Positions 1 through 60,488 of a stretch of DNA of 60,488 nucleotides are shown here, piece by piece; position 1 is the first letter of the stretch, and each line of letters opens with the position of its first letter. The position numbers and the translations under genes are program-made. The notes under the pieces were generated by a model, which made no database searches, had not been told where the DNA came from, and saw only the letters and a list, made by a program, of their open reading frames with translations. The DNA comes from a virus (taxonomy: Duplodnaviria > Caudoviricetes), in the IMG/VR virus record IMGVR_UViG_3300045256_000857, positions 1-60,488 of that record, one strand, 5' to 3'.

Positions 1-429
1 TCAGTTGACCTTGGCCGCCCTGTCTCGCCGCGAGCGCGGACGCAAGTAACGACCTTCCACCCAGATGTATTCCAAGGGCTTCCCTCGCGGTTTTTTGTGC
101 GCGGCTTCGCTGATCGGGTACACTGGCACGCGCATAAACTGCACGTTGAATTGCACGTCGGCGCGACGCCCGGCGGCAACGCCCTCGAGCTTCACCGCGA
201 GGTCATGCACCATGCCGGGGGTCGCGTCGGTGCTGACGCGTACCTGGAAGCTGTACTCGTCGCGGATGCCACCGAAGTCTGTGTGTCGTCCGGCGTGGAA
301 GCTCGAGAGTTGCGCGCCGTCCCAGCGTCGCCAGAGCATCGCGGCGTCCGTCAATGCTTCTTCGTCTTCGCGGCGGATGTCTTCGAGGGTCACGGTGTGG
401 AATCGCGCACTGTCAGAATCATAGAGCAT
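1..429 (-). CDS. Hypothetical protein, probably leaderless
   Basis: 142-aa ORF; TATCAT lies 6 nt upstream of the ATG. Confidence 0.6.
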   Translation of the reverse strand: MLYDSDSARFHTVTLEDIRREDEEALTDAAMLWRRWDGAQLSSFHAGRHTDFGGIRDEYSFQVRVSTDATPGMVHDLAVKLEGVAAGRRADVQFNVQFMRVPVYPISEAAHKKPRGKPLEYIWVEGRYLRPRSRRDRAAKVN

Positions 430-464
430 ATTCTGATGATAGCAGAATCGTGTTACAGTGAAAT

Positions 465-492
465 GCCCCTCGAGACCTCCCGCTCGAGGGGC
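465..492. terminator. GC-rich hairpin, probable terminator of the leftward operon
   Basis: GCCCCTCGAG ... CTCGAGGGGC 10-bp inverted repeat in an intergenic gap. Confidence 0.5.
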
Positions 493-519
493 GCTTTGAT
501 GCCGGGAATTCCTGGTGGC

Positions 520-897
520 TTACCACTCCGGGTCGTCGGTCCAATGCGGCAGGGGGCAAGTACGTCCGGTCGCGTTGGGTTCACCATCGCGGGCCTGTGG
601 GCATTGCTCGTGGTTGCAATCGCCATCACGCCCTGCCTTGCAACTGGTCAACGGCTTCTCTTGCGCCTTCAGAGTCTCGAGATAACTCGTGACCTCATCC
701 TCGTGGAACAGCGCACCTTGCAAAGCTGTACCTGGCGTCATCCCGTGATCGCGCTCGAGGCCTTGTGCCCATTCCACCTTGATGAGTTGAATCATCCGCC
801 CGTACCCAATGCCTTTGCATGACCGTACAGCTTGCATGAAATCTCGCTCGGTCACGTTCTGGGCCTCCATGCGCTTTAGTAACTTGTCGAGCTTCAT
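520..897 (-). CDS. Hypothetical phage protein with a Cys-rich C-terminus
   Basis: 125-aa ORF; ATGA overlap with the upstream gene. Confidence 0.7.
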   Translation of the reverse strand: MKLDKLLKRMEAQNVTERDFMQAVRSCKGIGYGRMIQLIKVEWAQGLERDHGMTPGTALQGALFHEDEVTSYLETLKAQEKPLTSCKAGRDGDCNHEQCPQARDGEPNATGRTCPLPHWTDDPEW

Positions 898-1265
898 GAA
901 GTCACCTGCTCTTTTGCTTTTGCCACAAAGCGCCTATAGCTCGTGTCCGAGAGGATGCGATGCACGGCGATCAGCCATGCCTGCTGGCGGTTGACATACC
1001 ACTGATCCAATCCGGCAACGCGGGCTTCAGCGTTGAAGCGTTCGTAGGGGTTAGTCATTGAACGCGCGGCTTCGACGGCTTGGCGGTGTGGTTCAACGGT
1101 TTCCTCGTATTCGCGTCGCGCGGCCTGCTCAACGTTCAAATCGAACTCGAGCATGTGAACCGCGTGCGGACCCGTGTGAATGATGCAATCGCAGTCCTGA
1201 CGCTCGAGCTTCAAGCGTGGAACTGCTGCGCGCAGGGCATCCATTAACCGAGCTTCGTTCACCAC
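894..1265 (-). CDS. Hypothetical phage protein
   Basis: 123-aa ORF coupled to its neighbours; GAGG upstream. Confidence 0.7.
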   Translation of the reverse strand: MVNEARLMDALRAAVPRLKLERQDCDCIIHTGPHAVHMLEFDLNVEQAARREYEETVEPHRQAVEAARSMTNPYERFNAEARVAGLDQWYVNRQQAWLIAVHRILSDTSYRRFVAKAKEQVTS

Positions 1266-1783
1266 GCCACCTCGCCGTCATGGGCGGCGGCGTACTGGTC
1301 TGCGACCTGCACCGCTGCCCAGTCCGGTACGGTCCACAACTTCTGCGCGCCTGGACACTGCACGGGAACCGGCAGGAAGAACACGTCCTCGAGCCGCCAC
1401 GCCCACTGCCCTCGCGCTGCCCACGGGTCAGGATCGCCCCGGAAAAACGACGCGAGGCGCGCGGTCGCAAAGATACCGGGACGACAACTGCTCTCGAGGT
1501 CAGGCTGTCCTCGCTGGTCAAGCCACGCCTGCAACGCGGCACGGTCTGCGGGGCTGGCGGCAAGCCGCCGCTCGTTACAGCCTTTGATGATCCACTCGAG
1601 GTCATCCAAGGCTTCGTCCTCCTCGTAATCCTCGTACTTCGTCACGGGCTTACCGCCGTGCAGGGCGATGGTCTTACCGACCATCTGGCGCGGGGGCGGC
1701 CACGTGCGGTTCTCCACGCGCTTACCGCAAATCCAGATCGCCCACGGCCACGGGTGGCGCAGGGTTAACGCGACCAGGCTCAT
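1259..1783 (-). CDS. ASCH/PUA-like domain protein
   Basis: ALTLRHPWPWAI..GKRVENRTW motif; start re-set to ATG 1783 (ATGA overlap). Confidence 0.8.
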   Translation of the reverse strand: MSLVALTLRHPWPWAIWICGKRVENRTWPPPRQMVGKTIALHGGKPVTKYEDYEEDEALDDLEWIIKGCNERRLAASPADRAALQAWLDQRGQPDLESSCRPGIFATARLASFFRGDPDPWAARGQWAWRLEDVFFLPVPVQCPGAQKLWTVPDWAAVQVADQYAAAHDGEVAW

Positions 1784-2586
1784 CGCGGGAATTCCTGAAT
1801 CTGCAAGCGCCAAGGCCATTCCTCGAGGTCTTCGCCCTTCTTGTGCTTCAGCCCAAGCTCCTGGGCGAGGACCACGCCGGTTTGTTTCATAAACACGGCT
1901 GCGCTCGAGCGCATGGTCACGTCGTTGATGATCTTGTCCGCCCACTCGAGCGCCATAGGACGCGCCCCGTGACCGCTCTCCCCGCCGATGATGAGCCACT
2001 CCACGCCGTTGCGCCAAGGCGCGTGACGCGGATCGTCGGCAGCAAAGTGAGGGATGATGTACGGGGTGACATCCAGCGGGCCGAGCAGTGGCTCGAGGCT
2101 GAGAAAGCGCACTTTCACATCGAACGACAGCAGCACCGGGGCGCGTTGCTCGAGCCACGTTTGATTCTCCGCGCTCGCCCCGAGCCAGACGTTGCCGGGC
2201 AGCGATTCACGCCCGATCTCGAGCAGTCTTGTGCGCACCGCTCCGATGCGCTTGGTCAGCAGCAACCAATCGAGGTTGGGCGTGGCTTCGACCAAGTTCA
2301 TGAAATCCGCGAACACCTGACTTGGAACCTCGAGATCGAACGGGTCGCACATCGAAGGAAAAATCTTGCGGCGCACGCCAGCGGCTCGAGCTTGCTTGTC
2401 CCAGGTGACGGGTTGCCGCCAGTTCGCGGTGACACGCCGAGGCTTCCCCACACCCCAGTTGTCGTGTCCCCAGCGGTGGTTCAAGGTGTCCGCGTAACAG
2501 AATTTGCAGCCGTCGCTGACCTTGGTGCAGCCGATCCACGGCGACCACGTGTGATCGGTCCAGGCGATCCCTGTTTCGATACCCAT
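1780..2586 (-). CDS. Phage Gp37/Gp68 family (DUF5131) radical-SAM-like protein
   Basis: IAWTDHTWSPWIGCTKVSDGCKFCYA, LLTKR, SLEPLLG, GGESG motifs. Confidence 0.9.
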   Translation of the reverse strand: MGIETGIAWTDHTWSPWIGCTKVSDGCKFCYADTLNHRWGHDNWGVGKPRRVTANWRQPVTWDKQARAAGVRRKIFPSMCDPFDLEVPSQVFADFMNLVEATPNLDWLLLTKRIGAVRTRLLEIGRESLPGNVWLGASAENQTWLEQRAPVLLSFDVKVRFLSLEPLLGPLDVTPYIIPHFAADDPRHAPWRNGVEWLIIGGESGHGARPMALEWADKIINDVTMRSSAAVFMKQTGVVLAQELGLKHKKGEDLEEWPWRLQIQEFPR

Positions 2587-2629
2587 AACTGCTCCTTTTT
2601 AAATCGTGACCAACAACGTCGGCAGAGTG

Positions 2630-3154
2630 TTAGTGCATCACCATCAGGTACGGCGGCATGGTGGGCTCGAGGCGCGCACGCTGAGTCACCTCATAGGCTT
2701 TGAGGACAGCCGTGAACGTCTCTGGCGGCAGCTTCCACCAACCCAACGCACCTCGAGCGACGGGCACAGGCTCCAGCAGGCACACCGGCTCCGACAACGC
2801 GATCCCGTAGCGCCCGAAGTACCAAGCACTTTGATCGGCGTGCGAAGCCGGGAGTGGCGCAGGATGCTCGTAGACGCCTTCGACCAGTGACACGCCGACG
2901 ATCAAGCCGGGTCTACTCATCTCGAGTTCTGTCCTCGAGTACCCGAGCCGCATCATGTGGACAGCGCCGTTGTGATCGAAGCTCTTGGCGGTGTGCCAGG
3001 CGATGTAATTCCCGATGAGGTAGTTAGGGCTTGAGCGCCAGTCACGGTTTTCAACCCGTTTAGGAATGCGCGTGCTCGAATCGTCGCGGTTGTCCATCAT
3101 GGCGATGTCCCACGGGCGCGTCAGGCTGAGCGCGCGAAGGGTAGGGGCGCTCAC
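2630..3154 (-). CDS. ASCH/PUA-like domain protein
   Basis: ALSLTRPW..KRVENRDW..GALGWW motifs. Confidence 0.75.
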   Translation of the reverse strand: MSAPTLRALSLTRPWDIAMMDNRDDSSTRIPKRVENRDWRSSPNYLIGNYIAWHTAKSFDHNGAVHMMRLGYSRTELEMSRPGLIVGVSLVEGVYEHPAPLPASHADQSAWYFGRYGIALSEPVCLLEPVPVARGALGWWKLPPETFTAVLKAYEVTQRARLEPTMPPYLMVMH

Positions 3155-5925
3155 GCGCCCTCCTCGTCGTCATCCCAATCCAGCGCATCGTCCGGCGTGC
3201 CTGCTTGTACGGGCTGCTCTGGCTCGAGGTCGGTATCGTTCAGCTCCTCGTCGTCGGCATCATCGTCCGGGCGCTCGAGGTTGCCGTCATCATCGCCTTC
3301 GTCGTCCGGTGCAATGATGTCCTCGAGCCATTGCGGGGGTTGCGTGGCGAGTTCCAGCGCTCGAGCGAGGGCGGTTTGCAACCGCGCAAGGTCAACGCCG
3401 GGTTGGAACACGCGGACGATCTCGTCTTCCGGGTCGGTGTGACTGAACTGTTGCACCCGCTCGAATTGCGGCTCGTCTTTGGTCTCGAGCCAGAGCGTCG
3501 CGCCGTTTTCAACCAAGGTCATGCGCGCTTCTGCGCCCAGAAAGTACGTCCGCGCGGTGAGATCGCCACCCATGAGCGCTTGCTCGAGCCTGAAATCCCG
3601 CACGCGCTCGGTCAGGTTGTGAATCGCACTTTCGAGCTTTACGCCCTTGAGTGCGGCGCACAGTTTCTCGGAAACGATGCAGGACAACCCTGGGTGCTCG
3701 GCGTCCAACGCCCGTTGCAACTCCTCCACGGTGAACAGGGCGACCTTGGGCGCGGCATCCTGCGCCTTCTGGGGCTTCACCGCCACGTAATCGCGGTACA
3801 CCTTGACTTCGAGCGAACCGGGTTTGAAGTGGATGATCGCGCCCTTCGGTAGCGTGTCGTCGTCCTTCGCGGCGCGGTGCGTCAAGCCGTTGATCGCGCG
3901 GTACTCCGGGTAGAAGTAATCCTCCCGCACCACTTCCACCCATTTGAACTCGCCTTTCAGTTGCTCCTCGAGCCGTTCCACGCCCTGCGCTTGCAACTCG
4001 CGCACCTGCTCGGTGTCCAAGAAGTACGAGTTGTCCGGCTCGAACAGGTCTTCGACAATTTCGCCCTTGTACCACTCGAGCGGGAAGACGGCGACGTTGA
4101 CGCGGATGTGCTTGTTGCTCATCTCCGCCCGGATCGTGCCTTCGTGCAGCATGTACGGGCTCTTGGCGGCTTTCTTGATGAACGCCGCCTGACGCTCGAA
4201 GCTCCCGCCGGTGAACGCCTGCGCCGCCGCCAGCGTGATTTTGTCCTCGAGCAGCAGCGCCTTGGCTTCGGGCGCGAGGCGCTGCGCCAAGCCCACGCGC
4301 TGCTTCACCGTCTGCAAGCTCTTGCCGACCTTGAGCGCCAGGCTCTCGAGGTCCGCACCCAGTTGCAGCGCTGCTGCGAACGCCTCGGCCTCTTCCATCG
4401 GGTGCATGTCGCTGCGCTGCACGTTCTCGCTGATCGCCAACTCGAGCAGTTCGCGGTCATCGAGTGCCTGGACGCGCACGGGCATCGGGTAGTCGGAGGT
4501 CACGCGCTCCTGCTGCACGAGCAGCGACACTGCGCGCCAGCGACGCTCACCGGCGGCGATCTCGAATGTGTCGCCGTCCACCGGGCGCGCGACCAGGTTT
4601 TGCAACACGCCCTTCTCGAGGATGCTGGCCGCCAACTCCTCGAGCTTCACCGCATCGAAGCTCTTGCGTGGATTCAGCGGTGAGGGCTTGAGCTTGTAGA
4701 AGGGGATGGTTTGCACCGCACTCGAGGGTTGCGAGGGCTCGGGGCGGGTGTCCGGCTCCTCGATGACGACCGGCGCTGCCAGGTCAAACGTTGGCATGGT
4801 CCCGAGCACCGCTTCCAAGTTCTCAGGCTTGCCAAGGTCGTCGGCGGCTGGCAAAGGTTCGGTTTGAACAAGTTCGCGCCGGGTGATTCCAGGCTCGAGC
4901 GTGTTCCACTCGCCGTCCGTCCAGCGGATGTTCACGGTTTCGTCTGCGTTGATCGCTACCAGTTCCTCAAGCGCTGCCCGCACCGCGCTACGCAGATCGG
5001 GGAACGCCTCCGACGAGACAGCGCCCTTGGAAGGCAACTGATACGAGTAGCCGCCTGCATCCGCGCGAATCCAAGCGGAAGAGTGACTCGAGGTGTTGAA
5101 GAATAATTCGTAGGCGTTGTGACCGCCGCTGTTCGTGACCCTGAACGCCTTGGCGGGTTGAAGCATCCGGCGTTCAGGCAGATGCGGCCCTGCCTTATCC
5201 CCGACCGCTGGCTTGACGACTTCCACCTGGAGTTCAGACGCGATACTGCCGTTCGGCAGTATCGCGTCCTGGGTTTTGTGCAGGACGGTGGTGTTCCCGC
5301 CCCACAACGTCACCTCAACATCCTCGTCGGGTCGCACGATGCCCAGCCCCTCGAGCATGGAGCGCGCAGCGTTGGCGACACTGGCGTGCTTCTGCGCCAT
5401 CTTCTCGCCGTTCGCAGGCACGCAGCGGTACGCACCTCCTACACGGATGATCTTGCCCAGTTCCTCGTCAACGCGCAGCACGTGGTACGTCTCGAGGGCG
5501 CTCTCCGTGATGCGGATGCTAGCGGGCGCGCGGTCCTCCACGAGCTCCCCGCTGTAGCGGTGCACCGCGTTCCCGAGCGTCACGCCTTCGACGGTCATGA
5601 CGCCGGTTTGCGTGGTCCCGGCTTTGTCGGTGAAGGCGACGGTGACGCGCTCGAGCTTCTGGGGCTCGAGCAAGCGCTCTACCGCGTTGCCAACGACGCT
5701 CCACAAGTTCTCGCCTTCGGTTTTGACGCTGTTGAAGACGTGCCGGAAAAGTGGAGCGTTCACGACTTTGGTCAGGTCGGCGATGCTGCCCGCGTACTCG
5801 CCGCGCCAGTGCATGCGGTAGCCGCATCCGTCGCTGTCGCCGGACTGGAACAACTCGAGGTCAGGTTTGACCGCGAAGGGCTCGAGGGTGGCGATGGGGG
5901 CGGACTTACTTGATTTTCTGGGCAT
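3151..5925 (-). CDS. Large ParB/RepB/Spo0J-family fusion protein
   Basis: LKPSPLNPRK..GVLQNLVAR..AGERRWRA..ENVQR ParB core; start re-set to ATG 5925 after GGAGG. Confidence 0.85.
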   Translation of the reverse strand: MPRKSSKSAPIATLEPFAVKPDLELFQSGDSDGCGYRMHWRGEYAGSIADLTKVVNAPLFRHVFNSVKTEGENLWSVVGNAVERLLEPQKLERVTVAFTDKAGTTQTGVMTVEGVTLGNAVHRYSGELVEDRAPASIRITESALETYHVLRVDEELGKIIRVGGAYRCVPANGEKMAQKHASVANAARSMLEGLGIVRPDEDVEVTLWGGNTTVLHKTQDAILPNGSIASELQVEVVKPAVGDKAGPHLPERRMLQPAKAFRVTNSGGHNAYELFFNTSSHSSAWIRADAGGYSYQLPSKGAVSSEAFPDLRSAVRAALEELVAINADETVNIRWTDGEWNTLEPGITRRELVQTEPLPAADDLGKPENLEAVLGTMPTFDLAAPVVIEEPDTRPEPSQPSSAVQTIPFYKLKPSPLNPRKSFDAVKLEELAASILEKGVLQNLVARPVDGDTFEIAAGERRWRAVSLLVQQERVTSDYPMPVRVQALDDRELLELAISENVQRSDMHPMEEAEAFAAALQLGADLESLALKVGKSLQTVKQRVGLAQRLAPEAKALLLEDKITLAAAQAFTGGSFERQAAFIKKAAKSPYMLHEGTIRAEMSNKHIRVNVAVFPLEWYKGEIVEDLFEPDNSYFLDTEQVRELQAQGVERLEEQLKGEFKWVEVVREDYFYPEYRAINGLTHRAAKDDDTLPKGAIIHFKPGSLEVKVYRDYVAVKPQKAQDAAPKVALFTVEELQRALDAEHPGLSCIVSEKLCAALKGVKLESAIHNLTERVRDFRLEQALMGGDLTARTYFLGAEARMTLVENGATLWLETKDEPQFERVQQFSHTDPEDEIVRVFQPGVDLARLQTALARALELATQPPQWLEDIIAPDDEGDDDGNLERPDDDADDEELNDTDLEPEQPVQAGTPDDALDWDDDEEGA

Positions 5926-6277
5926 TTGCTTCCTCCAAGTGCGTGCGATACGCTTCCCAGCCGTGTTTGTGGATGTACACCAGACGCACCATGACGGTCT
6001 CGTGCATCGCCCCGGTCGCGCCATAAGGCTCAGCGGCATCAATCACGACGCGCTCGAGCACCCTGGCGTCGTCCGTGCCGCTCTCGAGATAGCCATAAAT
6101 GCCTGGCGTGGTGGCGACCTCGAGCACCGCATCGGGGTGCGCCTCGAGCCACTTGCAGCCCACCTCGAGCATGTCCTGACAGGTCTGCTCGTAGCGTTCG
6201 CCGCCTTCGATGCCACTCCGGGCGAAGCCGCTGATCTCGCCCATGTCGGGTGTGTGCCGGTACACGCGTTCGCTCAT
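5906..6277 (-). CDS. Hypothetical phage protein
   Basis: MSERVYRHTPDMGEISGF...; ATGA overlap with the upstream gene. Confidence 0.7.
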   Translation of the reverse strand: MSERVYRHTPDMGEISGFARSGIEGGERYEQTCQDMLEVGCKWLEAHPDAVLEVATTPGIYGYLESGTDDARVLERVVIDAAEPYGATGAMHETVMVRLVYIHKHGWEAYRTHLEEANAQKIK

Positions 6278-7158
6278 GGGCGGCGCGCGAGTTGCAATTG
6301 ACGACGGATTGCGTCCCCGTCGCCCTCTGGGATGCTTACGATGTTCGGACCGTCCTTGACGACCAGGGTGTACGTGGCATTCGCCGTCCAGAACAAACCG
6401 ACGATGTTGTCCAGGTTGATCGTGCTCCCCTGAACGGTGACGAACTGCGGGCGGCGCTCGAGCGATTCGCGGATCTGCGCGGTGATCGCTCGAGTCACCG
6501 GGGCGGACAGGTTGACGGTCTTGCGGTTCACAGGCTGCCAACCGTTCTTTTCGTGTACGTAGGCGCGGTCGGCGGCTTCCTGAGGATCCAGATCAACGGG
6601 CGGGAATTCGTCGCTATCACTTGCGTCCGGTCTCGGTGCTTCCGGCCACACGGCGTCCACGATGAAACCTCGAGCCTCCATCTCGTCATTCAGCTCTTGG
6701 ATGTCCACTGGAACTTTGTGCATCTCGATCAACCGCTGGGCTTCTGGCATCGTTGAACCAGTCGGCGCAGGGACCGTGGTGCAGTCAGGCAGGCTCAACT
6801 CGAGGTTTTGCCTCGAGTCGTTGGGCAGGTTCAAGCCCAGCAGCGCGAACACGTCCGCGTGCGGGTTACGCAGCGGCTTGCCGTCCACCAGGAAGCGCTC
6901 CATGAACTCATGGCGCTCCGCAATCTCCGCCGCGAGGTAGGCGGTGTTCATAACCTCGCTGTCGGTGGCGTGCGGCGACACGTACCACTTGCGGCAGCCT
7001 TGCAGGTGTAGCGCGGTGTCCGACGCGTCGGTGTTGTCGGTTTCAAAGAAGCGCCACTGCAAGAAGAAGCCTTCGCCCATCTCACCAATACGAAGCCGCC
7101 AATTTTTGTACTCGACGCGGCAGAGCAGCGCCAAGAGTGATTCTGAGGTTTGCAACAT
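6274..7158 (-). CDS. Hypothetical phage protein
   Basis: MLQTSES... 294 aa; GGAG upstream. Confidence 0.7.
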   Translation of the reverse strand: MLQTSESLLALLCRVEYKNWRLRIGEMGEGFFLQWRFFETDNTDASDTALHLQGCRKWYVSPHATDSEVMNTAYLAAEIAERHEFMERFLVDGKPLRNPHADVFALLGLNLPNDSRQNLELSLPDCTTVPAPTGSTMPEAQRLIEMHKVPVDIQELNDEMEARGFIVDAVWPEAPRPDASDSDEFPPVDLDPQEAADRAYVHEKNGWQPVNRKTVNLSAPVTRAITAQIRESLERRPQFVTVQGSTINLDNIVGLFWTANATYTLVVKDGPNIVSIPEGDGDAIRRQLQLARRP

Positions 7159-7160
7159 CG

Positions 7161-8009
7161 TTACTCCGTCTCGAGCGAGAAAATAGATTCCTGTGCCCGC
7201 AGCAGTTGCTCGAGTTGCTGCGAAGCGCGCAAGTTGACGACCGGACGCGGCTCGGGTTGCGGCGGTGCTGGCGTTGACTCGGTGGCGTCTGGAGCGCCGT
7301 GTGCGAGTGGGTAGAAGGGCGTGTAGTACGTATTCCAGACCTCGAGGCTGAGCGTGTTCCCGCGAATCACTCGCGCGGGGACGCCGTGCAGCGTCAGGTT
7401 GATGAGCGCCATGTCCACGGCCGCCGCGCTGACATCCCACGCCTCGAGCCGAATGCGGGTGCTGTTCAAGCCGCGCTCGTGCATCCACTCCACGAGCGCA
7501 AGCACCAGTTGCCCGGAGCCGCACGCGGGTTCCTGGATCGTCACGGGTTCGGGCTTGTCGAAGATCGTGGCGTCACCACACAACCCGAACGCCATGAGCC
7601 TCGAGATTTCGTAGGGCGTGTGGAACTCGCCGCCCCATTGCTGTCCTTTTTTGCCGAGCCATTCCTGGTGGACGGGTCCGAGCACGTCGCGGTAGGTGTG
7701 CTCGCCCGCTTCGATCATCATTTGCGCCATCGCGTGAGAGAACAGCGTCATGCTCTCCGCGTCCCAGCGCTGGCGCTCCGCCTCGAATTCCGCTTCGCGG
7801 TCGGGCAGACTGGCAATTCGGCTCCAGCCGCGCATGCCGCGCTCCATCGCGTCCAGCGTGACCGCGCGTTGCATGTCGGGTCCGACGATGCAGCACGAGG
7901 ACAGGCGCAGGAAAGCGGGCCAGACCTCGTGAAGGCGATACCCGGTGTTCGCGGAGATCGTCTCGAGGTGCTTGGTGTATTCGAGGCGGAGGGAGCCGAA
8001 GGTGGGCAT
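7161..8009 (-). CDS. N-6 DNA methylase-like protein (SAM-binding part only)
   Basis: GEFHTPYEISRLMA, EPACGSG and GNTL present; no NPPY-type motif seen. Confidence 0.8.
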   Translation of the reverse strand: MPTFGSLRLEYTKHLETISANTGYRLHEVWPAFLRLSSCCIVGPDMQRAVTLDAMERGMRGWSRIASLPDREAEFEAERQRWDAESMTLFSHAMAQMMIEAGEHTYRDVLGPVHQEWLGKKGQQWGGEFHTPYEISRLMAFGLCGDATIFDKPEPVTIQEPACGSGQLVLALVEWMHERGLNSTRIRLEAWDVSAAAVDMALINLTLHGVPARVIRGNTLSLEVWNTYYTPFYPLAHGAPDATESTPAPPQPEPRPVVNLRASQQLEQLLRAQESIFSLETE

Positions 8010-8012
8010 GGC

Positions 8013-8759
8013 TTAGCGCGTCGGGAAACGCCCTTCCAAGTACTTAAGGACGCGCGGACGCGCGTCCCATTCCAAATTTTTGAGTTTGCTGACGCAGGCA
8101 TCTATCGCTCGAGCCTCGGGGTCAACGAGGTCGTCGGTTGAGGGGTTTGACGTTGTTGGAGCGAGCGGCGCGGGTTGCACGTCAGTCGGCGCGGGGGCGA
8201 CGGAGATACTGGGTTCAGCGCGCTCCTCTTGGGGCGCTTGAAACACTTCGGTGCGACCGTAGAGCTTCGCGGCTGTCTTGCCCGTGCCGCTCGAGCGGCA
8301 AACGATGACCTTGTCCTCGAGCAACCCTTTAAGTGCGTAGTCAATCTTGTGGCGCAACTCGCCGGTCAACTCCAGCAAGTCGCTCACGGTCAGCGGTTCC
8401 GTTGCCTCGGCAAATTCGTTGGCGAGACGGTCATAAACGGTGATTTCTCGGATGGGTGGGTCCATGGGTGTTTCCTCCTCGGGTGTCGCACGCTCGAGTT
8501 CAGGGGTCTCGGGCGCGGCTAGGGGCGTCGGGTCGGGTTGCCGGATGGGTTTGGCGGTGGTGGGTTGACGCGTGTTAGCGACGACCTTCCCGGCTTCGGT
8601 GATGTCCACGAAGCCGGTGAAGTCGCGCGAGATCAGGCGGCGCTCGAGCGCGTCGTCCATGACCACGCCGTAACGCGTGTAAAGGTCGAGCCAGATGCGT
8701 TTCTGGATGTTCTCGCGGTTGGCGCTCAGGTGATCGAGCAGGTTTTGCAGCGTGAGCAT
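8013..8759 (-). CDS. Hypothetical protein with a probable winged-helix domain
   Basis: LTVSDLLELTG..KIDYALKGLLEDKVI pattern. Confidence 0.65.
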   Translation of the reverse strand: MLTLQNLLDHLSANRENIQKRIWLDLYTRYGVVMDDALERRLISRDFTGFVDITEAGKVVANTRQPTTAKPIRQPDPTPLAAPETPELERATPEEETPMDPPIREITVYDRLANEFAEATEPLTVSDLLELTGELRHKIDYALKGLLEDKVIVCRSSGTGKTAAKLYGRTEVFQAPQEERAEPSISVAPAPTDVQPAPLAPTTSNPSTDDLVDPEARAIDACVSKLKNLEWDARPRVLKYLEGRFPTR

Positions 8760-8773
8760 AGTCCCCTATTCCC

Positions 8774-10333
8774 CTAGGATGCTGGCGCGGTGGGTTTGGC
8801 GGGCGCGTTGTCGGTCGCGCCGGGCGTTTGCACGATGTACAACTCGCGCATCGCGCGCGTCACCGCGACGTACTCGAGGTTCTTCTCCTGCGCTCGAGCC
8901 TGGCTGGATTTGGCCATCGGATGCGGGAGCTTTTCCGGGCAGAGGATGAAGACGCGCTCCGCCTCGAGCCCCTTGCTGCGGTGGATGGTGCTGAGCAGGA
9001 TCGTGCCGCGCTCCGGGTCGTCGGCGAACAGGTCTTGAATGTGGGCACGCACGTCCGCCAGCGACTGCGCTCCGGCGCGTCGCGCGTGCTCGTACACCGC
9101 CAGCACGCTCTCGGTCTTGTCGTTGATGCTGATGACCAGTTGCTCCGGGTCGGGGCGTTTCATGGCCTGCTTGATCTGGAATTCGCTCCACTGCCAGATC
9201 GCGTCCTCGAGCCGCTCGAACGTCGCGCCCTTCCACCCGCCGACCTCATCGAGAACCTTGAGCAGTTGCGCGCCGATGTCCCTGCCCTTGACCTTGGCGC
9301 GTTTGCCCTGGCGGATGAGCCAGAACGCCATGCCGATCAGCGGCGCGGTCACGCGGCACAGCACCATGTCGCGCTCGGTGACCTGGTGCGTGAACCAAGC
9401 CTCCTCGACCAGCTCGACCTTGCCGCGCGGCGCGTCGTCGCGGGCTTGCAGGTGCGGCACGATCTCCTGGGCGCGTTGCACGACGCTCCCGGCGCAGCGG
9501 TAACAGATTGAGAGCGGCAATTGCAGGGCGCGGGTGCGCTCGCCGATGCGCTCGAAAGAATCGTTGTTTGCCCCGGCAAAAGCGTAGATCGCTTGAAAAG
9601 GATCACCGACGAAGACCTTGCGACCCTGCGGATGCGTGCTGCGCAGGATCAACTCGAGTTGCGCGCTCGAGAGGTCTTGGCATTCGTCCACGAGCACGGT
9701 GCGGTACTGTTTCGGTGTCAAGTTGAGCGCCACCGGCAGGTAGACCATGTCGTCAAAGTCAATGATTCGCTCTGGACCGAACTCCTTGGAGTCAACCCCA
9801 AGACGCAGGATCACCGGCAATGCCTCGAGCATCAACTCGGGTTCCGGCAGGTCCACGTCGTAATCGGTGGCGATCTTCAGCACCGCGTCGGTCGTGGGCG
9901 GGGTCAGGGTCACGCGGACGATGTGCGCGAGCTTGTACAGGGCTTCCTTGGCTTCGCGCAGCTTCGGGTACTTCTCCGCCGCGCTCGAGCCGTAGAGGTC
10001 GTTCAGCGTCCAGTAGTGGTCAATGATCTTGTGGAACTTGCGGTTGTCCACGTTCAGGCGACCGAAGCGCGCGGCGAGGGCGGCGTACCCGACGCCGTGG
10101 ATGGTCTTGACGGTGACACCCCTGGGCGCGCGCTCCTCGAGCACCTTGGCGATTTCTTTGTTGAACGCGCAGAACAGCGTGTCCTCCAGGGTCGCCTGCG
10201 GTTGGCGTTTGAGCAGTTCCACAAGCGTCGTGGTCTTGCCGCTGCCCGCGACGGCGTTGACCTGAATGCTGCCGCCCGGCTCGAGCGCGTCGAAGCCGGT
10301 GAAGACCGCCGTCTGGTACTTGCTGGGCGTCAC
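8774..10333 (-). CDS. UvrD/REP-like superfamily 1 helicase
   Basis: AVAGSGKT, VDECQD, VGDPFQAIY, STIHRSKGLE, YVAVTRA; start re-set to GTG 10333. Confidence 0.95.
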   Translation of the reverse strand: MTPSKYQTAVFTGFDALEPGGSIQVNAVAGSGKTTTLVELLKRQPQATLEDTLFCAFNKEIAKVLEERAPRGVTVKTIHGVGYAALAARFGRLNVDNRKFHKIIDHYWTLNDLYGSSAAEKYPKLREAKEALYKLAHIVRVTLTPPTTDAVLKIATDYDVDLPEPELMLEALPVILRLGVDSKEFGPERIIDFDDMVYLPVALNLTPKQYRTVLVDECQDLSSAQLELILRSTHPQGRKVFVGDPFQAIYAFAGANNDSFERIGERTRALQLPLSICYRCAGSVVQRAQEIVPHLQARDDAPRGKVELVEEAWFTHQVTERDMVLCRVTAPLIGMAFWLIRQGKRAKVKGRDIGAQLLKVLDEVGGWKGATFERLEDAIWQWSEFQIKQAMKRPDPEQLVISINDKTESVLAVYEHARRAGAQSLADVRAHIQDLFADDPERGTILLSTIHRSKGLEAERVFILCPEKLPHPMAKSSQARAQEKNLEYVAVTRAMRELYIVQTPGATDNAPAKPTAPAS

Positions 10334-10581
10334 GGCTGCACCTCGCTCAACAAGAGCGCCTGGTACACCTTGACTCGAGCGCGGGCAAGTGCCAGTTCGC
10401 TCTCGGCAAACTCGCTTTCCGCCTGCCGGTGACGCACGGTGGTCTCGAGGGTAAACAAACCGTGCCTGGCTTGCTCGAGGTCGTCGTGAGCGCCGCTCAG
10501 TTCGCGCTTTGCAACCCTGGCGTTTCGGGTCGCCGCGTCCAGCACCTCGAGCGCTTCGGTCAACTGTTGGGCAATGTTCAT
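10330..10581 (-). CDS. Small coiled-coil protein, first gene of the left early operon
   Basis: 83 aa; AAGGAG Shine-Dalgarno. Confidence 0.75.
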   Translation of the reverse strand: MNIAQQLTEALEVLDAATRNARVAKRELSGAHDDLEQARHGLFTLETTVRHRQAESEFAESELALARARVKVYQALLLSEVQP

Positions 10582-10600
10582 CCTGTCTCCTTTGGTTATG

Positions 10601-10629
10601 AGTATATTGGTTATAACCTATACTGTCAA
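10601..10629 (-). promoter_or_regulatory. Leftward early promoter with operator-like spacer
   Basis: TTGACA-N17-TATACT; spacer contains TATAGGttataACCAA. Confidence 0.8.
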
Positions 10630-10711
10630 ACATCACAAAGAAGCGCCCGCGCAGGGTGAACACGGCGCGGGCAGATGGACGAACTATGTAACGGGCATGT
10701 AATTCGAGCGG

Positions 10712-10906
10712 CTAATCCTCTATCGCATCCTCGAGCACGGTGCTCAAGTATTCGCTGAGCCGCATGCCCTTTTTGACCGCCGCGATTCGCGCCCGCTCCG
10801 CCAGTTCCTCGGGCACTTGAATGTTGAGTTGCGCCAAGCCCAGACGCTTGCGGTACTCGGCTGCCGACTCGAACGGCTGATGGGTGACTTGGCTGCGCTT
10901 GGGCAT
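10712..10906 (-). CDS. Ribbon-helix-helix DNA-binding protein
   Basis: QLNIQVPEELAERARIAAVKKGMRLSEYL pattern. Confidence 0.75.
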   Translation of the reverse strand: MPKRSQVTHQPFESAAEYRKRLGLAQLNIQVPEELAERARIAAVKKGMRLSEYLSTVLEDAIED

Positions 10907-10943
10907 CTCTAGACCTCTTGTCCCCTAGACGCTCGAGCGCCGG

Positions 10944-11705
10944 TCACAACGCGCGCCTCGAGACGACCTCGACCGCACGACCGACGACGACCGCTTCGTC
11001 CGGCGCGTAGGGTGGATACGCGGTGTTGTCGCTGGTGAGCATCACACCGACCGGATCCGGGTAGAGCCGCACACGCTTCAAGACACTGCCTACCCCGTCC
11101 ACACGCACGACGTAGATGCGGCGGTCGCGCGGCTCGAGGTCGGTGGTGTCTACCAGCACCACGTCGCCGTCGCGGATGTCGTTGGGACTGCCGGTGCTCA
11201 TGCTGTCGCCCATCACGCGCACCGCTTCGATGCCGGGACGCGCGAGGCTGCGCGGGATGCTGACCGCGCCGAAGTCGTGCGATTCAATCGGTAAGCCGTT
11301 CCCGGCGGCGGCGATGTCGCGCACGCGGACCATCACCCAGTCTTCGAGGTTGGTGGTGAACCCGCCGCGCTCGAGCGTTTCGGGCGTCAGTTCCTCGAGC
11401 GGGCGATTGCCTTTGAGGTACGGCACGCCCAGCGCGGCGAGCATCTCCTGCACGCTCCACTTGTAATGGGGTGCGTTGCGCTCGAACCAATCGAGGTTGT
11501 AGTTAGCGATGTTCTCGAAGCCCGCCTCGAGCCGCGACAGGTGCGCTTGGCTGACGTTCATTCGCCGCGCCATCGCGGTCTGCGTGCGCTCCCCGCTCGG
11601 GGTGTCGGGCAAGTTTTCGCGCCGGTCACGCAGCACGTCACCTTGCTTGATCCACGGGCCCGGCTCGCCTTTTCGCACCCGTGTCGTCGCCCCCTCAAGC
11701 GTCAT
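10944..11705 (-). CDS. CI-like repressor (XRE HTH plus S24 peptidase)
   Basis: TQTAMARRMNVSQAHLSRLE HTH; AAG cleavage site, VMGDSM catalytic Ser, LKRV Lys. Confidence 0.92.
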   Translation of the reverse strand: MTLEGATTRVRKGEPGPWIKQGDVLRDRRENLPDTPSGERTQTAMARRMNVSQAHLSRLEAGFENIANYNLDWFERNAPHYKWSVQEMLAALGVPYLKGNRPLEELTPETLERGGFTTNLEDWVMVRVRDIAAAGNGLPIESHDFGAVSIPRSLARPGIEAVRVMGDSMSTGSPNDIRDGDVVLVDTTDLEPRDRRIYVVRVDGVGSVLKRVRLYPDPVGVMLTSDNTAYPPYAPDEAVVVGRAVEVVSRRAL

Positions 11706-11789
11706 GGCGTCCAGAGTGACACCCTGGGCACTGTCCTGTCACATAAGTTATAGGGTATAACCAAAGTCCCGGTACAACGTGACCAATAG

Positions 11790-11818
11790 TTGACCCTATA
11801 GGCTCTGACCAATATACT
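11790..11818 (+). promoter_or_regulatory. Rightward (Cro) promoter with operator-like spacer
   Basis: TTGACC-N17-TATACT, 8 nt before ATG 11827; second operator-like copy at 11748-11764. Confidence 0.8.
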
Positions 11819-11826
11819 GATAACCA

Positions 11827-12051
11827 ATGGCACTAAGTCAAGTCTTGCAGCAACTCAACCTCGAGACCGGACTTCGCGTCAAGGAGGTCTCCGACCTCTC
11901 CGGCATCCGCCAGAGCGAGGTGAGCGAAATCCTCAACGGCCACAACACCAACCCGAAGCTCAACACCCTGCGCGCCTTGGCGCTCGCGTATGGCTTGCGT
12001 CTGGACGAATTCGTCACGCGGATGTGTGCGCTCGAGGACGGCAAGCGATGA
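11827..12051 (+). CDS. Cro-like XRE HTH regulator
   Basis: VKEVSDLSGIRQSEVSEILNG..NPKLNTL; divergent from CI. Confidence 0.88.
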   Translation: MALSQVLQQLNLETGLRVKEVSDLSGIRQSEVSEILNGHNTNPKLNTLRALALAYGLRLDEFVTRMCALEDGKR

Positions 12052-12260
12052 CCGCGCTCGAGCCGCGCACCTGCAACCCGCAAGAGTTCGCCGCCGCCAT
12101 CGGCACGAGTGCCGAACGCGTGCGCGACCTGTGCCACGCAGGCGAAATCGCTCACGTGCGCTACGGGCGTCACATCAAGATCCCCCTGTCCGAAGTGGAC
12201 GACTACCTCACGCGGGAGAGCCGCAAACGGCTCAAGAGCCCTCTGGACTCGAGACAATAA
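12048..12260 (+). CDS. Excisionase-like HTH_17 protein
   Basis: PQEFAAAIGTSAERVRDLCHAGEIAHVRYGRHIKIP. Confidence 0.8.
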   Translation: MTALEPRTCNPQEFAAAIGTSAERVRDLCHAGEIAHVRYGRHIKIPLSEVDDYLTRESRKRLKSPLDSRQ

Positions 12261-12298
12261 AAAACCCGCGTGGGGCGCGGGAAACCTCGAGGTTTTTT
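12259..12298 (+). terminator. Double hairpin with U-tract (terminator-like)
   Basis: CCCGCG/CGCGGG hairpin, then palindrome AAACCTCGAGGTTT and a T-run. Confidence 0.55.
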
Positions 12299-12316
12299 GA
12301 TTTGGAAAGGAACGAA

Positions 12317-12670
12317 ATGGAGCATAGCAAGGTTTCGTCGTCGCCGCAAGAGGTCCTGCACCGCGCGCTCCAGGACGGACGGCTCGCGCCGGAGTTGCGC
12401 GACGCCGCCCGTGACGCGCTGGGGCTCACGTCCAAACGCGACCTCGAGGAACGCGAGCAGCGCTCGCGGGACGAACAACTCATCCGCGCTGCCGACGGCG
12501 TGGTGACGATCAGCGCGGCGTCGCTGCGCGAACTGCTCGACATCGCCCAGACCGCGTCTTGGCTGGTCAACGGCATTGTCGAAACAAGGCACTTGCCCGC
12601 CGACGCTCGAGCCGCGCTCGTGCGCTGCGGGATGCTCGAGACCGCCAGGGGGGTGCAGCGCCGTGGGTGA
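12317..12670 (+). CDS. Hypothetical phage protein
   Basis: MEHSKVSS... after AAGGAA; 117 aa. Confidence 0.7.
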   Translation: MEHSKVSSSPQEVLHRALQDGRLAPELRDAARDALGLTSKRDLEEREQRSRDEQLIRAADGVVTISAASLRELLDIAQTASWLVNGIVETRHLPADARAALVRCGMLETARGVQRRG

Positions 12671-13418
12671 ACCGTTCAACCCGAAAGATCACCTCATCAA
12701 GTCCAAAGGGCAGAAGGACTACCTCGAGGTCAAGTGGAGGATGGTCTGGCTGTGCGAAAAGGAACCCAAGTACCGCATCCGCACACAGATCGTCCCCAGT
12801 CCGACCGGCGTCAAGGGCATCACCGCTCGAGCCGAGGTGGACATCTTGGACGACGCCGGGAACGTCGTGCGCTCTGCCGAGGCGCACAAGAGCAGCAACG
12901 GCTTTGCGGGCGGCGACATGGAGAAAGCCGAGACCGGCGCGATTGGTCGCGCGCTGGCGCTGCTCGGTTACGGCACGCAGTTCGCGCTCGAGTTCGACGG
13001 CGACGACCCCGACGAGTCGCCTGTGGACAGTCCTGTGGACAACGGCACGCAGACTGTGGACAAGCTCAAAGCGAGCGGCGCGGTCAAACCGGCCAGCCAG
13101 GTCGGTGCGCCGACGAACGCGCGCAAACCCTACCAACCTGACGCGAGTTTGGACGAACTGCCCAAGTACGAGCACGACGACGTGCCCGCCGAGGACGTGG
13201 TGAACAAACCTACCCTCGCCAAGTTGCGCTCGGTGGGCAAGGCGCTGTTCAACCTCACCGGCACGGACCTCGACCTGCGCCTCGTGGACGGCTCGAGCAA
13301 GATCCTCAAGATGCGCGTGCAGCGACTCGAGGCATTGCACCGCCAAGATGCCGCCGACGTGCTCGAGCAGATTACCGAAACAGCGGTCAAGCGCGGGGTT
13401 TGGCAGGCGAAGGCATGA
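12663..13418 (+). CDS. Rad52/Sak-like single-strand annealing protein
   Basis: KDYLEVKWRMVW and EKAETGAIGRALALLGYGTQF motifs; GTG start. Confidence 0.75.
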   Translation: MGEPFNPKDHLIKSKGQKDYLEVKWRMVWLCEKEPKYRIRTQIVPSPTGVKGITARAEVDILDDAGNVVRSAEAHKSSNGFAGGDMEKAETGAIGRALALLGYGTQFALEFDGDDPDESPVDSPVDNGTQTVDKLKASGAVKPASQVGAPTNARKPYQPDASLDELPKYEHDDVPAEDVVNKPTLAKLRSVGKALFNLTGTDLDLRLVDGSSKILKMRVQRLEALHRQDAADVLEQITETAVKRGVWQAKA

Positions 13419-13720
13419 CGTTTAAGATCGCCGATTTTCAAGCCTGGCTCGAGGCTCAGCCTGCTGAGGCAGTCGTTGGGTTGCCGCGCAGCAACGACCA
13501 CTGCCCCATCGCGTCTTGGCTGTCCGACACCCTGTCCGTCACCGTCACGGTCTCCTCGATAGCGTTTCGCGTCCAGGGCTACTTGCACGAGTTACCACGC
13601 TGGGCGCAGCTCTTCGTGCTGTTCGTGGATCAGCAGGGGAATGCCGAGATTAACGCGTCCCAAGCGCTGCAACTACTCGAGCGCGCGAGGATCGTGAAGG
13701 CTGACGCGGTGATCGTATGA
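13415..13720 (+). CDS. Hypothetical phage protein
   Basis: ATGA-coupled ORF, about 101 aa. Confidence 0.7.
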   Translation: MTFKIADFQAWLEAQPAEAVVGLPRSNDHCPIASWLSDTLSVTVTVSSIAFRVQGYLHELPRWAQLFVLFVDQQGNAEINASQALQLLERARIVKADAVIV

Positions 13721-14265
13721 GCGACGCCGTGGAGAAGTTCGCGCAGTTCCTCGAGTTTTGCGCTGAATCGGCTCGAGGTCAGGCGGTGTCGTTTCGCAAG
13801 CAAGCCGACCACTGGGAGCGCCAAGCCGAAGCGCTGACGACCAGCGCCGCGCAGGTCCGCGAGCGCGGGGCGCGGCTCGAGCCGCTGCTGGCCACCGACC
13901 CGCTGCAAACGATGTTCGACCAGTTGCCCAGCGCGACCGCCAAGGACGCCGCGCCGACTCCAAAGCAAGACCTCCTGCCCCTCGAGCCGTCGCAACCTAG
14001 GGGACTAGGGGATTACGACCACGACGCAGTGCAACCCGGCGACGCCACGCCGGAGAACACGCGCCGCCGCCTCTACCAGATCGCCGGTCTGCTCTGGCCC
14101 GAACTCAAGGGCGGCGAAACCCGCGACGCGCTGCTCGAGTTCGCCTCCACGGTGCTCGGGCAGCGCGTTCAACACACCAGCAAACTGCGTCGTCGTGACG
14201 CCTGGCGGGTCTGTCAGGAACTCGAGGCGCAAGCTGCCAAACAGGGGATAGGAGAACTCGCATGA
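13717..14265 (+). CDS. Hypothetical protein sharing a C-terminal domain with the SSAP
   Basis: 182 aa, ATGA-coupled; see finding. Confidence 0.7.
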   Translation: MSDAVEKFAQFLEFCAESARGQAVSFRKQADHWERQAEALTTSAAQVRERGARLEPLLATDPLQTMFDQLPSATAKDAAPTPKQDLLPLEPSQPRGLGDYDHDAVQPGDATPENTRRRLYQIAGLLWPELKGGETRDALLEFASTVLGQRVQHTSKLRRRDAWRVCQELEAQAAKQGIGELA

Positions 14266-15203
14266 TCCATCGTCGCCGCCGGGATCGCGGCTTTTTTCAG
14301 ATGTCCAACCGCCCGGCTCAGGACAAAACCCTGAGCCTCGAGGCCAAGGGGCTGCTCGCGGTGATGATGTGCCGCCCCGAGGACTGGCAGTTCTCCATGA
14401 CCTGGCTCGAGGCGCAGAGCGACAACGGTACGCACGCGCATCAGCGGGCTCTCGCCGAACTCGAGCGGCACGGTTACGTCGTGCGCGGGCAGCGGCGCGA
14501 CTCGAACAACCGCATCACGGGCGTCGAGTGGGTCGTGGACGACGAACCCATGAAGGCCAGTGAGGTGCTTGGTGAATACGGGCTGACACCGCTGCCTCGA
14601 GCGAAAACCCGAAAGGGCACTGTCCCAGACGCGAAGTTTCCAGACGGCGGTTTTTCAGTGACTGGAAATCCCGGACGCGGGAAATCCGGGAGTACTAATA
14701 CGGGAACTTCACTAACACGTGAGGACAAAGACACCCCCTTACCCCCTGCGGGGGCTGGAGGGGCGCAGGCGGTCGAAGGTGAGAGTCCGCCCGAGGAACC
14801 CCCTTCGGACGCCGGTGAACGTGACCCTGTTGAACCGGGCAGGCCGGGCCGTGCCGGGAAGACGCGCACAGGTGGGAAGGATCTTCCGCGCGGCGCGGCG
14901 CGCAAAAATCCTGCGTGGGACGCGTTCTGTGCCGAGAACCCCGTGCCTGAGTGGTTGGATTTAACACACTGGGACAAGTGGCTCAAGGACTTGGGCGAGC
15001 GCCGCGTAAAGATGACCACCGGACGCATCGAGGCGCAACTCGAAGCCCTCGAGACGCTCGTTAAGGCGGGCGAGACGCAGGCGGCGATCATCAAGCGCAG
15101 CATCGGGCGCGGCTGGCAGAGCTTCTACCCGGAGCGCGGCGCACCTTCAGCGGGTGACGCGAAGTCCGAAGCGAGCGATCAGTACTCGAGGTTTCGCCGA
15201 TGA
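14262..15203 (+). CDS. Phage replication initiator (N-terminal wHTH)
   Basis: LSLEAKGLLAVMMCRPEDWQFS..ALAELERHGYV; lies upstream of a DnaC-like gene. Confidence 0.8.
   Translation: MIHRRRRDRGFFQMSNRPAQDKTLSLEAKGLLAVMMCRPEDWQFSMTWLEAQSDNGTHAHQRALAELERHGYVVRGQRRDSNNRITGVEWVVDDEPMKASEVLGEYGLTPLPRAKTRKGTVPDAKFPDGGFSVTGNPGRGKSGSTNTGTSLTREDKDTPLPPAGAGGAQAVEGESPPEEPPSDAGERDPVEPGRPGRAGKTRTGGKDLPRGAARKNPAWDAFCAENPVPEWLDLTHWDKWLKDLGERRVKMTTGRIEAQLEALETLVKAGETQAAIIKRSIGRGWQSFYPERGAPSAGDAKSEASDQYSRFRR
14620..14720 (+). repeat. Putative replication-origin iterons inside the initiator gene
   Basis: Imperfect repeats tcccagacgcg / ttccagacggc / tcccggacgcg / aaatccggga followed by an AT-richer stretch. 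Confidence 0.4.
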
Positions 15204-16147
15204 CGCGCGACATCCCGATTCCGCGCTTCGACGAAGAGGGCAAGTTCGTCGGATACGTCGGAGCGCGCACCGTGGAGGTGCTTGAGCCGACCCCCGTGAC
15301 CCCGCCGCTCGCCGCACGGCTCGAGGGCGAACTCGTTGCCCTGGCAAAACGCCCGCGACGAGTGCGCGACATTGACCCCGAACTGCCCGTGTGCCCGGTG
15401 TGCGGCGCTCGAGACGACGCGGGCGACGTGCTGCGCGGCGGTGCGTACCGGACCGACTGGCGCGACCTGTACGACCTCGAGCACGACTGCGATTGCGGCG
15501 TGAAGCACCCCGACGCTTACGACGCGGGTTTGGTCGCGCTGTGGCAGGCTCGAGGGCGGCGCAAAGCGTTCATGCTCAGCGTGCCCGAGCGCTTCCACGA
15601 CGCGCGACTGACCAATTACCGTCAGCAACCGGGCAACGTGGACGCCTACCGCGCCGCTCGAGCGCTCGAACTGGGCTCGAGCCTCTACATTCACGGCGAC
15701 CCCGGCAACGGTAAGACACACCTCGCGGTCGCCGCCGCGCTGCGCCTGACCGCGCGCGGCACGGCGCGTTACCAGAGTTGCGCGACCCTGCGCGGCGACG
15801 TGATGGACGCCATTCGCGCCAAGGGCGAGAAACCCGATTGGCTCACGCCGGACGTGCTGATCCTGGACGACATGGACAAGGCCGCGCCGGGCGAGTTCGT
15901 CTTTGAACTCGTCTTCAGTGCCCTGGACATGCGTTGGTCGCGCGGCAAGACGACCATCGTCACCGCGAACCACGCGCCCGGTTGGGTGGCGGACCGAATC
16001 GCGGTCATTAAACAGGGCGACGCGCTGGTGCGTGACCGACCGAGCGCGAACGCGTTGCTCTCGAGGTTGACCAGCGGCGTCACAGTGGAGGTCGTCGCGC
16101 CCGATCAGCGCATCGGGCGCGACGGAAAGGACAGTCATGGCGAGTGA
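15200..16147 (+). CDS. DnaC/IstB-like AAA+ helicase loader
   Basis: GDPGNGKT Walker A, LILDD Walker B, TIVTAN; Zn-like CxxC. Confidence 0.88.
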   Translation: MTRDIPIPRFDEEGKFVGYVGARTVEVLEPTPVTPPLAARLEGELVALAKRPRRVRDIDPELPVCPVCGARDDAGDVLRGGAYRTDWRDLYDLEHDCDCGVKHPDAYDAGLVALWQARGRRKAFMLSVPERFHDARLTNYRQQPGNVDAYRAARALELGSSLYIHGDPGNGKTHLAVAAALRLTARGTARYQSCATLRGDVMDAIRAKGEKPDWLTPDVLILDDMDKAAPGEFVFELVFSALDMRWSRGKTTIVTANHAPGWVADRIAVIKQGDALVRDRPSANALLSRLTSGVTVEVVAPDQRIGRDGKDSHGE

Positions 16148-16409
16148 GAAGACAAGGCAGATGGCAGCGATTGCAGGAGCCCCGTATGCAGGCGGCAAGG
16201 TGCGACCGCGGCGGTTGATTCCGCTGTTCCGGTACTACGCCAAAGACGGCAAGCCGCTGGTCAAGGGTTTGAGCGTCGTGCAGATCGAGCAGTGGCGGCA
16301 CGTACCGAACGGCGGGTTGCTGCTGCTGCGCCTCAAAAACGAGTTCGCGCAGCGCCCGGACTTGTTCCCGCAGTTGAACCGACCGGCACGCTCGAGGGCG
16401 CGGCGGTGA
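16137..16409 (+). CDS. Hypothetical phage protein
   Basis: 90-aa ORF overlapping both neighbours. Confidence 0.55.
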   Translation: MASEKTRQMAAIAGAPYAGGKVRPRRLIPLFRYYAKDGKPLVKGLSVVQIEQWRHVPNGGLLLLRLKNEFAQRPDLFPQLNRPARSRARR

Positions 16410-16789
16410 ATCCGGCGGCCACGCCGCAACCTGCTCCCCAGCCCGGAAAGCAAATCGTCGTGGAAGCCGTGCTCGAGTCAATCCGGGTCAACTTCATCCA
16501 CCCCGCCTCGCTCAAGCATCTCATCATGGACGACTTGTCCGAGCGTGCAGCGGTCGGGTTGCAGAAGTACGGCAGGCTTCTCGAGACACACAACGGGCGC
16601 GATGCGCTGATGGACCTCTACCAGGAAGCCTTGGACGGTGTGATGTATGCCGCTCAGTACCTGCTCGAGGCGGCTCAAGACACCCCTGAATACGAAGAGC
16701 GTCTGTTCGTCTTCGGACATGCTCAGGTGCTCTTGTTTTCCGTGGCAGGACGCGTCGCCGACAGGAGCGCAAATGAACTTATCCCCTGA
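16406..16789 (+). CDS. MazG-like all-alpha nucleotide pyrophosphohydrolase (putative)
   Basis: GLQKYG..HNGRDALMDLYQEALDGVMY acidic helical motif. Confidence 0.55.
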   Translation: MNPAATPQPAPQPGKQIVVEAVLESIRVNFIHPASLKHLIMDDLSERAAVGLQKYGRLLETHNGRDALMDLYQEALDGVMYAAQYLLEAAQDTPEYEERLFVFGHAQVLLFSVAGRVADRSANELIP

Positions 16790-17465
16790 AACCCAAATCC
16801 TTTGCGAGCGCCTGCGCGTCCTCAACCGCCAAGGGCTCGAGGCGATGCTCTCCCAGGCGGTGGTGGTCCTCGAACTCGAGGGGCGTCCCGACGTGGAGCG
16901 GATCGGCGTACTCGCCTTCTGCGCGGGCGACGAGCACCTGCGCTGGTCGCACTGGACGACGAGCACGCGCCTCACTGTGGGCACGTACCTCACGCGTCCC
17001 CTGGGGCTCGAGCGCGTCTTGGGTGCGCGCTTCTCCGAGTTCCGCGTCGCGTACCGCGCTGCCCAGCACGCCAAACGCTTGCTTCTCGGGCGTGACCGCT
17101 ACACGCCCAGCGCGGCGGCAGAGGCGGCGCTCGAGCTGTTCAAACCCTTGCGCCGCGACGAGGCCGAAGAACTGCACAACCGCCTCAAAGCAGAGAATTT
17201 CGAGCCTGTAGCCGTTGACCTGGGCATCACCGCGCCCGTCGTCTCCGAGGCGTTCACGATGGGCTTCGCGCGCTTCGAGGCGATCACCGGCAACTCGCGC
17301 ACGCAGGCGCTAGAGCGCATCGGCGGCATCCTCAACGACTTTGACGACCTGACCCTGCGCGCGCTGGACGCGGCTGCGGTCGCCGGTGTTCACGACCTTG
17401 CGGGCGTCGTGCGGATCGCCCTTGACCTACTCGAGACCGAGCCCGGGCATACCCTAGTCACCTGA
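16773..17465 (+). CDS. Hypothetical protein
   Basis: MNLSPET... 230 aa after AGGAG. Confidence 0.7.
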   Translation: MNLSPETQILCERLRVLNRQGLEAMLSQAVVVLELEGRPDVERIGVLAFCAGDEHLRWSHWTTSTRLTVGTYLTRPLGLERVLGARFSEFRVAYRAAQHAKRLLLGRDRYTPSAAAEAALELFKPLRRDEAEELHNRLKAENFEPVAVDLGITAPVVSEAFTMGFARFEAITGNSRTQALERIGGILNDFDDLTLRALDAAAVAGVHDLAGVVRIALDLLETEPGHTLVT

Positions 17466-17509
17466 TGCGGACCTGATACAATCCTAATCCTAGGGGACTA
17501 GGGGAACAG

Positions 17510-18007
17510 GTGACGCGACTCGAGCAGAGCGGGTTGGTAACACGCGGGGCGATCATGCTCCTCGGGCGCGATGATCGCCCCGCCCTCTCGTACATCCCCG
17601 GCTGTCACTGGCCCGGCGTGGACAACGTACCCGACGACGGCTACACGGTGGACTACCTTCCCGGAACCGAGATTGAACCTGTGACCGACAATTTCGAGCT
17701 GGAAACCGCGAACGTTCGTAATATGCTCTGGCATGCCGCCTGGCGTGCCCACGAACACACGTACCGCGTGCTCATGGCGCTCGACGCGACCGGAGACGTG
17801 CATGTCTCGAGGGTCAGTTACGCCCCGGTCGTGGGTCTGGGCAGGGAGTGGTTTATTCGCACGTTGACCAAACTCGACGCCCTGGGCTACATCACGCGCA
17901 GCCGCGAGAGCATCGCGCTGCGCCCCGAGTGGCGCGGGTTCTTCTGGGATTTCCTGGCAGACAAAAGAGCGGGGGCGGCTCGAGCCGCCCCGTTGGAGAT
18001 CGCGTGA
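17510..18007 (+). CDS. Hypothetical protein with a C-terminal winged-helix-like segment
   Basis: LGREWFIRTLTKLDALGYITR; preceded by TGaTACAAT and the CTAGGGGA repeat motif. Confidence 0.65.
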   Translation: MTRLEQSGLVTRGAIMLLGRDDRPALSYIPGCHWPGVDNVPDDGYTVDYLPGTEIEPVTDNFELETANVRNMLWHAAWRAHEHTYRVLMALDATGDVHVSRVSYAPVVGLGREWFIRTLTKLDALGYITRSRESIALRPEWRGFFWDFLADKRAGAARAAPLEIA

Positions 18008-18018
18008 CCGCGCCGCGT

Positions 18019-18135
18019 TCAGCAGCCCTTGCTGCAAAGACCACCGCTGCCCGACGTGCCGTCGGCGTGGGCGACGGGTGCGCTGGCGGCGAACAAGGTC
18101 AGGGCGAGCAGCACGAGCTTCAACAAGTTCTTCAT
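18019..18135 (-). CDS. 38-aa secreted pre-peptide, candidate signalling peptide (MKNLLKLVLLALTLFAASAPVAHA|DGTSGSGGLCSKGC)
   Basis: AAGGAGG 5 nt before ATG; basic n-region, hydrophobic h-region, A-H-A signal peptidase I site; absent from the supplied ORF track (under 60 aa). Confidence 0.8.
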   Translation of the reverse strand: MKNLLKLVLLALTLFAASAPVAHADGTSGSGGLCSKGC

Positions 18136-18153
18136 ACGTCCTCCTTGTCGGCC

Positions 18154-19587
18154 GTGCCCGCGCTGATCTTGCAGCGACGGTTCGCCGACGCCCAAAGGGT
18201 ACTAAGCCAGCACGAAGCCCGGAGTGAACTAGTGCAACGCTGGGACGCGATGCTCGTCTTACAGCAGGGCAACGCGCAAGCGGCAGCGGCAGGGCTCGAG
18301 CGCCTGTGGGCGGCGGGCGACGTGGATGCGACCGGGTTGCTCGCGTGCGCGCAGCGCCAACTTGGGGAGCCCCGCGCGTACCTGATGGCGGTCTCGAGCG
18401 AGGACAGCGCGCGCATGACTCCGGCGATGCGCGCCTACTACGAGCGCGAACGCGGACTGCTGCACCAGGAGCGCGAGGAGTGGCATCACGCCGCGCACTG
18501 GTTCGAGCGCGCTTGGAACACCTGCCAGCACAGCGACCTGCGCGCCTATCAACTTGCGCCCATCGGGCAGGACTTCGCGCAGATGCTCGAGCGACTGGGC
18601 GAAGACGCCCGCGCCGTGCAAGTGCTCGAGGCCTACCTGAGTGCGGCGACCGACGACCGCCGCCTCGTCGCGCTCGCGCGGCTGCACCTGTGCCTGACCC
18701 GCCTGGGTCGCCTGAGCGACGCCGCTGCGCTCGAGCCGGGCGCAGGTGTCGCCTGGGCGTATGCGCGCATGGTCTTCGAGCGTTACTCGGGACGCCCGAA
18801 CGCCGCGTTGCTGCTGGGCGCTGATCGCCTGGTCTTCCCGCCGGGCGAACACATGGCTCAAGCCGATTACCGCTGGTTCGTGTTCTACCAGGCGGTGCTG
18901 GCGACCCGCGAGCGCTCGAGCGGCGACGCCAACAACCTCTTGGCGATGACCTTCCTGCGCGACAATGCCGACACCGAGCGCGAACGCGCGTTCCTGTCCC
19001 TGCTCGAGGCGCGCGAGTGCCTGCACACGAACAACGTGAAAAGCGCCGAGTTTCGCACGTCCGAAGCCATCGCGCGCTTCGCGTATCAGCAACTCCGGCG
19101 TGAGGAAGCCTTAGCGCACCTCGTCATGGTCGAGGTCTGCGAGCGCATCGGGGAACCCTTGCGCGCTCAGCGCTCGCTCGAGCGCGCCCTCGAGATCGCC
19201 ACGCCGCGCGGCTTGGGCTTCTTTCTCGAGTGCGAAGCCCGCGCCCTGCCGCGCGCCCGCGAACTGCTGGCGCGCAGTAACCCGCGCGACTCGAGCGCCG
19301 AAGCCAACGTCATCACCGTCTACGACGAGCATCTGACCGTCAACGGCAAACCGCTCAGGCTGCGCTACAAGGGCGCGGCGCGCCTGTTCAAGTACGTCGT
19401 CGCCAACCCCGAGTTCACGATGGAAGCGGTGTGCGTTGCCCTCGAGTACTTCGACGCGAACTGGATCCATCAACTCAAGCACGCCCTGTGCCGCGAGGTT
19501 CCGGGCTTGAGCATCGAGTACGACCGCGAACAAAAGCGCTACACCACGCGCCTCGAGAACGCTGTCGTGCGCTACGCGGACGTTTGA
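18154..19587 (+). CDS. TPR-repeat protein with C-terminal winged-helix DNA-binding domain (candidate peptide receptor/regulator)
   Basis: Several TPR-like helix pairs, then LTVNGKPLRL..LFKYVVANP..IHQLKHAL..YDREQKRY; start uncertain (GTG 18154 or GTG 18004). Confidence 0.7.
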   Translation: MPALILQRRFADAQRVLSQHEARSELVQRWDAMLVLQQGNAQAAAAGLERLWAAGDVDATGLLACAQRQLGEPRAYLMAVSSEDSARMTPAMRAYYERERGLLHQEREEWHHAAHWFERAWNTCQHSDLRAYQLAPIGQDFAQMLERLGEDARAVQVLEAYLSAATDDRRLVALARLHLCLTRLGRLSDAAALEPGAGVAWAYARMVFERYSGRPNAALLLGADRLVFPPGEHMAQADYRWFVFYQAVLATRERSSGDANNLLAMTFLRDNADTERERAFLSLLEARECLHTNNVKSAEFRTSEAIARFAYQQLRREEALAHLVMVEVCERIGEPLRAQRSLERALEIATPRGLGFFLECEARALPRARELLARSNPRDSSAEANVITVYDEHLTVNGKPLRLRYKGAARLFKYVVANPEFTMEAVCVALEYFDANWIHQLKHALCREVPGLSIEYDREQKRYTTRLENAVVRYADV

Positions 19588-19626
19588 TAAGTGTCTTAGC
19601 AGGCCTATCACGGTAGAACTACGCCT

Positions 19627-20127
19627 GTGATCGTCCTGGCGTTCGACCCCGGCCCGCACAGCACCGCGTTCGCCCTCGTGCAGGGCGACGAGCGTCAGCA
19701 GCAGGTCGTGGAATCGGGCAAGGTGCTGAGCGCCGCGCCGGAGTTGAAAGCGCTGCTCGTGCGCGTGGCGACACGGGACGCGCGGCTCCTGGTCGCCGTG
19801 GAGACCGTCGCCGGGTACTTGGCGCACCCGGCTCGAGCCGCCAGCCTGTTCGAGACCGCCAGGGTCGCCGGGTTGATTCTCGGACTCGCGCATCCGTGCC
19901 CGACGTTCACCTTGCCCGCGAACGCGACCGGCAGTGCCGACTCGTGGCGCTTGCGGCTGTGCCGCAACCCCCGAGCCGGTGACGCACAGGTGCGTCGCGC
20001 GCTGACGGATCGCCGCGTGCGCGTGCGGGGTTTGAGCACGCACGAGCGGGACGCCGTGGGGCTCGGGGTGGTGACGCTGCTCTCGAGCCGCGTGATTCGC
20101 CGCCTGTACAACCTGGAGGCCGCGTGA
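19627..20127 (+). CDS. RuvC-like Holliday junction resolvase
   Basis: VLAFDPG..VAVE..HERDA catalytic pattern. Confidence 0.8.
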   Translation: MIVLAFDPGPHSTAFALVQGDERQQQVVESGKVLSAAPELKALLVRVATRDARLLVAVETVAGYLAHPARAASLFETARVAGLILGLAHPCPTFTLPANATGSADSWRLRLCRNPRAGDAQVRRALTDRRVRVRGLSTHERDAVGLGVVTLLSSRVIRRLYNLEAA

Positions 20128-20540
20128 ACGCCCCGCTCGTCACCGTCACGCGCGAGGCGAAGTTCGACGCCGCGCACTCGATCCCCGGTTATCCCGGCAA
20201 GTGCCGTGAGACCCACGGTCACACCTGGCTGCTGGCGATCAGCGTCACGGGCCCGGTGATGGACCTCGAGCCGTGGCGTGCCGAGCGCGGGATGGTCGTG
20301 GACATGGGGGCGATCAAGGACTGGCTGGCGCTGCTTACTGCCGAGCTTGACCACTCGCTCTTGAACAACGTCGTCACCTGCCCCACAACCGAGCGCGTGC
20401 TGCTCTACATCGCTGCTCGAGCGCAGGCGGAGTTGAACCCGGCGCTGCCCGACGGCTGCTGGGTTTCCAAGGTCGCCCTGTCCGAGCAGCCGTTGACCCC
20501 ACGCTTCTGGGCGGAGGTCGTGCTCGATCCGACCCGATAG
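20124..20540 (+). CDS. queD: 6-carboxytetrahydropterin synthase
   Basis: FDAAH..GKCRETHGHTW, LDHSLLN, PTTE. Confidence 0.93.
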   Translation: MNAPLVTVTREAKFDAAHSIPGYPGKCRETHGHTWLLAISVTGPVMDLEPWRAERGMVVDMGAIKDWLALLTAELDHSLLNNVVTCPTTERVLLYIAARAQAELNPALPDGCWVSKVALSEQPLTPRFWAEVVLDPTR

Positions 20541-20612
20541 CATTTCTGTGCGAGCAAAGTCTAGCGAATTGTTTACGTTTCGTGCATAATCGAAGGGAGC
20601 CGCGAAGGAACG

Positions 20613-21305
20613 ATGTCCACCTACCCCGTACACGAACTCTTTGCATCCTGGCAGGGCGAGGGCATCCACACCGGCACGCCCGCCTTCTTCGTGCGCCTGT
20701 ACGGCTGCCCGCTGCATTGCCCGTGGTGCGACGCCGCCGGGACATGGCATCCCGAACACGTGCCGCACCGCCTCGAGCGCCATAGCGCCGCCCGCCTCGC
20801 CGGACTCGCGCGAGAAAGCGGGCGCGAACTGGTCGTCGTCACCGGCGGCGAGCCGTGCATCCACGACCTGAACGACCTCGCCTACGCGCTGCGCTTCGAG
20901 GGCTTGCGCGCACACCTCGAGACCAGCGGCGCGTACCCGATTCGCGGTGAATGGGACAGCATCTGCGTCTCCCCCAAGTGGAATGTCAAACCGCTGCCCG
21001 CAAACCTCGAGCGCGCCACGGAGTGGAAGCTGATCGTCGAGGACGCCTCGAGCATCCGCGAGTGGTGGCGCGTCCTCGAACCGCACCACCGCGGTCAACC
21101 TGTGTGGTTGCAGGTGGAATGGTCGCAGCGCGGCGACCGGGCGACGTGGGACAGCATCTACACCTGGAGCGCGCAGCACCCGCGCACGTTCCGCCTCGGG
21201 TATCAGATGCACAAGGTTTGGGGCGCGAACGAACTGACCGACGCCCGCGACCCGCGCAGCGCCGCACCCGTGCCGTTGGGCGGAGACCCGAGCCGTGGTT
21301 ACTAA
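20613..21305 (+). CDS. queE: 7-carboxy-7-deazaguanine synthase (radical SAM)
   Basis: [34 protein letters not shown]. Confidence 0.93.
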
Positions 21306-21873
21306 CCCCGGTCACGACGCCGTGCGCGCCCTGCTCGTCGCCATCGGCGAGAACCCCGACCGCGAGGGCTTGCGCGATACACCCAAGCGTGTGTACAACG
21401 CCCTGCTCGAGATGACCCAGGGTGCGCGCACCGACCCCCGCGCGCACCTCGAGACCACCTTCGACCTCGCCGACGCGAATGGCGAGCACACGCGTTACGG
21501 CGACCTGATCCTCTCGAGCGCCCTGCCGTTCACCAGCCTGTGCGAACATCACCTGCTCGGCTTCTCCGGCGAAGCGCACATCGCCTACATTCCCGGTGCT
21601 GGCGGGCGCGTCGTCGGCTTGTCCAAACTCGCGCGCCTCCTGGAGGGTTACGCGCAGCGCCTCCAAGTCCAGGAGCGCCTGACCGTGCAGATCGCCGAAG
21701 CGCTCGAGCACGCCCTCGAGCCCGCCGGGGTCGCCGTGCTCATCCGCGCTCAGCACTCGTGTCAAGCGTGTCGCGGCGTGCGCAAACCTGGCGTGATGCT
21801 CACCCTTCAAACCCGTGGGCAACTGGCGACCGCCGAAGCTCGAGGCGAGTTCCTGCGCCTGTGCGGGTTTTGA
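21295..21873 (+). CDS. folE: GTP cyclohydrolase I
   Basis: [38 protein letters not shown]. Confidence 0.95.
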
Positions 21874-21886
21874 CGCGGGCAAAACG

Positions 21887-22705
21887 ATGCACGTCCACCT
21901 TGCCGACGCCGCCAAACCCGCCGTGACCATCCGCGCCGCGCGGCTCGAGCCGACCCACGCCAAGTACCTGATCTCCTACGCCTACCGCGCCGGGCTCGAG
22001 GACGGATACGGCGCGCTTATCCGTGACTTCGCCGCGCGCGGCGTGCGTGCCCGCTTGCTGCTCGACAGCGGCGCGTTTACTGCGTTCACCACCGGCAGAC
22101 GCTTTACCGTCGAAGGCTACGCGGACTGGGTGTGGACGGTCAAAGCCGCCCTGGGTACGCACCTCGAGTCACTGGAGTACCTGAACCTCGACGTGATCGG
22201 CGATCAAGCCGCGACCTGGGCGAACCAGACCGCGCTCGAGCGCCTGGGCTTGAACCCCGTGCCGATCCTCACGCACACCAGCACCGACCACGACCTCGAG
22301 CGCATTCTCGGACGCCCCTACCCGTACTTCGCCCTGGGCGGACTGGTCGCCCTGCGCGGTGACAAAGAAGCCGTGACCACCTGGCTCGACCGCGTGTACA
22401 AACGTCTGCTCGAGCACCGCCGGAAAAGCGGCACGCTCGTCAAAACGCACCTCCTGGGCTGCACCTGGCAGTGGCTGTTGATGCGCTACCCGGCGTACTC
22501 GAGTGATTCCAGCACGTGGATGCACCCGATTCGCTACGGCAAACACGCCAACTCGCGCCTGCCGTTCATCCCCAAAGCCCGCGTGGACGGCGACCTCACC
22601 CCGCAGATCCACGCGCTGCGGTGCGAAATCCAAACCGTCAAAACGCTGGAGAGCGACACCACGCGGCTGTGGGAGGCGCGCGGCATCACCTGGAGGCAGC
22701 CATGA
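21887..22705 (+). CDS. DpdA/TGT-like 7-deazaguanine DNA transglycosylase (putative)
   Basis: LLDSGAF, LDVIGD, YFALGG, HLLG, SSDSSTW; adjacent to queD/queE/folE. Confidence 0.75.
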   Translation: MHVHLADAAKPAVTIRAARLEPTHAKYLISYAYRAGLEDGYGALIRDFAARGVRARLLLDSGAFTAFTTGRRFTVEGYADWVWTVKAALGTHLESLEYLNLDVIGDQAATWANQTALERLGLNPVPILTHTSTDHDLERILGRPYPYFALGGLVALRGDKEAVTTWLDRVYKRLLEHRRKSGTLVKTHLLGCTWQWLLMRYPAYSSDSSTWMHPIRYGKHANSRLPFIPKARVDGDLTPQIHALRCEIQTVKTLESDTTRLWEARGITWRQP

Positions 22706-23502
22706 CCGATCTGAACGCGACCGCCGTCCTCACCGCGCATCACCTGCCCGTGGACCTGAACACCACTGACGAGGGCTTGCGGGTCAACATGCACGTCATC
22801 CCCCTCGCCAAAATCCACCCCAACCCGTGGAACCCGAATAAGCAGGACGACCCGACGTTCCAAGCGCTCGAGGAGAGCCTGTCCGAATTCGGTGACTTCG
22901 ACCCGATCACCGTGCGCGCTCACCCGGAACTCGAGGGCGAATACCAGATCGTGGACGGCGAGCACCGCCACCGCGCCCGCACCGCCAAGGGCTACAAGTT
23001 TGCCCTGGCAAATGTGCTGGACCTCTCCGACGACGAGGCGCGCAAGCTGACCGCCGTCACGCTCGAGGATCGCGGTAGACCCGACAAGATTCTGCTGGCG
23101 AAACTGCTCTCAGAACTGGACGACAACGGCGTGGATCTCGAGACCAGTCTGCCCTACGACCCCAGCGAACTCGAAGAACTCCTGAAGCTCGCTCAGACCG
23201 ACTGGGAAGGCGAGTACGAACGCAAGCAGGAACAAAAGGAACCCAGCGCGCCGCCCCCACCCTCCAAAGAGCCGCCCGCCGCCCCCGGCGAGTGGGTGAC
23301 GTTCACCGCGCGCATGACCTTCGAGGATCACCAGGCGTTCCTTGATGCGTACAAGCTCATCCACGACGGGACGAAGCTCAGTGACAAGGTGGAAATCGCC
23401 AACGGGCAGGTCATTCACTCGCTCGCGGCGGAGTACTTGGCGGGCGCGAATTACGCTCGAGACGAGGGCGACGAGGAAGATCGGGAAAATCCTAACGACT
23501 GA
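22702..23502 (+). CDS. ParB/Sulfiredoxin-like domain protein
   Basis: IHPNPWNPN..FGDFDPITVR..IVDGEHR. Confidence 0.85.
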   Translation: MTDLNATAVLTAHHLPVDLNTTDEGLRVNMHVIPLAKIHPNPWNPNKQDDPTFQALEESLSEFGDFDPITVRAHPELEGEYQIVDGEHRHRARTAKGYKFALANVLDLSDDEARKLTAVTLEDRGRPDKILLAKLLSELDDNGVDLETSLPYDPSELEELLKLAQTDWEGEYERKQEQKEPSAPPPPSKEPPAAPGEWVTFTARMTFEDHQAFLDAYKLIHDGTKLSDKVEIANGQVIHSLAAEYLAGANYARDEGDEEDRENPND

Positions 23503-23521
23503 ACGCGCGTGGACTTAGGAT

Positions 23522-24010
23522 TTATCCGACCTCACGCTTCAAAACGAACACGCCAGAATCGGGGATAGCCTCCTCGAGTTCACCCGGCATCGTGTCCAAT
23601 CGAAAGCGCATGTCTGCGCGGTACGCGGAGGCGCTTACCACTGGCATTGTTTGAAAGTCCACCGGAAGCCGCAAAGTGCGCCACGCCTCACGCGAGCGTT
23701 TCACGTTTTCGTCCGCCCAACGCCAGCGAGCTTCATGCCATTTACCCGTCAACCCATCGTGAGCCCACTCCCCCAGCGCTCCGAAACGCATCTCGAAATC
23801 CTCGTTGGGTAACACCACACGAATATCCCAGTCCCGAGGCCTCGAGTTGCTCGGTAAGAGCACGCTTCCGACGAGCCAGACGGGTTGACCGTAGTATCCC
23901 GCGAGCCCGTTCGCAAACTTGCGTAAACCCTCGAGATAGTCGCAGACGTGTTCAGGCAGTTCGTCTACTTCAATTTCAGGCACGGTGCTCCAGTCGTTCC
24001 GCTTGAGCAT
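23522..24010 (-). CDS. Pol-beta-like nucleotidyltransferase (putative)
   Basis: VWLVGS..RDWDIRV and a later VDFQ motif. Confidence 0.6.
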   Translation of the reverse strand: MLKRNDWSTVPEIEVDELPEHVCDYLEGLRKFANGLAGYYGQPVWLVGSVLLPSNSRPRDWDIRVVLPNEDFEMRFGALGEWAHDGLTGKWHEARWRWADENVKRSREAWRTLRLPVDFQTMPVVSASAYRADMRFRLDTMPGELEEAIPDSGVFVLKREVG

Positions 24011-24212
24011 CCAAGCGCTGACGCATCCACTGTTCCGCGTGCGCAGCACTGCCAGGCGCAGGGAATAGTGCGTCTATTTCAGTGTGCGAGATCTCGAAGC
24101 TGAAGTTGGCGGAGAGTTGCCCGTAGTCAATGGTCAGCGGCTCCGTGGAGTCTTCGACGCGGATGTCCGTCACGCCCTCGACCTCGAGCCCGTTGATAAA
24201 CAGCTTGGTCAT
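23976..24212 (-). CDS. Hypothetical protein
   Basis: MTKLFING... 78 aa. Confidence 0.5.
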   Translation of the reverse strand: MTKLFINGLEVEGVTDIRVEDSTEPLTIDYGQLSANFSFEISHTEIDALFPAPGSAAHAEQWMRQRLDAQAERLEHRA

Positions 24213-24217
24213 GGTGG

Positions 24218-24580
24218 TCAGTAGCGGTCGCCCGTGATGCCCTTGCGAATGCTCTCCGCGATTTCGCCGATCATCTTGCTTCGGAATTCTTCGCCTTGCA
24301 GCTTCAGCCAGGCTTCTTGGACAAGAGCAGCGATGGAGTCCTGCCATGCCTTGTCGTTCTCCAAATGCTCCGCGACGACCTTGTTGGCGTAGTTCGAGAT
24401 GGCGGTGTCAAACGCGACTTGCAAGGGCGAACGGTTGCCCCAACCGCTGGACTTTTGCAGCACGCTCTCGAGTGCGTATTTGAGGAGCTTTTCACGGGCT
24501 TCCTCCGTCAACGCACTGAAGATCGCTTCGTTCAACCGTGCCTGAAAATCGCCGCCCAAGCTTTGAATCGTCAATTCCAT
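24218..24580 (-). CDS. Hypothetical protein
   Basis: MELTIQSL... 120 aa after GGAG. Confidence 0.65.
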   Translation of the reverse strand: MELTIQSLGGDFQARLNEAIFSALTEEAREKLLKYALESVLQKSSGWGNRSPLQVAFDTAISNYANKVVAEHLENDKAWQDSIAALVQEAWLKLQGEEFRSKMIGEIAESIRKGITGDRY

Positions 24581-24611
24581 ACACACTCCGTTTCTTTCGT
24601 CCCCTAGTCCC

Positions 24612-24863
24612 CTAGGAATGACCAGGCAAAGCATACAGGTGCGGCGACTCGAGCACACCATCGCCGGAGCGCACGACTTTCCCTACAGCCAGCAAACGCT
24701 TCAAGGCCATGTACACCGACTCGAGTTCACAACCCATGCGATCCGCCAGCATCGGCAGGGTCAGGCCCACACCTGCTTGCTCGAGCGTTGCTAATACCGC
24801 GCTTGCTTGTATGCTTGTCGGCGGTGCGAGTGTGCCGTGTGAACTCCAATAGCTTTGGCGCAT
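24612..24863 (-). CDS. Small winged-helix DNA-binding protein
   Basis: LTLPMLADRMGCELESVYMALKRLLAVGKVVR. Confidence 0.7.
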   Translation of the reverse strand: MRQSYWSSHGTLAPPTSIQASAVLATLEQAGVGLTLPMLADRMGCELESVYMALKRLLAVGKVVRSGDGVLESPHLYALPGHS

Positions 24864-24869
24864 GAATAC

Positions 24870-24899
24870 TTCAATCCTAGGGGACTAGGGGAATATACT
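24870..24899 (+). promoter_or_regulatory. Putative promoter of the packaging operon with the CCTAGGGGACTAGGGGA motif as its spacer
   Basis: TTCAAT-N18-TATACT, 7 nt before ATG 24907. Confidence 0.6.
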
Positions 24900-24906
24900 C
24901 AACCGC

Positions 24907-25542
24907 ATGTCAGAACGCCCCCAGTGGTTCCGTCTCGAGGGCGAATCCCCGAAGGCCTACGAAGCCTTCCAGCACTACCTGTTCATGGACTCGAGCATCC
25001 GCACGATTGACCGAGCGTGGCGGGCGGCTCGAGGGCAGCAGGACAGCAGCAAACGAGCGCCCGGTGCGTGGACGGAGTGGAGCAGCCAGAACAACTGGGT
25101 GGCTCGAGCGACGGCTTACGACGATCACCTGACCGCGCAGCGCTTCATTGCCGAGCAGGATGAGATCGTTTCCAGGGCGCGCAAACTCGCGCTCGAGCGC
25201 GACGGGCACAACACGAGGATCAAAGAGTTGAGCCAAGGGCTTCTGGGCAAGGCGGAGGAGATGCTGAAGTGGCCCGTCTCGAGGAAGCGCGTCGAAGCGC
25301 AGCACGAGGACGGCAAGCCGCACATCACGATCATCGAACCCACGAAGTGGAAACCCAGCACCATCGCCAATTACATCCAAGTCGCGGATAAGGTCATCCG
25401 CTTGTCCTTGGGGATGCACACGGACGCCACTCGAGTGGACGTGAACCAAGTCATGGACGACGCCGTGCAGTACTTCCTCGGGGTCGCCGAGCGCACGCTC
25501 GAGCCAGAGGATTATGAACGTCTCGCAAACGCGCTCGAGTAA
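24907..25542 (+). CDS. Terminase small subunit
   Basis: GESPKAYEAF..WSSQNNWVARATAYD; directly upstream of TerL. Confidence 0.75.
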   Translation: MSERPQWFRLEGESPKAYEAFQHYLFMDSSIRTIDRAWRAARGQQDSSKRAPGAWTEWSSQNNWVARATAYDDHLTAQRFIAEQDEIVSRARKLALERDGHNTRIKELSQGLLGKAEEMLKWPVSRKRVEAQHEDGKPHITIIEPTKWKPSTIANYIQVADKVIRLSLGMHTDATRVDVNQVMDDAVQYFLGVAERTLEPEDYERLANALE

Positions 25543-27109
25543 CGACACGCCGGTCGCAGCGGCGTTCTCGAGGGGCGTCAAACGCAAACGCGCAGCCGCG
25601 CAGGTGGACGTGCGCCCGAACGGGTTGTACGCGTTCGTCCTCGCGTTTTGGAACGTCATCGAAGCCGAGGACTTCACGCCGGGGCGTCACCTCGAAGAGG
25701 TCTGCGCGCACCTCGAAGCCGTCTCGAGGGGCGAGATTTCACTCCTCATCATCAACATCCCGCCGGGGCACACCAAGAGCGCCCTGGTCAACGTGTTCTG
25801 GCCCGCGTGGGAATGGGCGGAGGTGGACGCCAGCCTGCGCTACCTGTGCTCGAGCCACCGCGAGGACTTGAGCATCCGCGACAGCGTGAAGATGCGCCGC
25901 CTGATCGAAAGCCCCGCGTACCGCAAGCTGTACGGCGCACGCTTCGACCTGACCGGCGATCAGAACGCCAAAACACGCTACGAGAACACCGAGAAGGGCT
26001 ACCGCCTCGTCGTCCCGATGGCTCGAGCCACCGGCGAACGCGTAGACCGCGTGCTCTTGGACGACCCGAACAGCTTGGAGAGCGTGACCAGCGGCGCGGA
26101 GCGTCAACACGTCATCACCGCGTACCGCGACGGTTTGATCCTGCGCAAAGGTAAGCGCGAGCGCTTCGCCGTCGTCATCGTCATGCAGCGCCTACACGAA
26201 GACGACCTGAGCGGTCACGTGCTTGCCAAAGACCCCAAAGCGGTCCACGTCTGCCTGCCGGAGAAGTTCGACCCCGCGCACCCGCGCCCGTACAAAACCG
26301 CGTGGGGCGCGGAATGGCGCACCGAACCCGGCGCGCTGCTGTGGCCCGAACGCAACACCCTCGAGGATGTCAACGCGGAAAACGCGATCATGAGCAGCTT
26401 CGCCGTTGCCGGGCAGAAGCAGCAGAACCCCGCGCCGCTCGAGGGCGGCGTCTTCGCCCGCGCGAAACTCCGGTACTGGGTTCCCAGGGACCGCCCCGAC
26501 CTCGCGCGCAAACCTGTGCGCCTGCCCGACGGCACGGACGTTCTGCCCGAAGTCATCCCGTTCACGCTCGAGGAAATCCGGCGCGGGCTGGGCTTCGACG
26601 TGCAACTCCAGTCCTGGGACATGGCGGAAAAGGACAAGATCACCAGCGCCTACACCGTGGGACAGGTGTGGGGCGCGGAAGGCGCGAACCGCTACCTTTT
26701 GCACCTCGAGCGGGGCCGCTGGGCGTACAGCGTCATCCTCGAGCGCATCGCCGCTTTCACCACGCTTTTCCCAGCGGCGACCGCCAAGTACATCGAAGAG
26801 AAAGCCCTGGGCATCGTCGCCGTGCAGCAACTCCGCGACCACCTCACCGGCATCATCGGCATTGAACCCGACGGCAGCAAACTCGCCCGCGCTTACGCCG
26901 TGGAACCCGTCGTCACCGCCGAACAAGTCTACCTGCCGCACCCCGACCTGTTCCCGTGGGTCGAAGACTTCATCCTCGAGATGACCACCTTCCCGGCGAG
27001 CACCTACGCCGATCAGGTGGACACCGCCACGCAAGCCCTGCGCGTCCTCTTGCAACATTCCGGGGACGCCGACAGTGACCGCATCATCGGCAACCGCCGC
27101 AGGAGGTAG
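25514..27109 (+). CDS. Terminase large subunit
   Basis: INIPPGHTKS, LLDDP, VMQRLHEDDL, QSWD, IEEKA, DQVD. Confidence 0.93.
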   Translation: MNVSQTRSSNDTPVAAAFSRGVKRKRAAAQVDVRPNGLYAFVLAFWNVIEAEDFTPGRHLEEVCAHLEAVSRGEISLLIINIPPGHTKSALVNVFWPAWEWAEVDASLRYLCSSHREDLSIRDSVKMRRLIESPAYRKLYGARFDLTGDQNAKTRYENTEKGYRLVVPMARATGERVDRVLLDDPNSLESVTSGAERQHVITAYRDGLILRKGKRERFAVVIVMQRLHEDDLSGHVLAKDPKAVHVCLPEKFDPAHPRPYKTAWGAEWRTEPGALLWPERNTLEDVNAENAIMSSFAVAGQKQQNPAPLEGGVFARAKLRYWVPRDRPDLARKPVRLPDGTDVLPEVIPFTLEEIRRGLGFDVQLQSWDMAEKDKITSAYTVGQVWGAEGANRYLLHLERGRWAYSVILERIAAFTTLFPAATAKYIEEKALGIVAVQQLRDHLTGIIGIEPDGSKLARAYAVEPVVTAEQVYLPHPDLFPWVEDFILEMTTFPASTYADQVDTATQALRVLLQHSGDADSDRIIGNRRRR

Positions 27110-27110
27110 A

Positions 27111-28604
27111 ATGGCCACCACGAAGAAACTCAACGTGCTCGAGGTTGTCGAGCCGAACACGCGCAACTTCGTGGAGTGGACGCCCGATTCCCTGCGCATC
27201 GCACGCCTGAGCGCCGCCGGAGGCAACCTCAAACTCGCCGCCGACCTGTGCAACGATTTCCACGGTGACGACCGCATCCCCGGCGCGCTCGAGACCCGCA
27301 TCAAAGGTTTGCTCGGTTTGCCGTTCTCCTTCGCCCCGGCGGACGGAGCCAAGCGCCGCACGCCTATTGTCAAAGCGGCTGAGACCGACTGGGTCAAAGC
27401 CAACCCCGAAGACCAGTTGTACAACCTGATGATGTGGGGCATCCTCCTCGGCGTCGGCTTGGGCGAGATCATCCCCACCGAAAGCAAAGACGGACGGCTC
27501 CTGCCGCGCCTGAAAACGTGGAATCCGCGCTGGCTGCGCTGGGACTTCACCTCGAGAAGCTGGAAGCTGCAAACCGAGGGCGGCGACGTGGACATCACGC
27601 CCGGCGACGGCAAGTGGATCCTCTACACGCCCTACGGACCCTCGAGACCGTGGGAACGCGGCAAGTGGCTGAGCTTGAGCCTGTGGTGGCTCGCCAAGCG
27701 CTTCGCCGTGACCGATTGGAGCCGCTACGGGGAGAAGCACGGCTCGCCAATCACCGCCGGGACGATGCCGGACAACAAAGCGGGCGACAAGCAAGCCCGC
27801 AAAGACCTCGCCGCTGACCTGGACAACCTCGGTGCGAACGCCTCGGTTGCCCTACCGCCCGGGTACGACCTGAAGCTCGTGGAAGCCACCGCGAACACCT
27901 GGGGCACGTTCCAGGCGCAGATCAACATGGCCAACTCCGGTATTGCCATCGCCATCAACGGGCAGAACCTGACCACCGAGGTCAAAGAGGGGTCTCGAGC
28001 CGCCGCGACGGTGCACGAAGCGGTCAAGCAAGACCTGATCGAAGCCGACGCCGAGACCGCCAGCACCACGCTGCACGAGCAAAGCTGGACGTGGTGGGCG
28101 ACGTGGAACTACGGCGACGCGCGCCTCACACCGTGGCCCCAATGGGACACCACGCCGCCCGAGGACCGCACCAAAACCGCCGAAACCCTGTCCAAGATCA
28201 GCCCGCAACTCGACACCCTCGAGCGTCACGGCGTGGATGTCAAAGCGCTGCTCGAGCGCTACGGCCTGCCGATGATGCAGGACGTGACGCAGCAAAAACG
28301 CAGCGTTATGCAACTGCTCTCCGGCGCTGATCCGTCCACGAAGCCCAGCGCCCGCGAGTTCCTGAACGGGCAACTATACGCCGACCGCATCGCCGACCAA
28401 GCCATCAGGCTCGGACGCGACCTGCACCGCGCCGACCTCGACCGCGTGCTCACCGCCGCCTTGAGCGGCACGGACTTCGAAAGCATCCGCCGCAAACTGC
28501 TCGAGGTCTACGACGACCTCAGCCCAGATGAGATCGCGGAGAAGACCGAGCAGGCGCTGATCCTCAGTGAGTTCGCCGGACGGTACGCCGCTCGAGACGG
28601 CTAA
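27111..28604 (+). CDS. Portal protein (Mu gp29/DUF935-like)
   Basis: DWSRYGEKHGSP, INGQNLTTE..GSRAAATVHEAVKQDLIEADA. Confidence 0.88.
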   Translation: MATTKKLNVLEVVEPNTRNFVEWTPDSLRIARLSAAGGNLKLAADLCNDFHGDDRIPGALETRIKGLLGLPFSFAPADGAKRRTPIVKAAETDWVKANPEDQLYNLMMWGILLGVGLGEIIPTESKDGRLLPRLKTWNPRWLRWDFTSRSWKLQTEGGDVDITPGDGKWILYTPYGPSRPWERGKWLSLSLWWLAKRFAVTDWSRYGEKHGSPITAGTMPDNKAGDKQARKDLAADLDNLGANASVALPPGYDLKLVEATANTWGTFQAQINMANSGIAIAINGQNLTTEVKEGSRAAATVHEAVKQDLIEADAETASTTLHEQSWTWWATWNYGDARLTPWPQWDTTPPEDRTKTAETLSKISPQLDTLERHGVDVKALLERYGLPMMQDVTQQKRSVMQLLSGADPSTKPSAREFLNGQLYADRIADQAIRLGRDLHRADLDRVLTAALSGTDFESIRRKLLEVYDDLSPDEIAEKTEQALILSEFAGRYAARDG

Positions 28605-28607
28605 CGC

Positions 28608-29807
28608 GTGCCGTACCGCGCGCCAACGGACTTTGACGCCGCCCTCGCCTGGTGGCGCGAACGCGTGCCGATGCTCGAGAGCGACTTTTACGCCCTCAGT
28701 GCACGGGCGCGCCGCAAAGCCTTCACCGTCGCCGGAGTCGCCCAGCTTGACCTCGTGACCGACGTGTACCGTTCGCTCGAGCGCGCCATTGCCGAAGGCA
28801 AAAGCCTGACCGATTGGAAGCTCGAGGTCGGCGAGCGCCTGCGCAACGCCTGGGCGGGCACGGTCCGCAAGCCCGGACATCGCCTCGAGACGATCTACCG
28901 CACGAACGTTCAACTCGCCTACGGCGCGGGACGCTACTACGCGATGACCGGGGATAGCGCCCTCGAGGCACGCCCGATCTGGGTTTTCGACGCGGTGCTG
29001 GACTCGAGGACCACCGTGGGTTGCCGCGCGCTGGACGGCGTGACCCTGCGCTGGGACGACCCCTTCTGGACGCGCAACTACCCGCCCCGGCATTTCCGGT
29101 GCAGGAGCGGTGTCCGGGCCTTGCCCGAGTCGGACGTGACGCTCACCGACATGAGCACCCGTTCCCGAGTCCAAGCCGACCCCGGCTTCGGACGCCTCCC
29201 CGACAGCGACGAGTACACCTTCACCCCCGACCCGTTCAAGTACCCGGCGGAACTGTGGCGCGGCTACCTCAAACACCAGGCAGCCGCGGACGAACGCTCG
29301 CTCGAGCGCACCGGCAAGATCAACCAAAAGACTGCGCTCAAAGAGGCGCGCAAGCTCACGAAGCGCGCCGGTTTCGAGTTGGTCGTCCACGACGGCAACA
29401 GCGCGCGATTCAAAACCAGGGACCGCCGCAGCGTCTTCGCGGAGTACGACGAACTGGACGGCAAGATTCACCTGAACCTCGTCAACCCGTTCTGGAAGGA
29501 CGTGCAAGCCGCCAGCGCCGCGTTCTTCGAGGACCGTTACTTCTCGACTCCCGACCCGTACCACGTCGTTCACCACGAGATCGGGCACGCCCGCCAGATC
29601 GTCGCCGCAGGCTTGGCGTTAAACCGCTTTTCTTTCCCGCCTGGTTTCCCGCAGGAACTCGAGGCGCTGGTCAGCACGCGCGCCACGGTCTCCCCGACCG
29701 AATGGGTTGCCGAGGTCTACGCCGCGCTCGCCGTGGGGCGAACCTTCGGCGACAAGCACGAGGATGTTGTAAAATACTTCTTGGAGATGAAAGGGGTGAT
29801 GCCGTGA
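28608..29807 (+). CDS. Mu gpF-like minor head protein with a C-terminal HExxH domain
   Basis: AFTVAGV, RLETIYRTN, PPRHFRCRS; HHEIGH ... EWVAE. Confidence 0.85.
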   Translation: MPYRAPTDFDAALAWWRERVPMLESDFYALSARARRKAFTVAGVAQLDLVTDVYRSLERAIAEGKSLTDWKLEVGERLRNAWAGTVRKPGHRLETIYRTNVQLAYGAGRYYAMTGDSALEARPIWVFDAVLDSRTTVGCRALDGVTLRWDDPFWTRNYPPRHFRCRSGVRALPESDVTLTDMSTRSRVQADPGFGRLPDSDEYTFTPDPFKYPAELWRGYLKHQAAADERSLERTGKINQKTALKEARKLTKRAGFELVVHDGNSARFKTRDRRSVFAEYDELDGKIHLNLVNPFWKDVQAASAAFFEDRYFSTPDPYHVVHHEIGHARQIVAAGLALNRFSFPPGFPQELEALVSTRATVSPTEWVAEVYAALAVGRTFGDKHEDVVKYFLEMKGVMP

Positions 29808-30016
29808 AAGGTTGGTCCTGTACGTTCTGCAAACACAAGACGCCCGGTGAAACGACCTGCGCGGCGTTCCCGCAAGGCATTCCGGCGGCGATCATCGCCG
29901 GTGATGACCAGCACCTCGAGCCGTACCCCGGCGACGGCGGCATTCGCTACGAAGCCAGCCCCAAAGCCGTCGTGCTGGGCTTCGATTTGCGCGCCCCCGA
30001 ACCCGCGTTCGCCTGA
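29804..30016 (+). CDS. Small Cys-rich protein, candidate MuF immunity protein
   Basis: CTFCKH..CAAFPQGIP..H..PYPGDGGIRYE; GTGA overlap with MuF. Confidence 0.7.
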   Translation: MKGWSCTFCKHKTPGETTCAAFPQGIPAAIIAGDDQHLEPYPGDGGIRYEASPKAVVLGFDLRAPEPAFA

Positions 30017-30024
30017 ACCGACCG

Positions 30025-30261
30025 CTAATCCTCCCAGCGCACCTCGAGCACTTCATCCAACGTCACGCGACGCCCGAGGATGATCTCCAACGCGCTCAGA
30101 ACCCGCTCGAGGGTGTCGAACTTGACCCCTCGAGCCTTGCTTTTCACCAAGTCCTCGTAGATTGTCGCGCGGTGCAAGTCCGCTTGCGCGGCGAGGACGT
30201 ACCCGCTGATGCCCTCACGCTCGAGCAGGGGCTTAATGTTCCAGCGGACCTTTGCGGGCAC
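30025..30261 (-). CDS. Cro/C1-type HTH protein
   Basis: LLEREGISGYVLAAQADLHRATIY..VKFDTLE; TAGGTT 7 nt before GTG. Confidence 0.75.
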   Translation of the reverse strand: MPAKVRWNIKPLLEREGISGYVLAAQADLHRATIYEDLVKSKARGVKFDTLERVLSALEIILGRRVTLDEVLEVRWED

Positions 30262-30323
30262 GAACGCGAACCTAACGCGCGCCCTCGAGCGCGTAGTTCT
30301 ACCCGAGTAGTACACTCGAGGGC

Positions 30324-30590
30324 ATGACGAACCTCAGTGTCACCCCGGTTTCCGCGCGTCCCTTCGTGATGGCTACGCTTGCCCAACCGCTCGCCAGCGA
30401 CGTGGTGCATGCGCGTTTGAATGGGCTTGTAGGGGATGGGGTGAGCATCGTGGACAATGAAGTCACTGTGTATCTGCCGCATGCCTCGAGCCTGGTGAGC
30501 TTGGCGCGCGTGGTGGAGGCGCTCGAGCCGATCAGTGATCGCGTGGTGGTCAGCCTTTCGAGTTCGACGCTTGACATTCTAGGGGACTAG
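30324..30590 (+). CDS. Hypothetical protein divergent from the HTH gene
   Basis: 88 aa; TACACT 7 nt before ATG; inverted repeat GCCCTCGAG/CTCGAGGGC in the gap. Confidence 0.55.
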   Translation: MTNLSVTPVSARPFVMATLAQPLASDVVHARLNGLVGDGVSIVDNEVTVYLPHASSLVSLARVVEALEPISDRVVVSLSSSTLDILGD

Positions 30591-30601
30591 GGTTCTATAC
30601 T
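30571..30601 (+). promoter_or_regulatory. Promoter of the RNA region
   Basis: TTGACA-N19-TATACT; spacer contains CTAGGGGACTAGGG. Confidence 0.6.
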
Positions 30602-30718
30602 CTCTCGAGAGCAAACCTTGCGTGAGCGGGCTGATGTACCGCCGAAGTGAGGCTCGAGCAGGGCACGGATTGAAGTTGGCTCGAGGCAGGAATGCCGAGA
30701 GGATCACCTGGAAGTCAA

Positions 30719-30794
30719 GGCGGGTAATTGCCCCAGTGGGCAGGCGAGGCTCATAACCTCGAGGCGCGTGGTGCAACTCCATGACCCGCAACCA
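30719..30794 (+). tRNA. Non-canonical tRNA with CAT anticodon (Met/fMet or Ile2-like)
   Basis: 76 nt; acceptor gGCGGGT/ACCCGCa+ACCA; anticodon arm CGAGG-CTCATAA-CCTCG; T arm CGTGG-TGCAACT-CCATG. Confidence 0.8.
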
Positions 30795-30901
30795 AAGGCC
30801 AACGCTTTGAGCAACGGCCTTGACACTGCGGGGTCGTTAAATCCGCCGAGCACAGAGGCCACTGCTCGCTAAATCCCGCCTCACCTTTCGATCCCTCTTT
30901 A

Positions 30902-31004
30902 GGGGCGGCTGCCTTCAATGGCGAGTGAGACGGGTTCTCGGGCTGACGAGTTGCAGGGAATCAGCCCCACGCAGAGATAAGTGCAACTCCACGCCGCCCC
31001 GCCA
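30902..31004 (+). ncRNA. tRNA-like structured RNA ending in CCA
   Basis: GGGGCGGC/GCCGCCCC terminal stem + GCCA; internal hairpins; GTGCAACTCC shared with the tRNA T-loop. Confidence 0.5.
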
Positions 31005-31172
31005 CGTTAATCCCGAGGATTAGAGCAGGACGGCAGTGACTCGCGCTGTTATCCGTCCCCTGCGAAACACCCGGCGCGAGGCGCTGAAGATCGCAGACCT
31101 ACTGCAAAGCGAGACGGCGAATCTCGAGACAGGGCGGTTGATCCCCGCCCTGATGCCGTTCAAAGGAGCCCC

Positions 31173-31409
31173 GTGGAACAGCAACCTAGCATTGGCAGAG
31201 TCGTCCATTACGTCGCTTTCGGCACGCCCAAAGGCGAGTACTTGCCCGAGCATCGCGCGGCGATCATCACCGCCGTCTCGGGCGACGACAGCCAAACCGT
31301 GAGCCTGTGCGTGCTCAACCCGACCGGCATGTTCTTCAATCAGGGTTGCCACTTTGACAGTTCCAGCGAGCCTGCTGGCGGCACGTGGCACTGGCCCGAA
31401 CGCGTCTAA
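31173..31409 (+). CDS. Small conserved-looking phage protein
   Basis: PSIGRVVHYV..AAIITAV..GTWHWPERV; AAGGAG Shine-Dalgarno. Confidence 0.8.
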   Translation: MEQQPSIGRVVHYVAFGTPKGEYLPEHRAAIITAVSGDDSQTVSLCVLNPTGMFFNQGCHFDSSSEPAGGTWHWPERV

Positions 31410-31428
31410 CCTTCGAGACCCTAAGCAG

Positions 31429-31484
31429 CGCCCCTTGAGCCCCTGAGACCGCGACTCAGCGCGGACGGCTCGAGGGGCTTTTTT
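31429..31484 (+). terminator. Rho-independent terminator
   Basis: GCCCCTTGAGCC ... GGCTCGAGGGGC followed by TTTTTT. Confidence 0.55.
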
Positions 31485-31647
31485 ATTCCCCACCTGCCTT
31501 TGTCCAGACCCACATGCCGCCTGCCCAGATCAACCCGGCAACGACCAAGCCGCTCGCGTCCTGCATCATGCGCTGCGACCACACCAGCAGCGTGACGACC
31601 ACAGTCCACAGCACCATCAGGACCACTCGCACCGGCTCGAGCTTCAT
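31483..31647 (-). CDS. 54-aa two-TM membrane protein (GhoT-like in size and topology)
   Basis: MKLEPVRVVLMVLWTVVVTLLVWSQRMMQDASGLVVAGLIWAGGMWVWTKAGGE; not in the ORF track. Confidence 0.6.
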   Translation of the reverse strand: MKLEPVRVVLMVLWTVVVTLLVWSQRMMQDASGLVVAGLIWAGGMWVWTKAGGE

Positions 31648-31658
31648 GCGCGGTTTCG

Positions 31659-32012
31659 TCACCGCTTGTCTGCTATTGCAGACCGCAGTGTCTTCAAAGC
31701 CTCTTTCATTTTCACGTTTGCTGTTGTGGGAAGGTTATATGACCAGATTTCGTCAGCTTTGGTGAGCAAAATCATGTACTTCTTACCTGTGCTTTCCGCT
31801 GCTGTATGACCTAACTCAAACACGTCTTTCGAGGTGTAATTACCTTCGATGTTGTACTCAGCAGTCGGAAGATGACGTAAAACTGGTGTTTTGTTCCCAA
31901 TTTGGAAAAACATCGCACGAGCAAAGCCCAGAACCTCCATTGCTTCGTGCAAAGTGTCGTAATCACTTGAATCGGCGTCGTGTAACTCGACTCGGACAAT
32001 GAAGTTTGCCAT
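31659..32012 (-). CDS. GhoS/DUF2622-like endoribonuclease
   Basis: MANFIVRVELHDA..DYDTLHEAM..GF..LPTAEY; low GC; TAGACT 6 nt before ATG. Confidence 0.7.
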   Translation of the reverse strand: MANFIVRVELHDADSSDYDTLHEAMEVLGFARAMFFQIGNKTPVLRHLPTAEYNIEGNYTSKDVFELGHTAAESTGKKYMILLTKADEIWSYNLPTTANVKMKEALKTLRSAIADKR

Positions 32013-32110
32013 GAGGTGAGTCTAAGAGGTGGACTGGCGCAACTTGGGTTTTTTGAGCGTCGTGACTCAGCACAACGCTCGAGTGAACCGCGCAAACGCA
32101 CAATCAGCGC

Positions 32111-33373
32111 GTGCTCGAACGCATCACCCTCAGCGCAAGCTTGTACGGCGGCGGCGTCATCCGCAACGCGGACGGCATCCCCACCGACATCCGCCTGTTG
32201 GATCGCGGCGTCAACCGTTCGACCAAGGGTGACTTGCTGTACAGCGACCAAAGCGCGTCGCTCATCAAAACCGAAAGCCAGGACTGGGGCAACGAGTACT
32301 TCTTTGACTACGACCACGCCACCTTCGACGAGAAGAACACCGCGCCCGACAAAGGCATCAGCGCCGGGTGGTACAAGCTCGAGGATCGCGCGGACGGGTT
32401 GTGGGCGGTCGGCATCTCTTGGACGCCCCGCGCGCTCGAGTACCTGAAGAACAAGGAATACAAATACTTCTCCCCGACGTTCTTCTACAACAAGAGCAGC
32501 AAGGAATTCGTCGGGTACGTCAACACCGCGCTCACCAATTACCCCGCGCGCAAGAACCTCGAGCCGCTCGTGCTGAACAACCACGAGCAACCCGAGGACG
32601 CACGCTTCGAGGGTCGCAGCGCGGATCGTCACAGCATCAGCCTCGATCAACTCTGCTCGTCGCTCGAGCGCCTGCTCGAAACCCTGTTCCCCAACTGCTG
32701 GATCAGCGAAGTATTCAACGACTACGCCGTGTTCCGCTTCAACAGCCGCACTTGGAGCGTCCCCTACGTCATCGAATCCGACCAACCGCGCCTCACGGGG
32801 GATGCGGTCGAAGTCGTCCGCACCTACGTCCCCGTGAGTGGAGGAACCACCATGAAGGTACTGCTGAACGCCCTTGGCCTCAAAGACGACGCATCCGAAG
32901 CTCAAGCCGTGGAGCGCTTCAACGCGTTCCAAGCCCAAAACCGCGAGCTGCTCGCCCTCACCGGCAAGGACAGCCTGCCCGAAGCCTTGGGCGTCATCCA
33001 AGGCTGGAAGCAGGGCGCGGCGGCGACCGCGACCGCTCAGGCGCGTATCGCGGAACTCGAGGGTGCGGTCAAGACCGGCGAGTTGAACGCGCTGATCGAA
33101 GAAGGCAAGAAGAACGGCAAGCTCACCCCGGCGCTCGAGGCGTGGGCCCGCACGCAGGAAGCCCCGGCGCTCAAGGCGTTCCTCGAGGTCGCCCCGGTCG
33201 CGGTGCAGAAAACCGAGCACAAGGAACCGGGCGGTAGCTCGAGCAGCAGCGCCGAAGGCGTGCTGATGCACAAGGGCAAGACCTGGGATCAACTCGACGG
33301 CACGGAAAAGCACAACCTTTACCACGACGACAACGCCCTCTACCGCGCGATGCGTGACGCCTCCGGCAACTGA
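32111..33373 (+). CDS. Mu gpI-like prohead protease/scaffold
   Basis: FDYDH, AGW, WTPRA..EYKYFSPTF, ALTNYPA; C-terminal scaffold with internal GGAGG-ATG at 32852. Confidence 0.88.
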   Translation: MLERITLSASLYGGGVIRNADGIPTDIRLLDRGVNRSTKGDLLYSDQSASLIKTESQDWGNEYFFDYDHATFDEKNTAPDKGISAGWYKLEDRADGLWAVGISWTPRALEYLKNKEYKYFSPTFFYNKSSKEFVGYVNTALTNYPARKNLEPLVLNNHEQPEDARFEGRSADRHSISLDQLCSSLERLLETLFPNCWISEVFNDYAVFRFNSRTWSVPYVIESDQPRLTGDAVEVVRTYVPVSGGTTMKVLLNALGLKDDASEAQAVERFNAFQAQNRELLALTGKDSLPEALGVIQGWKQGAAATATAQARIAELEGAVKTGELNALIEEGKKNGKLTPALEAWARTQEAPALKAFLEVAPVAVQKTEHKEPGGSSSSSAEGVLMHKGKTWDQLDGTEKHNLYHDDNALYRAMRDASGN

Positions 33374-33434
33374 GCCCGTTTCCTAGGGGACTAGGGGAAC
33401 GCTCCGACCGCCTCACTGAAAGGAAGACCAGCAC

Positions 33435-34583
33435 ATGCCACAAATGAAGCGTGCAGACGCGATCATCCCGGAAATCCTCTTGGACGCCACCGTAGGCGCG
33501 TTCAAGGGCATGAAAGCGCTCGCGGGCACGGCCGCCGCCAGCATTCAAGTCGGTTTGCCGAACGGCTCGAGGGGCGGGGATCGCGTCAAAGTCCCGTACT
33601 TCGACATCCTCGGTGAGTTCGAGGACCTGCCGGACGACGAAGGCGGCGCGGGCAACTTGCCCAAGCTCACCCCGCAGAAGCTCACCATGAGCGCCGACAC
33701 CGCGGTCGTGCGGCACAGCGGTAAGGCGTTCGAGACCTCGGTTTGGGCGCAGCTCGCCGCGAAGTACGCCGATCCCTACGCGGAAGCCGCGCGTCAGCTT
33801 GCCATCGGCTTGCAACGCCGCGCCGACCGCGCGCTGATCGAAGAGGCGCTCACCACGGACCTGAGCATGGACGTGTACAACTTCTCCACGCCGCGCCGCT
33901 TGGATTACGACCTGATGGTGGACGCGCGGGCCCTGTGGGGCGACGAGGACGCGGATATCGCCCTCGCGGTTTGCCACAGCAAAGTGCGCGCGGACCTCTT
34001 GAAGCAAAAAGACGGGCAGGGTCGCCCGCTGTTCCTGGATGCCACCCAGGGGCAACTGACGACCGTGGGCGGCGTGCCGATCATCGCCTCCGACCGTGCG
34101 CCGATTGACTTCCCGAACATCACCGCGACCGGCACGACCCCGCCCGCCGTGACCGTCTCCGGGCGCACGACCCTGGCGGTGGACCGCTTGCGCGTCGAAG
34201 TCACGACCGGCGGCGCTCGAGGAACGGCCGTGGTGCGTTACAGCTTCGACGGCGGCGCGACCTACGCGCAAAGCGCGGTGCTGACCGCCGCGACCGTGCA
34301 GGTGCTGACCGCGCAGGGCGACCCCACCGGCTTGACCTTGAACTTCGCCACCGGCACGTACGCCACGGACAACCTGTACGTCGGTACGCCGCGCTTCACC
34401 ACGCTCGTCGCCAAGCGCAACGCGCTCGTCGTGTGGATGAACGACACGCCGACCGTGAAGAGCTTCGAGGACGTGCTGGCGGACAGCGAGCAAGCGGCGT
34501 TGCACGTCTACTGGTGCGCGCACCGTTACCGCAAGGTCAACGGCACGACCCGCACGGGCGTCGTCGCCCTGCGCCACAACTAA
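33435..34583 (+). CDS. Major capsid protein with an inserted beta-rich domain
   Basis: ADAIIPEI..GDRVKVPYF..; position after the protease/scaffold. Confidence 0.85.
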   Translation: MPQMKRADAIIPEILLDATVGAFKGMKALAGTAAASIQVGLPNGSRGGDRVKVPYFDILGEFEDLPDDEGGAGNLPKLTPQKLTMSADTAVVRHSGKAFETSVWAQLAAKYADPYAEAARQLAIGLQRRADRALIEEALTTDLSMDVYNFSTPRRLDYDLMVDARALWGDEDADIALAVCHSKVRADLLKQKDGQGRPLFLDATQGQLTTVGGVPIIASDRAPIDFPNITATGTTPPAVTVSGRTTLAVDRLRVEVTTGGARGTAVVRYSFDGGATYAQSAVLTAATVQVLTAQGDPTGLTLNFATGTYATDNLYVGTPRFTTLVAKRNALVVWMNDTPTVKSFEDVLADSEQAALHVYWCAHRYRKVNGTTRTGVVALRHN

Positions 34584-34602
34584 GCCGCCCTCGAGCGACC
34601 AG

Positions 34603-34627
34603 GACCGGGCTGTGTGCCCGGTCTTTT
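34603..34627 (+). terminator. Rho-independent terminator after the capsid gene
   Basis: GACCGGGC/GCCCGGTC stem + TTTT. Confidence 0.7.
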
Positions 34628-34682
34628 CGTGTCGTGACTTGCCCGCACGTTCAAATGTTTGCCCTGCGCGACGATTGCACCC

Positions 34683-35435
34683 ATGACCACCGCGCGCCGC
34701 CATTACTTCCGGCAAACCCGCCTCAGCATCGCCAGCGCCGACCGAGCCGGTGAGTTCATGTGGCGCGGCAAGCAACTCGAGGAACCGGGCACGCCCCTGC
34801 CCGTGAACATCCCTAGCCGCAAGCAACTCATGGCGGCGGGTGCGACCACGCTGCACGACCTCGAGGGTGCGACCGTGGAAGAGTTGCAGGACCTGCCCGG
34901 CATCAGTCCCGGATCGGCGGAGCGCATCCTCGCGGCGCTCGAGGCTGCACGCGCGGCGCGCGGGGAGGGCAGCACCAGCATTCACGCGAGCTTCCCGGCG
35001 TTCCCGACGCTCGAGGCGAACGGGTACACGACCCTCGAGAGCCTGGCGGGGCACAGCGAGAAGCTTTTGAAAAGCATCGGGCTCGTTGACGCCGACGCGA
35101 AACGCGTGTTCGTGCGCGTCGCTTACGACCGCCTGCCCGAAGCGTTCCCAAGTCGCGCGGCGCTCGAGGCGGCGGCGTTTTACACCAAGGAAAGCCTGCT
35201 CGAGGAAGCCAGCACCGTGGAATTGCTCACCGCGATTCCCGGTGTGGACACGGCTGCTGCGAACGCGATTCTCGCGGCGCTCGAGGCTGCACGCGCGGCG
35301 CGCGGGGAGGGCAGCACCAGCATTCACGCGAGCTTCCCGGCGTTCCCGACGCTCGAGGCGAACGGGTACACGACCTCAGGAGGAAGTGAGCATGTTCCTA
35401 ACCAAGTCCACACCCGTGAAATTCGTCGCGCCTGA
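34683..35435 (+). CDS. Tandem helix-hairpin-helix protein
   Basis: ATVEELQDLPGISPGSAERIL and ASTVELLTAIPGVDTAAANAIL. Confidence 0.7.
   Translation: MTTARRHYFRQTRLSIASADRAGEFMWRGKQLEEPGTPLPVNIPSRKQLMAAGATTLHDLEGATVEELQDLPGISPGSAERILAALEAARAARGEGSTSIHASFPAFPTLEANGYTTLESLAGHSEKLLKSIGLVDADAKRVFVRVAYDRLPEAFPSRAALEAAAFYTKESLLEEASTVELLTAIPGVDTAAANAILAALEAARAARGEGSTSIHASFPAFPTLEANGYTTSGGSEHVPNQVHTREIRRA
34929..35375 (+). repeat. Exact 105-bp direct repeat (34929-35033 and 35271-35375)
   Basis: Copies read as identical; 342-bp in-frame offset. Confidence 0.9.
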
Positions 35436-35832
35436 CGGTGTGACTTACCCGGCAGAGGTCACGCATATCTGGAGTGCGCGTTGTGTCAACCTCAAATACA
35501 CCGTAGGCGACGAGGAGAAAGCTGCCTCGAGCGTGATGCACGGCAGTTACTTCCCCGGCGCGACGGTCAACTGCTGGCTCGAGACCGGCGACCTCTGGTA
35601 TCAGTGGACTGCGCCGTCGCCCGCGAAGATCAAGGACGGCATCTACCCGTTGGCGACCCTCGAGCGACCCACGGGCGTGATCGCGCAGATCTACCGCGAC
35701 GGCGACGAGTTCAAAGTCGCCACGTTGGGCAAGCCCGGCCAACCCTTTGCGGACGACCCCGCGCTGCTCGAGGACGGCGACGTGCAAACCGTCATCTCCT
35801 GGCTGCGCGACGGCGGCAATCAACCCATCTGA
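35392..35832 (+). CDS. Hypothetical phage protein
   Basis: MFLTKSTP... after AGGAGG. Confidence 0.7.
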   Translation: MFLTKSTPVKFVAPDGVTYPAEVTHIWSARCVNLKYTVGDEEKAASSVMHGSYFPGATVNCWLETGDLWYQWTAPSPAKIKDGIYPLATLERPTGVIAQIYRDGDEFKVATLGKPGQPFADDPALLEDGDVQTVISWLRDGGNQPI

Positions 35833-36254
35833 TGCGCTACGCCGAAGCCAGCGACCTCGAGAGTCCGTCCCTCGGCTTACCCCCGAGGGCGCTCGAGGAT
35901 GTAGACCCCGACGACACGCGCCGCGCGCTCGAGGACGCCTCGAGCCTGGCGAGCGGGTACTTGGGTCGCCGCTTCACCCTGCCGCTCATCGCCTGGGGCA
36001 ACGACCTCAAAGGCTGCGTGTGCAAGATCGCCGCGTACAACCTGCTCACCGGCTTGGGCTTCAACCCGATCAGCGGTTCGGCCGACGAACAGGTGCGCCT
36101 GCGCTACGAGGACGCGATGCGTTGGCTGACCGACGTGAGCAAAGGCATCGTCTACCCGGACGGCTTGACCGACTCGAGCCCGCCGGACGACTCGAGCGAC
36201 GACGATTTCGGCACGCCGGAATTCAACGGGTATGCCCGAAGGAACTGGCGATGA
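35832..36254 (+). CDS. Head-tail adaptor (Mu gp36/DUF1320-like)
   Basis: ALEDASSLASGYLGRRFTLPL..IAAYNL..RYEDAMRWL..VSKG. Confidence 0.85.
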   Translation: MRYAEASDLESPSLGLPPRALEDVDPDDTRRALEDASSLASGYLGRRFTLPLIAWGNDLKGCVCKIAAYNLLTGLGFNPISGSADEQVRLRYEDAMRWLTDVSKGIVYPDGLTDSSPPDDSSDDDFGTPEFNGYARRNWR

Positions 36255-36409
36255 GGGCGAGCCGTGCGATTGCCTCCATGCTGCTGCTCGCCGCGCTCGC
36301 CTCGAGCAACCAACCCGCGCTGGGCGGCGGTCGCTTCCAGTACCACGAGCCCAACTGGAACGCGCCCGACCCGAACCACCCCGCGAACCGGCGACGGAGG
36401 AAACGGTAG
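36251..36409 (+). CDS. Small basic protein with a hydrophobic N-terminus
   Basis: 52-aa ORF filling the gap, overlapping both neighbours. Confidence 0.45.
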   Translation: MRASRAIASMLLLAALASSNQPALGGGRFQYHEPNWNAPDPNHPANRRRRKR

Positions 36410-36891
36410 TGGTCATCAAAGGACTTGACCCGATGCTGGCGTATTTGAATCGTATTGCCAGCGGCAAAACCCAAGCGGACATGCTCGAGGCGGTCGGGAG
36501 CGCCCTCGTGGACGTGACCGCCGGGCGCTTCGCCAGCGAAACCGACCCCAGCGGTCGCCCGTGGGTCAAAAGCCAACGCGCGCTCGAGCAGGGCGGGCAG
36601 ACCTTGAGCGACAACGCCACACTGCGTCGCTCCTTTCGTTACCTTGTCGTCTCGAGCGACGCCGTGAGCTACGGCACGCCCGTCTGGTACGCCAAGGTGC
36701 ATCAAGACGGCATGGTCATCCAAGCCAAGCGCGGCAAGGCGTTGCGCTGGAACCAGGGCGGCACGCAACGCTTCGCGCGCAAAGTGACCATCCCCGAGCG
36801 CCGGATGCTGCCCGAGAACGAAGAACCCGAGGAGTACCAGCGCGCGGCCCGAGCCGCCGTTGGCGTCGTGCTGCTGAAAGGCGTGCCGTGA
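36409..36891 (+). CDS. Virion morphogenesis protein (Mu gpG-like)
   Basis: RFASETDPSGRPW..YAKVHQDG..VTIPERRML. Confidence 0.85.
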   Translation: MVIKGLDPMLAYLNRIASGKTQADMLEAVGSALVDVTAGRFASETDPSGRPWVKSQRALEQGGQTLSDNATLRRSFRYLVVSSDAVSYGTPVWYAKVHQDGMVIQAKRGKALRWNQGGTQRFARKVTIPERRMLPENEEPEEYQRAARAAVGVVLLKGVP

Positions 36892-37394
36892 TCCAAGAGT
36901 ATTTTGAGGCGCTCAAGGCTGAACTGGATACGGTCAGCGGCGGGGACTTCCCGGTCGAACTCAGTGCGCGCTTCCTGCACCGCCACGACGCGCCCCCTCG
37001 AGTCGTTCTCGTGCCGATGCAGGGCAACTGGACGGAGCCGAGCATCAGCACCATCGAAGACGAGGACAGCGACGACGGCTTGATAGCCGGTCAGATCAGT
37101 GACACGAGCTTCGACCGCAAAGTCAACATCCTTCATTACATCCTCGAAGCCGACCTTCAAAAAGCCGAGGCGCTGCTCGAGCAGATTGCCGGGGTGATTC
37201 AACGCATCGCCGGGGGACGGATCGAGAGCCTGTTCGAGGACTGGACGGTCGGGCAGCGCGATCAACTCGTGACCAAAGGCGAGGTCGTGACTTTGCACGT
37301 CACACTCAAAACCACCCTCCGCGATAGTGACGCGGACGCGAAGACGATTTTTGCCGATGTCATCACGCGCTGCGCCACCCTGCCCAACCCCTAG
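36888..37394 (+). CDS. Putative tail terminator/completion protein
   Basis: Position before the sheath; GTGA overlap. Confidence 0.6.
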   Translation: MIQEYFEALKAELDTVSGGDFPVELSARFLHRHDAPPRVVLVPMQGNWTEPSISTIEDEDSDDGLIAGQISDTSFDRKVNILHYILEADLQKAEALLEQIAGVIQRIAGGRIESLFEDWTVGQRDQLVTKGEVVTLHVTLKTTLRDSDADAKTIFADVITRCATLPNP

Positions 37395-37417
37395 GCGCGG
37401 CTGTCACGAGGAGAGCC

Positions 37418-37786
37418 ATGACCCAAAGAGCATCCAAAGCCGACAAGCTCGAGACCACCGCTGCGGACACCGGCAAACTTGGCACGACGCTGCAACTCGA
37501 GCCGCCCGTTACCCCCGCAGGCGAGACCGTCGTGACCGACCCGGAAACGACCACGACGACGGTTGTTGAGACGCAGACGACCACGACGACAACCACCGAG
37601 ACGAACGACGACACCACCGACGCCGACAAGCTCGAGCCGTTCGAGGTCTGGGCGGAGCGCGCGGGCACACCCAGCGACACCCTCGCGGGCGTCGTCTACC
37701 AGCAGCAATGGCCGGTCGGACGCGAGATGAAGCGCGCGGACTTCGACGCGGCGGTCACGGCGTTCCTCGAGACGCCCGTCGGCTAA
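37418..37786 (+). CDS. Hypothetical protein with a Thr-rich linker
   Basis: 122 aa; GAGGAG Shine-Dalgarno. Confidence 0.7.
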   Translation: MTQRASKADKLETTAADTGKLGTTLQLEPPVTPAGETVVTDPETTTTTVVETQTTTTTTTETNDDTTDADKLEPFEVWAERAGTPSDTLAGVVYQQQWPVGREMKRADFDAAVTAFLETPVG

Positions 37787-37801
37787 AAGGAGACCTGACC
37801 C

Positions 37802-39241
37802 ATGCCTAAAGGACCACTGCCCGACGCGTTCATTGACCTCTTGGACGGTCGCCTCGGCACGCTGCCCCCCAGCCTCGACGGTATTCACGCCAAGGTCGGC
37901 GTCTCGAGTCTCGGTGCGACCAACAGCGTCGTCACCATCACCAGCTTGGACGACGTGACCGCCAAGCTCGGCACGGGCCCGCTGGCGGAGAAGTGCGCCG
38001 CGACCCTGCAAATGGGCTTGCGTCCGATCTACGCCGTACCCGCCGGGGTGGGCACGGCTGGCAGCAACAGCACCGTCACCGTGACCCGCGCGAGCACGCC
38101 CGGCACGGCCAACCTCACCGTCTCCGGCACGCCCAGGGACGATTACGACGTGATCGTGCGCATCACCCGCGCGGCGGCGAACCTCGCCGCGAACCTCGCG
38201 GCGTTCCAGTTCTCCCTCGACGGCGGCGATAACTGGAGCCTCGAGACCAGCGTGCCCGTCGGTGGGGCGTACAACGTCCTCGCGGCGGAGACGGGTCTGA
38301 CGCTGACCTTCGTAGACGGCACGTTCGTCGTCGATGAGACCTTCGCTTTCCGCTCCACGGGTCCCGTGATGAGCGCGGGCACGATGGGCACGGCCGTGGA
38401 TGCGGTCATCGGCAGCATCTACGGTTTCGAGGCGATTCACGTCGTCGGCTCGTGCCCGGCTGCGGTCGCCGTCGCCTTCGACGCCAAGCTCGTCGCCGCG
38501 AGGAACGCGTTCAAGTACCTGTGCGGCATCGTGGAAACGCGCATGCCGACGGCTGCGGAAACCGTGGATCAGTGGAAGACGGCGATTGCCACCGACTACG
38601 TGAACTTCTCCAGCAAGTTCGTCAGCGTCGTCGCCGCGTGGGGCGAGGTCGTCAGCCAACTCACCGGGCGTCAGAACCGCGCTAACCTCGGTGCGCAGTT
38701 CGTCGGGTGGAGCTTGCAGGGCGACGTGTCCGCGAGCCCCGGCGAGGTCATCCGCGGCGGCGTGCCGCAGATCGTCTCTCTCGGGCACAACGAGTACCTC
38801 AGCCCCGGACTGGACGCCGCGCGCTTCGTCACCTTCCGCACGTACGACGGCATCAACGGCTTCTACATCACGAACTGGATGAGCGCCGCCGGGGTGCTCA
38901 GCGACTTCCAATTCGGCGAGCGTGGACGCACCATCAACAAAGTCTGCCGCCTCGAGCGCCTGGCCGCGCTGCGCTTCGTCCACAGCAAGGTGCGCGTCAC
39001 CCGTGACGGCAAACTCGACCCGCGCGACCTGGGACCGATCCAGGCGTACCTCGAGAACCCGCTCAACGAGATGCAAGCGCGCAACGAGATCAGCAACTTC
39101 ACCGTCACCATCAACCCCGACCAGAACATCCTCAGCACCAGCACCATCTTCGTGGACATCGCCGTCGTGCCCGTGGGCATCGCCCGCTGGATCGGCATGA
39201 CCATCGGCTTCGCCAACCCGCGCCTCCAAGTCGCGGCTTAA
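37802..39241 (+). CDS. Tail sheath protein (DUF2586-like)
   Basis: LGTGPL, LDAARFVTFRTYDG..GFY, SDFQ..R.INK, PDQNILST. Confidence 0.88.
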   Translation: MPKGPLPDAFIDLLDGRLGTLPPSLDGIHAKVGVSSLGATNSVVTITSLDDVTAKLGTGPLAEKCAATLQMGLRPIYAVPAGVGTAGSNSTVTVTRASTPGTANLTVSGTPRDDYDVIVRITRAAANLAANLAAFQFSLDGGDNWSLETSVPVGGAYNVLAAETGLTLTFVDGTFVVDETFAFRSTGPVMSAGTMGTAVDAVIGSIYGFEAIHVVGSCPAAVAVAFDAKLVAARNAFKYLCGIVETRMPTAAETVDQWKTAIATDYVNFSSKFVSVVAAWGEVVSQLTGRQNRANLGAQFVGWSLQGDVSASPGEVIRGGVPQIVSLGHNEYLSPGLDAARFVTFRTYDGINGFYITNWMSAAGVLSDFQFGERGRTINKVCRLERLAALRFVHSKVRVTRDGKLDPRDLGPIQAYLENPLNEMQARNEISNFTVTINPDQNILSTSTIFVDIAVVPVGIARWIGMTIGFANPRLQVAA

Positions 39242-39255
39242 AGGAGGCGTGACTC

Positions 39256-39717
39256 ATGGCTAAAAGCAATCAGGGCGCATTCGTCAACGGTCAGTTTTAC
39301 AACTGGGCGAGGACGGAATGGAGCCTCGGCGGAGACCGCGTCGTCGCCATCAAGAGCATGGACTGGGACGACGAACTCGAGCGCGAAATGGTCTACGGCG
39401 CGGGCAACCAACCGCTGGGCACGGCGGAAGGCAACTACAAAGCCTCGTGGAAGGCGACCGTCTACCTCGAGGACTTCCAGGACATCGTCGCGCCGAAGCT
39501 CGGCAATATCCTCTACGAGCACGACCCGTTCGACGTGACCGTGATGTACGCCAAGCCCGGCGGGCCCACGGTGCGCCGCGACATCAAAGGCATTCGCATC
39601 ACGAAGATCACTGAGAAAGGCGCGCAGAACGACAAGGAAGCCGTCGTGGAAATCGAGGGGATGCCGACGGCGATCTGGCGCGACGGTAAGAAACCCGTCC
39701 GCGTCGGCTCGAGCTAA
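39256..39717 (+). CDS. Tail tube protein
   Basis: NGQFYNW..VYGAGNQPLG..GNYKA; follows the sheath. Confidence 0.82.
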   Translation: MAKSNQGAFVNGQFYNWARTEWSLGGDRVVAIKSMDWDDELEREMVYGAGNQPLGTAEGNYKASWKATVYLEDFQDIVAPKLGNILYEHDPFDVTVMYAKPGGPTVRRDIKGIRITKITEKGAQNDKEAVVEIEGMPTAIWRDGKKPVRVGSS

Positions 39718-39736
39718 GCCCTAACCCTGGTACGAC

Positions 39737-39766
39737 CAGCCGCTCCCCAGGGGGCGGCTGTATTTC
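39737..39766 (+). terminator. Terminator after the tube gene
   Basis: CAGCCGC..GCGGCTG stem + TATTT. Confidence 0.55.
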
Positions 39767-39781
39767 AAAGCGGAGGAACGC

Positions 39782-40093
39782 ATGGAAATCCCGAAGGAAA
39801 CCGTCCAGCAACTCAAAACCGAGCACCCCGGCGTGCAACTGTACCGCGTCACCAACTCGAAGCTCGAGTTCATCCTTCGTCCGCCCACCGAAGCCGAATT
39901 CAAGCGCTGGCAGGACACGAACAAGAACGACCCGCTCGCCGGTGATCGCCTCGTGACCGACTGCGTACTGTACCCGAGCGCCGACGACTTCAAGGGGTTG
40001 GTCAGCCTCAAACCCGCGCTCGTCGCCAGCCTGGGTGAAAAGGTGCTCGAGATCGCCGGGTTCGACCAGAACGCACGGGTGGAAGAACTGTAG
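39782..40093 (+). CDS. Tail assembly chaperone
   Basis: LRPPTEAEF..DCVLYPS; between tube and tape measure. Confidence 0.75.
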   Translation: MEIPKETVQQLKTEHPGVQLYRVTNSKLEFILRPPTEAEFKRWQDTNKNDPLAGDRLVTDCVLYPSADDFKGLVSLKPALVASLGEKVLEIAGFDQNARVEEL

Positions 40094-40469
40094 CCCTCCT
40101 GCGCCGCGCCCGCGAGGACGACGACCTCCTCGCCGCGCGGTGTCTCCTCGCTGCCCGACGTGGCGAGGAAACAATGGAGGGCATCGTCGGGGCGCTGTTG
40201 GAACTTGACCACTGGCGCACAGTGGAAGCGGTCGCCAAAGCGCTCGCGGAGTGAGTTGGGGGGCTTCTGCGCTCCCGTGCAGCCCGCACTTTCATCCCCA
40301 AACCCATGTGGGGCGGGTCGCTCCGACGGTGTAGCGCGCACCGCAAGCGCAGACGCGCCGCTGACCTCGAGACGGTCAACTCCCCGCCCGGCTGTGTTTG
40401 GGCGGGTCAATTTTTGGCGTAGCCTCGAGTGACGCACCGGGTCACGCGCGCACGCGACGATGCGCGGGT

Positions 40470-43400
40470 ATGGCGTTCAGCATCGAAGCCCTGTTCTTCC
40501 TGCGCGACCGTGCGTCGGGACCGGCGCGGGGCATCGCGGCGGCGGCGCAGGCGGCCGGAACGCGACTCAAGGGCGCGGGCGCGCAAGGGCAGGCGGCCGG
40601 AACGAAGATCGGCGTTGCGGCCCAGGCGGCCGGTACAAAACTGCGCGGTGCGGGCGGTGCGGCTCAGGCTGCTGGCGCGCAGATCAGCGGTGCGGCGCAA
40701 ACGGCGGGCACGAAACTCAAGGGCTTGGGCGCGCAGGCCCAGGGCGCAGCCGACAAGCTCGAGGTGCTGAAACGCCAGGCGCTCGCCGCCGGAGTTGCAG
40801 CGGACAAGCTCAACGGGGCGTACATCAACGCGGGCGGCAAACTCGTGGATGCCAGCGGGCGCTTCCTCCAAGTGACGCGGCAAGCCCAGGGCGCGACGCG
40901 CGCCATGACCGGCTTCGGCGGGGTTGCCGCTCGAGCGCTCGAGCGCGCACGGACCACCGCGCAGCGCTTCGGTCAGGACCTCGAGCGCATCGGTCAGATC
41001 AGCGGTCGCGTCGCCGTCGCCTTGGGTGTGCTCGGGGCAGCCACTATCTTCACAGGCAAGAGCATCGTGGATGCAGTCGGCTTCAAAGAGCAAACCCTGA
41101 TCGGCTTTGAAACGCAGTTGGGCAGCAGCACGAAGGCGCTCAATACGTACCGCTTCGCGTTGGCGTTCGCCGCGCGCACGCCGTTCGAGACGCCGGAGAT
41201 CATCAGCGCGACGCAGCGCCTGATGGCCTTCAATTTCACCGGACGGCAAATCCCTCGAGTACTCGAAGCAGCGGGCAATGCCGCCAGCGGCTTGGGCAAA
41301 GGGTCGTTCGGCATGGATCGCATCCTGACCACGCTCGGGCAGATCAAAGCCAAGGGGCGCTTACAGGGCGACGAGCTACTCCAACTCTCGGAGATCGGCG
41401 TGAACGCCCGCACGATGCTCGAGCAAGCCTACGGCGTGACCGGCAAGGCGATGGACAAGCTCATCAGCAACGGCGCGATCAGCGCGGACACCGCCATCGG
41501 CATCATCGTGCGCGGGATGGAGAAGAAATTCCCGAAGATGATGGACAAGCAGTCCAAGAGCATCTTCGGACTGGTCAGCACGCTCAAGTCGCGTCCGTTT
41601 GAACTGTTCCAGAGCCTCGACGCGAACAAGGAACTCGAGCCGTTCAAGCGCGTGCTCCAGAACCTCGCGGCGATCACCGACTTCGACAACAACCCCGTCG
41701 GGAAACGCATCCGCAAACGCTTCCTCTCGAGCGTTGGCGGCTTGTTCCAGAGCGTCTTCGGGCGCATCGCGGACTTCACCGACCCCAAGGCGATGGAGCG
41801 CACCGTGAACCGCGCCTTCGACACGCTGGACCGTTTCAGCGCGTGGATTGCCCGCGAGGGGCCGGTCATCGTCCGCGGCGTTCAGGATTTCGGCGCGGGT
41901 GTGCGCGACGGCTTTGCCGCCGTCAAAAGCGCCTACGAGTTCGTGCGTCCGTTCCTCGAGGGTGCGGCGGGATTGCTTCAGAAGATCATCCCGCAGGGCG
42001 ATGGGGGCGGCTCGAGCCTGGCGCGACTCGCCGGGCAGGTCCTCGCCTTGGGCGGCGCGCTGAAGCTCCTCAACGTCGTCACACTGGGCGCGAGCGGGTC
42101 ACTGACGCGTTTCCTCTTGCAAAGCGTGGGGCGCGTGGTCAGCGTGCCCGTGCGCTTCGTTGGCAGAGCGGCGGGCGGGTTGCTGTCGAGGGCAGCGCAG
42201 AGCGCGGTGCAGCGCTCCCCAGTGTTGAACCTCGGACGGCGCGCGGTGCAAGGCGTGCGCGGCGTGGGGCGCGATGTGCTCGGGAACATGCGTGAAGCCG
42301 GGCGCGGCGCGGTGAGTTTCGTCCGCGAACGCATCCCCGTCGCTCGAGCCGCAGCCACTCGAGGGGCGCGGTCACTGTTGACGCGCGTGGTCAGCACGAC
42401 CAAAACAGTCGGCATCAACATCCTGACGCGCGGTGTCGGGGCGCTCAGAACCGGCGTGGGCGTCGTGAAGAGCGTCGGACTCGCCGCGCTGCGCGCCGGA
42501 GGGCAGTTGCTGCTCATCACCGCTCGAGCCGGGCTCGGGTTGCTGCGCCTGGCCGCCCAGGGCTTGCTGATGGGCGCGCGACTCGCGGCGGCGTGGCTGA
42601 TCGGCATGGGGCCCATCGGTTGGATCATCGGCGGTATCGCGCTGATCGGCGCGGGGTTGGTGCTGGTGTACAACCGCGTCGGGTGGTTCAGGGATGGTGT
42701 GAACGCCGCGTGGTCGTGGATCAAACAGGCAACCAGCGACACCGCCGCGTGGATCGGCACAGCGTTCACGAATGCGGTTAACTTCGTGGGCACATTACCG
42801 GGCAAGATCGCCGGGTTCTTCTCCGGCTTGCCCGACCGCATCGCTGGCTTCCTGCGCACGCTGCCCGACAAGCTACTCGGCATCGGTCAAGCGGTGCTGG
42901 ACGCCGTGATTCCCAAGGGCATCCGCGACGCGATAGGCGGGGCGGTGTCGTGGGTCGGGGATACCGCCAAGAACGCCGCGAACGCGTTCAACAACGCGGT
43001 GGGCAACGGCGCGAACGGCGCGCAGGCAGCGGGTGCGCGCTTGGCTCGAGGAGCGGCGCAGGGTACAGCCGGGGCGTTGCAGATTCGTTCGCCGTCACGG
43101 GTGATGACGGGGTACGGCGTGAACGCGGGCTCGAGCTTCGCCGGGGGCATGGACCGCACCGCGCGCAGCGTGTCCCGAGCCGCGCAGCGCCTCGCCCGAG
43201 CCGCCGCGCCCAGTGTCCAGCGTCGCGCCGCGCCGCGAGCAGCCGTCGTCCCGACGCCGCTGGCGCAGCGGGCAGCGCAACCCGTGAACCCCGCACCGCT
43301 GCAAGCCCCTCGCCTCGAGCCGCGCGTGATCGCCCCGAAACCGCTGGAGCGGGTCACGCCGAGGGTAGAGGTTGTTTCACCGCCCGCGCCGGTCGCCCGC

Positions 43401-43604
43401 GTGCTGCCCCAAGCGCCCGCGCCGAGCATGACACCCGCACCGCGCACCTCGAGCCCGGTGACGTTCGCCGCCGGAAGCATCGTCATTCAAGTCGCTGCCG
43501 CAGCGCAGCAAAGCCCGCGCGAGGTCGCCGCCGAGGTCGCGGACATCCTCGAGGAACGCCTCGAGTTGACCGCGTTGCGCATGGGCGCGGCGCTGCAAGG
43601 ATAA
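40470..43604 (+). CDS. Tape measure protein
   Basis: FAARTPFE, LGQIKAKGRLQGDELLQL, Ala/Gly-rich, LQIRSPSRVM. Confidence 0.92.
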   Translation: MAFSIEALFFLRDRASGPARGIAAAAQAAGTRLKGAGAQGQAAGTKIGVAAQAAGTKLRGAGGAAQAAGAQISGAAQTAGTKLKGLGAQAQGAADKLEVLKRQALAAGVAADKLNGAYINAGGKLVDASGRFLQVTRQAQGATRAMTGFGGVAARALERARTTAQRFGQDLERIGQISGRVAVALGVLGAATIFTGKSIVDAVGFKEQTLIGFETQLGSSTKALNTYRFALAFAARTPFETPEIISATQRLMAFNFTGRQIPRVLEAAGNAASGLGKGSFGMDRILTTLGQIKAKGRLQGDELLQLSEIGVNARTMLEQAYGVTGKAMDKLISNGAISADTAIGIIVRGMEKKFPKMMDKQSKSIFGLVSTLKSRPFELFQSLDANKELEPFKRVLQNLAAITDFDNNPVGKRIRKRFLSSVGGLFQSVFGRIADFTDPKAMERTVNRAFDTLDRFSAWIAREGPVIVRGVQDFGAGVRDGFAAVKSAYEFVRPFLEGAAGLLQKIIPQGDGGGSSLARLAGQVLALGGALKLLNVVTLGASGSLTRFLLQSVGRVVSVPVRFVGRAAGGLLSRAAQSAVQRSPVLNLGRRAVQGVRGVGRDVLGNMREAGRGAVSFVRERIPVARAAATRGARSLLTRVVSTTKTVGINILTRGVGALRTGVGVVKSVGLAALRAGGQLLLITARAGLGLLRLAAQGLLMGARLAAAWLIGMGPIGWIIGGIALIGAGLVLVYNRVGWFRDGVNAAWSWIKQATSDTAAWIGTAFTNAVNFVGTLPGKIAGFFSGLPDRIAGFLRTLPDKLLGIGQAVLDAVIPKGIRDAIGGAVSWVGDTAKNAANAFNNAVGNGANGAQAAGARLARGAAQGTAGALQIRSPSRVMTGYGVNAGSSFAGGMDRTARSVSRAAQRLARAAAPSVQRRAAPRAAVVPTPLAQRAAQPVNPAPLQAPRLEPRVIAPKPLERVTPRVEVVSPPAPVARVLPQAPAPSMTPAPRTSSPVTFAAGSIVIQVAAAAQQSPREVAAEVADILEERLELTALRMGAALQG

Positions 43605-43606
43605 CC

Positions 43607-44179
43607 ATGCCCAACATCGGACTTCCTCAACGCAACCCCGCCGTGTGGCAGACGCTCGAATTGGACGGCAAACCGTTGCCGGGCGTGATTCAAAAGGCGC
43701 GCATCGGCGGCAACCTCTTGATGCAGCAGGAGCAGATCAGCGGGCAGAACGGCACACTGCTCGCCAACGCACAGTGGAGCGAGGACAGCGCCACGTTCGT
43801 GCTCAAGGTCAGCACCGAAGCCGAGATCAAACGCCTGGGCGAGTTCCGCACCGCGTACAAGAACCGCCCTGGTCAAAACCCGCGCGTGGTCAGCGTGCGT
43901 CACCCGGTGCTGCAACTCTTTGGGGTGTACCAGATGATCGTCAGCGGCATCGAACTCGAGTACGAACCGGAGACGTGGAAGAACATCATCGTCGCCACCA
44001 TCACCCTGACCAACATCACGCCGAAGGTCGAGAAGAAAAAGACCGATGGGACCTCGAGCGCCAAACCTGCGATCAAGCCCGGCGACGCGGCGAGCTTCGA
44101 CGATTACAACGCGTCCTTCGACATCACCGAACCCCCGCCCGCCAAACCCAGCGCCACGCCGCCGCCGGTGAAGCCGTGA
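43607..44179 (+). CDS. Tail/baseplate protein
   Basis: 190 aa directly after the tape measure. Confidence 0.65.
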   Translation: MPNIGLPQRNPAVWQTLELDGKPLPGVIQKARIGGNLLMQQEQISGQNGTLLANAQWSEDSATFVLKVSTEAEIKRLGEFRTAYKNRPGQNPRVVSVRHPVLQLFGVYQMIVSGIELEYEPETWKNIIVATITLTNITPKVEKKKTDGTSSAKPAIKPGDAASFDDYNASFDITEPPPAKPSATPPPVKP

Positions 44180-44847
44180 CGCTCGCGGTCATCAACCGCA
44201 TCCCCGTGGTGCGTTTGAGCGTCGTGCGTCGTCGCAGCGGTCGCGCGTCGGTGCAAGCGACCCTGGGCGTGGGACTCGAGGACGCCGGGTTGAGCCTCGA
44301 GGCTCCGGTCGCGCTGGAGATCGGCGGTGTGACCGCGTTCGAGGGCAGCACGTGGCGCTTAGGGCGCGCGGGCGGGTTAGCGGTGCTCACGGCCCGTGAC
44401 GGCGCGGGACTCGAGGCTGTGCTGCCGCCGAAGTACTACAAGGACACCACGTTCAACCTCGTCGCCACGGACATCCTGCGCGAAGCGGGTGAGCGCGGCG
44501 TGGTCAACCTGCCCGGCGAATTCGCGCGTTACTCGCGCCTCGAAGCTCCCGGCTACCGCGCCTTGCAAGCGCTGTTGTTCGAGCAGATCGGCGCGAATTG
44601 GCGCACGCGCTTGGACGGGTCACTCGTCGTCGGTGCGCACGACCCCGGCGCGGCGAGCCTCGAGTGGGGCGAGGATTTGCTCGGCAGCAACCCGGAGCGC
44701 AACCGCTTCGAGGCACTGATCTCCCCAAGCCTCGAGCCGGGCATGACCCTCACCGTCAACCCCTACGGCGAGGCGCGCACGGGCGTGTTGCAGATGCTCG
44801 AGCACTGCATAGACGGCGCGCGTTCGAGGACGTACCTGTGGCTCTAG
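44176..44847 (+). CDS. Baseplate hub-like protein
   Basis: Position; GTGA overlap. Confidence 0.6.
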   Translation: MTLAVINRIPVVRLSVVRRRSGRASVQATLGVGLEDAGLSLEAPVALEIGGVTAFEGSTWRLGRAGGLAVLTARDGAGLEAVLPPKYYKDTTFNLVATDILREAGERGVVNLPGEFARYSRLEAPGYRALQALLFEQIGANWRTRLDGSLVVGAHDPGAASLEWGEDLLGSNPERNRFEALISPSLEPGMTLTVNPYGEARTGVLQMLEHCIDGARSRTYLWL

Positions 44848-45551
44848 ACCGCTTCTGGGCGGCGATCCAGGACCTCGTGCGCTCGAGCGTGCCGGTCGTG
44901 GATTACTTCGCTGCGTACCCCGCGACGGTGCTGATCTGCCACGGTGACAACACCCTGGACGTGCGCCCGGACAGTCCGCGCCTGGCGGACCTGACCGACG
45001 TACCGCTGCGCGGCTTCGTGCCCGGCGCACTGGTCAAGGTCAAAAAAGGCGCGCGGGTCCTCTTGCACTTTGACGAGGGCGACCGCGCCAAGCCATTCGT
45101 GCGCCCCGACTGGGATGCGGGTGCGCTCGAATACCTGATGATTCCCACGGGTTTGGGACAGCGCTTCATCCTGGACGACGACCGCGACGGTGGGTACGCC
45201 AACCCCATCGTGCGGCTCGAGAACCACATGGGCGAGAAGCTCGAGTTCTTGGCGACGCCGAAGATCGCGCGTTTCCAGGGGCGCGACGGCGAGAAGCTCG
45301 AGATTGACGAGAACGCCAAAACCTTGAAACTCATCGCCGGAACCGAGGTCATCACCTTGGACAAGGTTGCCAAGACCATCACGATCACCAGCCTGCTCGG
45401 GGTGACGATCAACACGACCGCCGGAGACACGACGATCAACGCGAGCGGGCAGGTGCTCCTGGGTGGCGGTGGCGCTCCGGTCGCTCGAGTGGGTGACACG
45501 GTGAGCGGTGGCGTCATCACCAGCGGCTCGAGCAAGGTTCGCGCGGGGTGA
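44838..45551 (+). CDS. Baseplate spike (gpV/gp45-like)
   Basis: OB-like N-terminus; C-terminal VARVGD..ITSGSSKVRAG. Confidence 0.75.
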   Translation: MALDRFWAAIQDLVRSSVPVVDYFAAYPATVLICHGDNTLDVRPDSPRLADLTDVPLRGFVPGALVKVKKGARVLLHFDEGDRAKPFVRPDWDAGALEYLMIPTGLGQRFILDDDRDGGYANPIVRLENHMGEKLEFLATPKIARFQGRDGEKLEIDENAKTLKLIAGTEVITLDKVAKTITITSLLGVTINTTAGDTTINASGQVLLGGGGAPVARVGDTVSGGVITSGSSKVRAG

Positions 45552-45599
45552 CGCGGCGAGACGCACCCGGCACGCTCAGACAGGACGATGGACGGCAGC

Positions 45600-45989
45600 A
45601 TGGCTTCTGTCGTTGACCCGTACACCTGGGCTGACCTGACCGCGCTGCCCGACCTGGACAACCGCGTCGTGCGCGGCCCTCGAGTGCTTTTGGAGGCGCT
45701 CGCGCGGCGGCTTATCACGCCCCGAGGCGGCTTGTGGTACGACGCGAGTTACGGCTTCGACCTGCGCACGTACCTGCACAGCCGCGACCTACCCGCCGTG
45801 CGCTACGCGATTGAAACCGGCGTCGAAGCCCAGGTTCTCCTAGACCCGCGCGTGCTCGAGGCGAACTGCACCGTCGTTCGCCTGGTGCGCGACACGCTGG
45901 AATGCACGCTGACGCTCGAGACGACCATCGGACCGTGGGCAGGCATCGTCAAGGTCAGCGACCTGACCGTGGAGATCCTCGATGGCTAA
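45600..45989 (+). CDS. Baseplate wedge protein (gp25/gpW-like)
   Basis: RRLITPRG..YGFDL..DPRV. Confidence 0.75.
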   Translation: MASVVDPYTWADLTALPDLDNRVVRGPRVLLEALARRLITPRGGLWYDASYGFDLRTYLHSRDLPAVRYAIETGVEAQVLLDPRVLEANCTVVRLVRDTLECTLTLETTIGPWAGIVKVSDLTVEILDG

Positions 45990-47091
45990 CCTCGCCGCGC
46001 TGCTCATTCCCAAAACCGCGACGCAGGTCAAGCAGCGCGTGATTAATGGCATTCAACTCGAGGGCGGGGCGAACGCCGCGGTCAGCGCGATCAACGACTG
46101 GGTGAACGGCGGCGTCGTGGAGACGCTGATTCAAAACGACGCGGACGTGCTCACCGACCTGTACGCGAACGTGCCGGTGATCGCCAGGAGCGGCTTCCTC
46201 GAGACCTCTGAAGGCGAGTGGACGGATGTCAACGCCGAAGACCAGTACCAACTCTCGCGCCTGCCCAGCCTGTTCGCGCGCTACCAACTCACCCTGACCG
46301 CGCAAGCGGGCAGCGGTCCGTACACGATCCAGCCCAATCAACTCTGGGCGACGACCGCCAGCGGCTTGCGGTACAACAACACGAACGGCGGCACGATCCC
46401 CGCAGGCGGGTCGCTGATCCTCACCTTCGTCGCGGAGAACCCCGGCGCGGCGTACAACGTCGCCACGGGACAGATCAACGCCCTGGTCACACCCCTCTCC
46501 GGCGTCACCGTCACGAACACCGGCAGCGCCCTGTTGAGTGCCGGGCGCGACGTGGAAACCGACGACAGCCTGCGCTCGAGATGCCGTCTGCAATGGGCGG
46601 AACTCGGCACGGGCTCGAGCCGCGACGCGTATGAAAGTTGGGCGCGCAAGGGCAGTCAGGCGGTCTCGAGGGTGCTCATCCGCGACCAGCACCCGCGCGG
46701 TCAAGGCACGGTGGACGTGGTGGTCTGGGGCGAGGGCGGCATCGGCACGGCGGACGTGGCAGCGGTCAACTCCTACGTCCAAGCACGCAAGCCGGGCGTG
46801 AGCGACGTGGCGGTCACGGCGGCGGTCGCGCAGACGGTGACGGTCACGGCGACTGTGTATGTGCGCGCTGCGAACCTCGCGGCGGCCCAGGCAGCGGTCG
46901 CCTTGAACTTCGTTGCCTTGGCAAAAAACACGCCCATCGAAGGCACGATTTACACCGACGCGATCAACGCCGCGATTCAAAACGCGCCCGGCGTGCGCAA
47001 CAACGACCTCTCCGCGCCCGCCGCCGATTTCAACCTCAACGCCTCGAGCGCTGCCCAGTACGTCCCTAACCTGACGTGGGTGACGATATGA
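45982..47091 (+). CDS. Baseplate J-like protein
   Basis: AENPGAAYN, GRDVETDDSLRSR, RGQGTVDV. Confidence 0.9.
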   Translation: MANLAALLIPKTATQVKQRVINGIQLEGGANAAVSAINDWVNGGVVETLIQNDADVLTDLYANVPVIARSGFLETSEGEWTDVNAEDQYQLSRLPSLFARYQLTLTAQAGSGPYTIQPNQLWATTASGLRYNNTNGGTIPAGGSLILTFVAENPGAAYNVATGQINALVTPLSGVTVTNTGSALLSAGRDVETDDSLRSRCRLQWAELGTGSSRDAYESWARKGSQAVSRVLIRDQHPRGQGTVDVVVWGEGGIGTADVAAVNSYVQARKPGVSDVAVTAAVAQTVTVTATVYVRAANLAAAQAAVALNFVALAKNTPIEGTIYTDAINAAIQNAPGVRNNDLSAPAADFNLNASSAAQYVPNLTWVTI

Positions 47092-47669
47092 CCCAGCGCA
47101 CCGACTACAAAACCCTGCAAGCCAAGCTCAGCCCGACGTGGCTGCGCAAGCCCGTTGCGCAAGGCTACCTGCGCGGACTTGGACGCAGCAAAGACGAACT
47201 CGTCGCGGAACTCGCGGACGCCGTGCGCATCAAATTCTTGCGCTTCATGGACGATGATGCACTTGCACTCAAAGGCGCGGAACGGTCGCTCGAGCGCTTC
47301 CCCGGCGAGGACACCGAGCGTTACCGCGCCAGGCTCCTGCGCGCGTGGGAGTTCTGGCGGCAGGCGGGCACGACGCTGGGCATTCAAGCCGCGCTGAGCG
47401 CGCTGGGGTACAACAGCGACATTCGCCCCGTGCGCGTGTACGACCCCGCGCGCTGGGCGGAGTTCGACGTGTGGCTCTACCCCGGCTCGAGGACGTACCC
47501 GAACACGCCGGAAGAGGCAGCGCTGATTCGCCGCGTCATCAACAAGTTCAAGACCGCGCACGAGAAGATCGGCAGCATCCGTTACGTCAGCAACACCCTG
47601 ACGTGGAACCCGCCGCTGAACTGGAACCCCGCTGGCGTCACCTGGGGCGACGCGCCGATCACGATTTAG
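47088..47669 (+). CDS. Baseplate wedge/tail protein I-like
   Basis: EDTERYRARL..AGTTLGI..FKTAH. Confidence 0.75.
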   Translation: MTQRTDYKTLQAKLSPTWLRKPVAQGYLRGLGRSKDELVAELADAVRIKFLRFMDDDALALKGAERSLERFPGEDTERYRARLLRAWEFWRQAGTTLGIQAALSALGYNSDIRPVRVYDPARWAEFDVWLYPGSRTYPNTPEEAALIRRVINKFKTAHEKIGSIRYVSNTLTWNPPLNWNPAGVTWGDAPITI

Positions 47670-47681
47670 AGGACACTCACC

Positions 47682-49535
47682 ATGCCCAAGACCCTGACCG
47701 CCGTAGACGCGTTCCTGACCAGCTTGCCGTCGTTCCCGATCAGCGGCAATGCGGAACCGCTGTCCATTGACAACCTCGAGCCGACGTTTCAACGCCTCTT
47801 AAACAACACCTTGCACCTGCACAACCGCACCTCGAGCCTCGAGAGCGGCGTGCGGCGCATCCGCCAGGTCGCGGGCATCGCCAACCTCTCGAGCCTGAGC
47901 ATCGTTGATGGCGAAGAGATCTTCGTCTCGCGCATCGGCATCTACGAGTACGTCGCGGGCAGCAGCACCACGGCGGACGGCTTGTGGATCGTCAACGGTC
48001 CGGGTGGCGTGGGGCGGTACTTCCATGAGTTGGCGGACACCAAGGGCGCGAACAACGGACTGGCAACCCTCACGTCGGCGGGAAGAGTCGCGCAGAACCC
48101 AGTGGATGGCAGCATCGTCACCGCGCACCTTGCTGATGCAAGTGTCACCAGCGCGAAAATTGCGGACGGCGCTGTCGGAAGCCCCAAACTCGCCGCGGGC
48201 TCGGTGATCGCGCATCTTGGATACACTCCTGTAAACCGTATCGGCGACACAATGACAGGCACGTTGTTCGGCACGCAATTCGTCACACGGCTTGGCACGG
48301 GCAATGTGGACGTGGTGCTGCAAACAGCGGGTGGGTCAACACGTTGGGGCATTTACAAGGAAGTAACCGAAGCTGCTGGAGACATCGGAAACGACCTCTG
48401 GGTTAATCGCTACAGCAACACTCAAGTTCTGCTCGGCACACCTGTCAAAATCAGACGTTCCGACGGATTGGTCACGCTCGAGAACGCACTCACTGTAGGG
48501 GGATTGAGCACGTTCAACGGCGGATTCTCGGGTACGTCGGGCATTCTGTCCGGCGCGCTCAACTTGGACAGCGCCCCTGGAGCCATCAAAGTTGCCCTGC
48601 GCACGGCGGCGGGCAACCAACGCTGGGTCATGGCATTGGAAAACTCGGAAGCTGGCGGCAACATCGGAAACGATTGGGCACTGTTACGCTATGACAATAC
48701 GAACGCGTTTTTGTCGCGCCCAATCCGCATTCCCCGCAACACGGGCATCCCTGTCTTCGACGCGGGTTTCTCTTCCCCCGGCGTTCCAACGTTCGACGCT
48801 GGTGGCATTGCCGCACAGTTTCGCGCGTCAGCAGCAAACAACTTCGTCGGGGTCGGCCTTTACGGTGACAACTCGAATTTGACCACGCGTCACGCGTACA
48901 TCGGACAGCCCTCGCCAGGCGTGCGTGACCTCGTGATTCTCAATGACGTGCTAAACGCGAATATCTCGCTAAGCACGACAGGCACAGGCGTTGTGCAGGT
49001 CAATGGAAATACGATTTGGCACGCGGGAAACTTCACGCCTTCAAACTACGCGACCTTGGCGGGCACACCAAACTTCACTGGCACACCGACGATTCAAGGG
49101 CAAACCATCTGGCGCTCTGGTAACTTCGATCCCTCTAGCTACCTGACCACGGCCACAGCGGCGAGCACCTACGTCGCTTTGACCGGCGCGCAAACCGTCG
49201 CTGGCGTGAAAAACTTTTCCTCGATACCTACTATCTCCAGTCAGCCGGTCCCGCGTCGTACTGGCTCCGTATCAACGACGACGAGTGCATTCTCGATCCC
49301 GGCGAACGGTCAAGTCTCAACAACCATTGCACTAGGTGTTTCGGCAGGCACGGGAAGCATGTTGTGCATCAACAGACTGTCAGCCCAGTCATTGAATTCG
49401 GCCGACCAACTCGCTCTAAGAGCATGGGCATGGACTGGTACTGATCTCACTGTGATCGTGTCGAATCTTCGCTCGGTAGCGACTGGAACCGATGTGCAAG
49501 TCACCCTGGAATGCGAAATCCTCAAATACAACTGA
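47682..49535 (+). CDS. Tail fibre protein
   Basis: Follows the baseplate; IVTAHLADASVTSAKIADGAV repeats, IWHAGNF motifs. Confidence 0.82.
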   Translation: MPKTLTAVDAFLTSLPSFPISGNAEPLSIDNLEPTFQRLLNNTLHLHNRTSSLESGVRRIRQVAGIANLSSLSIVDGEEIFVSRIGIYEYVAGSSTTADGLWIVNGPGGVGRYFHELADTKGANNGLATLTSAGRVAQNPVDGSIVTAHLADASVTSAKIADGAVGSPKLAAGSVIAHLGYTPVNRIGDTMTGTLFGTQFVTRLGTGNVDVVLQTAGGSTRWGIYKEVTEAAGDIGNDLWVNRYSNTQVLLGTPVKIRRSDGLVTLENALTVGGLSTFNGGFSGTSGILSGALNLDSAPGAIKVALRTAAGNQRWVMALENSEAGGNIGNDWALLRYDNTNAFLSRPIRIPRNTGIPVFDAGFSSPGVPTFDAGGIAAQFRASAANNFVGVGLYGDNSNLTTRHAYIGQPSPGVRDLVILNDVLNANISLSTTGTGVVQVNGNTIWHAGNFTPSNYATLAGTPNFTGTPTIQGQTIWRSGNFDPSSYLTTATAASTYVALTGAQTVAGVKNFSSIPTISSQPVPRRTGSVSTTTSAFSIPANGQVSTTIALGVSAGTGSMLCINRLSAQSLNSADQLALRAWAWTGTDLTVIVSNLRSVATGTDVQVTLECEILKYN

Positions 49536-49538
49536 GTT

Positions 49539-49997
49539 TCAAGGTTTCACGTCTCGAGGGTTTGGGATACACGGCGCGTCGTACAACAGGGGATTGAACG
49601 ACTCGCCGCAGGCGACTGTGTAGGCTCGAGCAAACGCCTCCGCGAATCCTTCGTGCGGGCTCGAGTAATACTCTCCAAACGCTGCACCCTCATCATGCCA
49701 ACCGTTGTGCGTCCAACCAAGCTCGAGCCGGTCCAGGCAGTGTCCTACTTCGTGCGCCACGATGTGCCCGAAGGCAGGTGTCGGCAAGTAATTGCGATGC
49801 ACATGAACAATGCACTCACCGACCGTTGTCGCAAAGCCGCTCATGTCAGCGGGTCCACCCGTGTACAGCTTGAGCGTGATCGAGTGCCCACGAACCCGTA
49901 ATTGCGACTGCTCTCCGGTCAATCGCACAGACATGAACGCCAGTTGATTGCATGAAGCGAGCACACAAACCAGTAATGCACCAATGATAATTTTCAT
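49539..49997 (-). CDS. Lipoprotein with a zincin HExxH motif (moron)
   Basis: Lipobox LASC; HEVGH ... EGFAE. Confidence 0.7.
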   Translation of the reverse strand: MKIIIGALLVCVLASCNQLAFMSVRLTGEQSQLRVRGHSITLKLYTGGPADMSGFATTVGECIVHVHRNYLPTPAFGHIVAHEVGHCLDRLELGWTHNGWHDEGAAFGEYYSSPHEGFAEAFARAYTVACGESFNPLLYDAPCIPNPRDVKP

Positions 49998-50160
49998 GTC
50001 GTAGCGCCTCCAAGCGCTGCCAGCCCCTCGGACGTGCCACCGTCGCGGGGGGCGCTTACTGCCGAGCAGTGTACACGCTCAAAGCAGCTTGCTTGGTGCG
50101 AGCGTCACGCAAGTGACCTGAAACGATTCAGCACGCATTCAGGTTTTTTACCGTGTGCGC

Positions 50161-50454
50161 GTGAACGTCACTGGACTTGACCCGTACACCGAAGCCGCCA
50201 CCGACGCGCTCGCTGCGGACGTGGGGCAATACGCCAAGACCAACGCGTTACTGCTCGCGGAAGTGCGCGGGTTGCAAGCGCGACTGGGTGCGTCCGAAGC
50301 CGCCCGCGCCGACCAAGCCCTCGAGATCGAGGTGCTGCGCGACGGCTTGAGCAAGGAGGACCTCGACGCGGTCGCTGCGGAACTCACCAAGCGCCGCGAG
50401 GCTCGAGACGCCGCTCAACGTCAGGCGGTGACGCCCAGTGCCCAGCCGCAATGA
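50161..50454 (+). CDS. Coiled-coil hypothetical protein
   Basis: About 97 aa; TACCGT 6 nt before GTG. Confidence 0.65.
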   Translation: MNVTGLDPYTEAATDALAADVGQYAKTNALLLAEVRGLQARLGASEAARADQALEIEVLRDGLSKEDLDAVAAELTKRREARDAAQRQAVTPSAQPQ

Positions 50455-51049
50455 AGCCGACCTGCACCCCGCGCTGCAAGAAGTCTGGCGCGAAGGTCAG
50501 CGCTTGGCCAAAGCGGAGTTGAACACCGACATCTTCTTGACTTGCACGCACCGCAGCAACGAAGAGCAGGGGCAGTTGTGGTTGATCGGACGCGACGGTC
50601 CGAACGACGACCGCCCGACGGTCACCAACGCGCGACCGGGGCAAAGCGCGCACAACGTCGCCCCGCCCGAAGGCGCGCACGCCTTCGACTTCGGTGTCTA
50701 CAACAGCGCGGGTCGCCCGACGTGGGAAGTCAGCCGCTTCATCGCCGTCGCCGCGATCTTCCGACGCTTGGGCGCGGATTGCGGCGCGTTCTGGGAGGAC
50801 TTCACCGACCCGCCGCACGTGCAAATGCCCGGTTGGAGGATCGGCAAGACCTACGGACCGAACTTCCGCTTCATGCCCAGAGGCGTGAAGGCGCGTCCGA
50901 CGCTCGAGCGCAAACCCATGCCGAAATTCGTGCGCGTCATGCGCGCGAGTGACAACGCGGAACTCACGACGGGGACCTTGATCGCGGACAAGGTGTACCT
51001 CGACGAAAACGACCTCAAACGCATCCGCGACGCCAAGGAGTCCACATGA
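50438..51049 (+). CDS. Endolysin, M15 family L-Ala-D-Glu peptidase
   Basis: RSNEEQ..VTNARPGQSAHN..AFD..DPPHVQ. Confidence 0.88.
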   Translation: MPSRNEADLHPALQEVWREGQRLAKAELNTDIFLTCTHRSNEEQGQLWLIGRDGPNDDRPTVTNARPGQSAHNVAPPEGAHAFDFGVYNSAGRPTWEVSRFIAVAAIFRRLGADCGAFWEDFTDPPHVQMPGWRIGKTYGPNFRFMPRGVKARPTLERKPMPKFVRVMRASDNAELTTGTLIADKVYLDENDLKRIRDAKEST

Positions 51050-51657
51050 CCACCGCCTTCCAGCAGGATTTCATCGCGCCCGCCCTGGATATTGTCAGCG
51101 TGCTCGAGAACGAAGCCGTTCCGGGGCCGGAGAAGCTCGTCAAGGTCGAGGACAACCTCGTCGTGGTGTTCGAGGCGGGCGACGACCTCGCGGTCAGCGT
51201 CCTGCCGCCCGTGGTGCGCGAGATCGCGCATTTCGCGGTGGACAACCCGGTCGTAGACAACTGGCAACGCGTGCTCGTCGCGCGCCCCGTCGCTGAGATC
51301 GTCGTGCAGGTGTACAAGGCGGCGACCGGCGCGCTCGAGACCGCCAGCGACTTCGTGAAAGGCATCGTCATGCCCGCCCGCGCGGTCATCGTGGAACTCG
51401 CCAGCGATACGCAAATGACCGGCGCGGAGAAGCGCGCGGCACTCGAGGCGCGCATCCTCGCGGTGCTCGAAGGCATTGAAAACATCGTGGATTTCCTGCC
51501 CGGCGGCTTGCGCGACTTCGCGCGGGTGCTGCTCTCGAGCGAGATCGTCAGCAACATCCGCAAAACCATTGCCGGGTTCCTCGGCGAAGTGCTCTACCAA
51601 GTCTGGGCGTTCCTGCACGCCCACCCCAGCGCGCCCGCCGCCGCGTTCGCGCAGTAA
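51046..51657 (+). CDS. Hypothetical lysis-region protein with an internal duplication
   Basis: PGPEKL and TGAEKR repeats; ATGA overlap. Confidence 0.65.
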   Translation: MTTAFQQDFIAPALDIVSVLENEAVPGPEKLVKVEDNLVVVFEAGDDLAVSVLPPVVREIAHFAVDNPVVDNWQRVLVARPVAEIVVQVYKAATGALETASDFVKGIVMPARAVIVELASDTQMTGAEKRAALEARILAVLEGIENIVDFLPGGLRDFARVLLSSEIVSNIRKTIAGFLGEVLYQVWAFLHAHPSAPAAAFAQ

Positions 51658-51699
51658 GCCCCTGACCCCTCACTCCCAGGTGACGCCCGGTGACGCAGT

Positions 51700-51996
51700 G
51701 TGAGCCAACAACAACCCCCCAAGGCGACGCGCAAGCGCCGCGCGAAAACACGTCCCCGACCGCACTGGGCTTGGTATCAAACGATCATCGCCGTCGTCGC
51801 CTTCGCCTCGAGCATCGCCATGCTCGCCCTGCTCACCGACTTCCTCGTGTCCGGGCGCGACGTGCCCGAGCGCTTGCTGGAACTGCTGCGCGCGTTCCTG
51901 ACCCTGGTCGGTACAGCTTTGGGCGCGGCACTCGGGGCGCGCACCGTAGCGAGTTTCGGCAAGAAGGACAAAGATGAACCTGACGCTGGCCATTGA
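51700..51996 (+). CDS. Two-TM membrane protein (holin candidate)
   Basis: Two hydrophobic segments, charged C-terminus, near the endolysin. Confidence 0.55.
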   Translation: MSQQQPPKATRKRRAKTRPRPHWAWYQTIIAVVAFASSIAMLALLTDFLVSGRDVPERLLELLRAFLTLVGTALGAALGARTVASFGKKDKDEPDAGH

Positions 51997-52267
51997 ACTG
52001 CTGATGCTGTTCGCCGCACCGATCACAGCGGTGTACGCGACCTACCGGGTGTTCATCGCACTCGTCGGACGGTTTAGGCCGTGGGAGATCGGCTTGCCCG
52101 GTTTCGGCGGGGCGGTGTGGTTGTTCAGCCAAGCGGTTCACGGCGTGGAGTTGTACCTGCGCTCGCAGGGCGACATTGATTACGCCCTAGGGATGGTCGG
52201 AATCATGCTGATGCTCACCCCGAAGGTGGTGGGGATGTTCCGGGCGGCGCAGGGCAATGGCGGATAA
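51974..52267 (+). CDS. Three-TM membrane protein (holin candidate)
   Basis: Hydrophobic 97-aa ORF. Confidence 0.55.
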   Translation: MNLTLAIELLMLFAAPITAVYATYRVFIALVGRFRPWEIGLPGFGGAVWLFSQAVHGVELYLRSQGDIDYALGMVGIMLMLTPKVVGMFRAAQGNGG

Positions 52268-52628
52268 GCCCGTCACGTTGAAGCGTCAACCCGCCCGCTT
52301 GGACCTCGAGGTCTACGCGGGCGACAGCTTCCCGTTCGAGATGACCGTGCCGATGGACTTGAATGGGTACTCGGTGCGGGTGCAGGCGCGCCGCGACAGC
52401 ACCTCGAGCGCGCTGTGGAGCTTCAGCACGGTCAACGCTCGAGTCACCGTGTCGCAAGTCGCGGTGAACCCGGTGAAGTACAAGGTCGCCTTCACGGTCA
52501 ACCCCACGGAAACCCGACTGGTCGGGGACGGACTCGCGTGGGACATGCAACTCGAGGCTCCGAACGGCGACACGCGCACGTGGTTGTGGGGCGAAGTGCG
52601 CAGCAAGGGAGATTACGCCCGTGCCTGA
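52257..52628 (+). CDS. Fibre adaptor (BppU-like) protein
   Basis: LEVYAGDSF..DLNGYSVRVQAR..WDMQL. Confidence 0.6.
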   Translation: MADKPVTLKRQPARLDLEVYAGDSFPFEMTVPMDLNGYSVRVQARRDSTSSALWSFSTVNARVTVSQVAVNPVKYKVAFTVNPTETRLVGDGLAWDMQLEAPNGDTRTWLWGEVRSKGDYARA

Positions 52629-54762
52629 CATCACCGTCAACACCGTGATGATCGAGGCCGTCATTGACGGTCAGACGGTGCTTGTGCCCGTGGAAGTCGG
52701 CATTCAGGGCCCGCCGGGCGGCGGTGCGAACCTCGGTGCGGCGTACAAAGGCGTGTACTCGAGCGCGACCGCTTACATCGGCGGGGATGTCGTCACGCTG
52801 GGCGGCTCGAGCTATGTGGCGCTCGCGCCGACGCAGGGCGTCGCACCACCGGCCGCACCGTGGGGCGTGCTGGTTTTGAAGGGCGATGCTGGCCCGCAAG
52901 GGGCGACGGGCGCGACAGGTCCGCAAGGGGCGACCGGAGCGCAAGGGCCTGCGGGAGCGACGGGGGCTCAGGGCGCGCAAGGGCTTCAAGGCGTCCAGGG
53001 ACCGCAAGGCAACCCCGGACCGCAAGGACCCACGGGCGCACCCGGCTCGAGCATTCGCAGCGGCTCGGGCAACCCGAGCAACGCCCTGGGCGCTGACGGC
53101 GACCTGTACGTCAACACCACGAGCGGCGACGTGTTCAAACGCGCTTCGGGCGTGTACGCCCTGGACGGCAACATTCGCGGCCCGGCGGGCGCGACGGGCC
53201 CAGCGGGGGCGACCGGCGCGACTGGGGCCGCCGGTCCGACCGGGGCCACAGGCGCACAGGGCAACCCTGGAACGCCGGGCAGCGTGTGGCGCTCGAGCGC
53301 CGCAAACCCGAGCAACGCCACGGGCGCGGACGGTGATTACCACCTGAACACCTCGAGCGGCGATGTATTCCGGCGTGTGTCCGGCGTGTACACGCTCGAG
53401 GGCAACATTCGAGGACCGCAAGGGGCGACGGGAGCAGCGGGCGCGACCGGCTCGCAAGGCGTTCAGGGCGCGCAGGGCAACCCCGGCGCACCGGGTTCCG
53501 TGTGGCGCAGTGGCGCAGCAGCGCCCAGCAACGGCACGGGCATTGACGGCGATTACTACCTGAATACGACCACGGGCGATGTCTCACTGCGCTCGAGCGG
53601 TGTGTACAACGTCGTTGGGAACATCCGAGGACCACAGGGGGCGACCGGAGCCACCGGCGGCACGGGGGCCACCGGCGCAACAGGTGCAGCGGGAGCACCC
53701 GGATCGGTGTGGCGCAACGGCTCGGGTGTGCCGAGCAACGCCACAGGCATAGACGGTGACTACTACCTGGACGGTGCGGCGGGCGATGTCTACCGACGTA
53801 ACAGCGGGACGTACAGCATCGTCGCCAACGTTCGCGGGCCCACGGGCGCAACCGGGGCTCAGGGCTTGCAAGGGAACACGGGAGCGCCGGGCAGCGTATG
53901 GCGCAACGGCGCAGGCGCACCCGTCAACGCCACGGGGGTGGACGGCGATTACTGGTTGAACACATCAACCGGCGATGTCTCGCAACGTTCAAGCGGCGTG
54001 TACACGGTGATCGGTAACATCCGAGGGCCGCAGGGTGCGACAGGAGCGACCGGCGCTCAAGGTCTCCAAGGCAACCCGGGCGCGGCAGGCGCGAACGGAA
54101 CCAACGGCGCGACCTGGCGCACGGGCAGCGGTGTGCCGAGCAACGCCCTCGGTGTGGACGGCGACCTCTACCTCGAGACTGCGAGCGCCGACGTGTACCG
54201 CCGTTCAAGCGGTGCGTATTCGGTGATCGCCAACATTCGCGGTGCGACGGGGGCGACCGGCGCGCAGGGAGTTCAAGGCAATCCAGGCGCGACCGGAGCA
54301 ACAGGCGCAGCGGGTGCTCCTGGATCGGTCTGGCGCACTGGTGCAGGCGCGCCCTCGAATGCCCTTGGTGTGGACGGGGATTACTACCTCAACAGCACCA
54401 ACGGCGACGTGCATCTGCGCTCGAGCGGGGCGTATGCCGTGGTCGCTAACATTCGCGGGCCACAAGGTGCGGCGGGTGGCGGCGGGGGCAGCTCGTGGAC
54501 GGAGACCGAGGTGGACTTCGGCTATCCGCCGGTCGCGCAGAAAACCGTGAACCTCGCCGATGCCGCGATCACCGCGAACAGCACCATCGTCGTCGTGCGG
54601 AGCGGCAAGCAGCCCACCGGAAAAGGCACTGACGAGCACGAGATGGAGCCGTTGATCCTCGCGGCTCGAGCCACGGGCGCGGGGCAGATGCGCGTGAGCG
54701 CCACCGCGCACAGCGGCAAGATCGGCGGCCGCGTGCGGATCGCGTATCAGGTTGTGGGCTAG
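52621..54762 (+). CDS. Collagen-like fibre protein with seven globular repeats
   Basis: G-X-Y runs alternating with W..G...PSN..G.DGDYYL...GDV...NIRG units. Confidence 0.88.
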   Translation: MPDITVNTVMIEAVIDGQTVLVPVEVGIQGPPGGGANLGAAYKGVYSSATAYIGGDVVTLGGSSYVALAPTQGVAPPAAPWGVLVLKGDAGPQGATGATGPQGATGAQGPAGATGAQGAQGLQGVQGPQGNPGPQGPTGAPGSSIRSGSGNPSNALGADGDLYVNTTSGDVFKRASGVYALDGNIRGPAGATGPAGATGATGAAGPTGATGAQGNPGTPGSVWRSSAANPSNATGADGDYHLNTSSGDVFRRVSGVYTLEGNIRGPQGATGAAGATGSQGVQGAQGNPGAPGSVWRSGAAAPSNGTGIDGDYYLNTTTGDVSLRSSGVYNVVGNIRGPQGATGATGGTGATGATGAAGAPGSVWRNGSGVPSNATGIDGDYYLDGAAGDVYRRNSGTYSIVANVRGPTGATGAQGLQGNTGAPGSVWRNGAGAPVNATGVDGDYWLNTSTGDVSQRSSGVYTVIGNIRGPQGATGATGAQGLQGNPGAAGANGTNGATWRTGSGVPSNALGVDGDLYLETASADVYRRSSGAYSVIANIRGATGATGAQGVQGNPGATGATGAAGAPGSVWRTGAGAPSNALGVDGDYYLNSTNGDVHLRSSGAYAVVANIRGPQGAAGGGGGSSWTETEVDFGYPPVAQKTVNLADAAITANSTIVVVRSGKQPTGKGTDEHEMEPLILAARATGAGQMRVSATAHSGKIGGRVRIAYQVVG

Positions 54763-54769
54763 GAGGCGT

Positions 54770-55021
54770 ATGGAACAAGAATATGAAGTACTCAGCGTCC
54801 CGGACACATTCGGGGTCATCGGTCCTGGAATCCACAGCGGCACGCCCGAGGAAATCGAGGGTCTACGCAGGCTTGGAGCGGTGCTGCGCGTGCGTCCCCG
54901 CGTGCGGATGCTGACCGCGCTCGAGCACAAGGGCGTGCGGTACGAACCGGGCGACGAACGCTGCTTCGATCCCGACATGGTGCGGGCACTCGTCGCGTCC
55001 GGCACGGCGGAGGTCATCTAA
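54770..55021 (+). CDS. Hypothetical protein
   Basis: 83 aa; AGGAGG Shine-Dalgarno. Confidence 0.65.
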   Translation: MEQEYEVLSVPDTFGVIGPGIHSGTPEEIEGLRRLGAVLRVRPRVRMLTALEHKGVRYEPGDERCFDPDMVRALVASGTAEVI

Positions 55022-55773
55022 TGGCAACCCTCGAGAAACCCAGCGGCGCAGAGCTTCGCCCGCGCGAGGATATGGTAATTACCGGCAACCTCGCCGCGCT
55101 CAACGCTGAGATCATTCTCGGCGTCGAGGGCGGCTCGGTCGCGGTGATTGACCTGCGCGGCGCGTTCGTCCTGACCGTGACGCTCAGCGGCACGCGCGAC
55201 GGTGTGAACTGGCTGGACATCCCGGTCATTCAGGAGGGCGGCGGTCAGTGGCTCGCCTCGATCACGGCGGTCGGGCTGTACGTGGCGCGCGTCGGCGGCT
55301 TCCTCCAGGTTCGTGCGCGCGTCACCGCGTACACCTCGGGCGCTGCTGCCACAGCGCTGGGCACGAGCTTGAGCACGATTGACCTCATCAACGCCCTGCG
55401 CCTCGAGCCTGCGACGCTCTTGGTGACGACCTACGGCACGGCGAACACAGCCACGACCTTGACCATCCCAGCGGCAGGCGCGGGCTTGTTTCACCAGTTG
55501 ACCAAGTTGATCGTGCGCGCGTTCAACGAATCCGCCTCTGCGATTGCCGCGTCCGCCGTGCTCAATATCACCACCGGCAACCTGCCGGGCACGCTGAACT
55601 TCCGTGCGAGCAACGACTTCCCCGCGTGGGCGATGCGTGAGTTGGTGCGCTTGGACTTCGACGCTGCACCACTACGCTCGAGCGCCGCGAACACCAATAC
55701 CACGGTGCTCGTGCCTGCGCTTGGGGCGGGCGTGCGCGCCGAGATTTTAGCCGTCTACAAAGTCGGTCGCTGA
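55021..55773 (+). CDS. Beta-rich putative structural protein
   Basis: 250 aa; SGTRDGVNW; TAATG overlap. Confidence 0.65.
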   Translation: MATLEKPSGAELRPREDMVITGNLAALNAEIILGVEGGSVAVIDLRGAFVLTVTLSGTRDGVNWLDIPVIQEGGGQWLASITAVGLYVARVGGFLQVRARVTAYTSGAAATALGTSLSTIDLINALRLEPATLLVTTYGTANTATTLTIPAAGAGLFHQLTKLIVRAFNESASAIAASAVLNITTGNLPGTLNFRASNDFPAWAMRELVRLDFDAAPLRSSAANTNTTVLVPALGAGVRAEILAVYKVGR

Positions 55774-55780
55774 AAGCGGC

Positions 55781-56209
55781 TTACTCGCAACGATCACCAC
55801 GGATGGCGGTGTAACCGGGCGAGAAGATGTTGGTCAGATCCCCGGTCGCCATCACGCACGACCCCTTGAAAAACCCAGCGCCCACGCGGAAGTACTTCGC
55901 GGCGGGCGCTTCCTTTGCCAGGGTGACGCTCGAGGTTCCAACCACGTCGCGCACGGCGATGCGGGGGTTGCTCAGGCTAATCCACCAGTTGCGCTTGGGG
56001 TTGATCTTCCATGTCGTCACCGTGACCAGTTCGGAGAACTTGAACGTGTAGGCGACGGTGTTGGTCTCACTGGTGCTCGAGTACTGCGAGGGCTTGAACG
56101 CCTTCGCGGGAACGCCGGAGCGCACGAGTTGCTCGAGGATCGCGCTGGGCTTGTCGGCAGCGCTGGCGGTGAGGGCGAGGGTCAAGGCGAGTGCGATGAA
56201 GTGTTTCAC
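55781..56209 (-). CDS. Secreted/periplasmic protein (moron)
   Basis: Signal peptide MKHFIALALTLALTASA; TACCCT 6 nt before GTG. Confidence 0.7.
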   Translation of the reverse strand: MKHFIALALTLALTASAADKPSAILEQLVRSGVPAKAFKPSQYSSTSETNTVAYTFKFSELVTVTTWKINPKRNWWISLSNPRIAVRDVVGTSSVTLAKEAPAAKYFRVGAGFFKGSCVMATGDLTNIFSPGYTAIRGDRCE

Positions 56210-56260
56210 CGCTCGAGGGTACGGGCTGGGTGCGGCGCGACGTGTGCAAATTGAGCAGAA

Positions 56261-56291
56261 ATTTACCCACGTCGCCCTGACGTGGGTAAAT
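56261..56291. terminator. Perfect 13-bp hairpin ending the right-hand leftward operon
   Basis: ATTTACCCACGTC-GCCCT-GACGTGGGTAAAT. Confidence 0.65.
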
Positions 56292-56305
56292 CGTTCCCAT
56301 GTTGT

Positions 56306-56923
56306 TCAACCGACGAGGTTGAACAGTTCGTTCACCCTTGCCTTGAGCGCTTCAGCAGCCTCGAGGCGGTCCACACCCCGAGCGCCCTGGTACTCGAGGT
56401 GCAGGTCAATCACGTCGGACCAACCGAGTGCAGCGACTTCCAACGCGCCCGAATCCTTGAGCAGCCGGTAGATGCGGTCGGCTTTGTCCTCGAGCGCGCT
56501 GAGACCCCACAGACCGTCTTGCCCGCCAACTCGAGCCATCGCGGTCTCGAGGTTTTCGCGTTCGAGCAAGAAAATGAATCCGGTGCTTGGGAATTCGCCG
56601 GGAAGGAGCATCACGCGTCGCGCCTTCCCTGGCGCGATAGTCTTTGGATCCCATGTTTCACTGACAACCTGGAATTCCTCCCACAGCGCGATGCGGTTTC
56701 CTCGCCACGGGAAATGCTCGATCAAGGTGACTGGAATGCTCATGAACAACCATTGCTGCTGCACTTGAGTTCGAGCCAGGTACAACCCAGCACTTTCTCC
56801 AAGACCCTTGCGAACATCTTGCAAAGCAACAGGATGCAAATACAGCCCGGCGACCTTTGCGGGGCTGATGGAACGTAGGACGTGCATCTCGCGCAGCAGC
56901 GCACGGTACGTCAGCTTAGCCAT
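56306..56923 (-). CDS. Hypothetical protein
   Basis: MAKLTYRA... 205 aa. Confidence 0.6.
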   Translation of the reverse strand: MAKLTYRALLREMHVLRSISPAKVAGLYLHPVALQDVRKGLGESAGLYLARTQVQQQWLFMSIPVTLIEHFPWRGNRIALWEEFQVVSETWDPKTIAPGKARRVMLLPGEFPSTGFIFLLERENLETAMARVGGQDGLWGLSALEDKADRIYRLLKDSGALEVAALGWSDVIDLHLEYQGARGVDRLEAAEALKARVNELFNLVG

Positions 56924-57106
56924 TGCCTTCCAACTCGCGCAGCGCCCGTTGCGCCGCCTCAAGGTGCTGACGGTGCGTCTCGAGGATGAGGAGATCGCCA
57001 GGACGGGTACTGCGGCGCTTGGCGCGCACGACCGCGCGGGCGTGCCGGATGCGGCGCTCGAGGCGCTGCACGGCGTAGGCTTTGGAGTTGTCACCCCTGG
57101 GCTTGT

Positions 57107-57289
57107 TCACGGTAACCGTCCAATGCGTGCTCCGGCGCGGAAGAAAAAGAACAGCGGCCACAGCAGGAACATCATAATGACCCTGACCGGGGTCATCATC
57201 CACGGCTGGCGCTCGCTCGAGTACCCGATGAAGGCGACGGCGAAAATGCACCAGAGGAGAAGGGCGGCGATGATCTGTTCTACGGTCAT
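57107..57289 (-). CDS. Small membrane protein
   Basis: MTVEQIIAALLLWCIFAVAF..; AAGGAG and ATGA overlap. Confidence 0.6.
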   Translation of the reverse strand: MTVEQIIAALLLWCIFAVAFIGYSSERQPWMMTPVRVIMMFLLWPLFFFFRAGARIGRLP

Positions 57290-57792
57290 GGAAGCTCCTT
57301 GGGGAAGTTGAGGATGGCGAACGCGCCGTGAAGTTGCGCGGCGCGCTGGTCGTAAGCTCGAGCGGCGTCCTCGGGGCGGTCGAAGCTGCCCAGTCCGACG
57401 TAGCGCCCGCCCTCGCGGATACGGGCGCGATACCGACCGCTCTTGCCGCCGGTCGGGTACACGCCTCGGTAGGGAATGCCGCTCGAGCGCGGGGGAGACA
57501 AGCGGTACACGGCGTTCTGCGCGGCGGTGCAGGGGCGAAGGTTGGCGCGTTGGCAGTTCAAACCGTTGTGATCGCGGTGATCTACCGCTTGGGCGCTCGA
57601 GAGCGCGCCGAGTACTTCGCGGTGCAGGTAAACCTTGAACGACTTGCCCGCGCGTCGCACGAAGCGGTAGGCGTAGGTCGTGTGTGAGCGTCGCTCGAAG
57701 CTCCAGCGGAAGCGTGCGAGCCGTGCGTGGTCTTGTTCGTCCACGAGGGCGTGCAAGCCGCTCGAGAGTGGGTGCAGGGCGAGGCGCTTCAT
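57286..57792 (-). CDS. HNH-AP2 homing endonuclease-like protein
   Basis: VDHRDHNGLNCQRANLR (HNH); YRGV..YRARI..LGSFD..AARAYD (AP2). Confidence 0.92.
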   Translation of the reverse strand: MKRLALHPLSSGLHALVDEQDHARLARFRWSFERRSHTTYAYRFVRRAGKSFKVYLHREVLGALSSAQAVDHRDHNGLNCQRANLRPCTAAQNAVYRLSPPRSSGIPYRGVYPTGGKSGRYRARIREGGRYVGLGSFDRPEDAARAYDQRAAQLHGAFAILNFPKELP

Positions 57793-58064
57793 CGCCTGAC
57801 CACCGGGGCGCTGTCGTTGAACAACCGAATCCAGGCGTCGGCGTTGCCGACGGTGATGTCGGAGTCAACGGACTGCGTGAACCCGCCGAAATTGGTGAAA
57901 AACCGGACCGCGACTTCTTCTTGCCCTCGAGCGACGAATGTGAACTTGTTGCCGTAAGCAGTAACGTTGAGGAGCCAGCAATCGAAACCCTCGAGCTTCT
58001 CGCCTCGCTCCACGATCTTGGCGTGCAGCGCGACGAGTTCCTGGCGCATCTCGTCGTAGGTCAT
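57789..58064 (-). CDS. Hypothetical protein
   Basis: MTYDEMRQ... ATGA-coupled. Confidence 0.65.
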   Translation of the reverse strand: MTYDEMRQELVALHAKIVERGEKLEGFDCWLLNVTAYGNKFTFVARGQEEVAVRFFTNFGGFTQSVDSDITVGNADAWIRLFNDSAPVVRR

Positions 58065-58384
58065 GGCGTGCTGCTCCGCACGTACTCCTGGTACGCGCCC
58101 AGGGCTTGCAGCCAGGCTTTGAGCCGCGCAATCGGCAGTTGCACGGGAACGGCTCGAATCCCGGCGTAGATGATGCGGATGGGGTTGCCCTCGAGCTGCT
58201 CGAGCCAGCGGTTCATGGCACGGCGCAGTTCTTCGAGTTGAGCCGCGCCGCTGGTGTTCTCGATGATGATGAGCGCGTTCAGCACGTCGGTCGGGTGGAC
58301 GGGCAACGGCGAGACCAGCGTGCCCCACACGTAACCCAGGGCGTCGAATTGGGGCTTTGAGGCTTGCCTTGGCAAAACGAACAT
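58061..58384 (-). CDS. Hypothetical protein
   Basis: 107 aa after GGAGGAGG. Confidence 0.65.
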   Translation of the reverse strand: MFVLPRQASKPQFDALGYVWGTLVSPLPVHPTDVLNALIIIENTSGAAQLEELRRAMNRWLEQLEGNPIRIIYAGIRAVPVQLPIARLKAWLQALGAYQEYVRSSTP

Positions 58385-58795
58385 TCAACCTCCTCCTTGC
58401 AGTGCGGTGATCAGGTCGGCGTAACTCACGGGCGGCACGGGTCTCGAGGGCAAAAGAAAGTCGGCGTCCAGGTGCGCGAGGTCGGTCACGGTGTCCGCGA
58501 GGGCGTGCGCGGACCACTCGCACAAGTTCAGGCTCGAGCCGTAGAAACCCAGGAAGACGTGGAACACGGCGCTGTCTTCGAGGACGGGGTGCGCGTGGGC
58601 TTCGACCAGGAAGCACGTCGGGTACTCGAAGCGCTTGAGCTTGGCCATTGCCTCGAGCACCGTGGCTTTGAACGGTTGGCTGGGACGGATCAGGTCGGCG
58701 ATGCGCTCGAGCTTGTCGGACGAAGCGGTTTGCAGCCGGGCGCTGAGGTTCCAGTCCACCGGGACGGAGCGTGATTCGTGGACGACGTGGTTCAT
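58385..58795 (-). CDS. Hypothetical protein
   Basis: 136 aa, coupled to neighbours. Confidence 0.65.
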   Translation of the reverse strand: MNHVVHESRSVPVDWNLSARLQTASSDKLERIADLIRPSQPFKATVLEAMAKLKRFEYPTCFLVEAHAHPVLEDSAVFHVFLGFYGSSLNLCEWSAHALADTVTDLAHLDADFLLPSRPVPPVSYADLITALQGGG

Positions 58796-58938
58796 TCCTG
58801 CTCTGCTTTCTGCGCCGCCTCTTGGCGCTGGCGGTGCTGTACGCGCGCCCGCAATTCCTCGAGCGTGATCGGGCGCGGCGGTCGAGGGCGGGCGTAAAAC
58901 ACGCGGTCGGCGATGGCGATGCGTTCGCGGGCGGTCAT
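58792..58938 (-). CDS. 48-aa hypothetical protein
   Basis: MTARERIAIADRVFY...; ATGA overlap with the next gene; not in the ORF track. Confidence 0.55.
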   Translation of the reverse strand: MTARERIAIADRVFYARPRPPRPITLEELRARVQHRQRQEAAQKAEQE

Positions 58939-58947
58939 CCTAGTCCC

Positions 58948-59175
58948 CTATTCCCCTAGGATTTTTGTCGAGCGAACGCCGCCCTTGATGCCTTTACCCG
59001 CGCCCCACGGCGCGATGGTCAGAGTGGGCAGGTCGCGGCGTGGCGGTGGAAACCTGACGGTCTCGAGCGGCGTTCCCGCATCTACCCAGATGCCGCGCGC
59101 GGTGTCGTCGCCGGGGGTCACGAAGACCTTGGAGCCGTCTTTGCTCAAGCGTTTGATTGTCGGAATGTCTGACAT
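58948..59175 (-). CDS. First gene of the right-hand early operon
   Basis: 75 aa; AAGGAG Shine-Dalgarno. Confidence 0.65.
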   Translation of the reverse strand: MSDIPTIKRLSKDGSKVFVTPGDDTARGIWVDAGTPLETVRFPPPRRDLPTLTIAPWGAGKGIKGGVRSTKILGE

Positions 59176-59194
59176 AGGTTCTCCTTTGGTTAAA

Positions 59195-59223
59195 AGTATA
59201 TTGGTTTTAGCCTATATAATCAA
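59195..59223 (-). promoter_or_regulatory. Leftward early promoter sharing the operator-like spacer
   Basis: TTGATT-N17-TATACT; spacer contains TATAGGctaaaACCAA. Confidence 0.75.
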
Positions 59224-59255
59224 GCGGTATTCTGACACCCTCGAGAGGACAGCGC

Positions 59256-60488
59256 ATGACGAAACGCAAAAGCGCGAGGACACGCAAGCGGCGCGGCGAC
59301 AACGAGGGCACGCAAGCGTACTGGAACGCGTCCAAAGGCTGCTATCAGATCAATGTCTCGCTCGGACGCGGCGAGGACGGACGGGCGATCCGGCGCAGCA
59401 TCTACGGCGCGACCGAGGAAGAGGTCCAACTCAAACGCAACGAGATGCTCGCCCGGTACGGGCACGGGACGCTTGCCGACCCCGACACCGTGACCCTGGG
59501 CGCGTGGCTGGACCGCTGGCTGGCAATGCAGCGCGCGCACTGGGAACCCACCACCCTGGACAACGCCACGCACGTCCTCAAAACCCTCGGCGCGGGCTTG
59601 CGGAACATGCGCTTGCAGGATGTCAAACGCGCTCACATGCGCGCGCTCGAGCTACGCCTCACCGAAGACGGCTACAGCCTCAGCACGCGCTCCAAGGTCT
59701 TCGGGTACACCCGCGCCGCCCTGAACGAAGCCATCGAGCAGGAATTGATCTACAGCAACCCGACGCAGGGTATTCGCCTGCGCGCCAGTCAAGCCGAAAA
59801 GCAGGCTCGAGCCGATCCGGTGAAAAAAGCGCTGACCGACGAGCAGATGAACACGTTTCTCGAGTACGCTGAAGGCAGCCAGTACTACGCGTTGTTCTAC
59901 ACGATGTTCTCGCTCAGCTTGCGGGTCGGTGAAGCGCTCGGGTTGCGTTGGTCGGACATTGACGCCGCGCGCAAATTCGTCTACCTGCGCCAGCAGGTGC
60001 GCGTGGTGGAAAACCGCCCCCAGGTCGGACCGCTCAAGACCGAGGGCAGCGTCTTTGACATGCCGTGCAGCCAGGACCTGCTGGACGTGCTCGAGGCGCG
60101 ACGGCTCCAGCAAGCCGCGGACCGCGCGAGCGCCAAAGAAGCCTGGACGGACAACGGGCTGGTCTTTACCACCACGCTCGGCACGCTGATTCACCGTAAC
60201 AACGTCAACCGCAGCATCCGGGCGATCATCGCCCTGATAGACGCTGACCTGGCAAAGCTGCCCCAGGCGAACGGCAAGCGCCTGACCTTCAAACAGTTCA
60301 CGAGTCACGCGGCGCGGCACACGGGCATCTCGAGTTGGCGGCGCGACGGGATGTCCCTCGAGCTTGCCCAGACCCTCGCCCGGCACACCGACTCGCGCAC
60401 GACGCTGGGCTACCGCAGCGTGTTCCCCGATGAAATCCGCGAAGCGCTGCCCAGCCTCGAGCGTCGGCGTCGGCGCGCATCGGCGTGA
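59256..60488 (+). CDS. int: Tyrosine integrase
   Basis: LRVGEALGLRW, LKT, HAARH, ARH..TTLGY; N-terminal RRGDNEG arm-binding motif. Confidence 0.95.
   Translation: MTKRKSARTRKRRGDNEGTQAYWNASKGCYQINVSLGRGEDGRAIRRSIYGATEEEVQLKRNEMLARYGHGTLADPDTVTLGAWLDRWLAMQRAHWEPTTLDNATHVLKTLGAGLRNMRLQDVKRAHMRALELRLTEDGYSLSTRSKVFGYTRAALNEAIEQELIYSNPTQGIRLRASQAEKQARADPVKKALTDEQMNTFLEYAEGSQYYALFYTMFSLSLRVGEALGLRWSDIDAARKFVYLRQQVRVVENRPQVGPLKTEGSVFDMPCSQDLLDVLEARRLQQAADRASAKEAWTDNGLVFTTTLGTLIHRNNVNRSIRAIIALIDADLAKLPQANGKRLTFKQFTSHAARHTGISSWRRDGMSLELAQTLARHTDSRTTLGYRSVFPDEIREALPSLERRRRRASA

Follow-up and report, generated by a model that had tools for sequence, protein, structure and literature searches.

The function of iterated palindromes such as HIP1 has been open for about thirty years. 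The DNA analysed here, a stretch of 60,488 bases (the window, always meant at its full length), raises the question of why one six-base palindrome, CTCGAG, forms, on a virus, a field whose behaviour is like that of the cyanobacterial highly iterated palindromes, themselves unexplained. IMG/VR classes the record as a provirus; it encodes an integrase and a repressor, and its replication, packaging, head and tail modules look complete. The window looks like an intact provirus of a temperate myovirus. Sequencing runs with the label hot springs or microbial mat metagenome contain it. The public contig that carries it ends 157 nt beyond the window, and a search of the metagenome collection with the 60 bases at the end of the window found no match. 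Our gene set consisted of 85 own gene calls, with 4,747 nt of DNA outside them, and the protein scan covered 56 proteins (of the 85 gene calls plus one further ORF). The landmarks are as follows.

1780..2586, minus strand: DUF5131 protein (6.3e-58)
10944..11705, minus strand: LexA/CI-type repressor, with HTH and Peptidase_S24 domain matches
25514..27109, plus strand: large terminase (TerL), used to find relatives
27111..49535, plus strand: structural module (portal, head morphogenesis, protease, major head protein, sheath, tape measure, baseplate J, tail fibre)
59256..60488, plus strand: tyrosine integrase at the right edge of the provirus record (phrog_1, 3.7e-54)

We found 398 copies of CTCGAG, corresponding to one per 152 bp (6.58/kb), in both genes and intergenic DNA, and no other hexamer is as common in the window. 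Dinucleotide-preserving shuffles gave a mean of 27.6 copies (sd 5.9, largest 44), and none of 100 shuffles reached the observed number; the expectation was 20.6 from base composition (order 0) and 108 from an order-3 Markov model. The over-representation is about 14-19 times, and the shared property of the HIP class, a short palindrome at more than ten times expectation across a replicon, is seen here (398 vs 27.6 or 20.6). The reverse word, GAGCTC, occurs once. The density was similar throughout: every full 2-kb bin contained between 5 and 19 sites, and the early arm had 7.3/kb, the structural arm 5.9/kb and the lysogeny end 7.2/kb. The first-pass annotation had claimed an extreme over-representation at similar density across most of the window; both points were borne out, the former more strongly than claimed, and its counts of at least eight sites in bases 1-1210 (starts at 184, 302, 469, 483, 676, 754, 1146 and 1203) and six in 35850-36200 proved exact. 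The latter sites form a cluster in the head-tail genes.

35856..36196, no strand: example cluster of six CTCGAG sites (starts 35856, 35892, 35928, 35939, 36173 and 36191)

The simplest source of such a word would be an artefact of codon usage, codon pairs or amino-acid content in a GC-rich genome favouring CTC (Leu) and GAG (Glu). CTC and GAG are indeed the commonest Leu and Glu codons, and 247 of the 369 genic sites are read as CTC GAG; several contigs in IMG/VR that reach 3-6 CTCGAG per kb are also rich in GAGCTC, as would come from codon usage. Here, however, the remaining genic sites lie in the other two frames (xCT CGA Gxx, 44; xxC TCG AGx, 78), and an amino-acid-preserving synonymous shuffle, the check named when the word was first noted, yielded 99.4 ± 7.6 sites (300 shuffles, largest 121) as compared with the 369 observed. 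By frame, the shuffle means were 88.9, 1.7 and 8.8, so that the off-frame sites exceeded them 26 times and 9 times, respectively, and a permutation of codons left 36.9 ± 6.5 genic sites. Outside the gene calls there were 31 sites against 1.5-1.6 expected, although part of that DNA may hold uncalled small genes, and the density there (6.5/kb) was the same as inside genes (6.6/kb). The enrichment therefore overrides synonymous codon choice, and the word is found in every frame and outside genes more often than codon and amino-acid usage would give, as are members of the HIP class; the annotation's statements on the three frames and on the insufficiency of codon usage both hold. With GAGCTC (Glu-Leu) at a single copy and the EL dipeptide not enriched (103 copies), a codon-driven richness in CTCGAG is refuted by the shuffles, and we regard an artefact of this kind as having a negligible probability. 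The largest stretch without a called gene illustrates the non-coding sites; an Rfam search of it returned no family.

30262..31172, no strand: 911 nt free of own gene calls, with nine CTCGAG sites

The word has also altered the proteins. Leu-Glu was the most enriched dipeptide, at 2.7-fold (306 LE vs 114 expected), and 247 of 305 LE pairs were encoded by CTC-GAG. In homologue alignments, 76 of the 994 cells aligned to a Leu inside CTCGAG (7.6%) conserved it, as compared with 2812 of 6964 (40.4%) for other Leu, and the homologue had LE in just 16 of the 994 cells aligned to a CTCGAG-encoded Leu. In the large terminase, the CTCGAG-encoded Leu residues likewise fall at non-conserved positions. 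These data show that CTCGAG put Leu-Glu where homologues carry other residues.

The sites are spaced more evenly than by chance. The coefficient of variation of the spacing was 0.837; random placement gave 0.994 ± 0.05, and none of 2000 such placements came down to the observed value. Gaps shorter than 30 bp numbered 33 instead of 69 ± 7, and the Fano factor was 0.67-0.82. The non-random, quasi-regular spacing of the HIP class is thus found here as well, as judged against a null of random placement without coding constraints. The largest gap lies in a lower-GC patch.

48483..49552, no strand: largest CTCGAG-free gap, 1,076 bp between site starts, at the tail-fibre tip (GC 0.55-0.59)

Avoidance of restriction sites, and hence of palindromes, occurs in both phage and bacterial genomes. 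We compared the 34 six-base palindromes that dinucleotide frequencies predict to occur 10 or more times per strand with 2192 non-palindromes. The median observed/expected ratio was 0.12 for the palindromes and 0.94 for the non-palindromes, and ratios below 0.1 were found for 14 of 34 and 12 of 2192, respectively, in agreement with the earlier remark that phages avoid such palindromes. Most other GC-rich six-base palindromes were absent or almost so, the absent words being GTCGAC, GGCGCC, GCCGGC, CGATCG, TCGCGA, GACGTC, CTGCAG, CAGCTG, GGTACC, ACCGGT and TCCGGA, together with all four GGYRCC words. Palindrome avoidance explains the absent words, but CTCGAG runs opposite to it, by a factor of about 14, and is the one GC-rich palindrome spared in a near-complete purge. 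This exemption suggests that the host does not cut CTCGAG. Among the words one change away from CTCGAG, a clear excess was seen for the two C-to-T products only (TTCGAG/CTCGAA, 74 vs a dinucleotide expectation of 42, or 1.76 times; CTTGAG/CTCAAG, 43 vs 27, or 1.6 times), and transversion products were at or under expectation. This pattern suggests that sites are decaying by C-to-T change, with no sign of a Vsr-like rescue. The palindrome does not extend outward, as 118 of 398 sites were palindromic at ±1, against about 33% computed by hand from the flank composition.

We then ask where the word came from. Among 80 genome loci with TerL relatives (31-45% identity over the best segment), the top CTCGAG density was 1.64/kb as compared with 6.58/kb in the window, suggesting that the density was not inherited from phage ancestors. 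The lack of the word in the nearest relatives found (TerL at most 45% identical) points, indirectly, toward the host lineage as its keeper. When IMG/VR and metagenome contigs were scanned for the pattern, many stretches rich in CTCGAG were among the matches listed. A loose combined filter (at least 2 CTCGAG and at most 1.5 purged words per kb), applied to all 401 loci collected, was passed by one short 46%-GC contig (L310), which at 1.27 purged words per kb is far from the window (0.017), and no companion with the window's fingerprint, CTCGAG-rich and palindrome-purged, was found among these loci. In the HIP class, the word is a genome-wide trait that related genomes of a cellular lineage share; sampling 401 genomes from each of three phyla, and 20 from a fourth, did not turn up the CTCGAG trait.

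Two further sources of the sites have to be weighed. A neutral bias of mutation or repair, in which a cytosine methyltransferase with Vsr-like very-short-patch repair, or biased gene conversion, turns near-cognates into functionless CTCGAG in all cell-resident DNA, would account for every frame, for non-coding DNA and for a resident provirus alike, and repair-linked origins are discussed for HIP1 in PMC4390886. Such a process sits poorly with the deamination products, which are not depleted and are the sole neighbours over expectation, and with a density outside genes that does not exceed that inside despite weaker constraint. Nor was a C5 methylase found in a six-frame search of the window, though the host could encode one. 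The under-dispersed spacing, together with the equal coding and non-coding density, suggests selection, or conversion with interference, for about one site per 150 bp, for which a simple mutation bias is unfit; we consider a neutral origin unlikely. The other source would be the phage itself, selecting CTCGAG whatever the host genome contains; the word could, for instance, be the target of the phage's N6-adenine methyltransferase, ParB-fusion protein or DpdA/DpdB deazaguanine machinery, all of which have candidate genes in the window.

3151..5925, minus strand: 924-aa protein, ParB_N and HTH_ParB domain in its centre, in the minus-strand gene run shared with the methyltransferase gene
7161..8009, minus strand: 282-aa protein with an N6-adenine DNA methyltransferase core (Pfam N6_Mtase 4.2e-10; PDB 7vru_A 1.4e-5; phrog_5696)
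20124-20540, plus strand: QueD/PTPS, preQ0 pathway
20613-21305, plus strand: radical-SAM QueE-like protein, preQ0 pathway
21295-21873, plus strand: GTP cyclohydrolase I FolE, preQ0 pathway
21815..22705, plus strand: DpdA-like DNA transglycosylase (queuine tRNA-ribosyltransferase PHROG; phrog_887, 9.3e-27), with no match in Pfam or NCBIfam
22669..23502, plus strand: ParB_N protein, encoded immediately downstream of the DpdA-like gene; putative DpdB-like partner

The transglycosylase and the preQ0 synthesis genes are together those of a phage form of Dpd-type 7-deazaguanine DNA modification; QueC was not recognised among the proteins scanned. The presence of these genes, the two ParB_N proteins and the methyltransferase core, the lack of the word in the nearest relatives and the lack of a contig with the same fingerprint among the 401 loci are all consistent with a phage-made field. 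Nothing, however, ties these genes to CTCGAG. The methyltransferase-like match, the sole one among the 56 scanned proteins, is limited to the catalytic core, with weak NCBIfam matches, and a signal for protein binding or packaging needs no 398 evenly spread, amino-acid-changing copies. The one DpdA site characterised in PMC10164549, CAGCTG (partial motif CxGCxG), is unlike CTCGAG and is among the words absent here. A link of CTCGAG to the deazaguanine system or to ParB proteins, as suggested in the first-pass annotation, thus found no evidence, and by analogy with the system in PMC10164549 the ParB_N protein following the DpdA-like gene is more simply read as a DpdB-type partner. We judge selection by the phage alone to be quite improbable.

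We instead favour, with a probability of roughly 0.6, the reading that CTCGAG is a true DNA-level highly iterated palindrome, most likely the signature of the bacterial lineage in which this temperate phage lives, and that the phage lineage has come to carry it at full host-like density. Since the provirus looks intact, the approximately 370 excess sites cannot be post-integration drift, which argues for a force acting on the phage lineage. The force that makes or keeps the sites would act during the life of the phage lineage in the host lineage, and, by analogy with HIP1 and its orphan methyltransferases, CTCGAG is probably a methylation target used by the cell in repair, recombination or DNA uptake. 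A virus with such a word at full density, evenly spaced and protein-altering, beside a purge of other GC-rich palindromes, narrows the options: it implies that the force acts on any cell-resident replicon and is not chromosome-specific, that it is strong enough to override protein sequence, and that the word is safe from restriction in that host. A bolder form of the host-signature reading, which we hold to be doubtful, is that CTCGAG is a cis-acting mark needed by every replicon in the cell, a methylated 'self' or a handle for repair or recombination every 150 bp or so, and that the temperate phage mimics it fully. By such mimicry, the phage would have shed the palindromes cut by restriction, written the permitted one into its genes at an amino-acid cost, and may, on infecting a cell, mark the sites with an adenine methyltransferase of its own. 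If this were true, phage host range would depend in part on how densely an iterated palindrome is present, and phages could serve as natural probes of the purpose of such palindromes. A host without the word would be stranger still, as the iterated palindrome would then be phage-made.

Other words of known function offer partial parallels. The DNA uptake sequences of Neisseria and Haemophilus are non-palindromic, of 9-12 nt, and occur at about one per kb, and Dam GATC sites are used by MutH. Both are, like CTCGAG, short words of high and fairly even density that are also found on resident mobile DNA, in their case with a DNA-metabolic function; CTCGAG, an exact six-base palindrome without extension, differs from the asymmetric 9-12-mers of the DUS/USS type. 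GATC and mismatch repair are discussed in PMC4390886.

The closest parallel is HIP1 (GCGATCGC), the highly iterated palindrome of cyanobacteria (Elhai 2015, PMC4390886; Xu et al. 2018, PMC5861425). Each of the two words is a short palindrome whose count exceeds expectation tens of times, both inside and outside coding DNA and beyond the effect of codon usage, and each has common one-off variants; HIP1 is described as quasi-periodic (PMC13756078), as the CTCGAG sites are under-dispersed, supporting the HIP1-type behaviour proposed at the outset. The word itself is a different one, since CGATCG, and hence GCGATCGC, has no copy in the window, so that this is not HIP1 proper. At about 6,600 per Mb, CTCGAG is far denser than HIP1 at 300-2,700 per Mb (Table 2 of PMC4390886); it lies on a provirus from a non-cyanobacterial setting, and, in place of the orphan methyltransferases of HIP1, the window offers the one N6_Mtase-core candidate and no C5 methylase. 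PMC4390886 also describes alternate HIPs, each specific to one cyanobacterial lineage: in Synechococcus OS-A and OS-B', for example, GGGATCCC stands in for the common palindrome, and the habitat is, as here, that of hot-spring mats. With GGATCC at only five copies in the window, the word is not that of these Synechococcus strains. Our own counts in four cyanophages suggest that a phage sharing its host's word is not the rule, since three had 0, 0 and 1 copies of HIP1. The fourth, Planktothrix phage PaV-LD, which our literature search found linked with HIP1 in no paper, had 46 copies in 95.3 kb and none of the reversed control word, and thus sets a precedent by carrying the iterated palindrome of its host group at host-like density, about 14 times less dense than CTCGAG here.

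The hexamer CTCGAG occurs 398 times in the 60,488-base window, or once per 152 bp, and a recount reproduced exactly the local counts by which the first-pass annotation had called it over-represented (8 copies in bases 1-1210 and 6 in 35850-36200). In 100 dinucleotide-preserving shuffles, the mean was 27.6 copies (sd 5.9, maximum 44). Base composition predicted 20.6 copies and an order-3 Markov model 108; an order-4 model comes close to saturation at 350, since most occurrences of CTCGA and TCGAG are themselves parts of CTCGAG. The word is about twice as frequent as any other hexamer, with ranks two and three held by hexamers overlapping CTCGAG itself, and the reversed word of the same composition, GAGCTC, is present in a single copy. 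GC content is 62-68% along the window. Each kb carries 7.3 copies of CTCGAG in the early arm, 5.9 in the structural arm and 7.2 at the lysogeny end. IMG/VR lists the record as a provirus, which CheckV estimates to be 66% complete, and public runs containing its DNA carry the labels hot springs or microbial mat metagenome. Its features are as follows.

Structural and packaging genes: large terminase, portal, head morphogenesis protein, protease, major head protein, sheath, tape measure, baseplate J and tail fibres
Among structural and lysogeny genes: M15-peptidase, a weak match
Right edge of the window: tyrosine integrase
Early genes: LexA/CI-type repressor, replication initiator-like protein, DnaC-like ATPase and UvrD-like helicase
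Minus strand, predicted gene run: DUF5131 protein, 924-aa ParB-domain protein and 282-aa protein (7161-8009) whose core matches N6-adenine methyltransferases
18145-23502: 7-deazaguanine module with QueD, radical-SAM QueE-like protein, FolE and DpdA-like transglycosylase, followed directly by a ParB_N protein
18145-19587: 480-aa protein with no match in Pfam, NCBIfam or PHROGs
30262-31172: 911 nt with no gene call, flanked by the head-morphogenesis genes and the protease gene, holding 9 CTCGAG, with no Rfam match
57286-57792, minus strand: small lysogeny-proximal protein with HNH_3 and AP2 domains, of homing-endonuclease type

Neither tRNA genes nor Rfam families were found in the window.

The word is exactly six bases long. 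Its flanks favour G on the 5' side and C on the 3' side, and palindromy ends at six bases, with 118 of the 398 copies palindromic at ±1 as compared with about 33% from flank composition (worked by hand). Of 620 TCGA cores, 398 lie in CTCGAG, one in TTCGAA, and none in GTCGAC or ATCGAT. Among the nine pairs of one-off words, a clear excess over dinucleotide expectation was found only in the two C-to-T products, TTCGAG/CTCGAA (74 against 42) and CTTGAG/CTCAAG (43 against 27); CCCGAG/CTCGGG was near expectation (64 against 56), and the six transversion pairs lay at 0.44-0.93 of it. This pattern looks like decay of CTCGAG through ordinary transitions. A signature of Vsr-type repair rescuing CTCGAG was sought in the same one-off words, and none was seen. 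The sites are more evenly spaced than under random placement. Under a null without coding constraints, the gap CV was 0.837 as compared with 0.994 ± 0.05, a value as low in 0 of 2000 random placements, and gaps shorter than 30 bp numbered 33 as compared with 69 ± 7; the Fano factor was 0.67-0.82. The longest CTCGAG-free gap, 1,076 bp, coincides with the tail-fibre tip in a patch of lower GC (55-59%), and further long gaps lie within the major head and sheath genes.

Genes were taken from home-made calls based on a simple codon-usage score (85 genes covering 93% of the window). The 369 genic copies comprise 247 in the frame CTC GAG (Leu-Glu), 44 as xCT CGA Gxx and 78 as xxC TCG AGx. The first-pass annotation held that codon usage alone does not explain the word, and it named an amino-acid-preserving shuffle as the comparison to watch. 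When synonymous codons were shuffled within each gene with the proteins kept (n = 300), 99.4 ± 7.6 copies were formed (maximum 121), distributed over the three frames as 88.9, 1.7 and 8.8, and permutation of codons within each gene gave 36.9 ± 6.5. The enrichment thus outlasts the shuffle, so that this comparison does not refute the annotation, and codon usage as the cause of the CTCGAG richness can practically be dismissed. The pressure extends to the protein sequences. Leu-Glu is the most enriched dipeptide (306 against 114 expected, with 247 of 305 pairs spelled CTC GAG), Glu-Leu (n = 103) is not enriched, and Ser-Ser comes second (95 against 52 expected). When the proteins were aligned with homologues by tblastn, Leu stood opposite the Leu of CTCGAG-coded Leu-Glu in 76 of 994 aligned cells (7.6%), as compared with 2812 of 6964 cells (40.4%) for other Leu residues, and the homologue carried Leu-Glu in just 16 of the 994. 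The terminase supplies most of this comparison, with 163 alignment rows as compared with 1-3 each from 11 other proteins, so that it amounts to about a dozen independent sites. Outside the gene calls (4,747 nt, 58% GC), we found 31 copies as compared with 1.5-1.6 expected, in DNA that may include small uncalled genes such as an ORF at 49539-49997.

Most of the other GC-rich palindromes of the window are purged. For the 34 palindromes of 6 bp with a usable expectation (10 or more per strand from dinucleotide frequencies), the median ratio of observed to expected was 0.12, as compared with 0.94 for 2192 non-palindromic hexamers, and ratios below 0.1 were found in 14 of the 34 and in 12 of the 2192, respectively. 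Eleven words have zero copies against 16-64 expected, namely GGCGCC and GCCGGC (64 expected each), TCGCGA, CGATCG, GACGTC, GTCGAC, CTGCAG, CAGCTG, TCCGGA, ACCGGT and GGTACC. All four words of GGYRCC are absent, and GGCC stands at 0.16 of expectation. The GC-rich 6-bp palindromes that fall outside this near-total absence are CTCGAG, GCGCGC, CGCGCG, AGCGCT and ACGCGT. Twelve nearly absent GC-rich palindromes, counted jointly as purged words, have 1 copy in the window (0.017/kb), as compared with a median of 9.9/kb and a minimum of 1.49/kb in the 247 other GC-rich loci compared. The purge therefore indicates an element under strong restriction pressure, from which CTCGAG is excepted.

The 7-deazaguanine module contains no recognisable QueC. 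DpdA of the bacterial Dpd system for 7-deazaguanine DNA modification is partnered by DpdB, an ATPase of ParB fold (PMC10164549), and on the simplest reading, by analogy, the ParB_N protein after the DpdA-like gene may be a DpdB-like partner. The sole DpdA site characterised in the portions of PMC10164549 available to us is CAGCTG, with the partial motif CxGCxG; it mismatches CTCGAG and is itself one of the zero-copy words.

The known kind closest to the CTCGAG of the window is HIP1, the highly iterated palindrome of cyanobacteria, which is hyper-abundant within and between genes and is linked to solitary methyltransferases, with an uncertain function (PMC4390886, PMC5861425, PMC13756078). HIP1 is described as quasi-periodic (PMC13756078) and is reported to help natural transformation in a methylation-dependent manner (bioRxiv 10.1101/2024.09.10.611283). 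In the available portions of PMC4390886 and PMC5861425, a term search returned no mention of phages, and CTCGAG was absent from those of PMC4390886. Since low HIP1 content has been used as a sign of recently acquired genes (PMC3025956), the same logic suggests that the provirus has long accompanied its host lineage. We found 46 copies of HIP1 (GCGATCGC) in the 95.3 kb of Planktothrix phage PaV-LD (W04, NC_016564), with 0 copies of the reversed control word, as compared with 0 in Anabaena phage A-4L, 0 in Phormidium phage Pf-WMP3 and 1 in the 162 kb of Microcystis phage Ma-LMM01. A phage sharing the word of its host group therefore has a precedent, although this is not the rule. The abstracts and article passages searched yielded no report of HIP1 in PaV-LD or in phages, nor of CTCGAG hyper-abundance. 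The iterated palindrome is a kind already known; absent from that literature are CTCGAG as the word, its density, its occurrence in a virus and the blanket avoidance of palindromes that accompanies it.

The nearest terminase relatives share at most 45% identity (GTDB, one genome per species; IMG/VR), and the 80 genome loci of such relatives reach a maximum of 1.64 CTCGAG/kb; the word was therefore not inherited from findable phage ancestors. The public contig holding the provirus stops 157 nt beyond the window, and the exact 60-base right end had no match in the metagenome contig collection. Joints of 25 nt around the holder contig had sides of just 21-22 letters and were taken as noise. The integrase showed at most 27% identity to plasmid sequences, which is uninformative on taxonomy, and the first 20 kb of a Deinococcus radiodurans plasmid record contained 1 CTCGAG. 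Scans with a triple-site CTCGAG pattern gave at least 120 matches in IMG/VR and at least 120 in metagenome contigs. Among the matches listed, most were GC-rich DNA also rich in GAGCTC and other palindromes, and were read as codon-driven or unrelated. No companion combining richness in CTCGAG with poverty in purged words was found among the matches listed. Of 401 loci compared in all, only one, a 2.4-kb contig of 46% GC, passed a loose filter of at least 2 CTCGAG/kb and at most 1.5 purged words/kb. A phage record in IMG/VR with direct terminal repeats (L266/G006, 110,308 bp) has 318 CTCGAG, the first of them in a series spaced every 15 bp, and 0 GAGCTC; it was rejected as a companion, as it is without the palindrome purge of the window. 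The search for carriers was referred to the window itself, which gives 8 matches to a loose pattern and 1 to a strict pattern in 60.5 kb. The maximum per genome was 22 in the phylum of an Anaerolinea locus (loose pattern), 2 in that of a Capsulimonas locus and 5 in that of a Terriglobia locus (both strict pattern), with 401 genomes sampled in each, one sample including four unpublished genomes (G202, G301, G174 and G256); a fourth phylum gave 0 (loose pattern, 20 genomes). No genome among those sampled in the four phyla reached carrier-level counts.

Taken together, these data show a pressure on DNA towards a single exact hexamer, overriding codon choice and amino acids, which acts in a mobile element both within genes and in the spacers, with evenly spread sites, alongside a restriction-type palindrome purge. 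We prefer the hypothesis, at a probability of roughly 0.6, that this pressure belongs to the host lineage. It would then act on every replicon in the cell, and the force would be selection, or a conversion process with interference, rather than plain mutation bias. CTCGAG would be uncut in the host and, by analogy with what is proposed for HIP1, is probably a methylation target for repair, recombination or uptake. The provirus looks intact and carries about 370 sites above chance, which excludes accumulation by drift in a silent prophage, since its genes would have decayed; the word must therefore be maintained in an active phage lineage.

An alternative is that a repair or mutation bias without function produced the excess, with the one-off words as the place where a repair bias would be read; their transition-like decay, free of Vsr-type rescue, speaks against it, and we consider this explanation unlikely. 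Less probable still is a CTCGAG signal autonomous to the phage.

Two local departures from the general composition were also noted. The patch at 48000-50000 (GC 55-59%) comprises the tail-fibre tip and the uncalled 152-aa minus-strand ORF at 49539-49997, which has no Pfam match; it appears to have been acquired more recently, yet it is likewise without purged palindromes. Inside the gene for the 924-aa ParB-domain protein, an 82-bp island of scarce words (5479-5560) holds the sole GAGCTC (5542) and the sole GCTAGC (5518) of the window, together with one of its three GTGCAC (5560) and a CACGTG (5479).
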